DNA of 64,000 bases from Tetramitus jugosus. Taxonomy: Eukaryota > Protista > Heterolobosea. The stretch is taken from the NCBI GenBank assembly GCA_937625935.1, contig OW569374.1, positions 124,001-188,000 of the forward strand, in the 5' to 3' direction. Position 1 is the stretch's first letter. Each line of letters begins with the position of its first letter. The translations under genes and the position numbers were made by a program. Under the pieces are notes generated by a model. That model was not told where the DNA came from, did no database searches, and saw only the letters and a program-made list of their open reading frames with translations. Below are positions 1 through 64,000 of this stretch, piece by piece.

Positions 1-2511
1 CGCGTTAAAGTATTGGATCCAGATAATGGAGACTTTGGCTCAGCTGAGCAGAAGATTATTGTGAAACCTGCTTTTGTTGCGGGTCTCTTATCACAGAAGT
101 TGGATGAGTCGATAGAGAGCGGCAATTATACAACCACACTAACGATAGCAAGTCAAATTAGAGGAGCAACCGTCGAAGAGATAGAGGCGAATTCTAGTGA
201 ACTCAAAGATGTTGTTCGTAGAATTCTTGATTATACAGCCACAAGAGTTGTACCTGACCCTGTCTCGATAGAGCAACAACTCCTTGTTGTTGATATGATA
301 ACCAAGAATCATATTATCATGTCGAATCAAGATAAGGGAACTGCTCTCGATATCGCTCTTAACATAATCAACATTGATCGAGCAAACATATCTATCTCAT
401 TTGTATCGAGCAGCGGATATCAGAAGGTTACAAATATCATTTCAAATGTTGCTCAAAATGGATTTACGAACAGAACTGTTGCAGAACAAGCAGTGCAAAC
501 AGGAGAAAACTTGGCCAAGTTAATTGCGTCTGGATTGTTCGTTGGCGAGTCTCCCTCTATGTTCGTTGCCACTAATTTCAAACTTACTGTGGTCGTTGAT
601 CAGACGTCGAGTATAGTTAACAAGTCGATTCAAACGAATGGTGGTACGATTGATTCGTTTTACATTCCGGTTCAGTTTACCGCTGATGTGGGTGAAGATG
701 CTGTGTCGTCCTCAATTTTGGTTTTTCAGGATAATCCTTATGAGATAAGGCCAGATGGTACTCCTTCTTCAGGTGTATCAAGCCCTGTAATTGATATCAA
801 ATTTAATAACTTGGATGGTGCTTTGCTTGCAGTGGCCAATCTGACCCAACCCCTACTCATCCATTTCAATAGAACAAAAGCCAAACAGCAAGGAGCTTGT
901 CCAGAGGCCACGTTCCAATGTCGATATTGGAGTGAGTTAGAACACAGCTGGAAAACAGATGGATGTTACTGGATAGATAACGAGAATGAAGACTACATAT
1001 CGTGTGCCTGCAACCATACGACCAGTTTCTCAGCCTTTGTACTCGAAAAAGGTGATTCTTGTGTCGCTTATGCAGGTATTAAGATAACTGGTATCGTGTT
1101 TAATTCCATGTACTTTATCACCTGCATACCTATTTTGATTGGATTGTTTTTAATAAGCCAGCAACAACCCATGAGATCCAGATTTATAGCTCCCTTTATC
1201 GGTATTAGTGCAATCATTGTTGATAGTGTTGTTCAGGGATTGATTCGTAATTCACTATCGTTGGCACGAAAACAAGACGCATCAGATGCATTCTCATATG
1301 TTATCATGTTGACCGCCAACCCATTATTCGTGACAGCTTTATTTGTGTTCTTATGGCAACAGGTGAGGTTTCTATTGATGCAAAACATCTATTACTTGAT
1401 GCCATCAGCAAACAATTCATTCCAAAAGAAATTCATTCGTTTGAATCGAATACTAGCATCAAAGGCACTATTTCTGATTGTGACCTTGTGTGTCGGATCA
1501 TTGGTGCTTGCTTGTTTTGCCGTTCTAGTGGGCTTCGCAGCTCACTACAATAATACTGGAGCTGTGGAGAAGAGGAACACCGTTGTAATAGTTCAGGCAG
1601 TGTCATTTGCTGCGATGTTAATCTTAGTGTCATTGGGAATACTTTTTACTCTCATTGTTGATATTGTCTACTCAGTCAAGCAAGAATCTGCTTCGAAGAA
1701 AACCTTTGAAGATCATGCAAGCGAGCACAATCAACAAGTTCATGTGAAGAAGACCAAAGGACTAGGTCTGATGAAGAAGCACTTTATCAATGATCCATTA
1801 CTCTTTAGGACTGAGTCAGTCATTATCGTGATCGCTGTATTCGTAATCATTGTTCTCTATTCGATTGGTATTGCAACCATTATCGAGATGTCCAGAGCAA
1901 AGTCGCCAATTATGATTGTTCGAACAGTCATTGAAATCATACTCATGTTCACTAGGATCTTTGCATTCGGAGGATTTATCTTTGTGGTCAGTGTCAAGAG
2001 TATGATCAGAGGAAGGCAGATTAACTCGCAATATGAACAACTGTCTACTTCAATGTCGTCAAAAGAAACGGTACAGGATCAAAAGGTGCTTGATATACTA
2101 AGGCATTCCTCTGGTTATCATCTTGTATTCGACTTTTGTAGAAAGGAATTCTCCCTCGAGAATATATTATTGTGGAAGGAACTCGAAAGCATCCGTTCTC
2201 GAAACCTATTGATGACCACCGAGGAAAGGCAAAAAGTTCTGAAAGAGATTCAAGAATTATACATTGACAACAACAGTGAAAGGCAATTGAACATCTCTAA
2301 TCAGCAAAGAAAAGGGTTCCTGCGAGTTGCCAAGATGTCAGAACCTTCGGCAGCAGATGCTGAAGAGGCATTCGCCAAACTATATGGTGCCTGCATGATG
2401 AACATTGCGGACACTCTGACTAGACTCAGCAGTACAGAGGCATACCAAACATATGAACTCGCAAAGGAAACTTCGAACGAGCTGAGAGATGACTTTTTCG
2501 GTGCAAACTAA
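1..2511 (+). CDS. GAIN/GPS + multi-TM (7TM-like) + C-terminal RGS domain protein, 5'-partial
   Basis: Frame open from base 1. GPS motif CRYWSE..WKTDGC..CACNHTTSF, about 7 hydrophobic segments, RGS signature FCRKEFSLENILLW..IQELYI...SERQLNIS. Confidence 0.85.
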   Translation, partial: RVKVLDPDNGDFGSAEQKIIVKPAFVAGLLSQKLDESIESGNYTTTLTIASQIRGATVEEIEANSSELKDVVRRILDYTATRVVPDPVSIEQQLLVVDMITKNHIIMSNQDKGTALDIALNIINIDRANISISFVSSSGYQKVTNIISNVAQNGFTNRTVAEQAVQTGENLAKLIASGLFVGESPSMFVATNFKLTVVVDQTSSIVNKSIQTNGGTIDSFYIPVQFTADVGEDAVSSSILVFQDNPYEIRPDGTPSSGVSSPVIDIKFNNLDGALLAVANLTQPLLIHFNRTKAKQQGACPEATFQCRYWSELEHSWKTDGCYWIDNENEDYISCACNHTTSFSAFVLEKGDSCVAYAGIKITGIVFNSMYFITCIPILIGLFLISQQQPMRSRFIAPFIGISAIIVDSVVQGLIRNSLSLARKQDASDAFSYVIMLTANPLFVTALFVFLWQQVRFLLMQNIYYLMPSANNSFQKKFIRLNRILASKALFLIVTLCVGSLVLACFAVLVGFAAHYNNTGAVEKRNTVVIVQAVSFAAMLILVSLGILFTLIVDIVYSVKQESASKKTFEDHASEHNQQVHVKKTKGLGLMKKHFINDPLLFRTESVIIVIAVFVIIVLYSIGIATIIEMSRAKSPIMIVRTVIEIILMFTRIFAFGGFIFVVSVKSMIRGRQINSQYEQLSTSMSSKETVQDQKVLDILRHSSGYHLVFDFCRKEFSLENILLWKELESIRSRNLLMTTEERQKVLKEIQELYIDNNSERQLNISNQQRKGFLRVAKMSEPSAADAEEAFAKLYGACMMNIADTLTRLSSTEAYQTYELAKETSNELRDDFFGAN

Positions 2512-2563
2512 CTTGATCATTATTAAGTTCTCTTATTGTTCATTGTTTACTCATTGATGAATC

Positions 2564-4006
2564 TTAGGCAATTGTAAATCTTCTGTTTGACAAATCAACG
2601 GCACTATGACCCAATTTCCTAGCAATTCTTTGCATTTGCAGTGTAATCTCTTGAACGCTTGATCCATTGATTTCATCTGCAATTGACACTATATTCTGTC
2701 TCTTTTTTCTCTCCACATTGACACTGTTATTCGTATTACTGACATCATTGTTATCATCGGACTGGACAGTATTTTCTGTTGAAGGATTCGTGACCAAAGA
2801 CACAGTTTCATCATTCACTTGTTCGTTATCTTCATGATTCTCAACATCTGGTCTAGTTGATTCCTCCAGTTTCAATCGATTAATGAGCAAACTGATTCTT
2901 CGACCTCTCTTGTTTGCCTTCTTCAAATGTGAAACTGCGTCATGTTCTGCGGTAGCAATGGTCGTCTCTTCACACGGAATCGTCGTCGGTGTCGTAGTCG
3001 TAATCGTGTTCGTTGTCATTGTGTCATCACTGTACGTGTTTTGATCCGAGTTTTCAATAAAACTATAATCATCGGTTCCTACAACATCATCCGCAGCACT
3101 CTCATTTTCATTCATATTTTCATTATCATCATTCTTATCATTCATATCATTCATATCATTCTTATCATTTTCACTTTCGTTTTCACTTGCATTTTCACTT
3201 TCTTCATCATCGACTTGTTCTTCTACTAGTTCTTCTTCTTCTTCTTCGTCTGCCGATGAACAATATAGACTATAGCTCTTATGACGACTCACAAAGAAGA
3301 AATCCGAGTGTTCAATAAAGGAACAAATGACTTTTTGAGCCGACACGAGTTCACTCATCATTGATTTTGGATCTCTCTTTTTTGTCATTGTCATGCCACC
3401 ACCACCTCCATTTGACGATGATTCACCTCCACCACCACCACCACCACCAGAAGAGACTGGTTTGGGAGCGACACTCGATTGATACGAAACCAACAAATTC
3501 GGTGTAAACACAATGGCCAAATTCTGCGGGGTCATTCGGTTGACATCCGAAAACTGCGACACTTCATTTAAAAATAGACATAATTTTGCCAAGAGCGCCA
3601 AATTATTCTCCGGTATAAAACTGAGCACTTTTTTGAGACAATCGAGTCGACAGTCCTCAATCGGCACACCATCAGCAATCACAAACATGTCATAGCACTC
3701 GAACGTGCACAACGGAATGGGCAACTCTCTAAAATAAAGCTTAATGAGTGATGCAATTGAATGAATGTTTGTACATTGAGCCAGACACAAGAATTGACCA
3801 TCGTTCAACTTTTGTCTCAACTCTTGAACTTCAGTGTTGGTGCCGGGCAAGCGAAACAGTCCTTCAGTCATCATGTGCTCTCGCGTTCTCAAATAATCGA
3901 ATGCAAATAGGACGAATTGTGGTACTGAACCGAGTTGTTGACCAAATTTAACACTGGCAATGTTGACTGCACCTCTTCTCTTTCTTAATTGTTGTTGTTG
4001 GTTCAT
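2564..4006 (-). CDS. RhoGAP domain protein with acidic low-complexity tail
   Basis: Arginine finger EGLFRLPG, plus IASLIKLYFRELPIPL and NRMTPQNLAIVFTPNL motifs. Confidence 0.92.
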   Translation of the reverse strand: MNQQQQLRKRRGAVNIASVKFGQQLGSVPQFVLFAFDYLRTREHMMTEGLFRLPGTNTEVQELRQKLNDGQFLCLAQCTNIHSIASLIKLYFRELPIPLCTFECYDMFVIADGVPIEDCRLDCLKKVLSFIPENNLALLAKLCLFLNEVSQFSDVNRMTPQNLAIVFTPNLLVSYQSSVAPKPVSSGGGGGGGGESSSNGGGGGMTMTKKRDPKSMMSELVSAQKVICSFIEHSDFFFVSRHKSYSLYCSSADEEEEEELVEEQVDDEESENASENESENDKNDMNDMNDKNDDNENMNENESAADDVVGTDDYSFIENSDQNTYSDDTMTTNTITTTTPTTIPCEETTIATAEHDAVSHLKKANKRGRRISLLINRLKLEESTRPDVENHEDNEQVNDETVSLVTNPSTENTVQSDDNNDVSNTNNSVNVERKKRQNIVSIADEINGSSVQEITLQMQRIARKLGHSAVDLSNRRFTIA

Positions 4007-4178
4007 GTTGTGTTTGGAAGAAGAGAGAAAATTTTGTTTTTTTTGGTGTTGAGTCGTGTGAAGATGTGTGGATGGTGTTGCGTGTGTTTGTTTGTGTGTG
4101 TTATTTATTTAGCTTTGTGACTTCTTTCGTGTGGTGTTCCTCTTCGGGAGTTGGACTGCCTATGTGATGGGTGACGCA

Positions 4179-4282
4179 CCAAATTATTCTCCGGTATAAA
4201 ACTGAGCACTTTTTTGAGACAATCGAGTCGACAGTCCTCAATCGGCACACCATCAGCAATCACAAACATGTCATAGCACTCG
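4179..4282 (+). repeat. Exact 104-bp direct copy of RhoGAP coding sequence 3598-3701 in intergenic DNA
   Basis: ccaaattattctccgg...catagcactcg is identical at 3598-3701 and 4179-4282. Confidence 0.95.
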
Positions 4283-4424
4283 TCTTGATGAATGTCATCT
4301 GTCAGATTTCTTTTGGTCTCCGACGGGTTCTGCCGCCAAAAAACCGCTGGTTGGTCTTACGGTGAGGAGAAACGAAGATCTTTCTGGAGGAAGAAATCGA
4401 TCACATCTTCTTTTTGTTAACCCA

Positions 4425-5551
4425 ATGGAGCATTGTCACTTGTTTTCACACAGTTACTTGATGGGCTTGAATGGCCACGTGTTATCCACAGAAGAGAAAG
4501 CCAATTTGCAGAGCAGTCTCATGTTGTTGAAGAATGAGAGTCATTGCTATCGAGTTGTCTTCTGGGGAAAGATTTTTGGACTCAAGAATGATTACTTTAT
4601 TGCTCAAGGCTATAGAGAATCAATATTGGGTGAGAGATTGAGTTACTATAGGTAAGAATGCTGCAGTCTCAACAGAGAGGAATACTGATATGAGGAGTTT
4701 CTAACATCAATATTTCATTTTCTTGCTTTGATTGGGTGGTTTATTGTACGTTGAAGCATCAACAATGGTGTTACATGGCATCAATTGTCTCTTGATGTGA
4801 AATCCGAAGATGTTCCGTACTTGAAGTCGATTAAGGCTCCATTCATGGGTGATCCAACTCACTTTTATGTTTTTGAAAGAGCAGTGGAACTTTTTGCAGA
4901 AAAGAAGGAAGAACCAAAGAAAGATGAAGAGAAGAAGGACGATAAAGAAGAGGACGAGGACGAGGAAGACAACGAGGAAGAAGAAGAAGCAGAGATTGAA
5001 CTAACTGAAGAGGAGATAGCAGAGAAGAAGCGTAAGGAACTAGAAGCAACATGGTACAGAACTACCGAAGAAGCTCGACTAAAGTACTTTATTCAAAGCG
5101 CAGATCATGATTTGAGTGTTGTTCCCCGAGGAGCTTTTGTATTGAATGCAGCGGAGCACGTTGTTCCCAATCAAACTTTTGCAGGTTTGGACAGACATGC
5201 ATCATCTAAACTTATCAACTATGTTCATACCAGAGAACCCGAAAAGGTACCTCTGAAGAGTATTTTGGAAAAAGAACATTTGAGTAAGAGTATCGATTTT
5301 ATGGATACGATCGCCGAAGATGTTCCCAATAGTAAGTGACTTTCAACTTTAGTTTTTTGATAAGCTCTTTTCTAACATACTCGTTGTTAGGATGTTGGTC
5401 TTTGCAATACGATGACTCATATGGTGTTATCGTTGGAAGGAGTTTGCTTTGGCCAGGTTATGTATTCTATCATATCCCCAATTCTTCAACCTGGGGATCA
5501 TTTTACTTTGGCAACGGCCTGAAGAACACCGACCTGTGTTTCATGCTATAA
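4425..5551 (+). CDS. RSPH9: Radial spoke head protein 9 homolog; introns 4652-4756 and 5332-5390
   Basis: FWGKIFGLKNDYFIAQG, EEARL, VVPRGA and RSLLWPGYVFYH...GSFYFGNGLKNTDLCFML motifs. GT-AG introns join the three ORFs in frame. Confidence 0.9.
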
Positions 5552-5571
5552 AGAACAGTATTGCGTATCAT

Positions 5572-7549
5572 TTATTCAAACACGTTCCAAACAAACACGC
5601 ACCCGTCGTCCCCCACTGATACCAATTGCTTGCTGTCTGGAGAAAACTGGATCCTATTGATTACGCCACTGTGTCCTTTTCCGACAGCCAATTTCTTACC
5701 TGATTCAACTTCGAAAAAGTGGACATGTTCATCTGTTCCGCCCACGGCAAAGTATTTACTATCATGAGTTAATGCGATGCAAGTCGGTTCGAATGTCCTG
5801 CTCTGATGGTACTCGATAATAGACGTTGGTTCAGCCTGTCTGATATCCCAAAACATGATCTGTTTTCCAGCTCCTACACTAATGAATGTTTTTTGATCGT
5901 TGCATAGTACTACGGAATTCACACCGCCCATTCTCTGACTGTGTTCCGATATTCTTCTTTCTCTCTTGAGATCCCAGCAAAAGATAGATTTATCTTTGCT
6001 AGATGATATCATGTAGGCATCATCATTAAACATCAGTATGTCTGTGATAGCAGCTCGATGTTCCTTGAATGATTGAACCATACTTCTGTTCTTAACAGTC
6101 CAAACTCGTAGTTCTCCATTTTGATCTCCAGAAATGATAAATTTTTCGCTAGATGCAGCAGCGATGGCTGTAATAGGGTATCGATGAGCTTGATTAATCT
6201 CCCACAACATTTCTCCAGTAAGTGAATCCACACTCTTAATACTACCGTCGTTGAATCCAACAATAACAACATCCAGAATAAAACAAACGCACTGAGGCAC
6301 CACGGACTTAATTCTGTTTTCTGATATAACAGAATAATCAGTCGCATCCCAATATCTGATGATTCCATCCTTCGAAACTGTTGCAAATTTATCATTCACA
6401 TCTCGAGGATATGCAACCGATACAACTGCTCCGATTGGACTCTGTGAAAGAAGCACACTCTTAAGAGTACTTGATTGAACAATGTAAATATCACCTGCAG
6501 TTGTTCCTGCAATAATTCGGGTTTCTTCCATGTTTGTACTGAGTGAGGTTACTCCTCCCTCTTTCAATTGAATTCTTCTCTCGTCAACTAACTCCTTTCC
6601 ACTTCCATTGAAAAGAGTGATTGTTCCATCCCCTCCACCTACCATTATACTATTTCCAGTACTGAACACATACATAGATCTCACTCCTAAGGAACATACG
6701 TTCATTGTTGTCTGAAGTACAAAGGTTCTAACCGAAATGCATGAAAGATCCCCAGAGGATGACCCAGCGTACAAAAACTCGCCATTCGGAGAGAAACTTA
6801 AACATGTATAATCCCGTACAAATGATCCTGTATTTGCTTGTACCCTGTTGATTTCCCCCGTTTTAGGATCTAAATTCCAGATGAATATTTTGTTATTTGC
6901 AGCCGTTGCTAATTGGTAGTTCTGTGTTTCTCTTCTCTTAATGTCCCTTACGTGTCCTCCCCATGCTACGAGAGTTGATTGAGAAGCGGGAACAACGCTT
7001 GATGATACAATGCAACCAGTTGAAGTATCCCATATCAACATTCGTTTATCTATGTGGTCTCCAACACTGACCAATAATTTCTGAAAGAACTAGGTGAGCA
7101 AAATATTCTCCAGGAGTCAGACACTTACACCTAAATAAGAAACATACTTCATCATCAGTGAACAACACACTGCTGATACCGTGATCATGTTCATTCAATC
7201 TAAACAATAGTTTCTTTGTTTCAAAACTCCAAACACAGACATCAGCATTCTCACCTACTTGTCCGGAAGCAATTAGTTTACCCTATTGTTAAAAACTTAG
7301 TTAGTTACCACCATATGAGTGGACATGTACATGTTTTATACTCACACTTCTGGATAGCGCAATGCATGTGACGTTGTCATCATGACCTCTCAGAAATTGT
7401 TGGTTATGAGGATCTGTGACATTTGCAATGACAACACAACCTCCTGATATGTAAACATAGTCTTCTCCATTTGGGTGGAAAGCAACAGACGAAGGAATAG
7501 CTCCTGAGAATCCAATCGCATGTTCTAAGTCAATAATAGCTCCCTTCAT
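5572..7549 (-). CDS. CFAP52: WD40 cilia/flagella protein CFAP52 (WDR16)-like; introns ~7283-7345 and ~7081-7147
   Basis: N-terminal LEHAIGFSG and QQFLRGHDDNVTCIA, many WD repeats, C-terminal GHSGVINRIQFSPDSKQLVSVGDDGCVFVW. Confidence 0.8.
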
Positions 7550-7602
7550 TATCTTTCTTGTTTTTATTGTAGTTTGATTTGGCGGCAAAAGTTGCCGGAG
7601 TT

Positions 7603-8942
7603 CTAGAGGCGAATTCTATAGTTCAAGTGATCATGGAAAGAAAGTTTCTTGCCTCCATACTCGGAGAAGGTACCATCCATGACAAAGCTATGGAGTCTCT
7701 TTCCTTGGATCTCCTTGAGAGAAACAGGTTCCCTACACTCTCCCTCCAACATCTTCTGAGGGATTCTTCCTCGAAACAATACTCCTTCGTTTGAACCACA
7801 GAATAGGGTCATATCACAGGAGTTTTCATTTCTTGTGCACACTGAAGTAATAGATGTCAGAGCGCTAGATACACTCAAGTTACAGATGATCTTTTCCACC
7901 ATTAGTGACTGATTGTACTGCCTCACGAGTAAGATATGAGCTGCATTTTGACCTGCAATGAGTAGTGCATGTGTAAATGGATCTCTATGTTTTGCACCCA
8001 AATGAGGGATGTACCTGACAAGGTCAACAATTTTCATATCAAGAGACAATGGAGGAGCTCTATACTGGTAGATCTTTCTCAAGACGATTTCGTCCAAATA
8101 CCCTTCACCAATATCATATATTGTCATCTTGTCATCGGCAGTCAATACAGCTAGAGAAACTCTGCTCAACAGAGATGTCTTGTTGTTCATCAGGTCAGAG
8201 CTAAAGATTGAGTGATGATCTCCCAGTTTTCTTTCTTGCTCAAATTTTAAGACCTTTAACTTGAAGACCGAGGGGAAACGATTCTTGATGTCTACCTGGG
8301 CTGGGCCACATTCAATCTTGTCATCTCCAAATCCACCCAATCTTCGAACAGTTAGAAGTTCGTGTCTCAACCAAGATCCAAATTGAATCCTGAGAGCGCT
8401 TACTTGACCATTGAAATGCCCTATCATCAAAAAACAGGAGGATTCCTCCATGACACCACAGACACAAGTAATAACGCTGGAGCTCTTCAACCTAACGTTC
8501 ACTATTGGTTCTTCAAAAGGTTCCTTGTAAACACAACAAGAGTTTCCAGAACACAGTACTAACAACACACCAAAAGAAGTGTTGATGGATGTCGAAACAA
8601 AACAACAAGTTTGGACAGGTTTCGGAAATTTTCCAATCATCTTTGTCTCTATGATAAGACACTGGATCATAAGCTTGCACTATGATACATGAATTACTAA
8701 AACGAAACGAATACAAACAACCTACCTCCCGTGGAAATGTTTTCAATAGTAACTTCCCCGTCACTATAGCACCTACATTGATACTGTGGCCTCTGATGAC
8801 CAGACTGGTGAGCTAAGTTCATCAGAGAGTTATCATGAGCTGATTTGTATTGACTCGTGTTTGTAGTTCTTGATATGACATGGTCAACTTCCTCTCTCGA
8901 AAAAGCTATGCTCTGCAAGTAATGAATCTCCTTCTTTGACAT
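7603..8942 (-). CDS. Uncharacterised, probably beta-propeller (WD40-like) protein; predicted intron 8649-8725
   Basis: Two ORFs join in frame via gtaggt...tag. Beta-strand-rich sequence (LMIGHFNGQVSAL, LFCGSNEGVL). Confidence 0.55.
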
Positions 8943-9307
8943 CTCAACAATGATTTTTGTATGCCTGTTTGTCCAACTTTTTTGTATTGAACAAAATTTT
9001 TTCCGCTTGAAGAACAAAAACAGTTGCATTTACTCCAATTTTTGTTCCAGACATCCCTCATGTAAGAGATATTCCTGACAGAATTTAATAGGATGTTCTC
9101 GGTTGTTTGGTTGTTTCGAAGAATATTGGAACTCGAACTCTGATTAGGTCATGCAGCCTATAAATGACACGATCATGATTCATTTGTTTGGTATTCGTGT
9201 TGGAATCCACTTGCGAAAGTACAACTGGAATTCCAAGTGGATTGTTCATACGGATCTGCTGAACACGTTATCTCCCACTCTCCCTTACTCTGTCCATTTA
9301 AACCTAG

Positions 9308-12300
9308 TTGAGACAGAATACTCATTTTATTCTTCGAATGCTCGACCCTAAACAATTCCTTTGGACAGAGTCCAATTATCCATTGAGTAATGACAAGGAT
9401 CCAAAGGGCTCTACACTCACTATTTCAAAGGTTACCCAACCTACTTATGGTACTGTTTCTATTAATTCTGATCTAGTTTCTCTGACCTATCGTAGCAATG
9501 GTGTCTATTCGGGTCAAGATATTTTCGAGTACACTGTTTCAAATGACAAGTTGTCCGCCACTAGCTATGTCAATGTTACCGTGATGAATCATGCCCCAGA
9601 GTGCGCTGACTTTGAGTTCTCTGTCTCTAGAAACTCTCAAGATAATTACTTCAAATTGTTTGACACTACTCAAGACGGTGTGTCCATTTCTGATGTGGAC
9701 AGTGATGAACTGTTTTTGTTCGACATTGATCAACCATCAGTCAGTGGATCGGCCAGCTTTGATAACAAGACTCTTTACTATACACCTGCTGAGCAGTTCG
9801 GTCTCAGTGAATTCTTGGCTTATTATGTTACTGATAGAAACAGCACCTGCAATGGTACTGTCACTTTCACATTGATAAATGATGCTCCAGTGGCTCAAGT
9901 GGACTCCTACCGTTTGAGAAAGAATTTGATCCATGAACTAGATGTATTGGTCAATGATTATGATGTCAACGGTGATGCGCTCACCCTTACATATGTTGGT
10001 TATTCCAAGGGTAATACCATGTTGAATGCAAATAGCACCAGAATCACCTATTGGGCATCTTCAAGCACCGATCCATACTATGACAGTATTGAATATCAGA
10101 TTAGTGATTTTGAGCCTTTAAACAGTACTTCTTATGCAACTATTGAAGTTTACAACACTGCTCCAGTTGCTGTCAACAAGACAGTCAATGTAGTCAAGAA
10201 CACTGTGGACAACAAAGTCGATCTTGAGTTTTCCGATATCGATGACCTTGATGTATTGACTGCTAAAATTATCAAGGATCCTAGTTATGGATATGCCACA
10301 TTAGTAGAAACCAAACAGACCAGAGAGGCTCTGTATGCTGATGAGACTTGGTTCGATCTTCCATTCTATGTCTACTCTGTTCTTTATACTCCTACTCATG
10401 GAAATGATGTTGATGATTATATCCAGTTCAGAGTCACTGATTCCTATGATGAAACAACTGGATTCATTAATTTTGTTATTTCTAATAGTGCTCCAGTTGC
10501 TCATAGTGATTCTGCCAACTGCAGCAGAAACACGTATGTTGATATTAACGTGATTGCTAATGATGTTGATGCCGATGGCGATGATATGGAAATTGTTCTT
10601 TCAGGCTTCATCACAACTACCAAAGGTGGAAAGGTAACATTGGTTTCCAACAAGGTCTTGAGATACACTACTCCTTCAACCTTTGTTGGTTCTGACAGCT
10701 TCACTTATACCATGAGAGATGTTGTTACCACTGCATCAAAGGCCAAAACCGCCAGTGCCACTGTATCTATCAACGTTTACAATGAGGCACCCATTCCAAG
10801 TGATGATACAGCAACTGTTGTCAAGAAAAACACTGTTACTATTAGTGTTTTGAGCAATGATGTAGACCCAAATAATGACACTATGACTGTCACTTCGGTC
10901 TCTGGTCCAAATGCAGGTTCCTCCGCGATTACTATCAGTTCTGATAAGAAAACCGTTCAATTCAAGGCTGATTCTACTGTTGGTAAGGTTAGTTTCACTT
11001 ACGTTGTCTCTGATGACCTTGGTTTGACTGGTACTGCTACTGTAGTCGTTGACATTAAGAACACTGTTCCTGTCGCTGTTAATGATGCTGTTTCTACTTT
11101 CTGGAATAGTTCTGTATCAATTGAACCACTACTCAATGATTATGATGCTGATGGAGATTCTATTCAAATCTCATCCTATACTCAACCCTCAAGTGGAACC
11201 TTGGCTTTGTCTGGAACCAAGTTCCTTTATGTCCCCACTAACGGTTTTGTTGGGACAGCTTCATTTACCTATCGTATTACCGATGGTGCTGACATCAGTA
11301 CTTCTGCTACCGTCACGATTTCTGTAACTAATACTGCCCCAGTTGCCAATGCAGATACAGCCACGCTTCACTGGAGTGTGACTGAAGGTGTAACAGTTGA
11401 TGTTTTGGCTAATGACTCTGATGCTGAAAGTGATACCTTGTATGTCAAATCAGTTACTTCACCCAAGAACGGAACTTCCAGCATTGTTACCCTATCTGAT
11501 GGAAGACATGGTGTACGGTATGTGCCCACTCAACCATTTGTGGGAACTGACAGCTTTAAATACACAGTTTCTGTTATAGTCACAGTGACGGTCCAATCAC
11601 TGATGGGACCGTCACTGTGACTATAACAAACACTCGTCCTGTTGCAAATAGTGATACTTACAGCTTGCATTGGAGAACCGCAAGTTTGACATTCAACGTT
11701 CTCACGAATGACAAGGATGACGACAGTGACTCAATCAAGATTATATCATCCTCTTTGACTGTCACTCCTTCCTCTGTTGGAACTGCAACCATCGTTGATG
11801 CTGTTGCTGGAACCATCAAGTTTGATGTACCTACTACTTTGGTGTTAGGAACATGTACTTTCCCTTATAGCATCACCGACGGAGCTCAACAATCTGCAAA
11901 TTCTGCTTCAGTCTCTGTCACTGTTACCAATGCAAACAAACCATCAGCAACTGCACTCTCAAGAACAATTCATTGGAGAACGCTCCAAACTGCAGGATAC
12001 ACTGAATTCTCTCCTTACAGTTCTGTAAAAGACTTGGATGGAGATGACATGACCTTGACCTACACTACACCTACCTATGGTCAAGTAGTTAAGAACACAA
12101 TCTCAGGTTCACCTTCCACACTGAGATTTTCTAGCACCTCAGCTTGGAAGAAAGGAAGTTCTTCATTCACTTACACTTTGAGTGACGGTGCTTCGTCAAA
12201 CACGAGCTCAATCTCCGTTTCAGTGTACAATAACGCACCCGTAGCTGCCACCATTGAGTTAGAGTTGGATCCTCAGTATATTAACTCTGGTATAGATATC

Positions 12301-15300
12301 GATGTTATTGCGCAGGCCACTGACAAAGATTCTGAAGACTCTTCATACTTATCCGTAAAGAGTGTTCAAGCTTCAGGAACTGTCAACGGAACTGCTTCTA
12401 TTTTAGATGGTAATATTCATTATCAACCCAAGGTCAATAGTGTTGGAACAGATATTTTCACATACACAATCAACGACGGACTCGATGATGCCACTAACAC
12501 CATTGCGATTACTGTGCAGTACACTTCTGTCCAAGCCTCTCAGAAGTACTACACTTTCCATTGGAGAGACATTCAAAGTGGAGTTAGCTTGAATCTTACA
12601 GATGGTCTTGCTGGAGTGAATCCGCTCTCTTTGACGGGTGTAAAATCAAGTCCAGCTTATACAGGTACTGTGGTAATTCAATCCAACGAACAAAATGTTA
12701 CTTTCACACCTGTAGCGAAGATGATTGGAGTAGTGAAATTCGCAGTTTCTTACACTGATACCATCACGACAGAGACCATTACAGTGACCATCACAATCAC
12801 GAATACTGCGCCAACAGCTCCAAACAAAAAGTTTGAGGGACATTGGAGAAACCTTACCACTACTGTCTATGGTGGATTCGATGTTTTGTCCGATGCTACT
12901 GACGCCAATAGTGATTCTATCACTTTAGCTTCCACTCTTCTTGTTTCAGGTTCAGGAAGTGTTTCGCTTTCCTCCAACAAAGTTGTTTATACCTTGGGGT
13001 CTGCTATAAATGGTCTCTACTATGTCGGATCTGGAGATATTCAATTCTCATACACTATAACTGATCTAATTCAATCATACACAGCTTTAGCTGATGTCAA
13101 TGTAACTAACGATGCACCTGTCCCTGTAGCGCAGAACTATGACATTCATTGGTCCTCTTACAAGAGTGGATTACTTCTCGATGTAACAAGCGGAACCACT
13201 GATGCCAATAGCGATCCGGTGAGTCTTTATTCTTTGGGAACAGTTTCCCCATCCAATGCTGCTTCTTCTTTGGTGATTGAAAGTGGTAAAGCCAAGGTTA
13301 CTGGTACTCCGACTGCTAGCTTGGTTGGAAGCAGTTTCAGTTTTACTTACGTTGTATCTGATGGAGCCTCTGTTGCCCAACAAACAGCGACTGTTTCTAT
13401 CACCAATGAAGCACCTGTTGCCAAGTCTATCACTGATTCCGTTCATTGGAGACAAACAAATGTCGAATATGTCGTTGCACAAACTCCAACTGATTCTGAT
13501 ACGATTACCATTGCATCCATTACTTCCAATCAAGGCTCCATCACTGAAGAATCACTTCTTCCGGAAATATCATTACCTATAATCCTCCTTCGAGCTTCAC
13601 AGGAGTAGAAGTGCTTTCCTACACCATCTCTGATGGTATTCAAACATCTGTTGGACAAGCTACTATTACAGTTTTCAACACTGCACCTGTCGCAAAGACC
13701 TACTCGACAAGCTCTCATTGGTCCACAAGCACTTCATACATATTTAACGCTAAAACTGATGCTACTGATACAGACTCTCTTGATACGAACTACTTGACTG
13801 TGCAAAGCACAATAGTGGGCTTGAGTTCGACAATGTACACTGTGTCAAATGGAGTCATTACCCTCACCCCAAGCAATACGATCAAGGCCACGGGTAGCCT
13901 TACTGTAACCTACACAATCACTGATGGTATTGCTGTTTCTCAAGGAACGATTACTCTCGCCTTCACCAACACTGCTCCTGTTGCTCCTAACAAGAGTATT
14001 ACTATCTCAAGAATTTATGGACAGAGCAGATACACATTGACCGGTTCAAATTCATTGCTAACAACAGGTACGGTTGATGACGACTCTGACTCTCTTACGC
14101 TCTCTATCATTTCTGGGGGCCAATTGACTGGTACTGGAAATGATGTTGATGTTGTCATTTCTGAATACTTTACCTCAAGTATACAGATTCAATATATGTA
14201 TAATGATGGACTTGTGAATTCCGCTACCGCAACTGCTACTATAACCTTCACGAACAGTGCTCCAGTTTGTCAACCGGCATCAATCTCTGTCGCTAAGGGA
14301 ACAACAAAGAGTGTAACTGTTGATTGCACAGACGCAAACAATGATCCTCTTACGATCTCTGCTAGCAGCCTTCCATCAGGTTTGACTCTGTCAGGAAGCA
14401 CCTTTATCTTTGTTGCTCCAACTGGGGTTAAAGTTTCGTATAGTGTTCTCTTTACTGGAACGGATGGAGTTGGTGCTACAGGAAGCAATACATTAACAAT
14501 AACAGTTACAAGTCAACCTCCAACTGCCAACGATTACACTTGGAATTTGGTGGCCAGAAGAGACTCTCGAACACATACCCTGAACTATTTAACGTCATCT
14601 GGTGCTTCTGATCCTGATGGAGACGCGCTTACTTTCAGTATTGTATCACATACTTGCACAGGTGCTGACTCCATAACTATCAGCGGAAATACTATTTCCT
14701 TCGTTCGTCAATACACCTACTCCACAGCCACTTGTCAGATAATGGTGGCGACCTCCGATCCAGATTTGTCAAGTGTCACCAACACTGTGACTGTTGTCAT
14801 TACGACATCTGGACTGGATGCTGTAGGTAGAAGTATCACGGTTGATCATCAAGAAGGATCTTACTTTACCTTGACTGTTGCAGAAATTATGGTGAATGAT
14901 AATGACCCACTGGGTGGTACTATAACATTCGATGGTTTCTATGTTAGTGATTCTGACGGTTGCTCTGCTACTCCAGTTCCAACCACTGGTTTCTGCGGAA
15001 ATGTGAGTCCAACCTCTCCCACTTCAGGAACATGGAAGTTGAGTCAAACTTCGGACGAGTGTCAAACTCAGCGTTTCAGATACAAAATTCGCTCCGTCCA
15101 AGATTCTTCACAGGTTGGATACGCCATTCTTGATGTCAGATTCCAAAATTGCCAGTGTGTCAAACCTCTGGATATTGTGTTTGTCCTTGATGGATCTGGT
15201 TCTGTTGGTTCCTCAAACTTTGCTTTGATGAAAAGCTTTATTCAACAGATTATCGACCCTCTCGATATTGGTAGTGGAGACACCCAAACCCAAGTTGGTA

Positions 15301-16430
15301 TTGTTGTGTTCGATAACCGTATATTCGAAATTCTTCCACTGTCGTCATCCAAGACAACTATCGTTAATGCGATGAGCAGCTTGTCTTATCCTCAAGGCTC
15401 CACCAACATTAGAAGTGCTGTTCTCAGTGCGGAAAAATTGTTGACAGGTACCAATAGCAGAGGCTCAACTGTCTCAAAGATGATTATCACCATTTTCGAT
15501 GGTGAACCAAACATGCCTTGCTCTTGTTCTCAATGTTCGAGTGCCACATATTTGAGCACTAGCCTTTGTGTGAGTTCTCGTTATCCAGCGAGAGATTGCA
15601 ATCATTGCATCTCGAGCGGTCCGTTGAAGTGCAACCCTTGTGGCGATGTGCTGTCTGAAGCAAGAAGAATTAACGCCAAGAAACCTGGAAACGCTGATGG
15701 ATACTGGAGAATTATGTCGATTGGTGTTGGACCGTACTTGAGCAACCAGTCTGCCAAGGATCTCATCCGTGATTTGTCCTACAACAAGGAATTATCCTTG
15801 TCTGTCGATTGGGACCAGCTCAGTACTGTTGTCTCCACAATTCAATCCCAGAGTTGCGATTTGGTGGATACATCAGTGGCCAGTGATACATACACTGAAG
15901 GAACAGATATATTTGCCTACTGCGGTCAAATAGTTGGTATCTCCACAGGTACTTATCAGTGGTATGTGACTGATTCATCCACTGCCATGAAGTACGTCTC
16001 CAACAGCTTCAACTCAACTGACACTCGAGCAACTCTGTTCCAAGTTGTGTGTAGTAACTTTGGTACAAAGGTTAGCTTCTCAAGTGCTGCCGCCTCATCT
16101 TTCGCTCTGTGGAGTTTGCAAACAGAAAAGTACGTCGTTCGTTCATCCACCAAGTTTTATGCGAATGGAGCATCAGCACAGTATTTTAGTCTAAGAACTT
16201 CAGTATCTGCTCTCGTCAGCCAACCAGTGCCAACCTTTGTCGCACTAAATGTTCAAACAAGCGATGGCTATTACGCCTACTCCAGTTCACTCACAGCATC
16301 AAAGACATCTGCCACAACTTTCATGCTCTACTCCGTGTCGTATGACGATATTGCCTACAGAACTGGATTAATCGCTGCTTCTGCATTCCCAGTACCAATC
16401 ACTGATACTGCCAAGTACGGAGCTGTGTAA
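9308..16430 (+). pseudogene. Giant cell-surface protein with tandem bacterial-type Ig/cadherin-like (Big_9/tandem-95-like) repeats and a VWA domain, interrupted by two frameshifting insertions (11574-11587, 13546-13556); N-terminus not resolved
   Basis: Repeated NxAPVAxxD...VLxNDxDxDGD...FxYTISDG units across three consecutive ORFs, and VWA MIDAS DIVFVLDGSGS. Removing 14+11 nt gives one ~2,365-aa frame. Confidence 0.8.
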
Positions 16431-16537
16431 CATTCCACAATCAAATTAAAAAAAATCATTTCCTTCACAAACTGACAGCAGAAATTTTGTCCCTGTTCCT
16501 CAGTTCTCTTGCAATCGAATTCTGCGAAAAAACAACG

Positions 16538-17464
16538 ATGAACAACATTATCGATCAAAAACAACAACAATACCAGCACAACAACAACAACAACAACAAC
16601 AAATGGTCATTCACCACATTTCGATCACAACAACTACAACAACAACAACATGAACAACAACCATCATTCATCCTCAAACCCATCAATGAACAAAATTTAT
16701 CCGACCTCGAACAAATTGTCTCCGCCACACTTGCTGTTCAATACAAGAATCCACGCATCTTTCAACAAATGCTTCGACTAGGTAAGAGACTCAGTTGCGT
16801 AGTCTACAATCAACACAATGGACAAGCAATTGGTGCCATGGGATGTCGTGTCGAAGTCATCAAAAATATCAACAACAATAACAATAATAACAACAATATC
16901 AATAACAATAACACTGATGATGATGATGACAATCAAAAAAATAAAACTAACAATAGTGCTCCTCAAGTTCGATCCGCTATTGATGATGCCATTTCTCACA
17001 TGAAAATGAACACTTTATACAGTACGAACAGTAATCATAATCATAATAATAATAATAGTAATAGTAATAATAATAATAGTGATCATACATTGATAAATGA
17101 TACAACAATGATTGAACAATCGGACAAGAAACATGAAGAACAGATTATTCATGTCAAAATCTATGTAATGACACTGTCGGTGCTTGCTCCCTATCGAAAT
17201 TTGGGTATCGGTGCAATGATGATTCAATACTTGTTGTCTGGTGTGACCCGAGTAGAAAATGCAAATCCGAATCGTATCATTAAGGTCAATAGTATTTATT
17301 TGCATGTGCAGGAGGGAAATGAAGGAGCTCTACGGTTCTATTCGAGGTACGGGTTCAAAGAAGAACGATTTATTGAAAAGTATTATAGGAGTGTGTTGCC
17401 TTCTGGTGCCCACGTGTTGCATATTGAGTTTCCTAGTTCTTCTTCTGAAGTTTCTTCTTGCTGA
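16538..17464 (+). CDS. GNAT N-acetyltransferase, NAA50/NatE-like, with poly-Asn/Gln inserts
   Basis: IYVMTLSVLAPYRNLGIG, IYLHVQEGNEGALRFY, FIEKYYR. Confidence 0.85.
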   Translation: MNNIIDQKQQQYQHNNNNNNNKWSFTTFRSQQLQQQQHEQQPSFILKPINEQNLSDLEQIVSATLAVQYKNPRIFQQMLRLGKRLSCVVYNQHNGQAIGAMGCRVEVIKNINNNNNNNNNINNNNTDDDDDNQKNKTNNSAPQVRSAIDDAISHMKMNTLYSTNSNHNHNNNNSNSNNNNSDHTLINDTTMIEQSDKKHEEQIIHVKIYVMTLSVLAPYRNLGIGAMMIQYLLSGVTRVENANPNRIIKVNSIYLHVQEGNEGALRFYSRYGFKEERFIEKYYRSVLPSGAHVLHIEFPSSSSEVSSC

Positions 17465-17704
17465 ATATGAAATTTCAGATATCGGAATAATGGAAAAAAT
17501 GGATTAATAGGTTCAATGATTGAATTCCGGGGAGATAATGATGTCGCAGTGTGATTTGGTGGACAGAGATGAACTACTGGAGGTTATTGTTGGTTAGGTC
17601 ATGTGTGTGTGTGTTGTGGCATTGGACAACAGTCATGTCACAGTTTGCATAAACAGAAACAATAAAGAGTATCATTGCATGTTGTTAACTGTTAGGTAAT
17701 AATT

Positions 17705-18298
17705 TTATTCTAGGTCATTTGCAGCTTCTTTCATTAGATGGATGACAATGTTCTTGCCTTCCTCTAGCATAAAGAATGATCTATTATTCAAGTGTATATT
17801 CTTTCCTTCTACTTTGGATGAGTTGGCCCTCAGCCACTTGTAAGCTGGCGAAGAATCTTCACAATACCAGAGATTGTCTTCTCCAAGTTCAAACCCTGTG
17901 CTTTCCCATCGAATTCGATCAGTCACTTTATCGAGTTTGAATCCGTACCTAGCTTTCATCTCATGTGCCAGCTTCACCTTCTCCTTGTCTGTCTGCGTAA
18001 TGATACAGTAATATTGTAGATCTCTCTTCAGTGACTCAATCTTGTGCTCTAAAACGAGTTGTTCACAGTTGGATTGAATATCATCTCTCAATATTGTCAA
18101 TATGGCGTTGAATACCTCAGGATCACTATCCAACAAGAAATGACCATCATCGTCCAAGTCTGACGAATACAAGTCAGAATTGAGAACAATGGATTTCAAT
18201 AGACATGGGTGCCAGTTGTTAATTGTGGCCATAGGAACTGCAAATACGCTATCCATTCTTCTCACTCTGAAAGTGACATACTTTCTTGTTGTGTCCAT
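17705..18298 (-). CDS. BTB/POZ (KCTD/T1-type) domain protein
   Basis: DDDGHFLLDSDPEVFNAILTILR...LKRDLQYYCI pattern. Confidence 0.7.
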   Translation of the reverse strand: MDTTRKYVTFRVRRMDSVFAVPMATINNWHPCLLKSIVLNSDLYSSDLDDDGHFLLDSDPEVFNAILTILRDDIQSNCEQLVLEHKIESLKRDLQYYCIITQTDKEKVKLAHEMKARYGFKLDKVTDRIRWESTGFELGEDNLWYCEDSSPAYKWLRANSSKVEGKNIHLNNRSFFMLEEGKNIVIHLMKEAANDLE

Positions 18299-18381
18299 CC
18301 TGACGACGGGTTTGGTGGTTTTATTGAAGTTGGTATTTTCTCCGCTACTTGAAAACTTAAAATCGAATCGAAAAAAAAAAC

Positions 18382-19448
18382 ATGTCCAAGCTCAAAAACG
18401 ATGATTGGTTTGCATCTGTAGAACTAGAAATGGAGCAACACAAAGCTCCCATTGCTCAACCCATTGGTGATGACACTGACGATATTTTTACCAAATCAAA
18501 ACCAAAATTGATGAGAAAACCAGTGATTCAAAAGCACAGTGAAGTGTTCAACAAGACACAACAATTTTTGACGTCAAAAGGTGTGGGTTGGTTGATGGAA
18601 ACAGAGGAAGTCAAACCTCTGGCAACATCACGAGAGAATTTGCTAGGTGGAGCTACTGCAGCAGAGGACTCATCTGCTCAACAGCCATCTATACTGGAAG
18701 AATTGGACATTGACTTGCAGGATATCTTGTGGAGAGTCAAGCAAGTGTTGGTGCCCTTCAAGGAGTATGATCAAGCGACACGCAGAAAGCTATTGTTGCA
18801 AGATGAAGCCGATTTCTGGGGACCCTTTTTTATCGTATGTGATGTTTTTGGCGCCAAAAATATTTTACGTTTTGTCGGAACAATTTTTTTAAAGAACTCA
18901 TGTGTCGTTATTGTTGGCAATAATAGGTGTTAATGTATGCTCTGGTCAATGTGGCATTCTCTCAGTTGAAGCTTATTACTTGGGTTTTTGTCATTTGGAT
19001 TATTGGTTCATCGTTGTTATGGTTCCTCACTACATTGATTGTAGATCCTTCCAATACTGCAATCAGCACTGTTTCATCAAGTGAAAACTCTACTGCGGCA
19101 AGCACTACAGCTGACACAGACTCGAGCAATGCGCAATCCCAGGAATCAGATAGCAACAAGGACGGAGGTTATCTGTACTTTAGTCAGACAATTGCGTTTG
19201 TTGGTTATGGTCTCATACCAATCGTGCTGGCTCATGCCTTGCACATTTTGTTCCTACTGGTGTCATCAAAACATTTGCGGTTGTTGGGCGTTGCGGACAT
19301 GGTTTTAGGCTTTGTGACACTGATTTGGAGCACTTACTCTTGCAGCAAGCTCGTTTGCTCTTCTTCCAGTGCTCTCCACGAAAAAAGAAGATTTATTTGG
19401 TGGCCCGTATGTCTACTGTATCTGTACTTCTTGGCCATGCACAAGTGA
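18382..19448 (+). CDS. Yip1-family membrane protein; intron 18835-18926
   Basis: ILEELDID, ADFWGP and VGYGLIP motifs, several TM helices, in-frame gtatgt...tag intron. Confidence 0.8.
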
Positions 19449-20092
19449 AGGTCTGAACACGACCTGTAAATTGTCGGATCCGTTCAATGCGGATAAACAC
19501 GAATATCTGAAACGGATATTGGACGGATATTCCAATGGCGCGTTTCATTATGTAAAAATTCCGTGTCTCCCGAAATAAATCCTCAAGTGGCGGTTCGCCA
19601 AAACAGCCGTTTTTGTATTCACGCGGATACTTTGGAGGTCAAAATTATCGTGCGCAAGATTCCGTGAGTCTATTTCAACTTTGTCACCTCTAAATATTAT
19701 TTGAATGAATCACAGGAATAGAGAGCACTTTTTCAGCAACGTTTTTCCAGTGAAAAGTAATCAAGAGCACTCCTTACTCACTTTATCATCAACCACTCTT
19801 CCGTTTTTATTGTGAAGCGTTTCGGTTGTTGTATTGGATAAACTTTCTCCTTTTTTCGCCTGAATACCCCCTGTACCCCATTTGCGCCGTTTAGGAAACA
19901 GCGTCGACACCCTGCGCACATTTCGCACTCTCTCTAAGAAACGTTAGGCAGATAAGACCTTTAAGCTTTTAACCTGTTAGATATTTTGCTCCAATTCACC
20001 ACTGAAGGAAACGGCATCACAACTCCTCTCGCAATCTATAATAACCAAACACTCCCAATTACAACAATTAATTGGTTTAATCTCGAAACAAC

Positions 20093-21661
20093 ATGACTTC
20101 TTCAAACTCACATTCCAACATGTCACAGCAACCTTCACCCAACAATATCCAGACTGCGGACATTTCACCTATCCCTCCTACAGCGGCCGCCTCGACTACG
20201 ACAACGGGCTCTCATTACAATAACAATAACCACCACATACACCACTACATCAACGATCGAGGTCACCACCACTCACACTACTACATCAATCGTGATGGAT
20301 CCACGACCTCTAGCTTTGAAGATGACAACCAACAAGAACAAGATGAATACAACAACAACAACACCCACCATCAAGACGAGGAAGAAGAAGAAGAGTACTA
20401 TGACGATGAAGAGACCACTGCAAGCTACACCTCTTCAGACTCTGAACATCACTCTCATCACCACCATCACAACCACCTCAAACCACTCTTTACAACATCC
20501 AAGCACAGCTCTCAACCAAAAGCTTCAACATCGACATCAACCGTAGCTAACAACACCAAAAATAACGCTCGGTATTACGTCTCAAGAGACGAAGACGGAA
20601 CGAACACACCTACCAAGAGACAAAACAGCACTGGACAAGAAGAAGAAGAAGATGATGACTCATCGTACACCATTACGATACACACTGAAGATCAACCACC
20701 CAATGCCAACATTCAAGTCAAGATTGCCTCACTGGGCACCTCTGGAGAAGAAAAAGCTTTCCTGGTCACGAGAGAAACTACCTCGCCAACATCCGTCTCA
20801 GCCATAGCAGCTCATTCTGATGATTTAGCAGACTATGAAAGTGGAAAGCTTTCATCATCATCCTCCACAGCTGCTGAAGAAGGAAGTGAAGCTACGGTTC
20901 AAGTCGTTACACACTCTCTTCGTTATCAAATTCTGGGAACAGCTGCTGCAGCTGCTTACTTTATGGCTTGCTCCACTGTGCTGTTGTTTGTCATGAATTT
21001 TGTGCATGCTCGCGTGCCAAAAGTCGAACCTTTGCCTGATATTGGACACGATATCATTACTCACTTGCAACCTGAATTCCTGGGTGATATTGTCATGATT
21101 ACCATGTATGTCATGCTCGGTGGTTGCTTGTTGTTGAGTGGGAATAGGCGGTGGAAGATGGCTACTCGTTTCTTGTTTGCGTATGGTACGTTGTACTTGA
21201 TACGGACAACGACCATTTCGGCCACTTCGATGCCAGCCACCAAAAATCACTGTTACTACAATCCTGAGCCTATTGAGAACATTTGGTGGAATACGTTCAT
21301 TGGATTGGTGACGATGGGAGCGTTGAACAAGCATTGTGGTGATTTGTTGTTCTCTGGTCACACTTGTTCCATTACGTTGATCTTGCTCGTCTTTTGGTGC
21401 TATCACTCGAGACATGTCTTGCTCAATCTGGTGTTGACTCTGGTGGGTGTCACTGGTTTCGTCTTTATCATTGGAACGAGGTCTCACTACACTGTTGATG
21501 TTCTGGTCGCACTGTACTTGACAGTATTCGTGTGGGGAGTGTGTCCTGAGAGTTGGGACAAGCCTCTTTTCCAAATGAAGAAGGGAAAGAACCAGATCGT
21601 AAATGTTTATCGAAAGTTGTCTGGTTACGTCTTACCAAGCAGACGACACATTAGAATATAA
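20093..21661 (+). CDS. Sphingomyelin/IPC synthase-family (PAP2_C) phosphotransferase
   Basis: PLPDIGH, CGDLLFSGHT and RSHYTVDV catalytic motifs; multiple TMs. Confidence 0.9.
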   Translation: MTSSNSHSNMSQQPSPNNIQTADISPIPPTAAASTTTTGSHYNNNNHHIHHYINDRGHHHSHYYINRDGSTTSSFEDDNQQEQDEYNNNNTHHQDEEEEEEYYDDEETTASYTSSDSEHHSHHHHHNHLKPLFTTSKHSSQPKASTSTSTVANNTKNNARYYVSRDEDGTNTPTKRQNSTGQEEEEDDDSSYTITIHTEDQPPNANIQVKIASLGTSGEEKAFLVTRETTSPTSVSAIAAHSDDLADYESGKLSSSSSTAAEEGSEATVQVVTHSLRYQILGTAAAAAYFMACSTVLLFVMNFVHARVPKVEPLPDIGHDIITHLQPEFLGDIVMITMYVMLGGCLLLSGNRRWKMATRFLFAYGTLYLIRTTTISATSMPATKNHCYYNPEPIENIWWNTFIGLVTMGALNKHCGDLLFSGHTCSITLILLVFWCYHSRHVLLNLVLTLVGVTGFVFIIGTRSHYTVDVLVALYLTVFVWGVCPESWDKPLFQMKKGKNQIVNVYRKLSGYVLPSRRHIRI

Positions 21662-21844
21662 AACCTTGTTAATATTTGCAAAATTGTGTTTTCTTTACTT
21701 TTGTTAATTAGTGATTTTGGTGAGAGACAAGGAATAAGCACAATGGAATGCATCTTTGCGTATGCCTAAGAATAAAATATCGTTGGACGAGATCATTCAT
21801 GTTAAAATTTGGAGATGTCTTGCTCGGGCTTTACAATCACAAGT

Positions 21845-23436
21845 TTATTTGATGGTTAACAAGTATGGCATCTTATCGCCGGCATTAATAAGGGCATCTC
21901 TTGCCTTTCTTGCGGCATTTCTCACCAACTCTGAGAGAGCTGGATGGACGTGAATAGAGTACAAAATGTCATCCAATGTACCGTTCTTTTTGATCAAAAC
22001 AGTAATTTCATGCAACAAGACCGATGCTTCATGACCAACAATGTGACATCCCAAAATCTTTCTCGTTCCTCTCTCAATCAACAACTTGACAAAGCCGTGA
22101 TCAGATCTCAGAGCCATACCCATAGCAGAGTTAATGTAGTTGTTCACACCCTTCACATAGGAGATGCCCTTCTCAATCACTTCTTCCTCAGTCATACCAA
22201 CACCTGCAACTTGAGGATAAGTGAACACAGCATGTGGCATACCAGTGTAGTCAATTGGATACTTTACACCGTGATCCGTCTTGTCCAAATGCAACACAAC
22301 TTCATTCAAGTATTCACCTTCCATATTGGCACAGTGTCTGAATTGATAGTTGCCTGCAATGTCACCGAGTGCCCACACGTTCTTTGCCGTTGTTTCCAAG
22401 TATTCATTGACCTTGATGAAACCACCTTTACGCACTTCGACACCAGTCTTCTCCACTTGCAATGTATCCGAGTTTGGCACAATTCCAATTGCAATCAACA
22501 AGGCGTCACCTGATAGCTCCACATCTTGATTGTCATCATTCTTGTAAGTGACAGTAAAGGTCTTTGAGTCTTCATCATACTTGACCTTGTGGAACATCTT
22601 CTTCATGTACACATTAATGTTCTTTCTCTCAGAAAAAACGCGAGTGAACTCTGCTCTGACTTCATTGTCCTCTGCATTCAAGAACTGAGATCGAACAAAC
22701 ATGTGAACTTCTGTGCCCAATGAGGCATAGAAATGAGACAATTCACAACTAATGTAACCACCACCAAGAACAATGAGCTTTTTTGGTTGTTTTGGATTCC
22801 TGAGAGCTTCAGTCGATGTCATGTATGGAGTGCCTTCCAGTCCTTGAACTTCATCCTCTGATGGGATCTTGCTTCTTCCTCCTGCAGCAATAAAGATGCG
22901 ATCAGCAGTGATCACAGTCTTTTCTTCATCATCAATCTCCAACGTTCTCTCACCAATAAACTTTGCTGGCTGTCGATACCAATCCATAAGCTTATTTCTC
23001 TCTACAGCGGGGATAATACTGTCGGCATCGGCATCAATTGTCTCCGACACGCGGTTGACCAAATTGGAAAATTGAATTTCGTATGTGCCATTGACCTGGA
23101 GATCGATTCTGGGCGCATCATCAATCTGAGTAGCGAGATCAGCAGGATGAATCAACATTTTACTGGGGATACAACCACGATTGAGACAAGTACCACCGAG
23201 TGGACCCTTCTCACAGAGAGCAACCTTGAGGCCGAGTGTTGTGGCAGGTCGGGCAAGCTTTGGCAAACCTTTGAGATGAAGTTTGGGCGTGTGAATCAAG
23301 CAATGCTAACAAAGAAGAACTTTTTGCACAAAAAAAACACAATGTGAAAAAACGTACCTGCTCCTGCACCGATAACGATCACATCATAATGTTTAGCTGC
23401 TGTTTGGGACATGGTAGAAAATGCTCTTTTGATCAT
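21845..23436 (-). CDS. Class-I pyridine nucleotide-disulfide oxidoreductase (dihydrolipoyl dehydrogenase/mycothione reductase-like); intron 23269-23357
   Basis: YDVIVIGAGAG, GGTCLNRGCIPSK redox-active disulfide, GGGYI NAD site, HPALSE. Short presequence-like N-terminus MIKRAFST. Confidence 0.88.
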
Positions 23437-23612
23437 ATAGAGTTGGTGTTTGTTGTTCGTTTTGTTTGTGCGTGTTTTCGTGTGAGCTTTTTGAAGAACA
23501 AAATTTGAATTGGTTCGGGAAATCTGCGGGTTCAAATGCGGAGTATAAACTCCGCAAGAACTTCAGCAAGGATACAACAGAACGGGGTACTTGGGGGATC
23601 GACTCTAAAGTT

Positions 23613-24854
23613 TTATAGTTGGTCAAGTTGACCAAGCATTTGACATGACACAGTTTCATTGGTTGTGAACAGGATTCCATAATCATTCTCACCACTCATG
23701 CCAAACCCATGGGCATTTTCATTCCAGGACACAACAGCATCCTCGAATCCACGAACGAGCACACAACTCCAATCTTCCTTGTTGTTTGATGTTCTCGTTT
23801 GGTACGAGTGTTGAATTTGAGAGACAAGATCATGTACGAGATGAGGTGGTATGAAACCTGTCATCTTGTACGCAACAACAGTCCTTGTTTGATCAACATC
23901 ATCACCACTATTCTCATCATCTTGCTCTACTTGTCTTTCCATATCGGCAAAGGATTCCATCTCGTTCAATGACACTCCAGTAAACGCACATCCCACAATT
24001 GTAATCATTTGTCGTATCCGCTCCAAATTCAGCTTACTCTTGTCCCCGTCTTCATGATCCACTCGCTCTGTCACATATCGAGGTATCTGATATTCAAATG
24101 TCTGTAACTCTGATCCAAGACCTGCCATTTTCTTGTACCTCAACTCTTCAATTGCTCCAACAGTTGTTTCTTTCGATTTCTTCAAGTGATCAAACAAAGA
24201 ACTGATATCAATGGATGTTCGAGCCCCATCATTTTTCGAGTACACTGAACACAAGACAAACGCAGAGCTTAACCTCCGAAACGCCCAAATCACTCTCTCC
24301 TTCATTGCCAATGATTCAATGGGCCACATCACAGATACTCTATACTGTGATTTGTAGAGTCTATCATGATGATTGTGATGCGTGTACGTTTCCACCAATT
24401 TTCCCTCTAGTCCCAACTGCTCATATGTGTCCTTGTCCACTTGTAAATGAATCACATGTTGATTTTTTGATGATGATGATGATGATGATGACTTGTCATT
24501 CTTTTTGTTCGGGTAGATGGCTATTTGATTGGTACTCTCTGATTTTGCATCAATCGAATGAACAAAAAATTCAAATTCATTATTTGATTGTTGTTGTTGT
24601 TGTTGAGTCAAATCTAGCAAGGATAGGAGATCAAGGGGTGATGCGTGACACATGTAATAGTGAAAATGTTGGTCATTGGTTCTCATCTTGTGTGACAAAT
24701 GTTTCAACAATTCGTCTTGTTTTTGGTCAATGAGCATCAATAGCTCAAAGTTGAAGGGATGGGTCAGTATGAGCCGATCTAGCTGAGGTTGTGTATGACT
24801 CTCATGAACAATGATGCGTGAGCGTGGTGGACTGAAGTTGAATGCAGTGTTCAT
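23613..24854 (-). CDS. RPP40: Ribonuclease P/MRP subunit p40-like
   Basis: LQVDKDTYEQLGLEG and C-terminal WSCVLVRGFEDAVVSWNENAHG...GENDY motifs typical of Rpp40. Confidence 0.75.
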   Translation of the reverse strand: MNTAFNFSPPRSRIIVHESHTQPQLDRLILTHPFNFELLMLIDQKQDELLKHLSHKMRTNDQHFHYYMCHASPLDLLSLLDLTQQQQQQSNNEFEFFVHSIDAKSESTNQIAIYPNKKNDKSSSSSSSSKNQHVIHLQVDKDTYEQLGLEGKLVETYTHHNHHDRLYKSQYRVSVMWPIESLAMKERVIWAFRRLSSAFVLCSVYSKNDGARTSIDISSLFDHLKKSKETTVGAIEELRYKKMAGLGSELQTFEYQIPRYVTERVDHEDGDKSKLNLERIRQMITIVGCAFTGVSLNEMESFADMERQVEQDDENSGDDVDQTRTVVAYKMTGFIPPHLVHDLVSQIQHSYQTRTSNNKEDWSCVLVRGFEDAVVSWNENAHGFGMSGENDYGILFTTNETVSCQMLGQLDQL

Positions 24855-24970
24855 GCCGTTGTTGGTCTTTTTGTGTTTTTGCCGCCAATTTCTCACGCGG
24901 AGTCGGTGTTTTTTGAATGAAATTGCACTTGAAGTTCCCAATGTGAACAAGGAAAAATCATAAAACCCAA

Positions 24971-25162
24971 ACCCATACTTGCTTTGTGGGGGAAGTTGGT
25001 GTTTGTTTAGGATTTAAGATGTTGTGAATGGAGCAAAAATTTTATTCTAAACACTTCCAAGCATATCGTTTTAAGCCCTCACAGTTCAGAGTCACAAAGT
25101 GGCTCGTGGGATTACACTCTATTCCGAGTTGTGATCCCATTTTCTTGCCCAAACAACAGAAG
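24971..25162 (+). ncRNA. Unidentified structured RNA candidate, copy 1
   Basis: Two 3' hairpins (25089-25105; 25107-25139, loop UAUUCC) followed by TTTT, covarying with copy 2. The 5' limit is uncertain. Confidence 0.45.
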
Positions 25163-25237
25163 TGACACACTCTGAGCAAGCATTTGAAACATTGGATTCC
25201 TAGTGTGTGTTTATTACATATTTACAAGTTAAAATGT

Positions 25238-25468
25238 TCAGTGGGAAGCAGTTCGTTTTTCGAGAGTATTCTTCGAGTTGTTTCTTCCCTTCTTCTTGCT
25301 CATCACACCAGATAGAGCTGCTCTTGACAATGCAGTTTCATTGTAATTGATATTTCTTCGTGTTCTTGTTCCCTTTGCAATAATATTCTTTGGCGAGAGG
25401 GTGCTTGGTTCCTTGAGGGAGCACTTCTTAATTAAGGTTCTTCTAGAGGAGGTATTTGAGCTGGCCAT
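25238..25468 (-). CDS. Small basic protein (76 aa), unknown
   Basis: ATG in an A-rich context, aataaa shortly after the stop, K/R-rich with RTRRNINYNE. Confidence 0.4.
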   Translation of the reverse strand: MASSNTSSRRTLIKKCSLKEPSTLSPKNIIAKGTRTRRNINYNETALSRAALSGVMSKKKGRNNSKNTLEKRTASH

Positions 25469-25667
25469 TGTGTTTTTGGATTGTATTTTGTGAGTTGGGT
25501 TTTGTTGGTTGTTTGTTACTTAAGTATGTTTTTTCTTGTTAACAACAGATTCACTTGGTCGATCGACATAAATGTTCATTTTTCATTTCCAGACAATTTT
25601 TTCCTTTCCATTCTTTTGTAGATCAGGAACTTTCGCAGAGGAACTTTTTTTTGAAGCGGACACACAA

Positions 25668-25870
25668 ACCACATTGATCTGGTGGTCTTTGTCAGACTTC
25701 TTTCGTGTTTTAATCTCCAAGCGATCGAGGTACCAATAGGGTTTGAGCACCAATCCAACTCAGATAACACACCAGTTTGAAGACCTCATAGTGCACGGTG
25801 GCAAAGCCACTGGTGGATCAGAGCTCTATTCCGAGTTTCTGATCCATTTTCTTACCAATAAAACAGAAGC
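25668..25870 (+). ncRNA. Unidentified structured RNA candidate, copy 2
   Basis: Hairpins 25796-25812 and 25814-25846 with the same ctctattccgag core, followed by TTTT. Confidence 0.45.
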
Positions 25871-26615
25871 AATTAATTCAAGGCACATTTGCCTCTTCTG
25901 ATTCATGTTGCCACAACAACAGTGCAACGCTGATCTGTACAATCCATCGTATAATTGTCTTGATGGCATCCGAAGACAATGGATGTCGAGGTTCGGGAAA
26001 TCATGAAGTTATTGGAAGTTTCAAAAGAACCATACATTCATAAATTAAACTCTTTTAACACTAGTAAGTACTATTTTGTCTTCAGTAATACTCAGAGCAA
26101 CATTGAGAGGACATCCAGCAACTTAACATCAAGCTGAACGACTCACTCCTTCCAACCAGGCGAAGTCTTCTGCCGTTGCCCTGGTCAGGTTGAGCGGGCG
26201 TGAGTTTTAAATCCTTTGGGAAAGGTTTCACGGGGAATCCGCACAAAAATGATGACCAGATTAGATAGTCTATCCTTTGGTTGCTCCATTTTACTTCTGA
26301 TTCTTTACAAAAAAAAGGAAACGTCCTTCGAGAAAAAAGGAGTGATGAGTAATTTGACCTGGCAGTATGATGAAATGTATATTAACTGTGGTGCTGCGCC
26401 GGAGAACATTCTGAATCTGTTGGTGGAGTTTGAGGAAATGGTCCCCAATTGCTGTTTCTCTTTCGTTGTCGTTAATAGGTGGCGGAGAGTCGTGAGACTA
26501 TCTATATGTTTTAGCTTCTGCCTGAACTGCTCTAGGACACCGAATTAAACAGGAGCCGCTGATTGCACTGCACCCATTTGGTGGGATTTTTGCCTGTGAT
26601 GTAGAGGACTCTGCC

Positions 26616-26719
26616 TTTTTTAATACAACCATTTCGGTTGCTCCGATTTTATTTTCTGACTATTTACACTGGAAAACGCTCGAAGAGCGTTATCTCCTCC
26701 GTTACTTTTCATTTCTAGG
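26616..26719 (-). mobile_element. Degenerate ~100-bp 3'-end remnant of a related non-LTR element
   Basis: T-run + atacaac...gttgctc...tttatt and an aacgctcGAAgagcgtt hairpin, resembling the 3' end at 26741-26872. Degenerate TSD. Confidence 0.55.
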
Positions 26720-26740
26720 TGGGCCTCCGCCTTTGGCGCC

Positions 26741-27706
26741 TTTTTTTTGATACAACGAGCAGTTGCTCACTTTATTGTTTATCATTCTTTCCATTAGTTT
26801 CACTTATATTCATTGTGCCGCTCGAAGAGCGGCACTTGTATTACCTTTCAGTAACGCTCGGAGAGCGTTACTTCTGTTTGTAGTCTTTTGATTGCTGGTA
26901 AAGTGTGTGCAAAGTAACGGTGCAGCGACTCTTTACCCAACTGACAAAGCTACGTGCCTTGCGAAGGGCTAATTCTAACTTCATTCCATTCTTCACCAGT
27001 GCATCCATAACCTCATCAAGAGCTTCACTTTCAACGCCCATCATTCCCGAGAGGTACTCCAGTCCCATTACATCGGATTATGTGCATAAACCCCTTTGGG
27101 TGGTGTAAATCCTTGCTCATACATTCTGGCATTGCCTTGACAGTGAGTATCAACTCTTGATAAGTTTTTAGACCAAATCCTCTGCCAATCTCAGTTTTCA
27201 GTGCCTCGAAACTTCTGACTTCGCCCTCTTGCAACAGTTGTTGCTTCTGATAGATTCCCGCTCTACTCAGTAACCTCAATTGCAACGACTGTATGAGTCG
27301 TCAGTGATGATAATTCCTCTCTCGTGCAATCTCGAAGCACACCTCTTCATGAAGGAGTGTTTGACGCTGTTGATTCTGTGGTCCGATTGGAAGACGTTCT
27401 CCAGTTGGAACGTGTTTTGTGTCTTGATATACTCAAGTGAGTCGTACCACAGAACCCTAGCATCCTCATCTCTCTTCCCTCTCATCATAGCCTTCACAAA
27501 CAGGGCAGTGCGAATCGTCACTGCTTCAGTGAAGTTCTCAAGTCCGAAAGAACCCCACTCTGGGCCTACATAGAGTAACTCACTAGGGTATCGCTTCATT
27601 GCGACTGATCCGTTCACGAGTCTCTTTCCAATGCTCGAGACCTCATCCAGTTGTTTCATAGTCCACTTGGTGAACTCACATGCATATAGGAAGATGGATG
27701 GATGCA
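26741..27706 (-). mobile_element. 5'-truncated non-LTR retrotransposon (L1/Tx1-like ORF2 C-terminal region, frameshifted), 41 bp upstream of 5S rRNA
   Basis: A8 tail (26741-48), AATAAA, TSD tccgcctttggcg at 26726-38 and 27707-19. Translated LLYVGPEWGSFGL and RAGIYQKQQLLQEGEVRSFEALK resemble post-RT L1/Tx1 motifs. Confidence 0.85.
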
Positions 27707-27747
27707 TCCGCCTTTGGCGGCAAAAACCATGACATGCAGAAACCAAT

Positions 27748-27866
27748 GTCTACGTTCATACAATGGTGGAACCACCTCTTCCCATTTCGAATCGAGAAGT
27801 TAAGCACCATCTGGCTGAGTTAGTATTGAGATAGGAGACTACTCGAGAACCCTCAGTAATGTAGGC
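27748..27866 (+). rRNA. 5S: 5S rRNA gene (119 nt), copy 1
   Basis: Terminal helix gtctac/gtaggc, A-box-like agttaagc, gttagta loop E, TTTT terminator directly after. Confidence 0.92.
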
Positions 27867-27969
27867 TTTTAGTTTTTGTTGCGGCCAGAAGTTGTGCCAT
27901 TATCATGAAATCAACAAAAACCCATTGCGCGAAAAACAAACAAGTTCTGCTGCAACGGAACAAAACAAA

Positions 27970-28965
27970 ATGGCACCAAAACACCTGGAGAAGGGCAACT
28001 CGTTGTGCTTGTTGCCCGATGATGTTTCACTTGTGATTCTATCCTTTTTGGAGGTGAGTGACTGGAGTAACATGAGACTTGCTCAAAAGTCATGGAGCAT
28101 ATTTGAACTCACACGACATAATCTCTTGTGGGCACCAGTGTTTCAATCGATTGTCGATCGCCCTCTCTTTGAAACGATTAAATCAAGTGTTCTCTCTAGA
28201 GTTCAATCGGTTGACAACTACAGAGACAAAGTCCTAGCACTGAAACAAGTCGTGTCAGAGATTGTCGATATAAGAAAGGCAGATATTCTTACTGTGCCTC
28301 CCATTTTGAATCGTTCTTATCATAAATATCTGGGTTTTGCCGGATTAGACAAGTTCTCTGCCAAGAAGATACAAGCCACGAACTATCACCTGAACACGAT
28401 TAAGGTGAGTGTCGTAGGAGATCAATTAGTCGGAAAGACCTCTATGATTATCAGGACTGCTCAAAACTGTTTCCAACAGGTCTATCATTCATCAATGCTA
28501 GACAACTTTTGTGTCGATACGGCATGGGGTAGATGGAAAAGAACAATTACATTTTGGGATATTCCTGGATCAGACGTGTATGACCATTTGAGACCACTGG
28601 CTTATCCATCAACCGATCTTTTCCTAGTTTGCTTCTCTGTTGTAAATCCTTCGAGCTTTCAAAATGTGGCAAAAAAGTGGTTGGTGGAAATCATGCATCA
28701 CTGGCCTGACGCAATCGTGATGTTGGTGGGAACAAAAATCGATCTGAGAGATAATCTTACTCCTCTGATATCGAATACTTTGACTATCACCCCAGAAGAA
28801 GGAGAGTACATGGCTAAACATCATAATTGTATATTGTATGTTGAAACTAGTGTACTCACTGGACAGAATCTTCGTTTAGAGTTCCATTCCACTCTAGCCA
28901 GATGTGCTCTCATTGGACACTATTTGCGCAGAAAAGGGAGTTCTGATAAGTGTATCCTGTGTTAA
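27970..28965 (+). CDS. F-box + Rho/Rac-like small GTPase fusion with CAAX-like end
   Basis: F-box LPDDVSLVILSFL, P-loop GDQLVGKT, WDIPG, YDHLRPLAYP, GTKIDLR, C-terminal CILC. Confidence 0.85.
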   Translation: MAPKHLEKGNSLCLLPDDVSLVILSFLEVSDWSNMRLAQKSWSIFELTRHNLLWAPVFQSIVDRPLFETIKSSVLSRVQSVDNYRDKVLALKQVVSEIVDIRKADILTVPPILNRSYHKYLGFAGLDKFSAKKIQATNYHLNTIKVSVVGDQLVGKTSMIIRTAQNCFQQVYHSSMLDNFCVDTAWGRWKRTITFWDIPGSDVYDHLRPLAYPSTDLFLVCFSVVNPSSFQNVAKKWLVEIMHHWPDAIVMLVGTKIDLRDNLTPLISNTLTITPEEGEYMAKHHNCILYVETSVLTGQNLRLEFHSTLARCALIGHYLRRKGSSDKCILC

Positions 28966-29038
28966 TGCACATGCTCAAAAGTTCGAAGTATCACATCGAT
29001 AAAAACACTTTGAGTGGTTTATTATGTAAAAATATTAT

Positions 29039-32000
29039 CTAAATATCGATGGTACACACAGGGATAGTGGATTGGTTGGTTTGCAATCGAATGGTTACAA
29101 TTTCACTCTTTTCTTCAGGTCTCATGTAGTTGGTGAAGAATGTGCACAAGACGGTTGTTCCTCCTGTCAATGATTGCTGATGATTTGCAAAGTAGTTTGT
29201 GGTTACCTTGAATTGACCGTGAGGGGCTTTTCGGAGCATGTATTCCTCTGGGCCATATCCTTGACGGAAGTCTCTGCTCACATAGCCTCCAATCTTTGTT
29301 CTTGGATAAGCATAGTAGCAATGTTCACCTCCAGCACAATCTTCATGAACATGAAGATCAATGTCAATATCATTCACATCCCAGGCCATACTAATTCTCA
29401 AATCGAGATCCATCTTGTATCGGAAGCCATCGTGACATGGTTTAAGATCTGGGTTCTTGAGCAAGCAGTGATTCAATTCGATGGCAGCAGTTTGTTCAAT
29501 CTCGTCAAATCTCAAGTCCCATTTACCTGTAATCACCTTGTTGAACAGTTCGACAGCTTCTTCGAGCTTGCCCAACTTTTCTTTGACCAACGCAAGGTCT
29601 CGATAGCTCTGTGGCTCATCAGGATTCATTTTCTTCACCTTTTCGAACACCATTTCAGCCAGTTCATACTGTTTGGCTTGATCAAGACGATAACCCACGA
29701 TTCTGAACAATTGAGCATTTTCTAATTCTAGTTCGAGAATGTTGGTCAAGATGGCAACACCGTCATTCAAGTTCTTGAGTTTTGTGAGCCAAAAGTCAGC
29801 AACATCCAAGAAGAATGCAGGAGAGCTACCCAAGTTCTTTCTCTCCTGGAGATAGGCCTGATAAGGATTGCTTGATTTGCTTATAGTAGCCATGTATGCT
29901 GCATCCGATTTCCATTCTTGAATGTTGATGGATGCAGTCACTGCGTTGGAGGACTCTTCTTCCTCTTGTTTTTCCTTTTTCAATTCAGCTGAATTGTTCA
30001 TCTCGAGTGAACGTGCGAGGGCTGGTGAAGAGCCACCTCGAGCAGAGCTATTCTTGCATTTCTTTCGTTTCAGACCGGACGAAGAGGATTGAGACGAAAA
30101 AGATGCCAGTGGAGCAGGTGCAGCTTCACATCTTGCAGATGATGATCTATGCATGGATAAGGAGGGACTTGGAGGAGGAGCAGAAGCAGTTGTCCTCTGG
30201 TCACATTTGTCGTTTACTTGTTTCTCTGGAACCTGGAATACAGTCCGATGCCATCTCTTTCTTTCCTCCCATTTTGTCAGTACACTTTGAATTTTGTTTG
30301 CTTCTCTCTTCTTCTCATCGTCTTCTTTCTGTCGGACAAGTTTCTGGTACGATTCTCTTACTGATTTCAAGCTGGCAGGAGGTGTGATTTGATGCTTAAT
30401 ATATTGATCTAAAGTTTCCAACACAATTAAAGAGGTTGTTGGAGTGACAATAGACCATTCTCGACCCAAGTGTTTCAACTCCTTCTCAAACAAGTGGGGG
30501 AACACAGATAGGGAGTTCATCTTTTGTTTTGCCCAGAGCATTGGAATAATTCTATCTGATCTCTCTTGGGCTGTTGATGCTGTAGTAGCAGATGGTTCAA
30601 TGTCATAAACTCTTGTATCGATAATATCACCGCCATATCGGAAGGCAATTGACATTTGACCCCCTTGCTTTACCTTTCCATACAAGTGGAAGTGACCACT
30701 AGGCTCCAATATGGTTGGTTCATTTGGATACACCTCTTCAAACTCCTCTGTCTCATAATCGGCAACCAAAAAGTACAAAACTGGTTTTCCTACTTGCTCT
30801 ACAATTTGTTCAACACGAAGTTTGTTTGCGTTCAAAAGCATTCCACCACTCTTTGTTGCTACGTGGGAAAGCAATTGATGATTAGCCGACATACTCGTTG
30901 AGACAATGTACAATGGGATTGAGTAAGTCGTGTAAGGTGTTGTTTCTTGACCAATGGTGTGAATACCATCAGTAAACACAATACAGAACGAAGCGGACTC
31001 GTCCAACTCAGACTCGAGCAATGATAAATTAGTAGCGCCATCGTAATCCACCTTCTTGACATGATTTAACAATGATTGAGCGTCTCCAAAAGTTGCTCTA
31101 TTTCTCTCCTGCACTGAGTTACAGAATGGAGTAAAAACAACCTGTTTTGGCTTCAACTCCTTCATGATAGCGCTCAACAGCTCCAAATCCTTTTCAATCA
31201 TCTTTGTATTGCGACTACGGCTGTAGGAGCAATCCCAAAGAACTTGAACCTTATCAGTTTTCATTCTGCTATCACTCATTGGTTTTTCAACTTTGATACG
31301 AGCACAGAAGTAATTGTCTTCAGTAATGACACAGTTGTCTTCGAGTGTTTGACTACAACGAACAGTGAGGCTGTCCACGGACTCATCCAATTGAGAATTC
31401 TCAATAGTTGCGGTCATGTACTTGCCAGATGCCTGGCGAGGTTGATTGTCAGTAATTTTACGATCAGAGTTCAATAAAAGCTCCAATGATTCTTTGTCAC
31501 TCTCACCGTACCATTCGATATTAGCCTTAACAGTACTGTTATTTCCTGGCAATCCATACGGTATTATCACCTCTGAACAAGGTACATCTGCAACAGCAGA
31601 AGTAGAAACAGGCATCGTATACACCACTCTTATCACCTTTGGCTTTTGTGGCACCAATGGATACACACGCGTTCTAAAGCTATTGCTCTGATGAGTGGCC
31701 ATCTCTACAATAGCAACTCCCTTGCCTCTATCTCTCACCTCCTGCTCAAAAATCATCTTGGCCTTCTCTTTCTCAACGGGAACAGCATCAATTAGCTCTG
31801 TGCTTCCATCCACATTCATTGCATAAGCAATGAGAGTAGCATCGTCAGGCAGTGGAAAAACAAGCTCTCCTTCCAATGTTCTATTGTGAGGATTGACAAA
31901 AGTGAACACAGAGGTAATTTTAGCGATAGGCAAGTTGACTTGAATGTGAACATCGAGGGATTGGACGTCCAGTGGAGAGCTTGCTTGATCAGAAAAGGTG

Positions 32001-32194
32001 ATCTGAGGGAGATTGTTCCTTTGATTCTTGACATCCTTGTCTTCGTTTGAAGTTGGTTGTCGTTTTTCTTGGACATCTGTTGTAGCCGCTGTAGTTGGGC
32101 ATAGTGGTTCATTATCTTTGTTGGTTTGGACTTGAAAATCGGAAACATCCTTGGAGGCGTCCGTGGCTCTCAATCGACTGAATGCAGAAAACAT
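29039..32194 (-). CDS. VIT + vWA-like + TPR + DUF2135(YfaP)-like protein
   Basis: VIT FVNPHNRTLEGELVFPLPDDA, WDCSYS, TPR PDEPQSYRDLA, and DIDLHV...SRDFRQGYGPEEY. Confidence 0.85.
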   Translation of the reverse strand: MFSAFSRLRATDASKDVSDFQVQTNKDNEPLCPTTAATTDVQEKRQPTSNEDKDVKNQRNNLPQITFSDQASSPLDVQSLDVHIQVNLPIAKITSVFTFVNPHNRTLEGELVFPLPDDATLIAYAMNVDGSTELIDAVPVEKEKAKMIFEQEVRDRGKGVAIVEMATHQSNSFRTRVYPLVPQKPKVIRVVYTMPVSTSAVADVPCSEVIIPYGLPGNNSTVKANIEWYGESDKESLELLLNSDRKITDNQPRQASGKYMTATIENSQLDESVDSLTVRCSQTLEDNCVITEDNYFCARIKVEKPMSDSRMKTDKVQVLWDCSYSRSRNTKMIEKDLELLSAIMKELKPKQVVFTPFCNSVQERNRATFGDAQSLLNHVKKVDYDGATNLSLLESELDESASFCIVFTDGIHTIGQETTPYTTYSIPLYIVSTSMSANHQLLSHVATKSGGMLLNANKLRVEQIVEQVGKPVLYFLVADYETEEFEEVYPNEPTILEPSGHFHLYGKVKQGGQMSIAFRYGGDIIDTRVYDIEPSATTASTAQERSDRIIPMLWAKQKMNSLSVFPHLFEKELKHLGREWSIVTPTTSLIVLETLDQYIKHQITPPASLKSVRESYQKLVRQKEDDEKKREANKIQSVLTKWEERKRWHRTVFQVPEKQVNDKCDQRTTASAPPPSPSLSMHRSSSARCEAAPAPLASFSSQSSSSGLKRKKCKNSSARGGSSPALARSLEMNNSAELKKEKQEEEESSNAVTASINIQEWKSDAAYMATISKSSNPYQAYLQERKNLGSSPAFFLDVADFWLTKLKNLNDGVAILTNILELELENAQLFRIVGYRLDQAKQYELAEMVFEKVKKMNPDEPQSYRDLALVKEKLGKLEEAVELFNKVITGKWDLRFDEIEQTAAIELNHCLLKNPDLKPCHDGFRYKMDLDLRISMAWDVNDIDIDLHVHEDCAGGEHCYYAYPRTKIGGYVSRDFRQGYGPEEYMLRKAPHGQFKVTTNYFANHQQSLTGGTTVLCTFFTNYMRPEEKSEIVTIRLQTNQSTIPVCTIDI

Positions 32195-32354
32195 GATTCG
32201 TAGTTGTGGTTGTGTTAATGGTACAGTTGTTTTGTTTGTGCTTGAGTGAAAATCAGAATGACGAGTTGAACTCGCGGCTGAAAAAGCTCCACTCGGGCTC
32301 CTTGGAACTCTTGCGGAGATTTGTTGTTCTTCACCTCAAATGTCACTCTGGCGC

Positions 32355-33674
32355 TTATTTGTTAACAACAATCACCACATCACCTAAAATTGAGCATGAC
32401 ACTAAGCGTTTCAGGTTGGATACGAAGAAATTCAAGCTCGTTTTTGATGATGCGGATCTCAGCAACACCATGTTAATGAAGTACCCAGAGGCGTAGCTAG
32501 CCACTTGATAGTGAGGATCATCCAACAGTTGACAGTATTCCGGGCTTGTCTTTTGTTCTTCAAGTTTTAGCAAAGACGTATTGTGATCATTGAGGTGAAG
32601 GTCGAACAAGCGCCCAGTACTTGTATCTACAACATGAAAGGTTTTCGCTCGTCCAGTGACCATAGGATGCGCTATTGTTGATGCATCAATGCTCCAAAGT
32701 GTTTGATCAGTGGCGTAAAGACTTGAAGAAGTAAAGACACGCTTCATTGAGTCCACAAAAACAGCATCATACCACGAGCATGAAAAGTCTTTGATTATTG
32801 CAGTTCCAAGACGACTCAGATCTAGCCTTATAAAACCTTTGCTAGCAAGAGCACTATGTGGAACGAGCTCATGGATATCGCCAGCTAAGTATATATCCCC
32901 CTGGCATAATACAACCATAAATTTGCTTCCACCCTTAACCTTTGTCAGGCGACCGAAATTGAATGGTTGTCGTGAGTTACTCAATGTATCAATGAAATGT
33001 GTTTCGGTTGCACTGGGGACATAAACAATGCCCCTGACTCCCAATTGACCATGCCTGTTTGATCCGACGGAATACACTTGATCTCCGTGTATTGGGTCGT
33101 ATTGAAACAAAAGATGTTCATTTCCGACTCCGAAAATGGAAACGGACCACCGGTGCCTTGACCTGAGAACAGGTTCGTTCGAACTATAGTTTGATCCAAA
33201 ACGCCCTACAGTGTACAACTCACCGTCTGTCGTAACAAATGCAGAGAACCACCCAGCGCAGGCAATATCTCGGATGCGAATGTTGCGTTCCACAAACCAG
33301 AGCATCAATGTCGGTACAGACACATTTTCTCTATGTAGTGCATGATTCTGATCATAGCACAACAATTGACCAGATGAATTAGGGCCTACACCATAAACAA
33401 AGCCATCTTCTGTCAAAAACAAGCAATGAATACTACCAATCTCAATCTTCTTTAACTGAACATTGGACAGTTTCTTGTCCAATGTATAGGGTATCTGGAG
33501 CTTCGAAAATCCAGGACAATGCTCTTCAATGTCATCCATTGTCATTGATATTGGACCAGGCGATAGCATCACTCCCAAGACTTGTTCTGCTTGCTGAGTG
33601 TTCGCTTGTGCATCCCACAGTTCTTGGCTGTCCAAATGTTGACCACTCACCAATAAAATATTATCTTGATCCAT
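32355..33674 (-). CDS. RCC1-repeat protein
   Basis: [25 protein letters not shown] and [13 protein letters not shown] repeats. Confidence 0.8.
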
Positions 33675-33771
33675 TTCTGAGCAGATTTTTCTTTTGTTGG
33701 TTGTTTTCTGGAAGTGCTCCGACTCAAATCTGATAGTTAGATATCTATTACTCCCAGATAAAATTGATAAC

Positions 33772-33897
33772 TCGGAGAGACAACAAAAATTTGGTCAACA
33801 CATGTCTCAGCTCATGAAGTTGGCTGAAGAGTTCAATGTGGCAGTGTTTATTACCAATCAAGTTCAAGCGGATCCTAGCGGTGGTAGCATGTTTGCT
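33772..33897 (+). pseudogene. DMC1: Isolated ~42-codon fragment of meiotic recombinase DMC1
   Basis: [42 protein letters not shown] matches the DMC1-type ERQQKL...[12 protein letters not shown]..DP segment. No other exons nearby. Confidence 0.75.
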
Positions 33898-34021
33898 CTG
33901 ATGATGGTTTCATTGAAGCTAAGGAATAGCGTTGTTTTTCGGTAACAAGCCAATACAGACAAACAATCAATTTATTCAAATTAAAACTTGGATTTGGGCG
34001 CGAGGCCAAGGGCGCGAACTT

Positions 34022-35341
34022 TTTTTTTTTTTTTTTTTTTGTTCCATACAACCAAGTGTGCGCAAGCACACGATTGCTCATTTATTGACTTGTTTTGTGA
34101 GTGACGACCCGTAGGGCGTCGCTCACTCTTCTTCTCTTGTTGTCCCCGACGGTGCACCTACAGGTTGGAAGAATCACTCAAGTGAGTGTTTTGATTGATG
34201 CCCTTCATCAAAGAGCGTAACCTTGTAGTAGGACCGCCGATGGACACAGAGCCATCTGTTGTTGTTTTCTTGTTTTGGGCCTTGTTGCTCCTCAGATCAC
34301 CCAGTGTGATCCTAGCACTCCTCTTCTTGTTGTCATTGAGTTGTGGACTTTGAATCTCCTTTTCGGAGTCGTCGTCCACATCCACAATGACTGGTTCGTC
34401 CTCAGTCAAACCATACCTTTTGCGTGCACTGGCCAGTGCCAATGCAGCAATTTCCTTCTTCGCTCTAGCAAACACTGGAGAAGTAACATTCACTTGCTCC
34501 AGGATTTGCTGATTTTCAGCGCTGAGCTGTGCAACAGGCACTGTTGGCAGTGGTGTTGCACTCCTTTGTTCTTCTGTCTCCATCAGACCAGGAGCAGTTC
34601 TTTGTGCAACTTCTTGTTCCGGTATCGGAACCGGTTTGTTGCCCTCTTGGCCCTTTGTCTTTGCCAATTCCTTGGTGAGTTCTGTGACCTGTCGACGCAG
34701 TGCGTCAACCACCGTCAGCAGCTCCTCGTACATCTTTGTCAACCTCTTGTTGACGGCCTTGAGAGGATCATGTGGCCTCTCGACGTATCGAGTGACCGTG
34801 GCCTTTACCTTGTTCTCTCCGGTGAGCACTGCTTGTGCATAGGTTTCATCACCCATGACCACGAAAGCAGTGTCACGCTTCTTGAGCACACTGGCGACCT
34901 TTTCAGGTCCCAGTAGCTTCTTGATGTCGTCCACTGACATGTTCTTCATGCCATGGACGACCACCTTTCTTGTGCAATCAACACTGCGCTTGGGTGCAGC
35001 AGTGCTATTGCCAATCCTCCTTTGCTTGTTGAACAAATCAACAAAGTCATAGATGCGGTCACCCTTGACCGTCACCCATGCAACAAAGCGTTGCTGGCCT
35101 TTCCTTTTGATGACTTGGACTCGGTTGAGCCAGTCACCAAACTCCTCTCCAATCTTTCTTGCCAAAGATGACTGAGAGACGCCATTACCGTTGCCAGTAA
35201 TGACGACCTCTCTGTCACTTGGCCTCGTGCCTTTCCGTGCAGTGGTCCACACTGCATAACGGCTGTTGCCGTATTCCTTCACCAAATTTGTTGAATCACC
35301 AGACATGTGATTCCGTTTTTTTCTGCGTTTTTTTTTTTTTT
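34022..35341 (-). mobile_element. 1.32-kb non-autonomous ORF1-only non-LTR retroelement, 38 bp upstream of 5S rRNA
   Basis: ~A20 tail (34020-40), 17-bp TSD gccaagggcgcgaactt (34005-21; 35342-58), 3' UTR with AATAAA and hairpins, 5' A14 run. Confidence 0.9.
34158..35306 (-). CDS. Retroelement ORF1-like protein (two putative RRMs + coiled coil + basic disordered tail)
   Basis: Intact 382-aa ORF filling the element. RRM-like EVVITG..FVAWVTV and KVVVHGM..TAFVVM segments; heptad LTKMYEELLTVVDALRRQVTELTKELAK. Confidence 0.75.
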   Translation of the reverse strand: MSGDSTNLVKEYGNSRYAVWTTARKGTRPSDREVVITGNGNGVSQSSLARKIGEEFGDWLNRVQVIKRKGQQRFVAWVTVKGDRIYDFVDLFNKQRRIGNSTAAPKRSVDCTRKVVVHGMKNMSVDDIKKLLGPEKVASVLKKRDTAFVVMGDETYAQAVLTGENKVKATVTRYVERPHDPLKAVNKRLTKMYEELLTVVDALRRQVTELTKELAKTKGQEGNKPVPIPEQEVAQRTAPGLMETEEQRSATPLPTVPVAQLSAENQQILEQVNVTSPVFARAKKEIAALALASARKRYGLTEDEPVIVDVDDDSEKEIQSPQLNDNKKRSARITLGDLRSNKAQNKKTTTDGSVSIGGPTTRLRSLMKGINQNTHLSDSSNL

Positions 35342-35379
35342 GCCAAGGGCGCGAACTTCAATGATCAACATAACCAAAT

Positions 35380-35498
35380 GTCTACGTTCATACAATGGTG
35401 GAACCACCTCTTCCCATTTCGAATAGAGAAGTTAAGCACCATCTGGCTGAGTTAGTATTGAGATAGGAGACTACTCGAGAACCCTCAGTAATGTAGGC
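35380..35498 (+). rRNA. 5S: 5S rRNA gene (119 nt), copy 2
   Basis: Identical to copy 1 except gaatCgag versus gaatAgag; TTTT terminator. Confidence 0.92.
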
Positions 35499-37330
35499 TT
35501 TTGCCTTTTTTGGTTTGGACACGCGTAGAAGCTGTCACTTTCCGATGTTTATTGATGGGAGTCGGCCTCATTCTTACGTATTTTTGAAACAGAAAAGTGG
35601 AGCTGAACTTTGTGAATCAAGTTCTATTCATGTGAGTCCATCTGATCTTCTGAACCATGGTGTGAATGTTTGGGAGTAGGTTTGCCGTTCAGTGGTGGTA
35701 GGTTTTTAGAGCTTTTTGGTCTTCAATATTGTATGAATACAAAATTTGTGTGTATTCAGATATTGAAAAGTTAGATTATCCTCACAGAGGTAGTGGTCTC
35801 ATCAGATTTTCTTGAGACATCTACAAGTAGTTGTCATTTCGTCGTTCCATACCTCTGAGCCTTTTAGTTTTGTTTTGACGATGGCCGTTGTGTGATATGT
35901 TTGGGAGTTGATTTGCCTTTCAGCGGTCGTATTATCTTTGAGAGCTATTCAGCTGCTCTTGTTTGCTTGTGTTCGTTCTTTTATCTGGAAATGAATACAA
36001 ATTAAGTTGTGGTGGGGTCTGTGCTCTGAGAAGAAAAGAAATGATGAGCTCATTGAACTTCTTCGCAAGGGGAACAAAAATTGAGAATTTTTGTATGAAC
36101 ATACTTGTTGTTGGTTATTAATTGGTAGAGTGATGTGATTTCGTTTCGAAAGTGAATGGATTTCGTTGCGAAGAACCAACAACAAACCTCAATGTTACCA
36201 TTACAACGTGTTGGGGTGCGATGTTGTGACAGATGAGGACTGTGCAGAAATCTCTTTTTCCTCGATTTGAAGTAGATATGCGAATGGAGGTTTCAACCAT
36301 TCTTAGAAGTCTGGCTCCCCATGAGGAAATAAAACTCCGCTCGATCATCTACGACTGCTTGATTTACTGGACCAAAGTCGGGAAAAACAAGTTTTGAGGA
36401 ATGATGCAATCAGCTGTAATGAACCGATTAGGTATTGGATGGGGATTACTCATCTTTTTCATTTCACTTGCGATCGCTTCCATAGCTATTGCATTGGCTT
36501 GTTTCTTCAATTCCAAACGAAAGAAAGTGTAAGTACACCTCCAGGTTTGCCTTCCAAGATATTTTCTTAAATAATTAACTCATTCTCGGACATGTGTTCT
36601 TCAGTTGTTGCGGCATCTTTGGCTTTCTTCTACCTCTGATTGTCCTCTCGTTCTTCTTGCTTGCTCCTAAAGCGCCACTCACTCCGGCAACAGTTGACAT
36701 GACATTCAGCGAGAATGAGAATATGGTATGTCTCTTTTTGGAATACTAAGATATGTTTGTCCATGAATTACTTACAGATTGACCTCTCGTTTCCTCGGGA
36801 AAACAGCCAAGAGACAATCACTTCTTCTTTAGACTCTTCCTCGTCCTGATACTGTTGTTGGCGGTGTTGATCAATTTCATCATTTTTATCAAAAATGTAG
36901 TATTTGCTCCAAACCATGCCAGACCGTTGGTTGCCTTTATTAACAAGGAGGACTAACGGGAAGGCCCATTTCTTTTGTGGTTCAATCCCGCAAAAAAGGA
37001 CGAATCATCAATGTGACGGGTTGAAGCAACACTCCAGAAAAAGTTTTCGACCAAAACTCCGTTCAGACAGTGAGCCACAACGCTTCCACAAACACACATT
37101 AGCTTTTGTGACATCCTTTGCTGCTGTTGTTTGTCACTGACGATACCCAACAAAAAAAAACAAGCCCACTTCCCATCAAAGAAGAACTCAACAACGCACT
37201 CTACTCTCTCCCTATTGAGTGACTCACATCAATAACAACAGCGCCACGACCAACACAAACAACAGCCGGTAGTCACTCCTTCCTATACCATTGCAAACAA
37301 TACCACCATCACCACCAAGAGCTGTTTACA

Positions 37331-39970
37331 ATGGACAAACTGAAGCGCTTTTTCGGCGGTTATAAGAAGGATAATCAACAACAAACAGCACCATCGCGAC
37401 CCAAGGAAGAAAAATCACTGCGTCCATTCAACAGCTTACCCAATTTGCGTATCAATTTGGATGATGTCATGGAACAAATAGTTCAAGAGCCAGAAAAGTT
37501 TATCACCACCATCCAAACACCACACGGCAGTCATGAAGGTGATGTGGCCTTGTGTGCTGTAGCCGAGAATAATGTACAAACCAATGACACATCTCTGTGT
37601 TACACTCCCATGGAGGACATTGAACTTGTAAATACACCTGTAGAAGATCCGCATTCCGTATCTGTTTTGACGAACAGGTCTAGGAGAGACAGCACGAAGA
37701 AGAGGAGTTATTCCTTCAATGGAAAATTGGGTTCTCGCTTCAAGACGTTAATGCGCGATTCAGAAGATGGAGGGATGTCTCGGTCCATGGCAACACTACA
37801 AGTTGTGCAAGCTTCAGATTATCAGTTCAATTTTCATTTAATTCTGCAGAATAGAGAGACATGTCACGAGTTTCAAACGTATTTGAAGCGTACAGGGTGT
37901 TCAGAAGGTCTAGAATTCATGGCTGCGTGCGATGACCTGGCGAAAAGAGTGACGCATCTCAATGTCAGAAATCAAATGAAACATGCGTCTCATAATGTAG
38001 TGGATGGTAGTGAAGACTACAGTAACTCATCGAGAAAGAGTGTGGAGTCAATGCGCATGTCATTCTCTGATTCGTCCGCCACTACTCCAGAAGAAGATTT
38101 GAAACAATTATACACTATAGCAACTGAGATTTATAACACGTATATTGAGCCCAAGAGCTTCAAGGAAGTGAATATTAGCGGTGAGATTCGAAATTGGATC
38201 TACCTCGAAATGCAACAACTTCAGTTGTTTTTCCAGCATGAGGAAACACAAGAAGCTTTAGCAAAGCAGAACGCTAACATAAATACGCCACGGTCGATTG
38301 CTATGAGAAGACCACACTTTATGCCTCTTGTGGTCACAACTGCGAACACGGCAACTCAAGAGATACCAGAAGTAGATTTGGAAACATTTAGAGGATTATT
38401 TAAAATGGCATACAACTCTGTTAGAGTTAATCTCGAATCTGATTCGTTCCAGAGATTTGTGCGGTCTGATGCTTGGAACACATATTTTAGCAAAAATTTA
38501 ATTCGTTTGTTCTCAATGAATAAGGGTATGGCTGTGCATAAGAGTAAGATCCAAATCAGGCAACTCAATAGGACCGACTTTGTCCGTGAATTTATAACAG
38601 AGAGGGATCTGGAATTTGTATCATCGCTCATGAGCTCATCACAGTTTTGGACGGTTGTTTATGAAAAATCATCATTGAATGAATTGAAAGTATCTCACAG
38701 TGGTAATGAAACTATACTTGACCGGAAAGCAGAGGAAATATACGGGAAAATGCCTGTAATTAAACAAGAGGCCGTATATAAATGCTCATACCATGAGTTG
38801 ATCAAATTGATAACCAGCCAGGAGTATGGTATTATGATTGGATTCCTTGGAACTGATATCACAAACTGTGTAAGTGGCAAGCGGCCCATTGGGTATTCCA
38901 AGATCGAATATAAGAGATCACATGAGAGACAAGAGCTGATTAAACAACTGTCGACCACACCTCGGGGTAATTTAACACCAATAGGTGTTTTGATAACACC
39001 GAGAAGTGGGGCAGCAACACCTCGTAGTCCTATCACACCATCTCCAAGGACACCAAGTCAGCCATCATCAGACGGAATGAAAACGACCTCTTGGAATATT
39101 GTACTAGATCAATCGGGTGATAGAGTGTTCAATAGTGCCTCATTCATATGTGAAGTACCTTCCAATAATTTGTTGGAAAAGAAAAAACAATTAACGTTTT
39201 GCTCTTCGACGATATACGATCCAGAAAGGAAGTGCTATTACCACATTCTGAAGCCTATACCAATACTCGACACTGATAGAAATTCCAAATGCACCATGGT
39301 TCATGCTTTCATATGTACAATTGTACAGCAGATTGAGGAAAATGTGTGCAGATTCATCCAGTTTGTAAGTAGCAATGGTAGGGCTGCTACTTCATACACT
39401 AGGCAGACCAGTGAGTCAAATGCAACTGCCGATGATAATATCGATGAAGCAGAAGATGAGGATGAGCGAGTACATGTGGAGAAGGTTGCCTCTAAGGTGA
39501 AGCATGGAGCCAAGAAACAATGCTACATGCTACTCAGCGCTCTGTCTGATTGGGAACGTAGACCTAAGCTGACTGACTTGTGCTTTGCCAATCAAACATT
39601 AAGAGACAACTCGAGAGAGGAGGAAGAAGAAAAGATTAGAAAACAGAAGCAAAGAGAAGATCAAAGAAAGCTAAGTACAGTGTTCTTCCAATCATTGAGG
39701 CGAAAGATATCGATTAGCGAAGCAGATAGCTCGTACAAGCCCAGTCCAAGTCTCGTCGAATCCCCCACACCAACAAACTACCACAGCAGTCAAGTGCTAG
39801 AGTCAAAGGAAACAACGCCCAAGGGTCTCTCATTAGCTCACACCCACTTCTTCCAAGCACTCGTCAACAAAAACAGACAGTCCCAGAAACTGAACTCCCC
39901 TCTTTCATCCGTGACCACTCCCCCAGAAACTGTCTTTGGGAAAGATCAACCAATAAATTTCGGCGCTTGA
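37331..39970 (+). CDS. RGS domain protein with C-terminal START-like region
   Basis: FQTYLKRTGCSEGLEF, IYNTYIEPKSFKEVNIS and DSFQRFVRS RGS motifs. The START-like call is a fold-level guess. Confidence 0.7.
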   Translation: MDKLKRFFGGYKKDNQQQTAPSRPKEEKSLRPFNSLPNLRINLDDVMEQIVQEPEKFITTIQTPHGSHEGDVALCAVAENNVQTNDTSLCYTPMEDIELVNTPVEDPHSVSVLTNRSRRDSTKKRSYSFNGKLGSRFKTLMRDSEDGGMSRSMATLQVVQASDYQFNFHLILQNRETCHEFQTYLKRTGCSEGLEFMAACDDLAKRVTHLNVRNQMKHASHNVVDGSEDYSNSSRKSVESMRMSFSDSSATTPEEDLKQLYTIATEIYNTYIEPKSFKEVNISGEIRNWIYLEMQQLQLFFQHEETQEALAKQNANINTPRSIAMRRPHFMPLVVTTANTATQEIPEVDLETFRGLFKMAYNSVRVNLESDSFQRFVRSDAWNTYFSKNLIRLFSMNKGMAVHKSKIQIRQLNRTDFVREFITERDLEFVSSLMSSSQFWTVVYEKSSLNELKVSHSGNETILDRKAEEIYGKMPVIKQEAVYKCSYHELIKLITSQEYGIMIGFLGTDITNCVSGKRPIGYSKIEYKRSHERQELIKQLSTTPRGNLTPIGVLITPRSGAATPRSPITPSPRTPSQPSSDGMKTTSWNIVLDQSGDRVFNSASFICEVPSNNLLEKKKQLTFCSSTIYDPERKCYYHILKPIPILDTDRNSKCTMVHAFICTIVQQIEENVCRFIQFVSSNGRAATSYTRQTSESNATADDNIDEAEDEDERVHVEKVASKVKHGAKKQCYMLLSALSDWERRPKLTDLCFANQTLRDNSREEEEEKIRKQKQREDQRKLSTVFFQSLRRKISISEADSSYKPSPSLVESPTPTNYHSSQVLESKETTPKGLSLAHTHFFQALVNKNRQSQKLNSPLSSVTTPPETVFGKDQPINFGA

Positions 39971-39997
39971 GATCAGAAGAGAACATCAAAAAACGAA

Positions 39998-41062
39998 ATG
40001 ACATCAATTGATTTTATGGCCCTGCTGAAAGCAGAGAAAAGCAACAAGAGCAACCAACAACAAGCATCGCATCATCATGGTAGTGCACATCATTTATTTT
40101 CTGAATCATTGAACAGTCCAATGTCGTCTCTGCGAGCATACAGTCTGAGCGATCCTCCAAATGATGACCCTCGGAACTTCCTTTACTATATTCCAAATTT
40201 CATTACCGAATCAGAGGAACAAGCACTCATGAAGCAAATTTATGATGAGACAGGACCGGATCATGATCCGCCACCTGTTGTCAAAAAGACGCCTGCTTGG
40301 ATGAAAAATTTAACCACGACAGCGAACGCGAATAAACTTATGAGCACAACTGCGAATACAAGTGTAAAAAATGATCGTTGGATATCGTTGTCAAACAGAA
40401 GATTGAAGAATCTGGGTGGTGTTCCTCATTCGAATGGATTGATTCAGGTACCATTGCCGTCCTATGTACAAGAACTGAAACAATTGTTAAGCACACGGCA
40501 GTTGAATGTTGATCAGTTGTTAAATGCCAACAGTTTAGAACGAGCTGAAGATGAAGAGAAGCAACAACAGGAATCACTTTGGGAGTACAATCAAGTGCTG
40601 TTAAATGAGTACAGTAATGGAAAGGGCATTGGATATCATTCTGATGGTCCTCTGTATCACCCACTCGCACTGGTATTGAGTCTGGAGAGTGGTGCCATGA
40701 TTCATTTTGTGGAAACTGTGCGGAATGATAGCGAGACAAAAGAACGTTTGGTTCACTCAGTGTACCTGGAACCTAGGAGTTTGCTCATATTTGGTGGCCC
40801 ATACTATTACACAGAGCTAAAGCATGGGATAAAAGATGGAATGCAGGATGAAATTACAGATCAATGCCTGAATCGTGAAGCAATCGGCAAATCTGTTGGA
40901 GAGCAAGTGGAGCGAGGTTCCAAGCGTCTCTCACTCACCATACGAAGCTGTGCCCAGATTGAGAAGAAACTTGAAGAGAGAACGTATTCTGCCACCGAAA
41001 CGAACGAAATTAATCGGCGAGCAAATTGGTGGTATAACTCAATTAACGAAAAAGAGCAATGA
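39998..41062 (+). CDS. ALKBH6: AlkB-family 2OG-Fe(II) dioxygenase, ALKBH6-like
   Basis: YYIPNFITESEE, LSNRRLKNLGG, NQVLLNEY..GKGIGYHSDGPLY, LEPRSLL, RLSLTIR. Confidence 0.85.
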   Translation: MTSIDFMALLKAEKSNKSNQQQASHHHGSAHHLFSESLNSPMSSLRAYSLSDPPNDDPRNFLYYIPNFITESEEQALMKQIYDETGPDHDPPPVVKKTPAWMKNLTTTANANKLMSTTANTSVKNDRWISLSNRRLKNLGGVPHSNGLIQVPLPSYVQELKQLLSTRQLNVDQLLNANSLERAEDEEKQQQESLWEYNQVLLNEYSNGKGIGYHSDGPLYHPLALVLSLESGAMIHFVETVRNDSETKERLVHSVYLEPRSLLIFGGPYYYTELKHGIKDGMQDEITDQCLNREAIGKSVGEQVERGSKRLSLTIRSCAQIEKKLEERTYSATETNEINRRANWWYNSINEKEQ

Positions 41063-41269
41063 AATCTCAAAGGAAATATAAATATCAAGGTTGACGACAG
41101 GTTCAGTTCATCAAAAGTGAAACAACACGTCAAACACCAAAAAGTCCTAATGGGCAAGAATGAATGGCCCGGGCTAACGATTTTCCGTCGGAGTTCCCTA
41201 ATTCCCCAACACCGACAACAACAAAAAAAAACAAAAGGACAACAACAAACAACGAACGACGGAAACAGA

Positions 41270-42316
41270 ATGGGTAACTTATTTGCATCACTCCTATCAC
41301 GAATCAAAAAACGAGACACTCGTGTTCTATTGCTCGGATTAGACCATGCCGGAAAAACAACGGGTAAATGATCAAACTGCGTTTTTTATGTTGTTTTGTG
41401 TGTATTGCTGTTCATCATCATCATCATCATCAGACAAAAAAGTTGATATTGACTCTATATCATACATATCACGCACTAGTTCTGACTCAAATGGGACTCA
41501 AGGACATGTACACCAAACAACAGCGAACAAAAGATGAACAAGATGGATTAGAAGAAGCTGATGTGAATAATATTGTACCAACTGTTGGATTCAACGTCAA
41601 GGAAGTTGTTTTTGGAAAACTGCAGTTTGTGTTGTGGGATTTGGGTGGTCAAGTCAATGTATGTCATTTCATGATTTTGCCATTTTGCTATTTTGTTATT
41701 TTGATAAGCTTGTTTGTTGTATTGAACAACCATATTTAACTCATTCATCAAATTTATTTGCTTGATTGATTGTTGATCTTGATGGATTTGTTGTTGTTGT
41801 TGTTATGATGATGTGATGTGATGATGATGTGATTTTGGATGGTGTTAGATTCGTCAAATGTGGAAACATTATTACAAGGGAACAGATGGTATTATTTATG
41901 TGATTGATTCGAGTGATACAACGAGAATACAGGAGAATAAGAAGGAAATTGAAAATTTGTTGACTCAAGAGGAGCTCAAGAATTGTTGTTTGTTGATTAT
42001 TGCAAACAAGATGGATAAACGTATGGATGGATTATTGTCGATTGTTTTTTTATTAGAATAGTTGGGGTGAGAGAACAAAGTCATTGTAACAACTCTTTGT
42101 ATTTTTGTGTTTTTGTGTGTTTATTGTTGTATCTGTGCAGCAAATGCCATGTCATCGACAGAGCTGATTGCAAAGCTTGAATTGGAGGACAATATTGGAA
42201 AGAGTCGGCCGTGGTTCGTTCAGAGCACTTGTGCTCTCTCTGGTGAAGGTTTAACGCGCGCACTGGAATGGTTTGTTGAAAAGATACAGCAACAGCAGCA
42301 GCAGCAGCAACAGTAA
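41270..42316 (+). CDS. ARF/ARL small GTPase; introns 41364-41479, 41659-41848, 42021-42140
   Basis: MG N-terminus, GLDHAGKTT, PTVGFNV, WDLGGQ, ANKMD and TCA motifs joined by GT-AG introns. Confidence 0.9.
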
Positions 42317-42686
42317 CACTCTTAAAGGCAGCAAATGGAGTTGTGTGAGATGAATTGACCTCTTGCACGATTCGCTCCCTTTTTTTGTCTTGTAATTTAT
42401 TTTCCCTATGAAGCTTGCCATGATACTTCTCAGCAGTTTGTTCTTGCTACGCAAGCAAGGATATCAATCAACAACAACAACGTCGAACAACAACCATAAC
42501 AGCAGCAAATGTCTCTGGAAATTGTAAATTTGTTGTAGATGGCAGATGAGCAAAACAACCACCCCAAACCAAAATAAATGTTGATCACTGAAATGCATGC
42601 TTGCTTCAAGCGGCCAATTAGCGCACCAAAATGTGTGTTTTCTTCACAAGTTTTTTATCTCAAGAAAAAAGCAACAACAAAGAACA

Positions 42687-43946
42687 ATGAACTTTAGAGG
42701 CGTGTCCATTGATCAAGATTCTCGATTCTCCAGGAAAGACACCAAACTGCGCAACAGCATTCCCTGTCCCTCCATTTTCTCCCAATCGGTCAATCTCAAG
42801 CACGTGAACATGAATGCAATGAGACCGTGGATCAAATCTCGTTTGACAGAGTTGGCCGGATACGAAGACGAAATTCTTACAAATTATGCAATTGAAATGT
42901 TGGAGACTGCGATTCAATCCAATGAAAGCAATAGTGATGTCGATCCAAGAGAAATGCAAGTCAATTTAACTGCATTGACCTATCAAGAAAAGGCGTTTCA
43001 GTTCATGGAGGAATTGTGGACTCATTTGGTGTCGGCTACGAATACGCCCAGTGGAATACCAGAGGAATTTTTGGCTCGTGAGAGAGAAAAGGTCATGGAA
43101 GCACGGAGGCAACAAGAACAGATTAGAAGTCAGATTGAACGAAGAAGTACGAGCTCGAGAAAACCAGTGATACGTGATAGTTCGAGCCGAGGTGCTGCGA
43201 ACGAGGATGCTCGCTATTCGCAGCAGAGGAGAAGAAGAGATGTTGTTGTGAAGCGAGAAGAGCAGGAGGAAGCAGGAGAGCAGGTAGCGGCGACAGAGCC
43301 AGCACGAATTGGTCAAAACACATTGATGAAAGATGAACGCAACAGACAATACAGAGATGATCATGATTATCGATCAAACAAGCGATATCGAAGTGAGAGT
43401 AGTGGTGGTGGTAGTAATTATCAATCCAGAAGAAGCAACGAGCGAGCTGTGAGTGATGACTCATCGGATGATGACGAAACTAAGAATAATAGTGATTCTG
43501 ATGGATACATTAGGAGAAGACGAGACAGAAAGGATGAAAATGAGAGACGTGATCGGCATGCAACTGAAAGTAGTCGAAGTAGCTCTCGATACAGTCATGG
43601 CGATAGTAGTAGTCGTAGAGATCGCAGTAATAGAGATAGGAGAGAGGATTACGAATATAGAAATCAGCGATATTCGAACAGTGATAGAGAAAGGCACAGA
43701 TATGACAGGAGAGACGATAATAGGAGAGGTGAATATGATAGTTACGACTATAGGAGCAGACGAGGAGTAGATGATAGAGCGGAACATGCAAGATATCAAG
43801 TACCATCTCAGCGTGAGACAAAGCCCAGAAAATCACCTCTTGATGCACCACCAAGCGCGAGTCCGTCTTCTTCGACGAACACATTGTCAGCAGCGGAAAT
43901 TGCTGAGAAACTGAGAGCAAGGATCAAGACCGAACAAGTGCAATAA
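42687..43946 (+). CDS. PWI-domain RS/RD-rich splicing factor, SRRM1-like
   Basis: FRGVSIDQDSRF, VNMNAMRPWIKSRLTEL, DPREMQVNLT, FMEELW, SGIP. Confidence 0.85.
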   Translation: MNFRGVSIDQDSRFSRKDTKLRNSIPCPSIFSQSVNLKHVNMNAMRPWIKSRLTELAGYEDEILTNYAIEMLETAIQSNESNSDVDPREMQVNLTALTYQEKAFQFMEELWTHLVSATNTPSGIPEEFLAREREKVMEARRQQEQIRSQIERRSTSSRKPVIRDSSSRGAANEDARYSQQRRRRDVVVKREEQEEAGEQVAATEPARIGQNTLMKDERNRQYRDDHDYRSNKRYRSESSGGGSNYQSRRSNERAVSDDSSDDDETKNNSDSDGYIRRRRDRKDENERRDRHATESSRSSSRYSHGDSSSRRDRSNRDRREDYEYRNQRYSNSDRERHRYDRRDDNRRGEYDSYDYRSRRGVDDRAEHARYQVPSQRETKPRKSPLDAPPSASPSSSTNTLSAAEIAEKLRARIKTEQVQ

Positions 43947-43991
43947 TCTGTGAATACAATGCCTCTCAAATTGAACCCTTACGTCTATTAT

Positions 43992-44993
43992 TTATTCTTT
44001 GTGTTTGTAGATAAATTCACCAGTTTCATAATCGAAGAATCGATTGGTTCTCGAGTGGTAAGTGGCAAATCGATACAGGATTGAGATTGGAGTTAGGAAC
44101 GCTATTCTCGATCCACTACCCTTAATATTTCGTATCCTGTCATAAATGTAGGAAGCCACAGTCGAAGGTTCCTCAGCCAAAATATTGAACAGGCGTTTGG
44201 AGCGCAATGGAGTGCCCTTCTTGACCAATAGATCAGTGATCACCATTCCGGGAGATAATCGATGGATACCAATTCGATCATTGGCTAACTCTTTTTGCAC
44301 TGACAGAGTAAACTGTGAGACAGCTGCTTTGGTGCAACCATAGACTGACATGTTGGCTGTTGCACCGCCTCTCGATCCAGCTCCTTCCATATTGAATACG
44401 TGACCTCCCTTCTTTTGACTTAACATCAATTTTATCGCAGCTCTCGTGCAAATAATGGAACCAAACATGTTTACACTGACAATACGATCAATTTGCTCCA
44501 CATCTAGCTCGTGCAAGGGTTTGTTCACCACTGTGGACACACCAGCATTGTTGATCCAGACATGGATGAGCCCATCAGGTCCAATCGTCTTCTGAATATA
44601 TGAAACAAATTGATTCATACTGGCTTCACTCGAAACATCACACACGACACCATGAATGCATGGTTCATCGTCTTCCTGCGATGTTTTACCCAGGTAAAGC
44701 TTATTGTTTTTCACTTGTTGTTGAATGGTTGACACAGCCTTCTGGAGTCTTTGTTCATTGGTTGCACAAATGATAACACTGTGACCGTTTAGACAAAATT
44801 GCTTGGCCAAGGCATAACCAATTCCTCTGGAGCCACCAGTAATCACAACATTTAGCTTTTTCACCTTGGTCAAGTTCATTCCGCCAGATGGTGGCGCCAA
44901 AATTCGCATGAAAAAGATCGCCGTAGCCAGCACAATCACGCCAACGGCGACAAAAACTGGGTGAGAAGAAAGAAGCCAAATGATGTTCAACAT
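43992..44993 (-). CDS. Short-chain dehydrogenase/reductase, NYC1/NOL (chlorophyll b reductase)-like
   Basis: TGGSRGIG, WINNAG, GHVFNMEGAGS, YGCTK, LSPGMVITDLL, FNILAEEP. Confidence 0.75.
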   Translation of the reverse strand: MLNIIWLLSSHPVFVAVGVIVLATAIFFMRILAPPSGGMNLTKVKKLNVVITGGSRGIGYALAKQFCLNGHSVIICATNEQRLQKAVSTIQQQVKNNKLYLGKTSQEDDEPCIHGVVCDVSSEASMNQFVSYIQKTIGPDGLIHVWINNAGVSTVVNKPLHELDVEQIDRIVSVNMFGSIICTRAAIKLMLSQKKGGHVFNMEGAGSRGGATANMSVYGCTKAAVSQFTLSVQKELANDRIGIHRLSPGMVITDLLVKKGTPLRSKRLFNILAEEPSTVASYIYDRIRNIKGSGSRIAFLTPISILYRFATYHSRTNRFFDYETGEFIYKHKE

Positions 44994-45149
44994 GTTTTTG
45001 TGATCAAATTTTAAGGTTGTTCTGCGATACCTGCACAGTACGTACGATACGGCCGTATTTCTTGCTTTTGGTTTTGAGCTGCTCCGTAGGAGAATTTATT
45101 TCTCTGAGATGGAAATTAAAATAGAATCTTCAGGAGCCAAAAACAAGAC

Positions 45150-48110
45150 ATGAAAAAGAAATTCCAGTCCAGTGGTGGTGATGATCGAGATGATGTTGTT
45201 GAAGGTGGTATTTCACTTTGGCTGACAGCACTACTGATTGTTCACATGATTGGTATTCATTTCTTTACAAGTGGATTCCTGTTAACTCGGGTGCAGTTGG
45301 ATTCCAAGAGTCAGTGCACCGTGCTGCCAGCATCGCTACAACAAACTGTGAATGGCTCAAAAACGATGGACGATAAGAATTGTTGGATTCCACTGGCATC
45401 AAGTGCTCAAATGAAGCATAAGCGAGTGATTTTGTTTATTATTGATGCATTTCGGTTCGATTTTGTGTTTAAACAGGATTCGATGCCATTTCTGAATGGA
45501 TTGCTGTCGAAGCGGAGAGAAAGCCAACGTGAACAGTCCAATGCATATCCTTTATTATTCAAATTTGTGGCTGATGCGCCCACGACGACAAGCCAAAGAC
45601 TGAAAGCTTTAACAACTGGTAGTTTGCCCACTTTTATTGACGCAGGTAAAAACTTTGACTCGGATGCTGTTCAGGAAGACAATTGGGTTTATCAAATGGC
45701 GAAAAATAAGAGAAAGGTTGTTGCATTGGGTGATGATACTTGGAAGCACTTGTTTCCAACAGTAGACGCGTCGAGCCCGCTGTTTACGAGGGAGAGACTA
45801 TTTCCGTCATTTGATGTGTGGGATTTACACACTTTGGATGATTCAATATTACGATATTTGGGCGCTGAGTTGAATACGACAATGAGCGATGATGAACTAC
45901 AACAATTGTACCGATCATATGAGAGTATTGATAGAGGAGCACATGACTTTAATGAAACGGATTTCGGGAAATGGGACGTGCTAATTGCACACTTTTTAGG
46001 AGTTGATCATGCGGGTCATAGATATGGCGTTCATCACCAGGAGATGCACAATAAGTTAAAGCACATGGACTCCTTACTTCAAAATATTATTGAGAATCTG
46101 CCCGAAGACACTCTGTTGATGATGTTTGGTGATCATGGTATGGATGAAAATGGTGATCATGGAGGCGGAACTGACCAAGAGGTAAATTCTGCACTGTTCG
46201 TATACAGTAAACATGCAAGCCAGACAGCTGTAGATAATACGATTAAGGTATTCGACTCTTCCACAAACGAACAACTGAAGTACGTGGAGGAGCATGATAT
46301 TTCATTTCGAACAATCTCCCAGATTGACTTAGTACCAACACTCTCGTTTTTATTGGATGTTCCAATACCTTTCGGTAATCTAGGAACCATTATTCCAGAA
46401 GTATTTCAAAGCATATATGGAGAAAGGAACTCAATGACCTTCAATTTAGATCTAATCAGGACGAATAGCCACCAAGTTTGGTCGTATCTCACTGAGTATG
46501 CCACTACCGATTCAAGTTTATTGTCACTCGATCAAATATCTCAACTAAGAAGCCAACGAGAATCTGCCGATCAAGCATTCTCTCAAATAACTGAGCAGTC
46601 CTCCCCTTCAGAAGTATTCAACGCATTCAACAAGTATCATGATTTTTTACAAGAAGCATCACGCATATGCAGAGAACGGTGGGCTAGCTTTGATATGATG
46701 AATATGGCGCTAGGTATTGGATTGAGCTCATGTTCCACCATTGCAATCATTCTGCTTGCAATTGGAGTGAATGCAAAGCCGGCACAATTTTATGTTTATT
46801 TTTTCATATTTGAATCGATGATCTATTTTGCGATTAAGTTTGTAATCCAACCGAATAATTTAGTAACGTGGATTGGAACGTCTGGTGTATTCTTGCTCAA
46901 CAATATTGACATGATCAAGTCGTTCACGACCTTTAGTTACTTAACACTACATTTTTGGTCAATGAGCAAGAATCGAGATAATAGCCGAGAAACCGAACAT
47001 CGTTACAACCTCGTTCAAAGTGTGCAAATCTATTTGTCAATAATTATGGTTGTAGCTCTACTGGGATCAATATTTTCCAATAGTTATATTGTTTATGAGG
47101 ATCGAATAATTTTGTACTGCCTCCTGACGCAAGCCATTCTCTTTTTCATTGGAGAGAGAAGCAAGTACAAGCATCTACCATATCATATAATGTACATGTT
47201 AGCGATGAGGTATTCCTATCAGAAACTTCGTCTTCGAATTCATGGAACGCATCAAATTTTATCAGCAGTACCACAACCTTTCTCTATTAGTTCGACTGTT
47301 GTTGTTTCAATTGGAATTATTGGATGTGTTGGGTTTTCCGCCAGGAAGATGTCAACCACGATTAGAAAACTACTGGTGATGTATTATGTGGTATTGCTAG
47401 GAATCATCAGTAGTTACTGGTACTTAAATTACTATGACATAAGAACCGAAGGTGTGAACTTGCACTTGTTGCTCCCTCGTACGGTTTATTTATTGTCGTT
47501 CATATCGATATGCATCGGTTTGGTTATGGATGCAAAGCATGACACAGATATTTTGTTTCTGGTGGCCTCTATTCCATTCATTTTACTCAAGGGCCACTCG
47601 TACTTGGTAATTTGGTTGGCATTGTTTATTCAGATTAGTTGCTTTTCTGTGATCACAGAGCAGAGTCTTCGAGGTAGATCACTAGGAAGTACATGGCTGC
47701 GCATATTTCACTTGGCATTCTTCAGTCTACAGTACTTTTTTGCTCTAGGACAGCAGAACTCATTGAATACTATTCAATGGACAAGTGCCTTCGTGGGGAT
47801 CGATAATGCCCAATTATTCTTCTCGGGATTCCTAGTCATCCTTAATACCTTTAATACCAAAATTCTATTTACATTATCTCTGGCATCATTAACAAGAAAG
47901 GCAAGAAATGTGTTCGCGTTGTTCAGCGCATTGTTTTGTGCTATAGGCACTTTCACAATGTTTTGTGCATTCATTCAAAGGAGGCACCTTATGGTTTGGG
48001 CCATATTTGCTCCAAAGTTCATTTTTGATAACATCAGCACTGTGGTCATGTCCGTCATAACGATAGCAGTACTTCTGATTAAGAACAAAACAAAAAAGAA
48101 GATTGAATGA
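45150..48110 (+). CDS. PIGO: GPI ethanolamine-phosphate transferase 3 (PIG-O/GPI13)
   Basis: FTSGFLLTR, ADAPTTTSQRLKALTTGSLPTFID, HFLGVDHAGH, GDHGM, RRHLMVWAIFAPKFIF. Confidence 0.92.
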   Translation: MKKKFQSSGGDDRDDVVEGGISLWLTALLIVHMIGIHFFTSGFLLTRVQLDSKSQCTVLPASLQQTVNGSKTMDDKNCWIPLASSAQMKHKRVILFIIDAFRFDFVFKQDSMPFLNGLLSKRRESQREQSNAYPLLFKFVADAPTTTSQRLKALTTGSLPTFIDAGKNFDSDAVQEDNWVYQMAKNKRKVVALGDDTWKHLFPTVDASSPLFTRERLFPSFDVWDLHTLDDSILRYLGAELNTTMSDDELQQLYRSYESIDRGAHDFNETDFGKWDVLIAHFLGVDHAGHRYGVHHQEMHNKLKHMDSLLQNIIENLPEDTLLMMFGDHGMDENGDHGGGTDQEVNSALFVYSKHASQTAVDNTIKVFDSSTNEQLKYVEEHDISFRTISQIDLVPTLSFLLDVPIPFGNLGTIIPEVFQSIYGERNSMTFNLDLIRTNSHQVWSYLTEYATTDSSLLSLDQISQLRSQRESADQAFSQITEQSSPSEVFNAFNKYHDFLQEASRICRERWASFDMMNMALGIGLSSCSTIAIILLAIGVNAKPAQFYVYFFIFESMIYFAIKFVIQPNNLVTWIGTSGVFLLNNIDMIKSFTTFSYLTLHFWSMSKNRDNSRETEHRYNLVQSVQIYLSIIMVVALLGSIFSNSYIVYEDRIILYCLLTQAILFFIGERSKYKHLPYHIMYMLAMRYSYQKLRLRIHGTHQILSAVPQPFSISSTVVVSIGIIGCVGFSARKMSTTIRKLLVMYYVVLLGIISSYWYLNYYDIRTEGVNLHLLLPRTVYLLSFISICIGLVMDAKHDTDILFLVASIPFILLKGHSYLVIWLALFIQISCFSVITEQSLRGRSLGSTWLRIFHLAFFSLQYFFALGQQNSLNTIQWTSAFVGIDNAQLFFSGFLVILNTFNTKILFTLSLASLTRKARNVFALFSALFCAIGTFTMFCAFIQRRHLMVWAIFAPKFIFDNISTVVMSVITIAVLLIKNKTKKKIE

Positions 48111-48384
48111 AGGAAGCCAGACACACGTTTTCGGCTTGTCAGCTTCCCGTGTAGCGGCACACACTGCATAATGGCACGAAATTTTCAGCTTTTAAATTTA
48201 ACAACAACAAATAGTGCTCCGTTTCCGCAAACTTTTATTTTTCTTTTGTGTGAGAGCAGGCTTGCTCAATTGCCTTACATGATGTGGTGCTTGTCCAGTG
48301 GAGTCCCTCTTGCGAGTGTGGTCCACACAGCATAGCGTGGGTTCTCATACTCTCGAACATTTTTGGGATTTCGCCTCATCTGGT

Positions 48385-48511
48385 TGTTTTTTTTTGATAC
48401 AACGCGCAGTTTCTCACTTTATTGTTTATCATTCTTTCCATTAGTTTCACTTAGCCATTGTGCCGCTCGAAGAGCGTCACTTGTCTTACCTTTCAGTAAC
48501 GCTCGAAGAGC
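48385..48511 (-). mobile_element. ~127-bp 3'-UTR-only copy of the non-LTR element, 49 bp upstream of tRNA-Asn
   Basis: Near-identical to 26741-26867; A9 tail; 18-bp TSD gatttcgcctcatctggt at 48367-84 and 48512-29. Confidence 0.92.
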
Positions 48512-48560
48512 GATTTCGCCTCATCTGGTAAAAAATACTGGATATGATCTAAAAATGTAA

Positions 48561-48633
48561 TCCTCCATGGCTCAGTTGGTAGAGCGTCAGGCTGTTAACC
48601 TGCAGGTCGTTGGTTCGAGCCCAACTGGAGGAG
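48561..48633 (+). tRNA. tRNA-Asn (GTT)
   Basis: Acceptor stem tcctcca/tggagga, D-arm gctcagttggtagagc, anticodon loop ctGTTaa, T-arm gttggttcgagcccaac, TTTT shortly downstream. Confidence 0.95.
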
Positions 48634-48648
48634 ATCACCTTTTGGAGT

Positions 48649-49686
48649 TTACAAGAACTGTTGCAATAACTTTACTGTTTGGCAGTGGGCATCGATTACC
48701 TGATCCATGGTGTTTCGCTTTGGATAACCGCCACCCATGGTGACAACAATTGGTACTTGATTGGTCTTGGCGAATTGATACACCATCATATCTCTTTGTT
48801 TCAATCCCTCGAGCGTCAACTTGAGCCTACCTAATCGGTCATTCTGCAACGGATCCACTCCTGCTTGATAGAAGATGACGTCAGGATAGGAGAATCCAGT
48901 CCTTTGCTGAAATCGTCCAAGTAACATTTGTAATGAAGATCTCAATTGTTCGAGATACTCCACATCCTCCATACCATCTGCCAGAGAGATATCCATAGAG
49001 CTGGAAGGTTTGAACAATGGAAAGTTTGTTGCACTGTGCATGGAGAATGTAAAAGCATGATCTTCTAACCGACCATTGTTCGAGTTCAGATATTGGCAAA
49101 TTGTGGCAGTTCCATCTCCCTGATGAACATCTAGATCTATGACCAAGTAGTTACGAACTAGTCCCTCTCTGCAAAGTGTTTCCGCAGCAATGACAATATC
49201 ATTGAAGACACAGTATCCACTACCATAGTTGAAATGGGCATGGTGACTCCCACCAGCCAAGCAAGCACTCTGTTTTGGTTCATCTTCTTCAAACAACGAT
49301 AGAGCAGCATCGACCGTAGCTCCATTGAACATCAGGGTGCTCTCCACTAAGGTTCTACTCCATTGTAGGCCAATCCTTCGCATAATCTTTTCATCCAGTG
49401 TACCATCCAGAAATTGGTTCACGTAGATCTCATCATGTGCATAGCACAGGCGAGTGTGAGAAACAGGGGTTGGACATCTGAAATCGAACATGACCTCACC
49501 TGGATCTATCTGACGCAAACGATCTGGGATCAGTGACCATTTCTCGTACTTACCTGCGGTTTCAGGAACTACAAACAAGGGAGATGTGAAGCATGACAGT
49601 CTTCTCTTCATATATGATGATGCAGATGGGAATAATCGCAAGATGGAAATGATTTTGTTGTTGTCTGTTGAACAGTGCAGGAACAA
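48649..49686 (-). CDS. Histone deacetylase family (class IV/bacterial-like) deacylase; start uncertain
   Basis: GGSHHAH, GYCVFND, IDLDVHQGDGT, YQAGVD, GGGY. Confidence 0.9.
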   Translation of the reverse strand: MFLHCSTDNNKIISILRLFPSASSYMKRRLSCFTSPLFVVPETAGKYEKWSLIPDRLRQIDPGEVMFDFRCPTPVSHTRLCYAHDEIYVNQFLDGTLDEKIMRRIGLQWSRTLVESTLMFNGATVDAALSLFEEDEPKQSACLAGGSHHAHFNYGSGYCVFNDIVIAAETLCREGLVRNYLVIDLDVHQGDGTATICQYLNSNNGRLEDHAFTFSMHSATNFPLFKPSSSMDISLADGMEDVEYLEQLRSSLQMLLGRFQQRTGFSYPDVIFYQAGVDPLQNDRLGRLKLTLEGLKQRDMMVYQFAKTNQVPIVVTMGGGYPKRNTMDQVIDAHCQTVKLLQQFL

Positions 49687-49710
49687 TTCCGTTTTGTGGC
49701 ATTTTTAGAT

Positions 49711-51792
49711 TTATGAGTCTTGTTGGAACTTGGACACTAAGAAGCGCATGGAAATGGCATCTAGAGGAGACTTCAATTCACGCCACAACGCTTCCATTCT
49801 CTTCAGGTTATCCTTATTCCTCTCACTCTCAATATCTCGGCCTGATATGCACTGTTTTGCGTTGGGTCCACTTCGGAACGTCCATATGAGAGAGGACATT
49901 TTGTCAGAAACATCTTGCTCGTAAGCCAGCACTTGTGTCATATCGCCTCTGGATTTGTCTGTTAGAGTAATATTGAAGTGATCTCGCATGAATTCTTGGC
50001 ACTTGTCATGAATGAACCAATCACTGGCAAATAATTTAGTAACGATTGGAAAACAGTGCATGTCGACAGCTTTCAGTAACAAATCACTCTTCTGTAAGCT
50101 ACCAACTGATTCGAAAGATAAAACAGGTTTGGAGTGTCTACTGTATGCATGTAGTAAAAATCTCATCCATGGAGAAAGTCTATCGAAAGAAGCTTGGGGA
50201 ATCATATTGCTAATATCGATACCACATATGTGGGGAAGAGTGTCCATATTGGGATAAAATTCTGAGAGCCCTTCTGGCATTTGGAACATCTTGTGATTAA
50301 TGAAACGACGAGCCCAGATATTAGCATGATTGCGAAGCATGACTGCATCTACTGGCATTCCTCCAAAAGCTAGTCTCGAAAGAAGAGCTTTAATAAGGGA
50401 GGCTTCGAGAGGATGAAGGTTCGACAATGTTTGTTGGTTGATGACTTTCGATACATCTTGTTCTTTCAGTTCTCTTCTTTCCTTCCATTCGAAATCTCTC
50501 CATTCGCAAGAAGCAATTTCATACACAAACTGAAGACAGTAGTTAACATCATTTAACGAAGGCTTATATCCTTTTGAACAAGCCATCATCAACCATATGA
50601 TTACAGGATAACCAGGATGCAATAAACTATCTTCGCACATAACTACAGGTATTCTTCGAATGAATTCAGTGAAATCAGATAGCATCAGTTCCTTCGCAGC
50701 TCGGACAGCCGAATCAGGTCTACACATACGAACACTCTTTTGGATCAAACTTTTCAGAAATGATGCTGAAAATGTCGTAGAGGGACCCTCTGATGCCCAA
50801 GAGACAACCCTGTTCGGAGATGATGAACTAAGATCCAAGTGTATGGGAAACTTGATTTTGGTGTCATTGTTTTTAAGTCGAACAGGACAATCAGCATTCC
50901 ACTGGTATTGATTTAGAAGTGGATCAATCTGATCCGAAGAAACATCTTCTGCATCCCCCATCAAACATTGATCCAATACAGAGGCAATTGTTTGCTTGTC
51001 ATTGTCAACAATGTTTGCACCCAACAAATGTTGCTTTGCAGTTTTGAATGACGATAAACTGAAATCGGAATCCATGGTGTCGTTAGTGTTCTGAGTGTTC
51101 ATTCGCATCTTACTCATATCGACCCTAATCTTCTCGAAGGAATCTATTGTATGACCTGAGAACTCTTGAGCATCTTTCATCACCTTATCAAATCCATAAT
51201 ACTGTACATCACCATGTCGGATCAGTCCTTCACTTTCAATCTTGCTTGATTTCACACTCATATCCGTAAGTTTCTTTTGTACAACACGCTTCACAAAGAA
51301 AGAAGTGAGAGCTTGTTCATTGTGCCAATTCCACGAATAAATGCCTGTATTGACATGACAAAGGTCATGCGAACGATCCACAAACGAAAACTGCAACAAA
51401 AATTGTTCATCTGCAGCTTTGTTCACGGAACACGGAAAACTTGAAGGAATGGAGCTCATAATCCGTTCATTCGTCTCTTCACTCTTCAGCTTCCCACCTT
51501 CTTGCTTGACACCACAAGAAGAAGCATCATCAGACACCAAAGAGTTAAGCTCAACAAATGATTGTGCTTGACTCAACAGCTCACACTCCTCAAAATGCAC
51601 ATCAAATGTTTGCAAGTAAACACTCTTGGCGCACAGTGGACATTGCACGTAGTTAGAACCGCTCTCGGTTACACTCGGATAGATGGAGTTCTTCTTTGTT
51701 TCTTTCCTCCTTTTGGTTGGAGTGGTTGTTTGCTTAGTAGTCTTGACTTTCTTCGAAACAGGTTGACCAGTGAGTGTCTGTTGTCTCTTCAT
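49711..51792 (-). CDS. Uncharacterised protein with UBZ-like zinc finger and MgsA/WRNIP1 C-terminal-like helical region
   Basis: VQCPLCAKSV...FDVHFEEC; KSLIQKSVRM...AA..L...RRIPVVMCED. Confidence 0.55.
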   Translation of the reverse strand: MKRQQTLTGQPVSKKVKTTKQTTTPTKRRKETKKNSIYPSVTESGSNYVQCPLCAKSVYLQTFDVHFEECELLSQAQSFVELNSLVSDDASSCGVKQEGGKLKSEETNERIMSSIPSSFPCSVNKAADEQFLLQFSFVDRSHDLCHVNTGIYSWNWHNEQALTSFFVKRVVQKKLTDMSVKSSKIESEGLIRHGDVQYYGFDKVMKDAQEFSGHTIDSFEKIRVDMSKMRMNTQNTNDTMDSDFSLSSFKTAKQHLLGANIVDNDKQTIASVLDQCLMGDAEDVSSDQIDPLLNQYQWNADCPVRLKNNDTKIKFPIHLDLSSSSPNRVVSWASEGPSTTFSASFLKSLIQKSVRMCRPDSAVRAAKELMLSDFTEFIRRIPVVMCEDSLLHPGYPVIIWLMMACSKGYKPSLNDVNYCLQFVYEIASCEWRDFEWKERRELKEQDVSKVINQQTLSNLHPLEASLIKALLSRLAFGGMPVDAVMLRNHANIWARRFINHKMFQMPEGLSEFYPNMDTLPHICGIDISNMIPQASFDRLSPWMRFLLHAYSRHSKPVLSFESVGSLQKSDLLLKAVDMHCFPIVTKLFASDWFIHDKCQEFMRDHFNITLTDKSRGDMTQVLAYEQDVSDKMSSLIWTFRSGPNAKQCISGRDIESERNKDNLKRMEALWRELKSPLDAISMRFLVSKFQQDS

Positions 51793-51964
51793 TTTTCCTA
51801 GTCCTGCGTGTGCACTGTTGTCTGAACATTGCTTGAAGAAACATATTTTGACGCTTCCAGAATTTTGGTGAACTGTAACGGACACTTCAAATAGTCCATT
51901 CATTGAATCCGTCAACGCCAAATACAGGTGGTTTACGATTAAGTTATTACAAGCTCCAGTTTTA

Positions 51965-53494
51965 TTAAGCAGATGTTGCTGCGTGCTTTTTAAGAAGCAA
52001 ATATTCTTTCTTAATCTTGGTTGTTACTAAGGTTTCCACAATAGGTTCATGTGTCTGTGGGTTGATATGAGATGGGAATTCGAATCGATAGGTCTGCAAG
52101 ATCCTGGACACAACAGCCATGATCTCCATCATAGCAAATTGTTTTCCAACACAGGTTCTAGCACCATAGCTGAATGTTAGGAAAGTAGAAGGGTCATATT
52201 TCTCATTGAAACGCTCTGGCTTGAAAATGTGAGGTTCCTTCCAGTCCTCCTCATTCATGTGAGCAATATATGTATTCACCAATATGTTTGTTCCTTTAGG
52301 AATTTTGTAGCCCCCCAACTTATCTGCCACTGCTGCTACCTTTGGTACTGCAACTATAGGACTATGCATCCTTAAGCACTCATAAATGCAGTTATGAAGA
52401 TATGGCAACGAAGCACGATCATCATATGTGAAGCTTCTTCCCTTTAGTACCCTATCAAGTTCCTCGATACACTTCATCTGAACATCAGGATTCTTCGCCA
52501 GGTCACAGAATAGATGTCCCATGACAGTTGCTGATGTCTCATGACCTGCAAACAAAAATATGAAGGCATCCGCTAACATCTCTTGGTCTGTCAGTTTGGA
52601 TTTTCCTTCACCCAATTCATTTGACTTCAATAAAAGACTGATCAGATCTGATCGCTCTTCATAACCATATGTCTTTCTTTGATTCAAGAGTTCGAGGAGA
52701 TAGTTCTCAACTGCTGTCTTCGCACTCCAAATTGGAGGACACCAGCTGATCACGGAAGGAGGAAGGATTGACCACAACACCACTGCCCAGGTGCTGGTGG
52801 TTGCTAGAGCGCGGTAAAAGGACATGGCTTGCTTTGACTCATCCAATTTAATCAGGTTGAGGTCCTTTGTTGGACCGTCTTTAAACACACCCAAATCAAC
52901 ACCAAAGTTTGATTTGCCAATAATGTCCATTGTCACATCAGTTAGATCGCTGTTCACCTCCATAGCTTTGTTATCATCTTTGTTAAATATTCGTTCCAAC
53001 AAAAGATCAGCGGATTGAATAGAGACCGACACTAAGTATTTCAACATATTGGGAAGGAAAGCTGGCTCGACAACCTTGTGATGTCTTTGATGCTCGTATC
53101 CACCAGCTACAGTCACAATGTTAGGGCCATACATAGTGAGACCGGAATACAAAGTAGTTGGCTTGTAGTAGTTCTCCTTGTTATGGATCATGACCTTCTT
53201 GGCTACTTCCTTGCTGTTGACAAATACATATGTTGACAACCCAGAAGTGACTTTGAACACTTTTTCTTTTCTGAATAGAGAGCTCAATTCAACCATGGTC
53301 TTAAAGTTTCCTCGAAAGAGATAAGGGCCAAAGAATGGAATAGGGAAAGCAAAAGGTGATTCAGGAAGAATTTGGCAGACACCAGGAATGTGCTTATATT
53401 TGGCACATTGCTTATAGTACTTGTAGAAGTACGGCAAAAGGCTGATTGCTATGACTACAGCAGCTTTGAGTATCAGTTCAATAATATCACTCAT
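51965..53494 (-). CDS. Cytochrome P450
   Basis: N-terminal TM, AGHETS, ECLR, PERF, FSYGARTCVG heme motif. Confidence 0.95.
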   Translation of the reverse strand: MSDIIELILKAAVVIAISLLPYFYKYYKQCAKYKHIPGVCQILPESPFAFPIPFFGPYLFRGNFKTMVELSSLFRKEKVFKVTSGLSTYVFVNSKEVAKKVMIHNKENYYKPTTLYSGLTMYGPNIVTVAGGYEHQRHHKVVEPAFLPNMLKYLVSVSIQSADLLLERIFNKDDNKAMEVNSDLTDVTMDIIGKSNFGVDLGVFKDGPTKDLNLIKLDESKQAMSFYRALATTSTWAVVLWSILPPSVISWCPPIWSAKTAVENYLLELLNQRKTYGYEERSDLISLLLKSNELGEGKSKLTDQEMLADAFIFLFAGHETSATVMGHLFCDLAKNPDVQMKCIEELDRVLKGRSFTYDDRASLPYLHNCIYECLRMHSPIVAVPKVAAVADKLGGYKIPKGTNILVNTYIAHMNEEDWKEPHIFKPERFNEKYDPSTFLTFSYGARTCVGKQFAMMEIMAVVSRILQTYRFEFPSHINPQTHEPIVETLVTTKIKKEYLLLKKHAATSA

Positions 53495-53906
53495 GTTCTT
53501 TGTTGTTATAGTAGATTACAGTTGTTATGGTTTGTTGTTGTCCTTTGATTGTTTAGAAATAATTGACTAAAATTCACTCAATTTTAAATGTCTCGTGAGC
53601 TTTGCGGGATCCTTCCTGAATTGAAGGATGTCTTCCTGCATTTCGTGAAAACCGAAGCGGAATATTTTTCGTTTCCGTAAATTTCTCGAGTTCGCTGTGT
53701 ATCCTGAAGTTCCATTTTTTTCTGGTAGACTGAAAGGCGGGAGCGATCGACTGTAGTTTGATATGTTGAGTGATGGTTTGTTCTTCATTCTGCATGGTGA
53801 TGGGTTTTGTTGTTGTGGCCATCTCGTTCGATTTTGATCCAAATCCCAAACTCGAAACTGGTGATCAACATCAAAAAAAATACAGGAAACAACAACAAAC
53901 AAAATC

Positions 53907-54326
53907 ATGTCTTCTACATTGCCTCACAGACGTATTATTCGATTGCCTTACACGCACAGCACTGCTGGTGAATACACACCATCCAACATTGTTCAAGGAA
54001 CACCAAAAGCAATGACAAACAACATGCACACGGATCCTTTCTCTGGCAGGTTCCATACTGGTGTTTGGGCAAGCTCTCCTGGTAAATGGAGCTTTGAACA
54101 AACTGACTCTGAAGAGTTTTGCATTTTGGTCGAGGGAAAGGCACGGTTGACTGGAATCGACGGAGTTTCTGAGACTTTTCAAGCAGGAGATGCTCTGATC
54201 ATTCCATTGGGCTTTAAGGGCACGTGGGAAACTTTGGAGCCATTGAGAAAGTTTTATGCTGTTTGTGAGCGCAGAGAAGAAGACACCAAGACAAATGACA
54301 AGCAACAACTGAACTCAAAATTGTAA
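53907..54326 (+). CDS. Cupin_3 (DUF861/EutQ-like) protein
   Basis: GVWASSPGKW, EEFCILVEG, GDALIIPLGFKGTWE, LRKFY. Confidence 0.85.
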   Translation: MSSTLPHRRIIRLPYTHSTAGEYTPSNIVQGTPKAMTNNMHTDPFSGRFHTGVWASSPGKWSFEQTDSEEFCILVEGKARLTGIDGVSETFQAGDALIIPLGFKGTWETLEPLRKFYAVCERREEDTKTNDKQQLNSKL

Positions 54327-54510
54327 ATTAAAACACTCAATTTGCTGTCTCCATGCACGTTATCTTTCGCTCGGGTCCAATCCTAAACTCGCTTGCAAGC
54401 AGAAGTGGAAGATTGAACCTTGTCAAGGATTGTTGTTTATTCCTATTTTTAGAGTGGAGATTCTTGCACAAAAAGCACAACCAAAAAACAACAACAAATG
54501 CTTCTGAAGC

Positions 54511-56133
54511 ATGGACAATGTGAGTGATCCATATCATGATGAAGAAACAACTGTTGATCGATCACCAGTATTCTTATCCAACAACCACCACAACAATAAC
54601 AACACAATTATTGAACTACATGACTTTGATCATCATGGAATCCATGTGCTCCATGAACGAGTTCATATCATTGATCATGAAGAAGATTTTGAAGATTCCG
54701 ATTGTACGCATCAGCTATTAACGATTCCCGCGTCACCTTCACTGACTTGTCTCCATAACACCACCTCTGATGCCACCATGATGATTGAATTTCCCAGTGA
54801 TTGCATGGATCATTTGAGTGACGATGTGTTGTTTCACATTTTTTCGTTTCTAGCTGTTCGTAGTGACCTATTGTCTCTCTCAAGGGTCAATCATCGATTT
54901 TATCAAGTGTCGAGTCACCCTTCGCTGTGGAAGCTCTGTTTGTCCGTTCCCGCCGAAAAACATAAGCTAAAGAATTTTAATATGCTGTATTCGGAGACGA
55001 CGCGGTTCGATAGCGCGAATCAATTGCCCGTGCTCAACTCGTTGAATAGCAAGAGAGAGTTGATAGAGTACAAGAGGAGACGGTGGAGACATATGGATGG
55101 TATAGAGTATGCGTATAGGGCGCATGATGAGATTAGAGGTCTGACAAAGGGTGCCAATTCACTGTCTCAGACATTGATTTGGATCGTGACTTGCTTGTTG
55201 CCTTGTATGCTGGCGTTGGTGTTTGTGCTGTATGGTCTGTTGTGGGATCACAGAATTAGCAATGGATTCTGGTTTGGGATGATGTTGATTGTGTTGTGTG
55301 TGGCAGTGGTGTTGAATGCAGTCACTGTGGTTTTGTGTGCATTGCACTTTGGTTACGTTCCCTGTTGTGGCTCCTTTCTGCTGCGCTATTCGCTCCGGAA
55401 TCACTCTCGTAGCTTGAATTTTGAGAGGTTTCGTGCCATATTTTTTCGCGAGGGTGTAGATCCATTGTCAAACATTCATTGCTTGTTCTTTGAGCCGTTG
55501 ACTGCATGGATATGGGTTCTGTTGCTTATCATTGTGTTCAAGAGTCATTTTCTAGGGGAACAATATGTTTGGAGTTATGTTGTCATACCGGTTTATATTA
55601 CGATGGCGATCGGTCTGATGGAGCCATGTTTTCGATCGATTCACTATCATCAAGATCGGCGGCATTATCCATATTGCGATCCCTTCCATTCATTCTATCA
55701 CATGCTGATTATTGCAACTCTGTGGGTTTGCATCTCGATTAGTATTGCTCTTATTACAGCAAAGCTGGATAATCCACTGCTGTACTCGTGGAGTGTAGTT
55801 CTATCGGCCATTTATGTTCCATTAATGTGCATTACGCTGCTATCGATTATTCTGATGATTGTAACTCTCAAGAGAAAGTATTTTCCGAATCAGGAAGGCA
55901 TTATTTTGCTGCTTCAGCCCTTTGCATGTGTTGTGTGCACATCTTCCACCTTCTGCTTCGTCATTACAATTTTGTTATGTCTGCGATTGAATGGATCAAT
56001 CGCACTCAGCTTCTTTAGTATACTTGCATCGCTAGGTCTAGGAATCTGCTGTTGCTCGACGATTGTTTGCTTAGGTTCCTCCATTGCATTCAGATCCAGC
56101 ACAGGATCACGCATTGTGCGTCAATATGTGTAA
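54511..56133 (+). CDS. F-box + multi-pass membrane (TMEM185-like) protein
   Basis: LSDDVLFHIFSFL...LSRVNHRFY F-box, followed by about 8 TMs with KLD...SWSVV..IYV motifs. Confidence 0.7.
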   Translation: MDNVSDPYHDEETTVDRSPVFLSNNHHNNNNTIIELHDFDHHGIHVLHERVHIIDHEEDFEDSDCTHQLLTIPASPSLTCLHNTTSDATMMIEFPSDCMDHLSDDVLFHIFSFLAVRSDLLSLSRVNHRFYQVSSHPSLWKLCLSVPAEKHKLKNFNMLYSETTRFDSANQLPVLNSLNSKRELIEYKRRRWRHMDGIEYAYRAHDEIRGLTKGANSLSQTLIWIVTCLLPCMLALVFVLYGLLWDHRISNGFWFGMMLIVLCVAVVLNAVTVVLCALHFGYVPCCGSFLLRYSLRNHSRSLNFERFRAIFFREGVDPLSNIHCLFFEPLTAWIWVLLLIIVFKSHFLGEQYVWSYVVIPVYITMAIGLMEPCFRSIHYHQDRRHYPYCDPFHSFYHMLIIATLWVCISISIALITAKLDNPLLYSWSVVLSAIYVPLMCITLLSIILMIVTLKRKYFPNQEGIILLLQPFACVVCTSSTFCFVITILLCLRLNGSIALSFFSILASLGLGICCCSTIVCLGSSIAFRSSTGSRIVRQYV

Positions 56134-56154
56134 AATAAATTATTTCTATCTTTA

Positions 56155-57609
56155 TTAGAGCTTAGATGGTTGTATTCTTGACGAATAACAGTCCTTCAAC
56201 TCTGACACAACTCTTTCAGCACTTTGCACAGCTCCTTCCATGTATCCAACGAAATAGGTTGCGGTCTCTGTTCCAGCAAAATGAACTCGACCAACATTCT
56301 CGCGAATCACATGCTCCCCACCAATTCTAGTCAAAATAGTTGGAGGCAAATGACCAACATAAGCTCCTCCGGAATACTTCTCCTTTGACCAGTCCAATTC
56401 AGCATAATCTAACACCTTTGATCTCTGTGCTTCCTTCTCATTGCTGAAAAAGTATCCAAAACAGTCACAAATATGTGATAATCGCTCCTCTTCGGTCTTG
56501 TCAGACCACTGTTTAGCACCATTACCCAAGAAGAAAGCAACCAATGCGTACTGGGTGTTCTCTGGGAATTCTAGAGATGCATCATATGTCAAACGGACAC
56601 CGTACTTTTCATTGTTAGTCAATGAGATTCCAGAATAGTTTGCTTCTCTCCACCATGGTCTATCATAGAATACCAGACATTTGATCACACGTCCCATTGG
56701 AAAATTGCCATACAGGATTTGTTTCTCTCTAGGCAGATCAGGCGTGAAGTGAATGTTAGCAACGAGCATAGGAGGGATCGTAACAACCACTCTCGAAGAA
56801 TCAAACACCTTCCCGTTGTTGGTAGTAACTCGAACAAGGTTCATATGATCCAACACTTGCTGATCAATGCTCTGCACCGGGCTAGAGAACATGAAGTGGC
56901 AATGCTTACCCTTGACTAACTCCTCGTACATTTTCAATGAGAAGAGATATGAACCGCCCTTGATACGATGGTGTTGACCTCCTTCGTTAGTCTCACTCAA
57001 GAAAACCAAACCTTGTCCATATCGAACATACATCAACCAATACAAGAAGGAAACTTCCTTTGGGTCAATAGAAACAAGTCCTTGCACTGTGTTCAGATTG
57101 TTTGCAATCTCCAGACCATATTTCATCTTCTTCCACTCAAAGGCACTCATACTGTCATACTCTCTTCTCTTTTCCTCACTTACTTCAATCTCCTTAACAC
57201 ATTCTTCAATGTCCTTCATATATTGATCCACATACGATGGATAAACAGATGAAACAGAAGATGTTGAGACATCACCACCATTTCCAGTAGTTGCGGCACT
57301 CTCTTCTCCAAACACTTCCAACGGTTCCTTGTCACAAAATGGCGCCGAAACTACTTTTCCTTCATAATATTGGTCAAAAGTCCGAAGTCCGTAACGCTCG
57401 CACAGTGCATACATGCGGTGTTGCTTGACACCCAACCATTGTCCACCCAAATCCCACATGTAACCTCCGACGTCCTTGGCAAATGTTCGTCCACCAACTC
57501 TGTCTCTTGCTTCGATCACCAGTACCTTATGATTGGGAAATTGCTTCAAAAATAAGGAGGCAGTCCATAGGCCAGAAATACCAGCACCCACAACAATCAA
57601 ATCATACAT
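56155..57609 (-). CDS. Flavin-containing amine oxidase (MAO-like), C-terminal SKL (PTS1)
   Basis: GAGISGL, EARDRVGGRT, DLGGQW, HFAGTETA, GYMEGAVQS. Confidence 0.92.
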   Translation of the reverse strand: MYDLIVVGAGISGLWTASLFLKQFPNHKVLVIEARDRVGGRTFAKDVGGYMWDLGGQWLGVKQHRMYALCERYGLRTFDQYYEGKVVSAPFCDKEPLEVFGEESAATTGNGGDVSTSSVSSVYPSYVDQYMKDIEECVKEIEVSEEKRREYDSMSAFEWKKMKYGLEIANNLNTVQGLVSIDPKEVSFLYWLMYVRYGQGLVFLSETNEGGQHHRIKGGSYLFSLKMYEELVKGKHCHFMFSSPVQSIDQQVLDHMNLVRVTTNNGKVFDSSRVVVTIPPMLVANIHFTPDLPREKQILYGNFPMGRVIKCLVFYDRPWWREANYSGISLTNNEKYGVRLTYDASLEFPENTQYALVAFFLGNGAKQWSDKTEEERLSHICDCFGYFFSNEKEAQRSKVLDYAELDWSKEKYSGGAYVGHLPPTILTRIGGEHVIRENVGRVHFAGTETATYFVGYMEGAVQSAERVVSELKDCYSSRIQPSKL

Positions 57610-57781
57610 GTAATCTCAATCTCTAATCTTCTGTTTGTTTCCAAAGTGAAATCTGGTTTTGGACGACGAAAATTATTCCGATGATCATAGCAGGAGTTTC
57701 CCTCATCAAAAATCGATTTCAGCAGATTCGGGCAATCAGTTTGCCCCAAAAAAACAAAAGTCTTTTTGATAGATTGGACAA

Positions 57782-59287
57782 ATGACAGTGGCCAGTAGCT
57801 CTTCACCAACATCCTCATCATTGGCGAGAGATTTTGGTGCCTTATTCAATGACCCTCTCACGAGTGATATCAAGATACGAATTCCCTTCCTCAATGCCCA
57901 AGATGAAGAAAAAGTTGAAGAACAGCAACAAGATTACAGCCATTCAATGACTCCAGCTGTTTTTCACTTGCACAAGATTGTTCTTGCCAGTCGAAGTGAC
58001 TACTTTTACAACATGTTTTACTCTGAGGCCAATTGGCAAGAGAGCAATCAGAATGAGATTGAACTGTTGACATTGATTGACAATCTACCACCTTCTCCAA
58101 GGAGTATGAATACGAGTAATCTTGGTCGTAGTAGTACTGGTAGTAGTAGTAGTAGCAGCAGCAGTAGTAATGGTAATGGCAGTGGAAATGCAGTCATGAG
58201 CTTAACGTATTGGGAGCAACTGTTTCGATATTTTTATACGAATCATATTGTGATTCATGAGGAGAATGCGGTAGAATTGTTGGTGAAAGCTGATGAATAT
58301 CAATTGGATGAGCTAAAATCGTGGATTGAAGAGTTTTTGGTGAGTAAGGTGCCAGTGATGACATCTGGATGGAGTCTTTTGTTTGATTTGGCGCACACGT
58401 ATCGATTACCGACACTATCTCAGCACTGCTACTCATTCTTGTGCAATAATTTGCAGACGATTGTTTCAAACGAACAGTTTTATATGCAAACATCGCGTCA
58501 GACATTGCTCACGATATTAAAGTCGGAACATTTGGCGGACGAGTATGTTTTGTTCAAGATGGTTGAAAGGTGGACATTGACGCATCCAGAGGAGGGAGAT
58601 TGCGAAGAATTGTTGCAATATGTTAGACTGCCTGTTTTGAAGCCGATTGATCTGATTACAGGTGTTAAACACTCGCCACTGCTGCGTGATCGGAGTGAGT
58701 TGTACGTACGTTGCTTGGAGTATAAGCTGTGCCCGGAACTGTTTCTTGATGAGGTGCGAAATAGACAACACTATTTCTTACCGAGAGCTGCACAGTTGAA
58801 ATGGACTCTGTCGAGTCCGAGTGTCAGTACAGGACCGAATCGGGTCGTGCTCGAAGATGACTCTATGACTGCAAAGCGTGTTGTTGGAAATGGATGGGAC
58901 TTGCTCGTGTTGTCTGATCAGCCAATTGCACCAGGCTCTCGTGTACTTCTGAGGATAAATCACACAGATGGCGATCAATCTGGATTCAGTCTAGGTCTGG
59001 TACCGGATCACAACTTTTCACACTCTAACTTTTCGGGTGTCATTGGGTTTGGATTAACAGGAAGCAAATATCACACAAAGAGTGTGAACACTAGCGTCGT
59101 GATCACTAGCGGCTCAAAAATTGAAATTGTTTTGTCTGCTGCTAAGGATGTCATTGAGTTCTATGTCGACAGTGTTCTGTACGCTGTTTCAGAACAAAAG
59201 CTTTCTTGTTTCGCAGAACTGTATCTAGCAGCCTTCTTGTTCTACACGAATAATTCAATTAGTATCATTGGATATTGTAGTGAGTAA
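57782..59287 (+). CDS. BTB-BACK protein with C-terminal SPRY/NHR-like domain
   Basis: SDIKI, HKIVLASRSDYFYNMF, EYVLFKMVERW, LLQYVRLP. Confidence 0.85.
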   Translation: MTVASSSSPTSSSLARDFGALFNDPLTSDIKIRIPFLNAQDEEKVEEQQQDYSHSMTPAVFHLHKIVLASRSDYFYNMFYSEANWQESNQNEIELLTLIDNLPPSPRSMNTSNLGRSSTGSSSSSSSSSNGNGSGNAVMSLTYWEQLFRYFYTNHIVIHEENAVELLVKADEYQLDELKSWIEEFLVSKVPVMTSGWSLLFDLAHTYRLPTLSQHCYSFLCNNLQTIVSNEQFYMQTSRQTLLTILKSEHLADEYVLFKMVERWTLTHPEEGDCEELLQYVRLPVLKPIDLITGVKHSPLLRDRSELYVRCLEYKLCPELFLDEVRNRQHYFLPRAAQLKWTLSSPSVSTGPNRVVLEDDSMTAKRVVGNGWDLLVLSDQPIAPGSRVLLRINHTDGDQSGFSLGLVPDHNFSHSNFSGVIGFGLTGSKYHTKSVNTSVVITSGSKIEIVLSAAKDVIEFYVDSVLYAVSEQKLSCFAELYLAAFLFYTNNSISIIGYCSE

Positions 59288-59307
59288 ATATGCTCCCAAG
59301 CTGTTTT

Positions 59308-60228
59308 TTACTTCTTCTCGTTCAGGGCTTTGTAATTTTTAATAAATAGGTCAACCTGAGACGACTTGACCAAAGTCAATTGCTTATAGAACTCCATGGG
59401 TGGATAGAAGCCTAACCGTGAATAAATTGTTCGTTCAAAATATCGCCACAGGTACATGGTCATCTGAGTGTCTGGCAAAGCTCGATGTGCAGTGTGCTGA
59501 GGTTTACCAATATGTGCCAACAAATCACTCAACTTGTGAGATGACAACTCAGGCATCAATCTCCTCGATAATAATAAAGTACAAATGAATCCAATTTGTT
59601 CCGCTTCTCGTTTCACTCGATCATCAGACAATGCAGCATTGCTATTGTTGCTACTATCACTCGTTGCAACAACCATAAACTCCATTTCACTCTCATCAAC
59701 CTCTACACTATTCTCACCACTACTGCCCTTGCTGTTCGCACCACTACTACCACTGCTACTCAGCATGGCACCATGCTGTTGCGAAAAACAAGGCGGCAAA
59801 TCAATTCCATGTCGCACCAATTCATGATAAATAATCTTGGAGTCAAACGATGCATTGTGAGCCATCATGACTGAGTCACCCACAAAGTTCACAAACTGAT
59901 TCAACACAAAAGGGGCACTCGGAGCTTTCCGTAGCATGTCTTCTGTGATGTTGGTTGTCTTTTTGACATCACTTGTGAGTTGTCCAGGGAAGTGAACAAG
60001 AGAGCTAAAGGAACCAATGTAATGTCCATCGATCATCTTTGACGCTGCAATTTCAATGATTTTGTCATTTGAAGTCGAAAGACCAGTTGTTTCCACATCA
60101 ACGATCACTAGATTGTACCTGGGAGTGATCAATGTCGATTGAGACCTGAGACAACTGGTTGGTAACTGCAGGGAATTGAGTGAAAGTTTGTTCTTTCTGA
60201 ACCACAGAGCGGATGAACGTTGCAGCAT
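59308..60228 (-). CDS. DEDDh 3'-5' exonuclease (DnaQ/Pol III epsilon-like), possible mitochondrial presequence
   Basis: VDVETTG, AHNASFD, CTLLLSRR, HRALPD. Confidence 0.88.
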   Translation of the reverse strand: MLQRSSALWFRKNKLSLNSLQLPTSCLRSQSTLITPRYNLVIVDVETTGLSTSNDKIIEIAASKMIDGHYIGSFSSLVHFPGQLTSDVKKTTNITEDMLRKAPSAPFVLNQFVNFVGDSVMMAHNASFDSKIIYHELVRHGIDLPPCFSQQHGAMLSSSGSSGANSKGSSGENSVEVDESEMEFMVVATSDSSNNSNAALSDDRVKREAEQIGFICTLLLSRRLMPELSSHKLSDLLAHIGKPQHTAHRALPDTQMTMYLWRYFERTIYSRLGFYPPMEFYKQLTLVKSSQVDLFIKNYKALNEKK

Positions 60229-60523
60229 TTTAATTTGTTGTTTGAAATTGGTAAAAAATGGCGCCAAAATCTCAGAATGAAAATCTGAACGTTCAGATTA
60301 CTGAACAATACTTGAATTTGTTCGGTTCTCCTTTCCTATTGTATCCCTGAGTAAGAGCCACAAGTTCACTGATTTCGAATTTGTAGTTGGATTCTCGCGA
60401 CTTCCGATAGTTCAATCCGTCAGTTCAAAGTTCAGAAAGTTCTCTCAACAAAACGCCGCCAAACAAAACAAACACCAGATATCATTCGTTGCAACAGAAG
60501 AGACAAGTCGTACACTTTAACAA

Positions 60524-61132
60524 ATGGGCAAATCCTCCTCTTGGTCTTACATCATTAGTGCCATTGTTGCCGTAACTTTAATCTTACCTGTTGGTATCCT
60601 TCTCATTATCATTGGATTTTCTCTCCGAGCCAAGTCCATCAGAGAAACGACACTGACGCCCATAAAGAACGGTTATGGCTATACGAATCCTGTGGGAGTA
60701 CAAGCGCACAAGATTGTTTTTAGTCAGTGTTTAGTATTGGAGCCAAGAGTCAACTGTACGATGAAATCAACGAGGACATCGAAAAACAAGAAATATGTTT
60801 CGAGAGAGTACTGCTATGCTCGATTACAGTACGAGTCAGAGTACACGGGACCGACCGGTCAAATCAAGCACACACTGGCGAATGAAACCACAGTGTCTGA
60901 CTTTTCTGAAACAACAGAGTACTATTCGTTTTTCAAGGGACAGACTGTGCCTTGCTTCACAGATGCACACAGACCAGATATTGTATCACTGTACAGGTAC
61001 AAGTTCCCTACTCCTACCACCTATGTATCATTGATTACTGTTGGGTTTACTCTCATTGGTTCGGGACTCTTCTTTATGGTCATGACAGGTCTCATCATTG
61101 GAGTCATTTTTGCAATTGTAGGATCTTCATAA
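60524..61132 (+). CDS. Two-TM membrane protein with Cys-containing loop, unknown
   Basis: 202-aa ORF with hydrophobic N- and C-terminal helices. Confidence 0.65.
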   Translation: MGKSSSWSYIISAIVAVTLILPVGILLIIIGFSLRAKSIRETTLTPIKNGYGYTNPVGVQAHKIVFSQCLVLEPRVNCTMKSTRTSKNKKYVSREYCYARLQYESEYTGPTGQIKHTLANETTVSDFSETTEYYSFFKGQTVPCFTDAHRPDIVSLYRYKFPTPTTYVSLITVGFTLIGSGLFFMVMTGLIIGVIFAIVGSS

Positions 61133-61163
61133 ACGTTATTTATTCTCATTTAGCTGTTGTCTG

Positions 61164-62063
61164 TTAATACCTTGTGCTCCATCGACACTTTGGATACTTG
61201 TTGTAGTTGTTGCCTACGGTTGGTAGAATGGCAAGAGAAACCTTCTCTCTGTTGAACATTACATTGAAAAGAATATTACAGATGGCTAGAAAGTTTTGTC
61301 TGTGGTAGCTTGTGTCCTCTAAGCCGATCCTTGGCAGGACATACTCTGAAAAATTCGACAACCCAGTAAATTGATCTTCGAATAGCTTGTCCATAGTGTG
61401 TTCACTCTCTTGACCAAGCACTTGATACTGCCCACATCGGATTAAGAACACACTCTTCATTTCAACCTCTATCCATTTGGTAGTGTGGGAGTCAATGCCC
61501 GGCAAAACAATATCTAATACAGTATTGTTTCTTCTTCTCAAGATTTGAATGGAAGAACAGAGTTTACTGTACATGGCACATGTATCTGGATTTCTCAGAG
61601 CTAGTACCCACCCTAAATTCGCTCTCAACCTCTCCTGATAGTGAAAACTCGTAGGTAATCGCCAAGCTCTAAGTTCAGAATCAACGATAACGGGACAAAC
61701 ATCTAGCACGTTCTCAACCAGTAATTTCTTGTAGGAAGAACTCGCTTTTTCCATCTCTTCAAACCTCTCCCTCCTACTCATTCGATTGATAACTTCGTTC
61801 CACTTGGAGCGCCAAACAGAATTGCTAGAAGCTTCGTGATTCCACTTCTTGCAAACTCGATTAATTGTTACACAAACTTCTTTTATGGACAAGAACTGAA
61901 GTATGTAACAAAAGATGGTAGTTTCCATGATCAAATGAACGGAATTAATTGGAAAACGAGCGGGAGCAACAATGTGATCCTGGCGTTCTTCATCTCGAAT
62001 CTTGAATGCCAATCTTCTCTTTTTGCTCAAATCCAAACTGATTTCCCCACTATTGTCATCCAT
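61164..62063 (-). CDS. F-box protein
   Basis: IFCYILQFLSIKEVCVTINRVCKKWNHEASSNSVW. Confidence 0.7.
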   Translation of the reverse strand: MDDNSGEISLDLSKKRRLAFKIRDEERQDHIVAPARFPINSVHLIMETTIFCYILQFLSIKEVCVTINRVCKKWNHEASSNSVWRSKWNEVINRMSRRERFEEMEKASSSYKKLLVENVLDVCPVIVDSELRAWRLPTSFHYQERLRANLGWVLALRNPDTCAMYSKLCSSIQILRRRNNTVLDIVLPGIDSHTTKWIEVEMKSVFLIRCGQYQVLGQESEHTMDKLFEDQFTGLSNFSEYVLPRIGLEDTSYHRQNFLAICNILFNVMFNREKVSLAILPTVGNNYNKYPKCRWSTRY

Positions 62064-62161
62064 GATGTTCTCAATTCGTAGATGCTTTTCGCCAGCAACC
62101 CCAATTCTCCGCAGCAGTTTTCGAAAGCACAGAAAAAAGAACTTCCTGCGCACAAAATAAA

Positions 62162-63484
62162 ATGAAAAAGCTTTTGACTCGATCGAGCACCTCTTTTATC
62201 CACCGTCATAGTTGTTGCTCAAACAAATCTCGCTTTGCACTTGACTCCGCACATCTTTGTCTCTTACACACAACAACAACAACAACCAAGATTGACAACG
62301 CCTTTGCAATGCAAGAAGCTCAAATCATGCGTAAAAGCAGAAAAGACCTATTGAGACAAAACATGTTCTCTGGGAATCCATTGGATCGTTTACATGAACT
62401 GAGAGCCGATGGTGCCTCTCATGCCAAACTGGATCTGCTGATATCCAATCTGTTGTTGCTCAACAGCAATCACAACCCAACTGACAGCGAAGAAGGAGAA
62501 GCTCTGATTTTACCCTTTCTCAACTATTCTCCATTGTTGAACAAGAGGGGACACTTGAGCAGCTCTGGTCAGAATTCCAACAAGAGAAGGCCCTTGTGGA
62601 AGAGTGCACAAAGCCTCAAATCACTCATCACTGCTGATCAAAAGCTGGACAGTTTGATACTGTTGGGCAAGTGGGGACAAAAGTATTACTTTGCTCTGAA
62701 TTTGGATCGTCTTGCTCAATTACAAGAACAGCAACGCTCCAAGGAGTCACTCTTGAAGGAAATTGTAGGAGAGGATGGTGAATTTGTTGGATTGAGAGAA
62801 TCAGCAATGTTTTTGGAAAAGGAAGAAGATGCAGCCATTCTTGCACAGGCCAGAGCATTGTTGGAATGGAGTGATAATCATCGATTCTGTGGTTGTTGTG
62901 GTTCAATCACCGTACCAAAGAATGGTGGTGTGCAGAGACAGTGTTCTCATGTGGCTCCTTCAAGTAAAGATGGTTCAACATTTGATTCGGATGTCAAGTA
63001 CTGTGGAAGAACCATATACCCAAGAACGGATCCTGTGGCAATTATGCTTGTGATTCATGGGGATAAGTGCCTATTGGGAAGGCAAGCCAAGTGGCCACCC
63101 GGTACATACAGTTGTTTGGCGGGTTTCATCGATGCTGGTGAGAGTATTGAAGAGGCTGTCAAAAGAGAAGTTTCAGAAGAAGTTGGGGTTGATTTGTCAA
63201 TTGAAAATGTACATTACTTTTCTTCACAGCCATGGCCATTCCTTGGCGGACAAATGATGATTGGGTGCCACGCGTATGCCAACAGCGATCAGATCCGAGT
63301 GAATCACTCCGAAATTGAGGATGCCCAATGGTTTACTGTGGAACAAGTGAAACAAGGTTTGGCAAACAGCACGAATATTACTTCTCCTGATTTCAAACTT
63401 CCGCCAAAGGTCGCCATCGCTCACAAACTGTGCTTGGCCTGGGTGGAACAGCATCATCATCGCTTGCAAGACAGCAAACTGTAG
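62162..63484 (+). CDS. NADH pyrophosphatase NudC/NUDT12-like, C-terminal SKL
   Basis: RFCGCCG zinc ribbon, YPRTDP, Nudix box GFIDAGESIEEAVKREVSEEVG, SQPW. Confidence 0.92.
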   Translation: MKKLLTRSSTSFIHRHSCCSNKSRFALDSAHLCLLHTTTTTTKIDNAFAMQEAQIMRKSRKDLLRQNMFSGNPLDRLHELRADGASHAKLDLLISNLLLLNSNHNPTDSEEGEALILPFLNYSPLLNKRGHLSSSGQNSNKRRPLWKSAQSLKSLITADQKLDSLILLGKWGQKYYFALNLDRLAQLQEQQRSKESLLKEIVGEDGEFVGLRESAMFLEKEEDAAILAQARALLEWSDNHRFCGCCGSITVPKNGGVQRQCSHVAPSSKDGSTFDSDVKYCGRTIYPRTDPVAIMLVIHGDKCLLGRQAKWPPGTYSCLAGFIDAGESIEEAVKREVSEEVGVDLSIENVHYFSSQPWPFLGGQMMIGCHAYANSDQIRVNHSEIEDAQWFTVEQVKQGLANSTNITSPDFKLPPKVAIAHKLCLAWVEQHHHRLQDSKL

Positions 63485-64000
63485 TTCCGACACACCCTTT
63501 CGGTGCAAGCGACTCTGTTTTGGACAATACAAACAAGTTAACTCACCGAGCGACGTGAAATTTTTTTATGTGGCACGTCGTCAAGCTGTCGGATTAGTGA
63601 TGTTGGCGGGACAGTTGATGTGGGCGGAGATTCAAAACGCCTCGAACTCTTTTGCCTAAAATCGAAACGGAGTCCATTCGGTAATATCACAAGGGGGAAA
63701 AAGGTGGCTGCGCTCCAAGGACTGGACCAGTGCCACGACACCACCGAACATAAAAAACTCTCCACAGCAACACAACCAGAGCACCTCATCATAACACAAC
63801 ATCCATTGCCTTCTTCCCGTTATTGAGTTCCCATCTGTTGCACACACTGAGAAAAAACTAGAAAACTTTTACCAAACGCAACAACAGAATTATTATTCCA
63901 CCACCACTCCAACAACTTTGACAAACACCTTACACATGACAGTTCCTCTCAAAAATTTTCACAATCGATCCTTGAACATTGGTTTGTTGGGGTCAGACAG

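Follow-up and report, generated by a model that had tools for sequence, protein, structure and literature searches.

LINEs of the Mutsu, Dewa, Keno and R2 types recognise a defined sequence inside a target gene or repeat, and the first three insert sequence-specifically into multicopy RNA genes. Position-specific integration guided by a protein has, to our knowledge, essentially one studied LINE model, TRE5-A of Dictyostelium, whose ORF1 protein reportedly contacts TFIIIB. The TRE5-A/B/C elements of Dictyostelium discoideum, filed under the L1 clade, insert 40–54 bp upstream of tRNA genes and 37–41 bp upstream of 5S genes in opposite orientation (PMC5911963), and 61% of the tRNA genes in this species carry at least one TRE, either TRE5 or TRE3 (PMC5006619). 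A second non-LTR element, NLTR-B of Polysphondylium pallidum, is unrelated to the TREs and is found 39–64 bp upstream of tRNA genes (PMC5006619, PMC5911963), a precedent for more than one origin of TRE5-like behaviour; how TRE5-type targeting originated is itself described as unsettled (PMC5006619). Yeast Ty3, which is TFIIIB-directed (PMC5911963), likewise finds a safe harbour upstream of Pol III genes, as do yeast Ty1 and Dictyostelium DGLT-A. Unlike the elements described below, these three are LTR elements that carry an integrase, with neither target-primed reverse transcription nor a poly(A) tail, and their distances to the gene differ (1–4 bp for Ty3, 13–33 bp for DGLT-A, and within ~1 kb for Ty1). 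Among LINEs, the habit of landing safely beside Pol III genes was formerly described only for the dictyostelid TRE5 and NLTR-B elements.

The genome analysed here contains several related families of APE-type non-LTR (LINE) retrotransposons, represented by insertions in a 64-kb window, the whole stretch of DNA under analysis. The Pol III genes of the window are two 5S rRNA genes and one tRNA-Asn gene (Table 1), each with an insertion just upstream that lies on the strand opposite to the gene, is poly(A)-tailed and is flanked by a target-site duplication (TSD), with 5' junctions at -41, -38 and -49. Rfam and ARAGORN calls together with the TSDs bear out the first-pass annotation, which had noted three such gene–insertion pairs with these junctions and with TSDs of 13–15, 17 and 18 bp; the first TSD is the 13-bp TCCGCCTTTGGCG. 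Its further observation that the 64 kb hold no such element elsewhere also stands, as BLASTN and TBLASTN comparison with full-length elements of the same genome matched three regions only and found no element DNA in the window outside 26342–27746, 34022–35341 and 48230–48512.

Table 1. Pol III genes, element copies and target-site duplications in the 64-kb window
Feature	Position	Strand	Basis or remark
5S rRNA gene, target 1	27748..27867	+	Rfam RF00001, 95.3 bits, full length
Family A copy (autonomous family), 5'-truncated and internally deleted	26741..27706	-	86–91% identity to full-length L072, L075
TSD of family A copy, TCCGCCTTTGGCG	left 26726..26738, right 27707-27719		junction -41
Older 3'-terminal element fragment	26616..26717	-	86% identity to L075 element positions 2486-2585
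Family C ORF2-region short fragment	26342..26427	+	80% identity over 89 nt to L077 element
5S rRNA gene, target 2	35380..35499	+	Rfam RF00001, 100.4 bits
Family B element, full-length 1.32 kb, ORF1-only, non-autonomous	34022..35341	-	ORF1/3' UTR matches genome-wide
Family B ORF1, 382 aa	34158..35306	-	AlphaFold, Foldseek, family A ORF1 comparison
TSD of family B element, 17 bp	left 34005..34021, right 35342-35358		junction -38
tRNA-Asn(GTT) gene, target 3	48561..48633	+	ARAGORN; Rfam RF00005, 67.4 bits
Family A 3'-terminal fragment, 127 bp, poly(A) tail	48385..48511	-	85% identity to L072 positions 4523-4653
TSD of 3'-terminal fragment, 18 bp	left 48367..48384, right 48512-48529		junction -49
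Older L075-type 5' portion, internally deleted	48230..48359	-	88–89% identity to L075 positions 49-106, 1275-1355

The three insertions differ in how much of an element they retain. The copy next to the first 5S gene, its 5' end toward the gene, comprises the C-terminal part of ORF2, a 3' UTR with 28 matches in the genome and a T8 tail, the internal deletion being seen on comparison with full-length relatives. Stacked behind its poly(A) tail is the older 3'-terminal fragment, which starts with a run of T and then shows the 3'-end motif, AATACAAC. Upstream of the second 5S gene stands a complete family B element, in which ORF1 lies between a short 5' UTR and a hairpin-containing 3' UTR that leads into a poly(A) tail. 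The tRNA gene is preceded by an extreme 5' truncation (93% identity to the family A 3' UTR), and the older L075-type portion beyond it is a stack, the later insertion having separated it from the tRNA gene. The short family C fragment lies in the opposite orientation to the neighbouring element copies. A candidate arrangement in which a 5S gene and the family B copy would sit inside an intron of a Rad51-like gene was dropped, the downstream exon indicated by outside RNA contigs being absent from the window.

A census of 58 loci, each anchored on the element's 3' UTR and together a sample of the genome rather than the whole, extends this picture beyond the window. A Pol III gene lay within 1.6 kb on the 5' side of the element at 35 of the 58 loci and on the 3' side at five (Fisher p = 4e-9), target status being left unassigned at ~12 anchored loci whose 5' ends fell outside the flank examined, and the nearest Pol III gene was head-to-head with the element in 35/35 cases (p = 6e-11). 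Random placement, which had been named at the outset as the outcome that would speak against targeting, is therefore not the pattern of these loci. At least 15 different tRNA species as well as 5S genes serve as targets. Junctions of the 21 TSD-defined insertions at tRNA genes average -44.6 (sd 2.5, range -39 to -51) with a peak at -43 to -46, and those of the six at 5S genes average -38.7 (sd 1.2, range -37 to -41); full-length copies have tRNA junctions at -43, -45, -48 and -53. The priming nick falls at -29.3 (sd 1.7) for tRNA genes and at -23.2 for 5S genes. A TRE5-like distance had been proposed from the window, and the genome-wide values match the ranges published for TRE5 at both gene types (PMC5911963), with the same head-to-head arrangement. 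Viewed from the genes, in a sample of 20 tRNA genes only, element homology ended ~38–58 bp upstream of 11, so that roughly half are occupied, comparable to the TRE occupancy of D. discoideum. Stacked insertions are common, and one site can be used repeatedly: at L077 a family B copy and a 4.97-kb autonomous element share a 15-bp TSD that is present three times. For two U6 genes, whose own sequences were left unread, no element was near among the matches listed.

The 27 TSDs defined in this way are 10–19 bp long (mean 15 bp) and unrelated in sequence, with no consensus in them or in their flanks; A/T content is higher downstream of the priming nick than in the duplicated segment. Together with the narrow junction peaks, the lack of a consensus supports the initial proposal that targeting is positional rather than sequence-specific, with a fixed orientation, and by distance, orientation and lack of target sequence specificity the elements are TRE5-like in behaviour. 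The same data weigh against an endonuclease that recognises a motif upstream of Pol III genes, as Mutsu, Dewa and Keno might lead one to suspect. A subset of 5S genes does possess a common upstream GTGGAAATAGCTCA block overlapping the nick, but both 5S genes of the window lack this block and have nevertheless been hit at -41 and -38, and the unrelated duplications and flanks, as well as insertions located upstream of genes rather than within them, make such an enzyme highly improbable. It is the absence of a common target sequence and the intactness of the downstream gene that set these insertions apart from Mutsu, Dewa, Keno and R2-type elements.

Selection after the event offers another route to the same distribution, in which elements insert at random and only the harmless copies near Pol III genes survive. 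In a gene-dense genome, where most random insertions would be harmful, such filtering has some appeal. It cannot, however, produce a spread of ~2 bp, 35/35 concordant orientations and reuse of the same nick; moreover, the pattern is already present in very young copies (99–100% identity), and the other intergenic DNA of the window holds no copies. Survivorship is thus a very improbable explanation for the distribution.

The full-length autonomous copies that the first-pass annotation had called for were recovered, ORF1 and ORF2 both being intact in L072, L074 and L077. Autonomous elements measure 4.2–5.1 kb and, as in TRE5, contain two ORFs and have an oligo(A) tail and TSDs. ORF2 combines an APE endonuclease with a reverse transcriptase and has a weak Cys/His motif, comparable to the zinc-finger-like region of TRE5. 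It matches RVT_1 with E = 7e-29. Its match to Exo_endo_phos exceeds the 24.5-bit cut-off in L072 (25.2 bits) and falls just short of it in L074 (22.1 bits), and the C-terminal match to zf-RVT (E = 6e-4) stays under the cut-off for that domain. An endonuclease and reverse transcriptase of this type in ORF2, poly(A) tails, variable 5' truncation and TSDs identify these elements as LINEs. The ORF1 product, a predicted RNA-binding protein, folds in the model into two RRM-like domains followed by a long helix, which may form a coiled coil. In three families the ORF1 stop and ORF2 start overlap as UAUGA, whereas a -1 frameshift is reported for TRE5-A, and the 5' UTR, at ~22–35 nt, is devoid of the A/B/C modules of TRE5. 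RNase H is absent from the families characterised here, which sets them apart from NLTR-B, and is found in another family of this genome, L073. Hairpins and a terminal stem in the 3' UTR are conserved within family A, and the terminal 3' motif was recognised by eye in families B and C as well; its GCAAC...GUUGUAU stem, adjacent to the poly(A) tail, may be the signal that allows the ORF2 protein to be borrowed.

Such borrowing is of particular relevance to family B. Mammalian HAL1 (half-L1) and deletion derivatives of TRE5-A are non-autonomous LINEs with an intact ORF1 and no ORF2, and family B likewise combines an intact ORF1 and LINE-type ends with many copies and no ORF2, its 1.32-kb element being devoid of reverse transcriptase similarity. 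The ORF1 is present in at least 60 copies of 87–100% identity, four of them 100% identical, and its 3' UTR gave 82 first-look candidates, of which 40 were scored, aligning at 91–100% identity. The reading frame is intact in 22 of 23 full-length ORF1s, and the shared substitutions, 23 non-synonymous and 38 synonymous (dN/dS ~0.18), show that it is under purifying selection. In the AlphaFold model (pLDDT 80–88 over residues 30–160) RRM-like domains are predicted at ~17–105 and 114–173, followed by a long helix at 181–218 and a disordered basic tail, and tandem-RRM proteins are the best Foldseek matches. Unlike HAL1 and the TRE5-A derivatives, family B has an ORF1 only 24–48% identical to those of the autonomous families sampled (~48% for family A) and has nothing but the terminal 3' motif in common with them, so that it did not arise from any of them by a simple, recent deletion. 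It presumably uses an ORF2 protein in trans.

The reading that best accommodates these observations, with a probability of about 0.8, is one of LINE families that integrate by target-primed reverse transcription where the Pol III pre-initiation complex directs them, probably through contact between ORF1 protein and TFIIIB. That complex, and not DNA sequence, would set the site of integration. The priming nick would be made on the sense strand of the gene, ~29 bp before the 5' end of the mature tRNA (at 5S genes, ~22–23 bp before +1), and the second nick ~15 bp further upstream, an arrangement by which the element would always come to lie head-to-head with the gene. That tRNA and 5S junctions differ by a constant 6 bp would fit measurement from the transcription start, provided that the pre-tRNA leader is ~6 nt long, a length that is assumed here. 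In other eukaryotes the usual TFIIIB footprint covers what is here the duplicated segment, and this geometry points to TFIIIB as the probable tether, with ORF1 protein, by analogy with TRE5-A, as the part of the particle that may make the contact.

Targeting could be just as positional with a tether other than ORF1-bound TFIIIB. Candidates include TFIIIC and a subunit of Pol III, the role that AC40 plays for Ty1; alternatively, the ORF2 protein could read a feature of the upstream DNA or its chromatin, for example a bend or the absence of nucleosomes. The TFIIIB contact is a candidate only, and tRNA and 5S genes have TFIIIC, TFIIIB and Pol III in common; the richer A/T content downstream of the priming nick might suit an ORF2 endonuclease that itself reads DNA shape. 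On the other hand, both nicks fall at the usual TFIIIB site of other eukaryotes and not over the TFIIIC-bound internal promoter, and a precision of ~2 bp is unlike the nucleosome-periodic ~1 kb window of Ty1 (PMC5911963). The dN/dS of family B fits a function of ORF1 needed in cis; RNA binding could, however, be sufficient to account for it. On balance such a tether is unlikely, yet deserving of consideration beside an ORF1–TFIIIB contact.

The elements have been recently active, and contigs from outside this genome bear on how they spread. A groundwater-metagenome contig joins position 33985 to 35342 and lacks the insert, with the break precisely at the edge of the TSD; it would represent an empty site (one contig, with a shorter side of 26 nt and 90% likeness). 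This is relevant to a scenario of co-duplication, in which segmental duplication, or amplification of a single repeat unit, would have carried the element along with its gene, as the many dispersed copies of the 5S genes could suggest. The TSDs, however, flank the element alone, the many tRNA species targeted each have unique flanks, and inserts are missing from paralogous 5S genes and from some of the sampled tRNA genes, as they are from the site on that contig, so that the chance of co-duplication is close to negligible. Metatranscriptome contigs cover ORF1, one run being oligo-dT-selected, with contaminating DNA a possible source. A metagenome scan with the ORF1 alignment yielded two loci; at one a family B copy lies 42 nt from a truncated tRNA-like gene (seen by eye, with no ARAGORN call), and the other ends at the contig edge.

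A heterolobosean host had been suggested initially, and a single host gene supports this, its best named eukaryotic matches being Acrasis kona (62%) and Naegleria lovaniensis (55%). The expected gene density of the host is borne out by the genome data, and its TBP gene is located at G000:C22:405042-405557. The host belongs to Discoba, while that of TRE5 belongs to Amoebozoa, and the 5S genes targeted here are chromosomal, dispersed and present in many copies, whereas those hit by TRE5 reside on an extrachromosomal rDNA element. The closest relatives of ORF2 (35–51% identity) come from one NCBI assembly and two ENA metagenome assemblies, on contigs too short to span a target gene. No further match exceeds ~30% identity, and those from named organisms are of animal or algal origin; among the ten top HMMER matches looked up, the six with a named source were arthropod, nematode or green-alga proteins, and a word-based protein search returned 13 weak matches, the best at 24% identity. 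In PDB sequence searches the reverse transcriptase was about equally distant from the solved R2 and L1 proteins and ORF1 had no match, and an Atlas search led from ORF2 to generic APE+RT clusters and from ORF1 to nothing usable. In agreement with the initial impression, no such element was found described for Heterolobosea in the literature, candidate preprints included.

It is tempting to propose that LINE integration guided by the Pol III complex evolved independently in Discoba, converging to the base pair on the geometry of TRE5, with the targeting module residing in a tandem-RRM ORF1 protein, a tentative view whose chances fall slightly short of even. If the module does reside in ORF1, this would account for the success of an ORF1-only element, which borrows ORF2 protein alone and outdoes all other members, and for the selection that has preserved its ORF1, and if the system is indeed a second, independent one, the contact between LINE particle and TFIIIB could be mapped by comparison. 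That another supergroup, unrelated to the first, harbours a recently active system with equal base-pair geometry at tRNA and 5S genes shows this solution to be general for compact genomes and points to the conserved TFIIIB–DNA architecture as the measuring device. Several autonomous families alongside an ORF1-only element under selection constitute natural material for finding the protein that reads the target, and the tethering rules are of interest for directing retroelement-based insertion to safe genomic sites.

ARAGORN and Rfam searches find exactly three Pol III genes in the window (G000:C31:124001-188000 of the same-genome assembly G000, 26.35 Mb in 56 contigs), all on the + strand, and just upstream of each lies an insertion on the opposite strand. 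As the first-pass annotation had read from the DNA, every insertion has a poly(A) tail, which appears as a terminal T-run on the + strand, and sits between the two copies of a direct target-site duplication (TSD); the annotated junction positions and TSD lengths hold. Comparison with full-length elements of the same genome confines element DNA to 26342-27746, 34022-35341 and 48230-48512, all of it adjoining the three Pol III genes and none elsewhere in the 64 kb, in agreement with the original claim. At two loci, older fragments behind the younger insertion are stacks from repeated hits. A separate 89-nt piece of a family C (L077-type autonomous element) ORF2 region lies in opposite orientation at 26342-26427 (+), ~300 bp past the stacked insertions that precede the first 5S gene.

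Pol III genes and associated element DNA in the window (5' junction in bp upstream of the mature tRNA 5' end or 5S +1)
Feature	Coordinates	Strand	TSD (bp)	5' junction
5S rRNA	27748-27867	+		
5S rRNA	35380-35499	+		
tRNA-Asn(GTT)	48561-48633	+		
Insertion	26741-27706	-	13	-41
Insertion	34022-35341	-	17	-38
Insertion	48385-48511	-	18	-49
Older fragment behind younger insertion	26616-26717			
Older fragment behind younger insertion	48230-48359			

The two window 3' UTRs were searched against the genome (28 scored matches for one; for the other, 82 first-look candidates, of which 40 were scored), and 58 loci were analysed with 1.5 kb flanks; only the 3' UTR served as anchor, which kept the choice blind to the 5'-end surroundings. 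At 35 of the 58 loci a tRNA or 5S gene lies within 1.6 kb of the element 5' side, the nearest one being head-to-head in every case (two-sided p = 6e-11), against 5 of 58 with a Pol III gene, in mixed orientation, in the equal-length 3' flank (Fisher p = 4e-9 versus the 5' side). At least 15 different tRNA species are among the targets. The remaining loci are mostly long copies whose 5' end falls past the flank, or stacks; L040 and L014 have a weak or partial tRNA match (Rfam) on the 5' side. Each of the four extendable long copies terminates at a tRNA gene (Asn, Gly, Phe or Leu), and at five loci of family B, the element at 34022-35341, the 5' end directly abuts the T-run and 3' end of a same-orientation element. 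In a gene-centred sample of 20 tRNA genes, element homology stops ~38-58 bp upstream of 11, while eight have no match to the element library and one only a distant fragment. Random placement, or lack of a distance peak or an orientation bias, was looked for and not found in the sampled loci; the observation of Pol III-gene-directed insertions is confirmed, and its interpretation supported.

The geometry was defined from 27 insertions with an unambiguous TSD. For 21 tRNA targets the 5' junction lies at -44.6 (sd 2.5, range -39 to -51) and the priming nick, on the poly(A) side, at -29.3 (sd 1.7), with a mean TSD of 15.3 bp; for six 5S targets the values are -38.7 (sd 1.2, range -37 to -41), -23.2 and 15.5 bp. 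No common sequence was found among the TSDs and flanks of these 27 insertions, bearing out the proposal that targeting is positional rather than sequence-specific. Were distance measured from the transcription start, a pre-tRNA leader of ~6 nt would give the 6-bp junction shift between tRNA and 5S targets, and both nicks would fall at about -23 and -38. TFIIIB in other eukaryotes usually covers a segment from ~-23 to -38 of the start, so that on the start-based reading the nicks would lie within TFIIIB-covered DNA. We infer from this geometry that TFIIIB is the tether, the ORF1 protein presumably making the contact by analogy with TRE5-A. The precision is directly visible at L077, where an autonomous element of 4.97 kb and a copy of family B share an identical 15-bp TSD present in three copies, and therefore the same nick was used twice.

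Full-length autonomous copies, whose recovery had been called for, were obtained as L072 (4655 bp; ORF1 375 aa, ORF2 1147 aa), L074 (about 5.07 kb; 377 and 1280 aa) and the L077 element (346 and 1294 aa). ORF2 matches RVT_1 (E = 7e-29) and, close to its C-terminus, zf-RVT below threshold; with Exo_endo_phos, L072 reaches 25.2 bits and exceeds the 24.5-bit cut-off, which L074 misses at 22.1 bits. Searching the genome with the Pfam RT model gave 74 matches, many in open frames of 1150-1330 aa. In these three diverged families the ORF1 stop and ORF2 start overlap as UAUGA, which suggests that ORF2 may be translated by termination-reinitiation. ORF1 matches no Pfam family; its AlphaFold model (pLDDT 80-88 for residues 30-160) predicts a pair of beta-alpha-beta-type domains and, after them, a helix of 38 residues that may form a coiled coil, with tandem-RRM proteins, e.g., DND1, HuD and U2AF65, as best Foldseek matches. 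Another LINE family occurs at L073 (G000:C1:196000-205999), 4856-9986 (-), with an ORF2 of 1332 aa carrying APE, RT and RNase H, and an unrelated ORF1.

Full-length copies start with an oligo(A) of 0-17 nt and a conserved GCAGAAAAAAACG motif (window 35328-35341, L074, L077, and the 5' junctions of L029-L058). The oligo(A) could stem from non-templated addition ending reverse transcription, from homopolymer slippage or from variable transcription starts. Since the element 5' UTR spans no more than ~22-35 nt, the promoter must lie within ORF1 or be taken from the region upstream of the Pol III gene.

Family B is a 1.32 kb unit with a 5' UTR of ~35 nt, an ORF1 of 382 aa and a 3' UTR, and lacks ORF2. 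Its ORF1 is present in the genome at least 60 times (87-100% identity; four copies are 100% identical), and a second ORF1 family is ~50% identical to it. Family B did not arise by simply deleting part of a sampled autonomous element: the ORF1s are 24-48% identical, and the terminal 3' motif (GCAAC, loop, GUUGUAU, few bases, poly(A); aligned within family A, an autonomous LINE family, and recognised by visual reading in families B and C) is the only common part. Among 23 full-length ORF1s, 22 are intact, and substitutions in at least three copies comprise 23 non-synonymous and 38 synonymous changes (site ratio 3.34; dN/dS ~0.18), so the ORF1 protein is needed by active lineages. Contigs of two RNA libraries, one oligo-dT-selected, cover ORF1, consistent with its expression.

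Sequencing runs of 15 studies, groundwater, soil and hot-spring metagenomes among them, contain nearly identical family B sequence. One groundwater contig joins 33985 directly to 35342, skipping the element exactly at the TSD-predicted boundary and leaving a single TSD copy; judged from this one contig, with a shorter side of 26 nt, it resembles an unoccupied site in a relative. The outside metagenome contig L098 carries a family B copy (96% identical), stacked on another element and head-to-head with a truncated tRNA-like gene 42 nt away, which was read by eye where ARAGORN called none. Closest to ORF2 among 1.8 billion representative proteins are three contig-derived fragments (35-51% identity), further matches being at most 30% identical and the named ones arthropod, nematode and alga proteins. 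For a host oxidoreductase gene at 21848-23305 (-), the best named eukaryotic matches are Acrasis kona (62%) and Naegleria lovaniensis (55%), and environmental sequences reach 80-87%; judged by this one gene, the host would be a heterolobosean other than the named species sequenced so far. A probable pseudogene fragment, a lone Rad51/Dmc1-like exon at ~33735-33897 (+), has no adjacent exons; contigs from outside, DNA and RNA alike, match 33772-33897 only, and one RNA contig runs on into a Rad51-like exon missing from the window.

A genome search for 5S rRNA genes gave 47 scored matches and ~777 first-look candidates; the genes lie singly, scattered over most contigs, not in tandem array. Their summed contig depth in one metagenome is ~1000x that of the flank, and a subset has a GTGGAAATAGCTCA block upstream. 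Among 20 tRNA upstream regions (L078-L097), many copies of a tRNA species with 5' end GGTCGTTTAGC have a TCTAAATATAGAA-like block at -14 to -1, a possible upstream promoter element or duplication relic. Contigs G000:C54 and G000:C56 have the same tRNA coordinates (941, 12773, 14364, 14438, 44585) and look like assembly duplicates of one organellar or extrachromosomal molecule.

In Dictyostelium, TRE5 lands upstream of its target genes in opposite orientation, at 40-54 bp for tRNA and 37-41 bp for 5S genes, with its ORF1 protein contacting TFIIIB; for NLTR-B of P. pallidum the distance upstream of tRNA genes is 39-64 bp (PMC5911963). Since the published TRE5 distances and orientation match those found here, the Tetramitus system works like TRE5. 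In contrast to TRE5, ORF1 and ORF2 are joined by the UAUGA overlap rather than a frameshift, the 5' UTR is very short, and the 5S targets are chromosomal, dispersed and present in many copies. According to PMC5006619, TRE-like elements were not found outside dictyostelids and their origin is open. No description of such Pol III-gene-targeted elements in Heterolobosea was found in the literature searched, and a 2026 heterolobosean transposon survey makes no mention of tRNA. The Tetramitus elements show TRE5-type targeting, a known behaviour, in a new lineage, where it is possibly convergent with TRE5.
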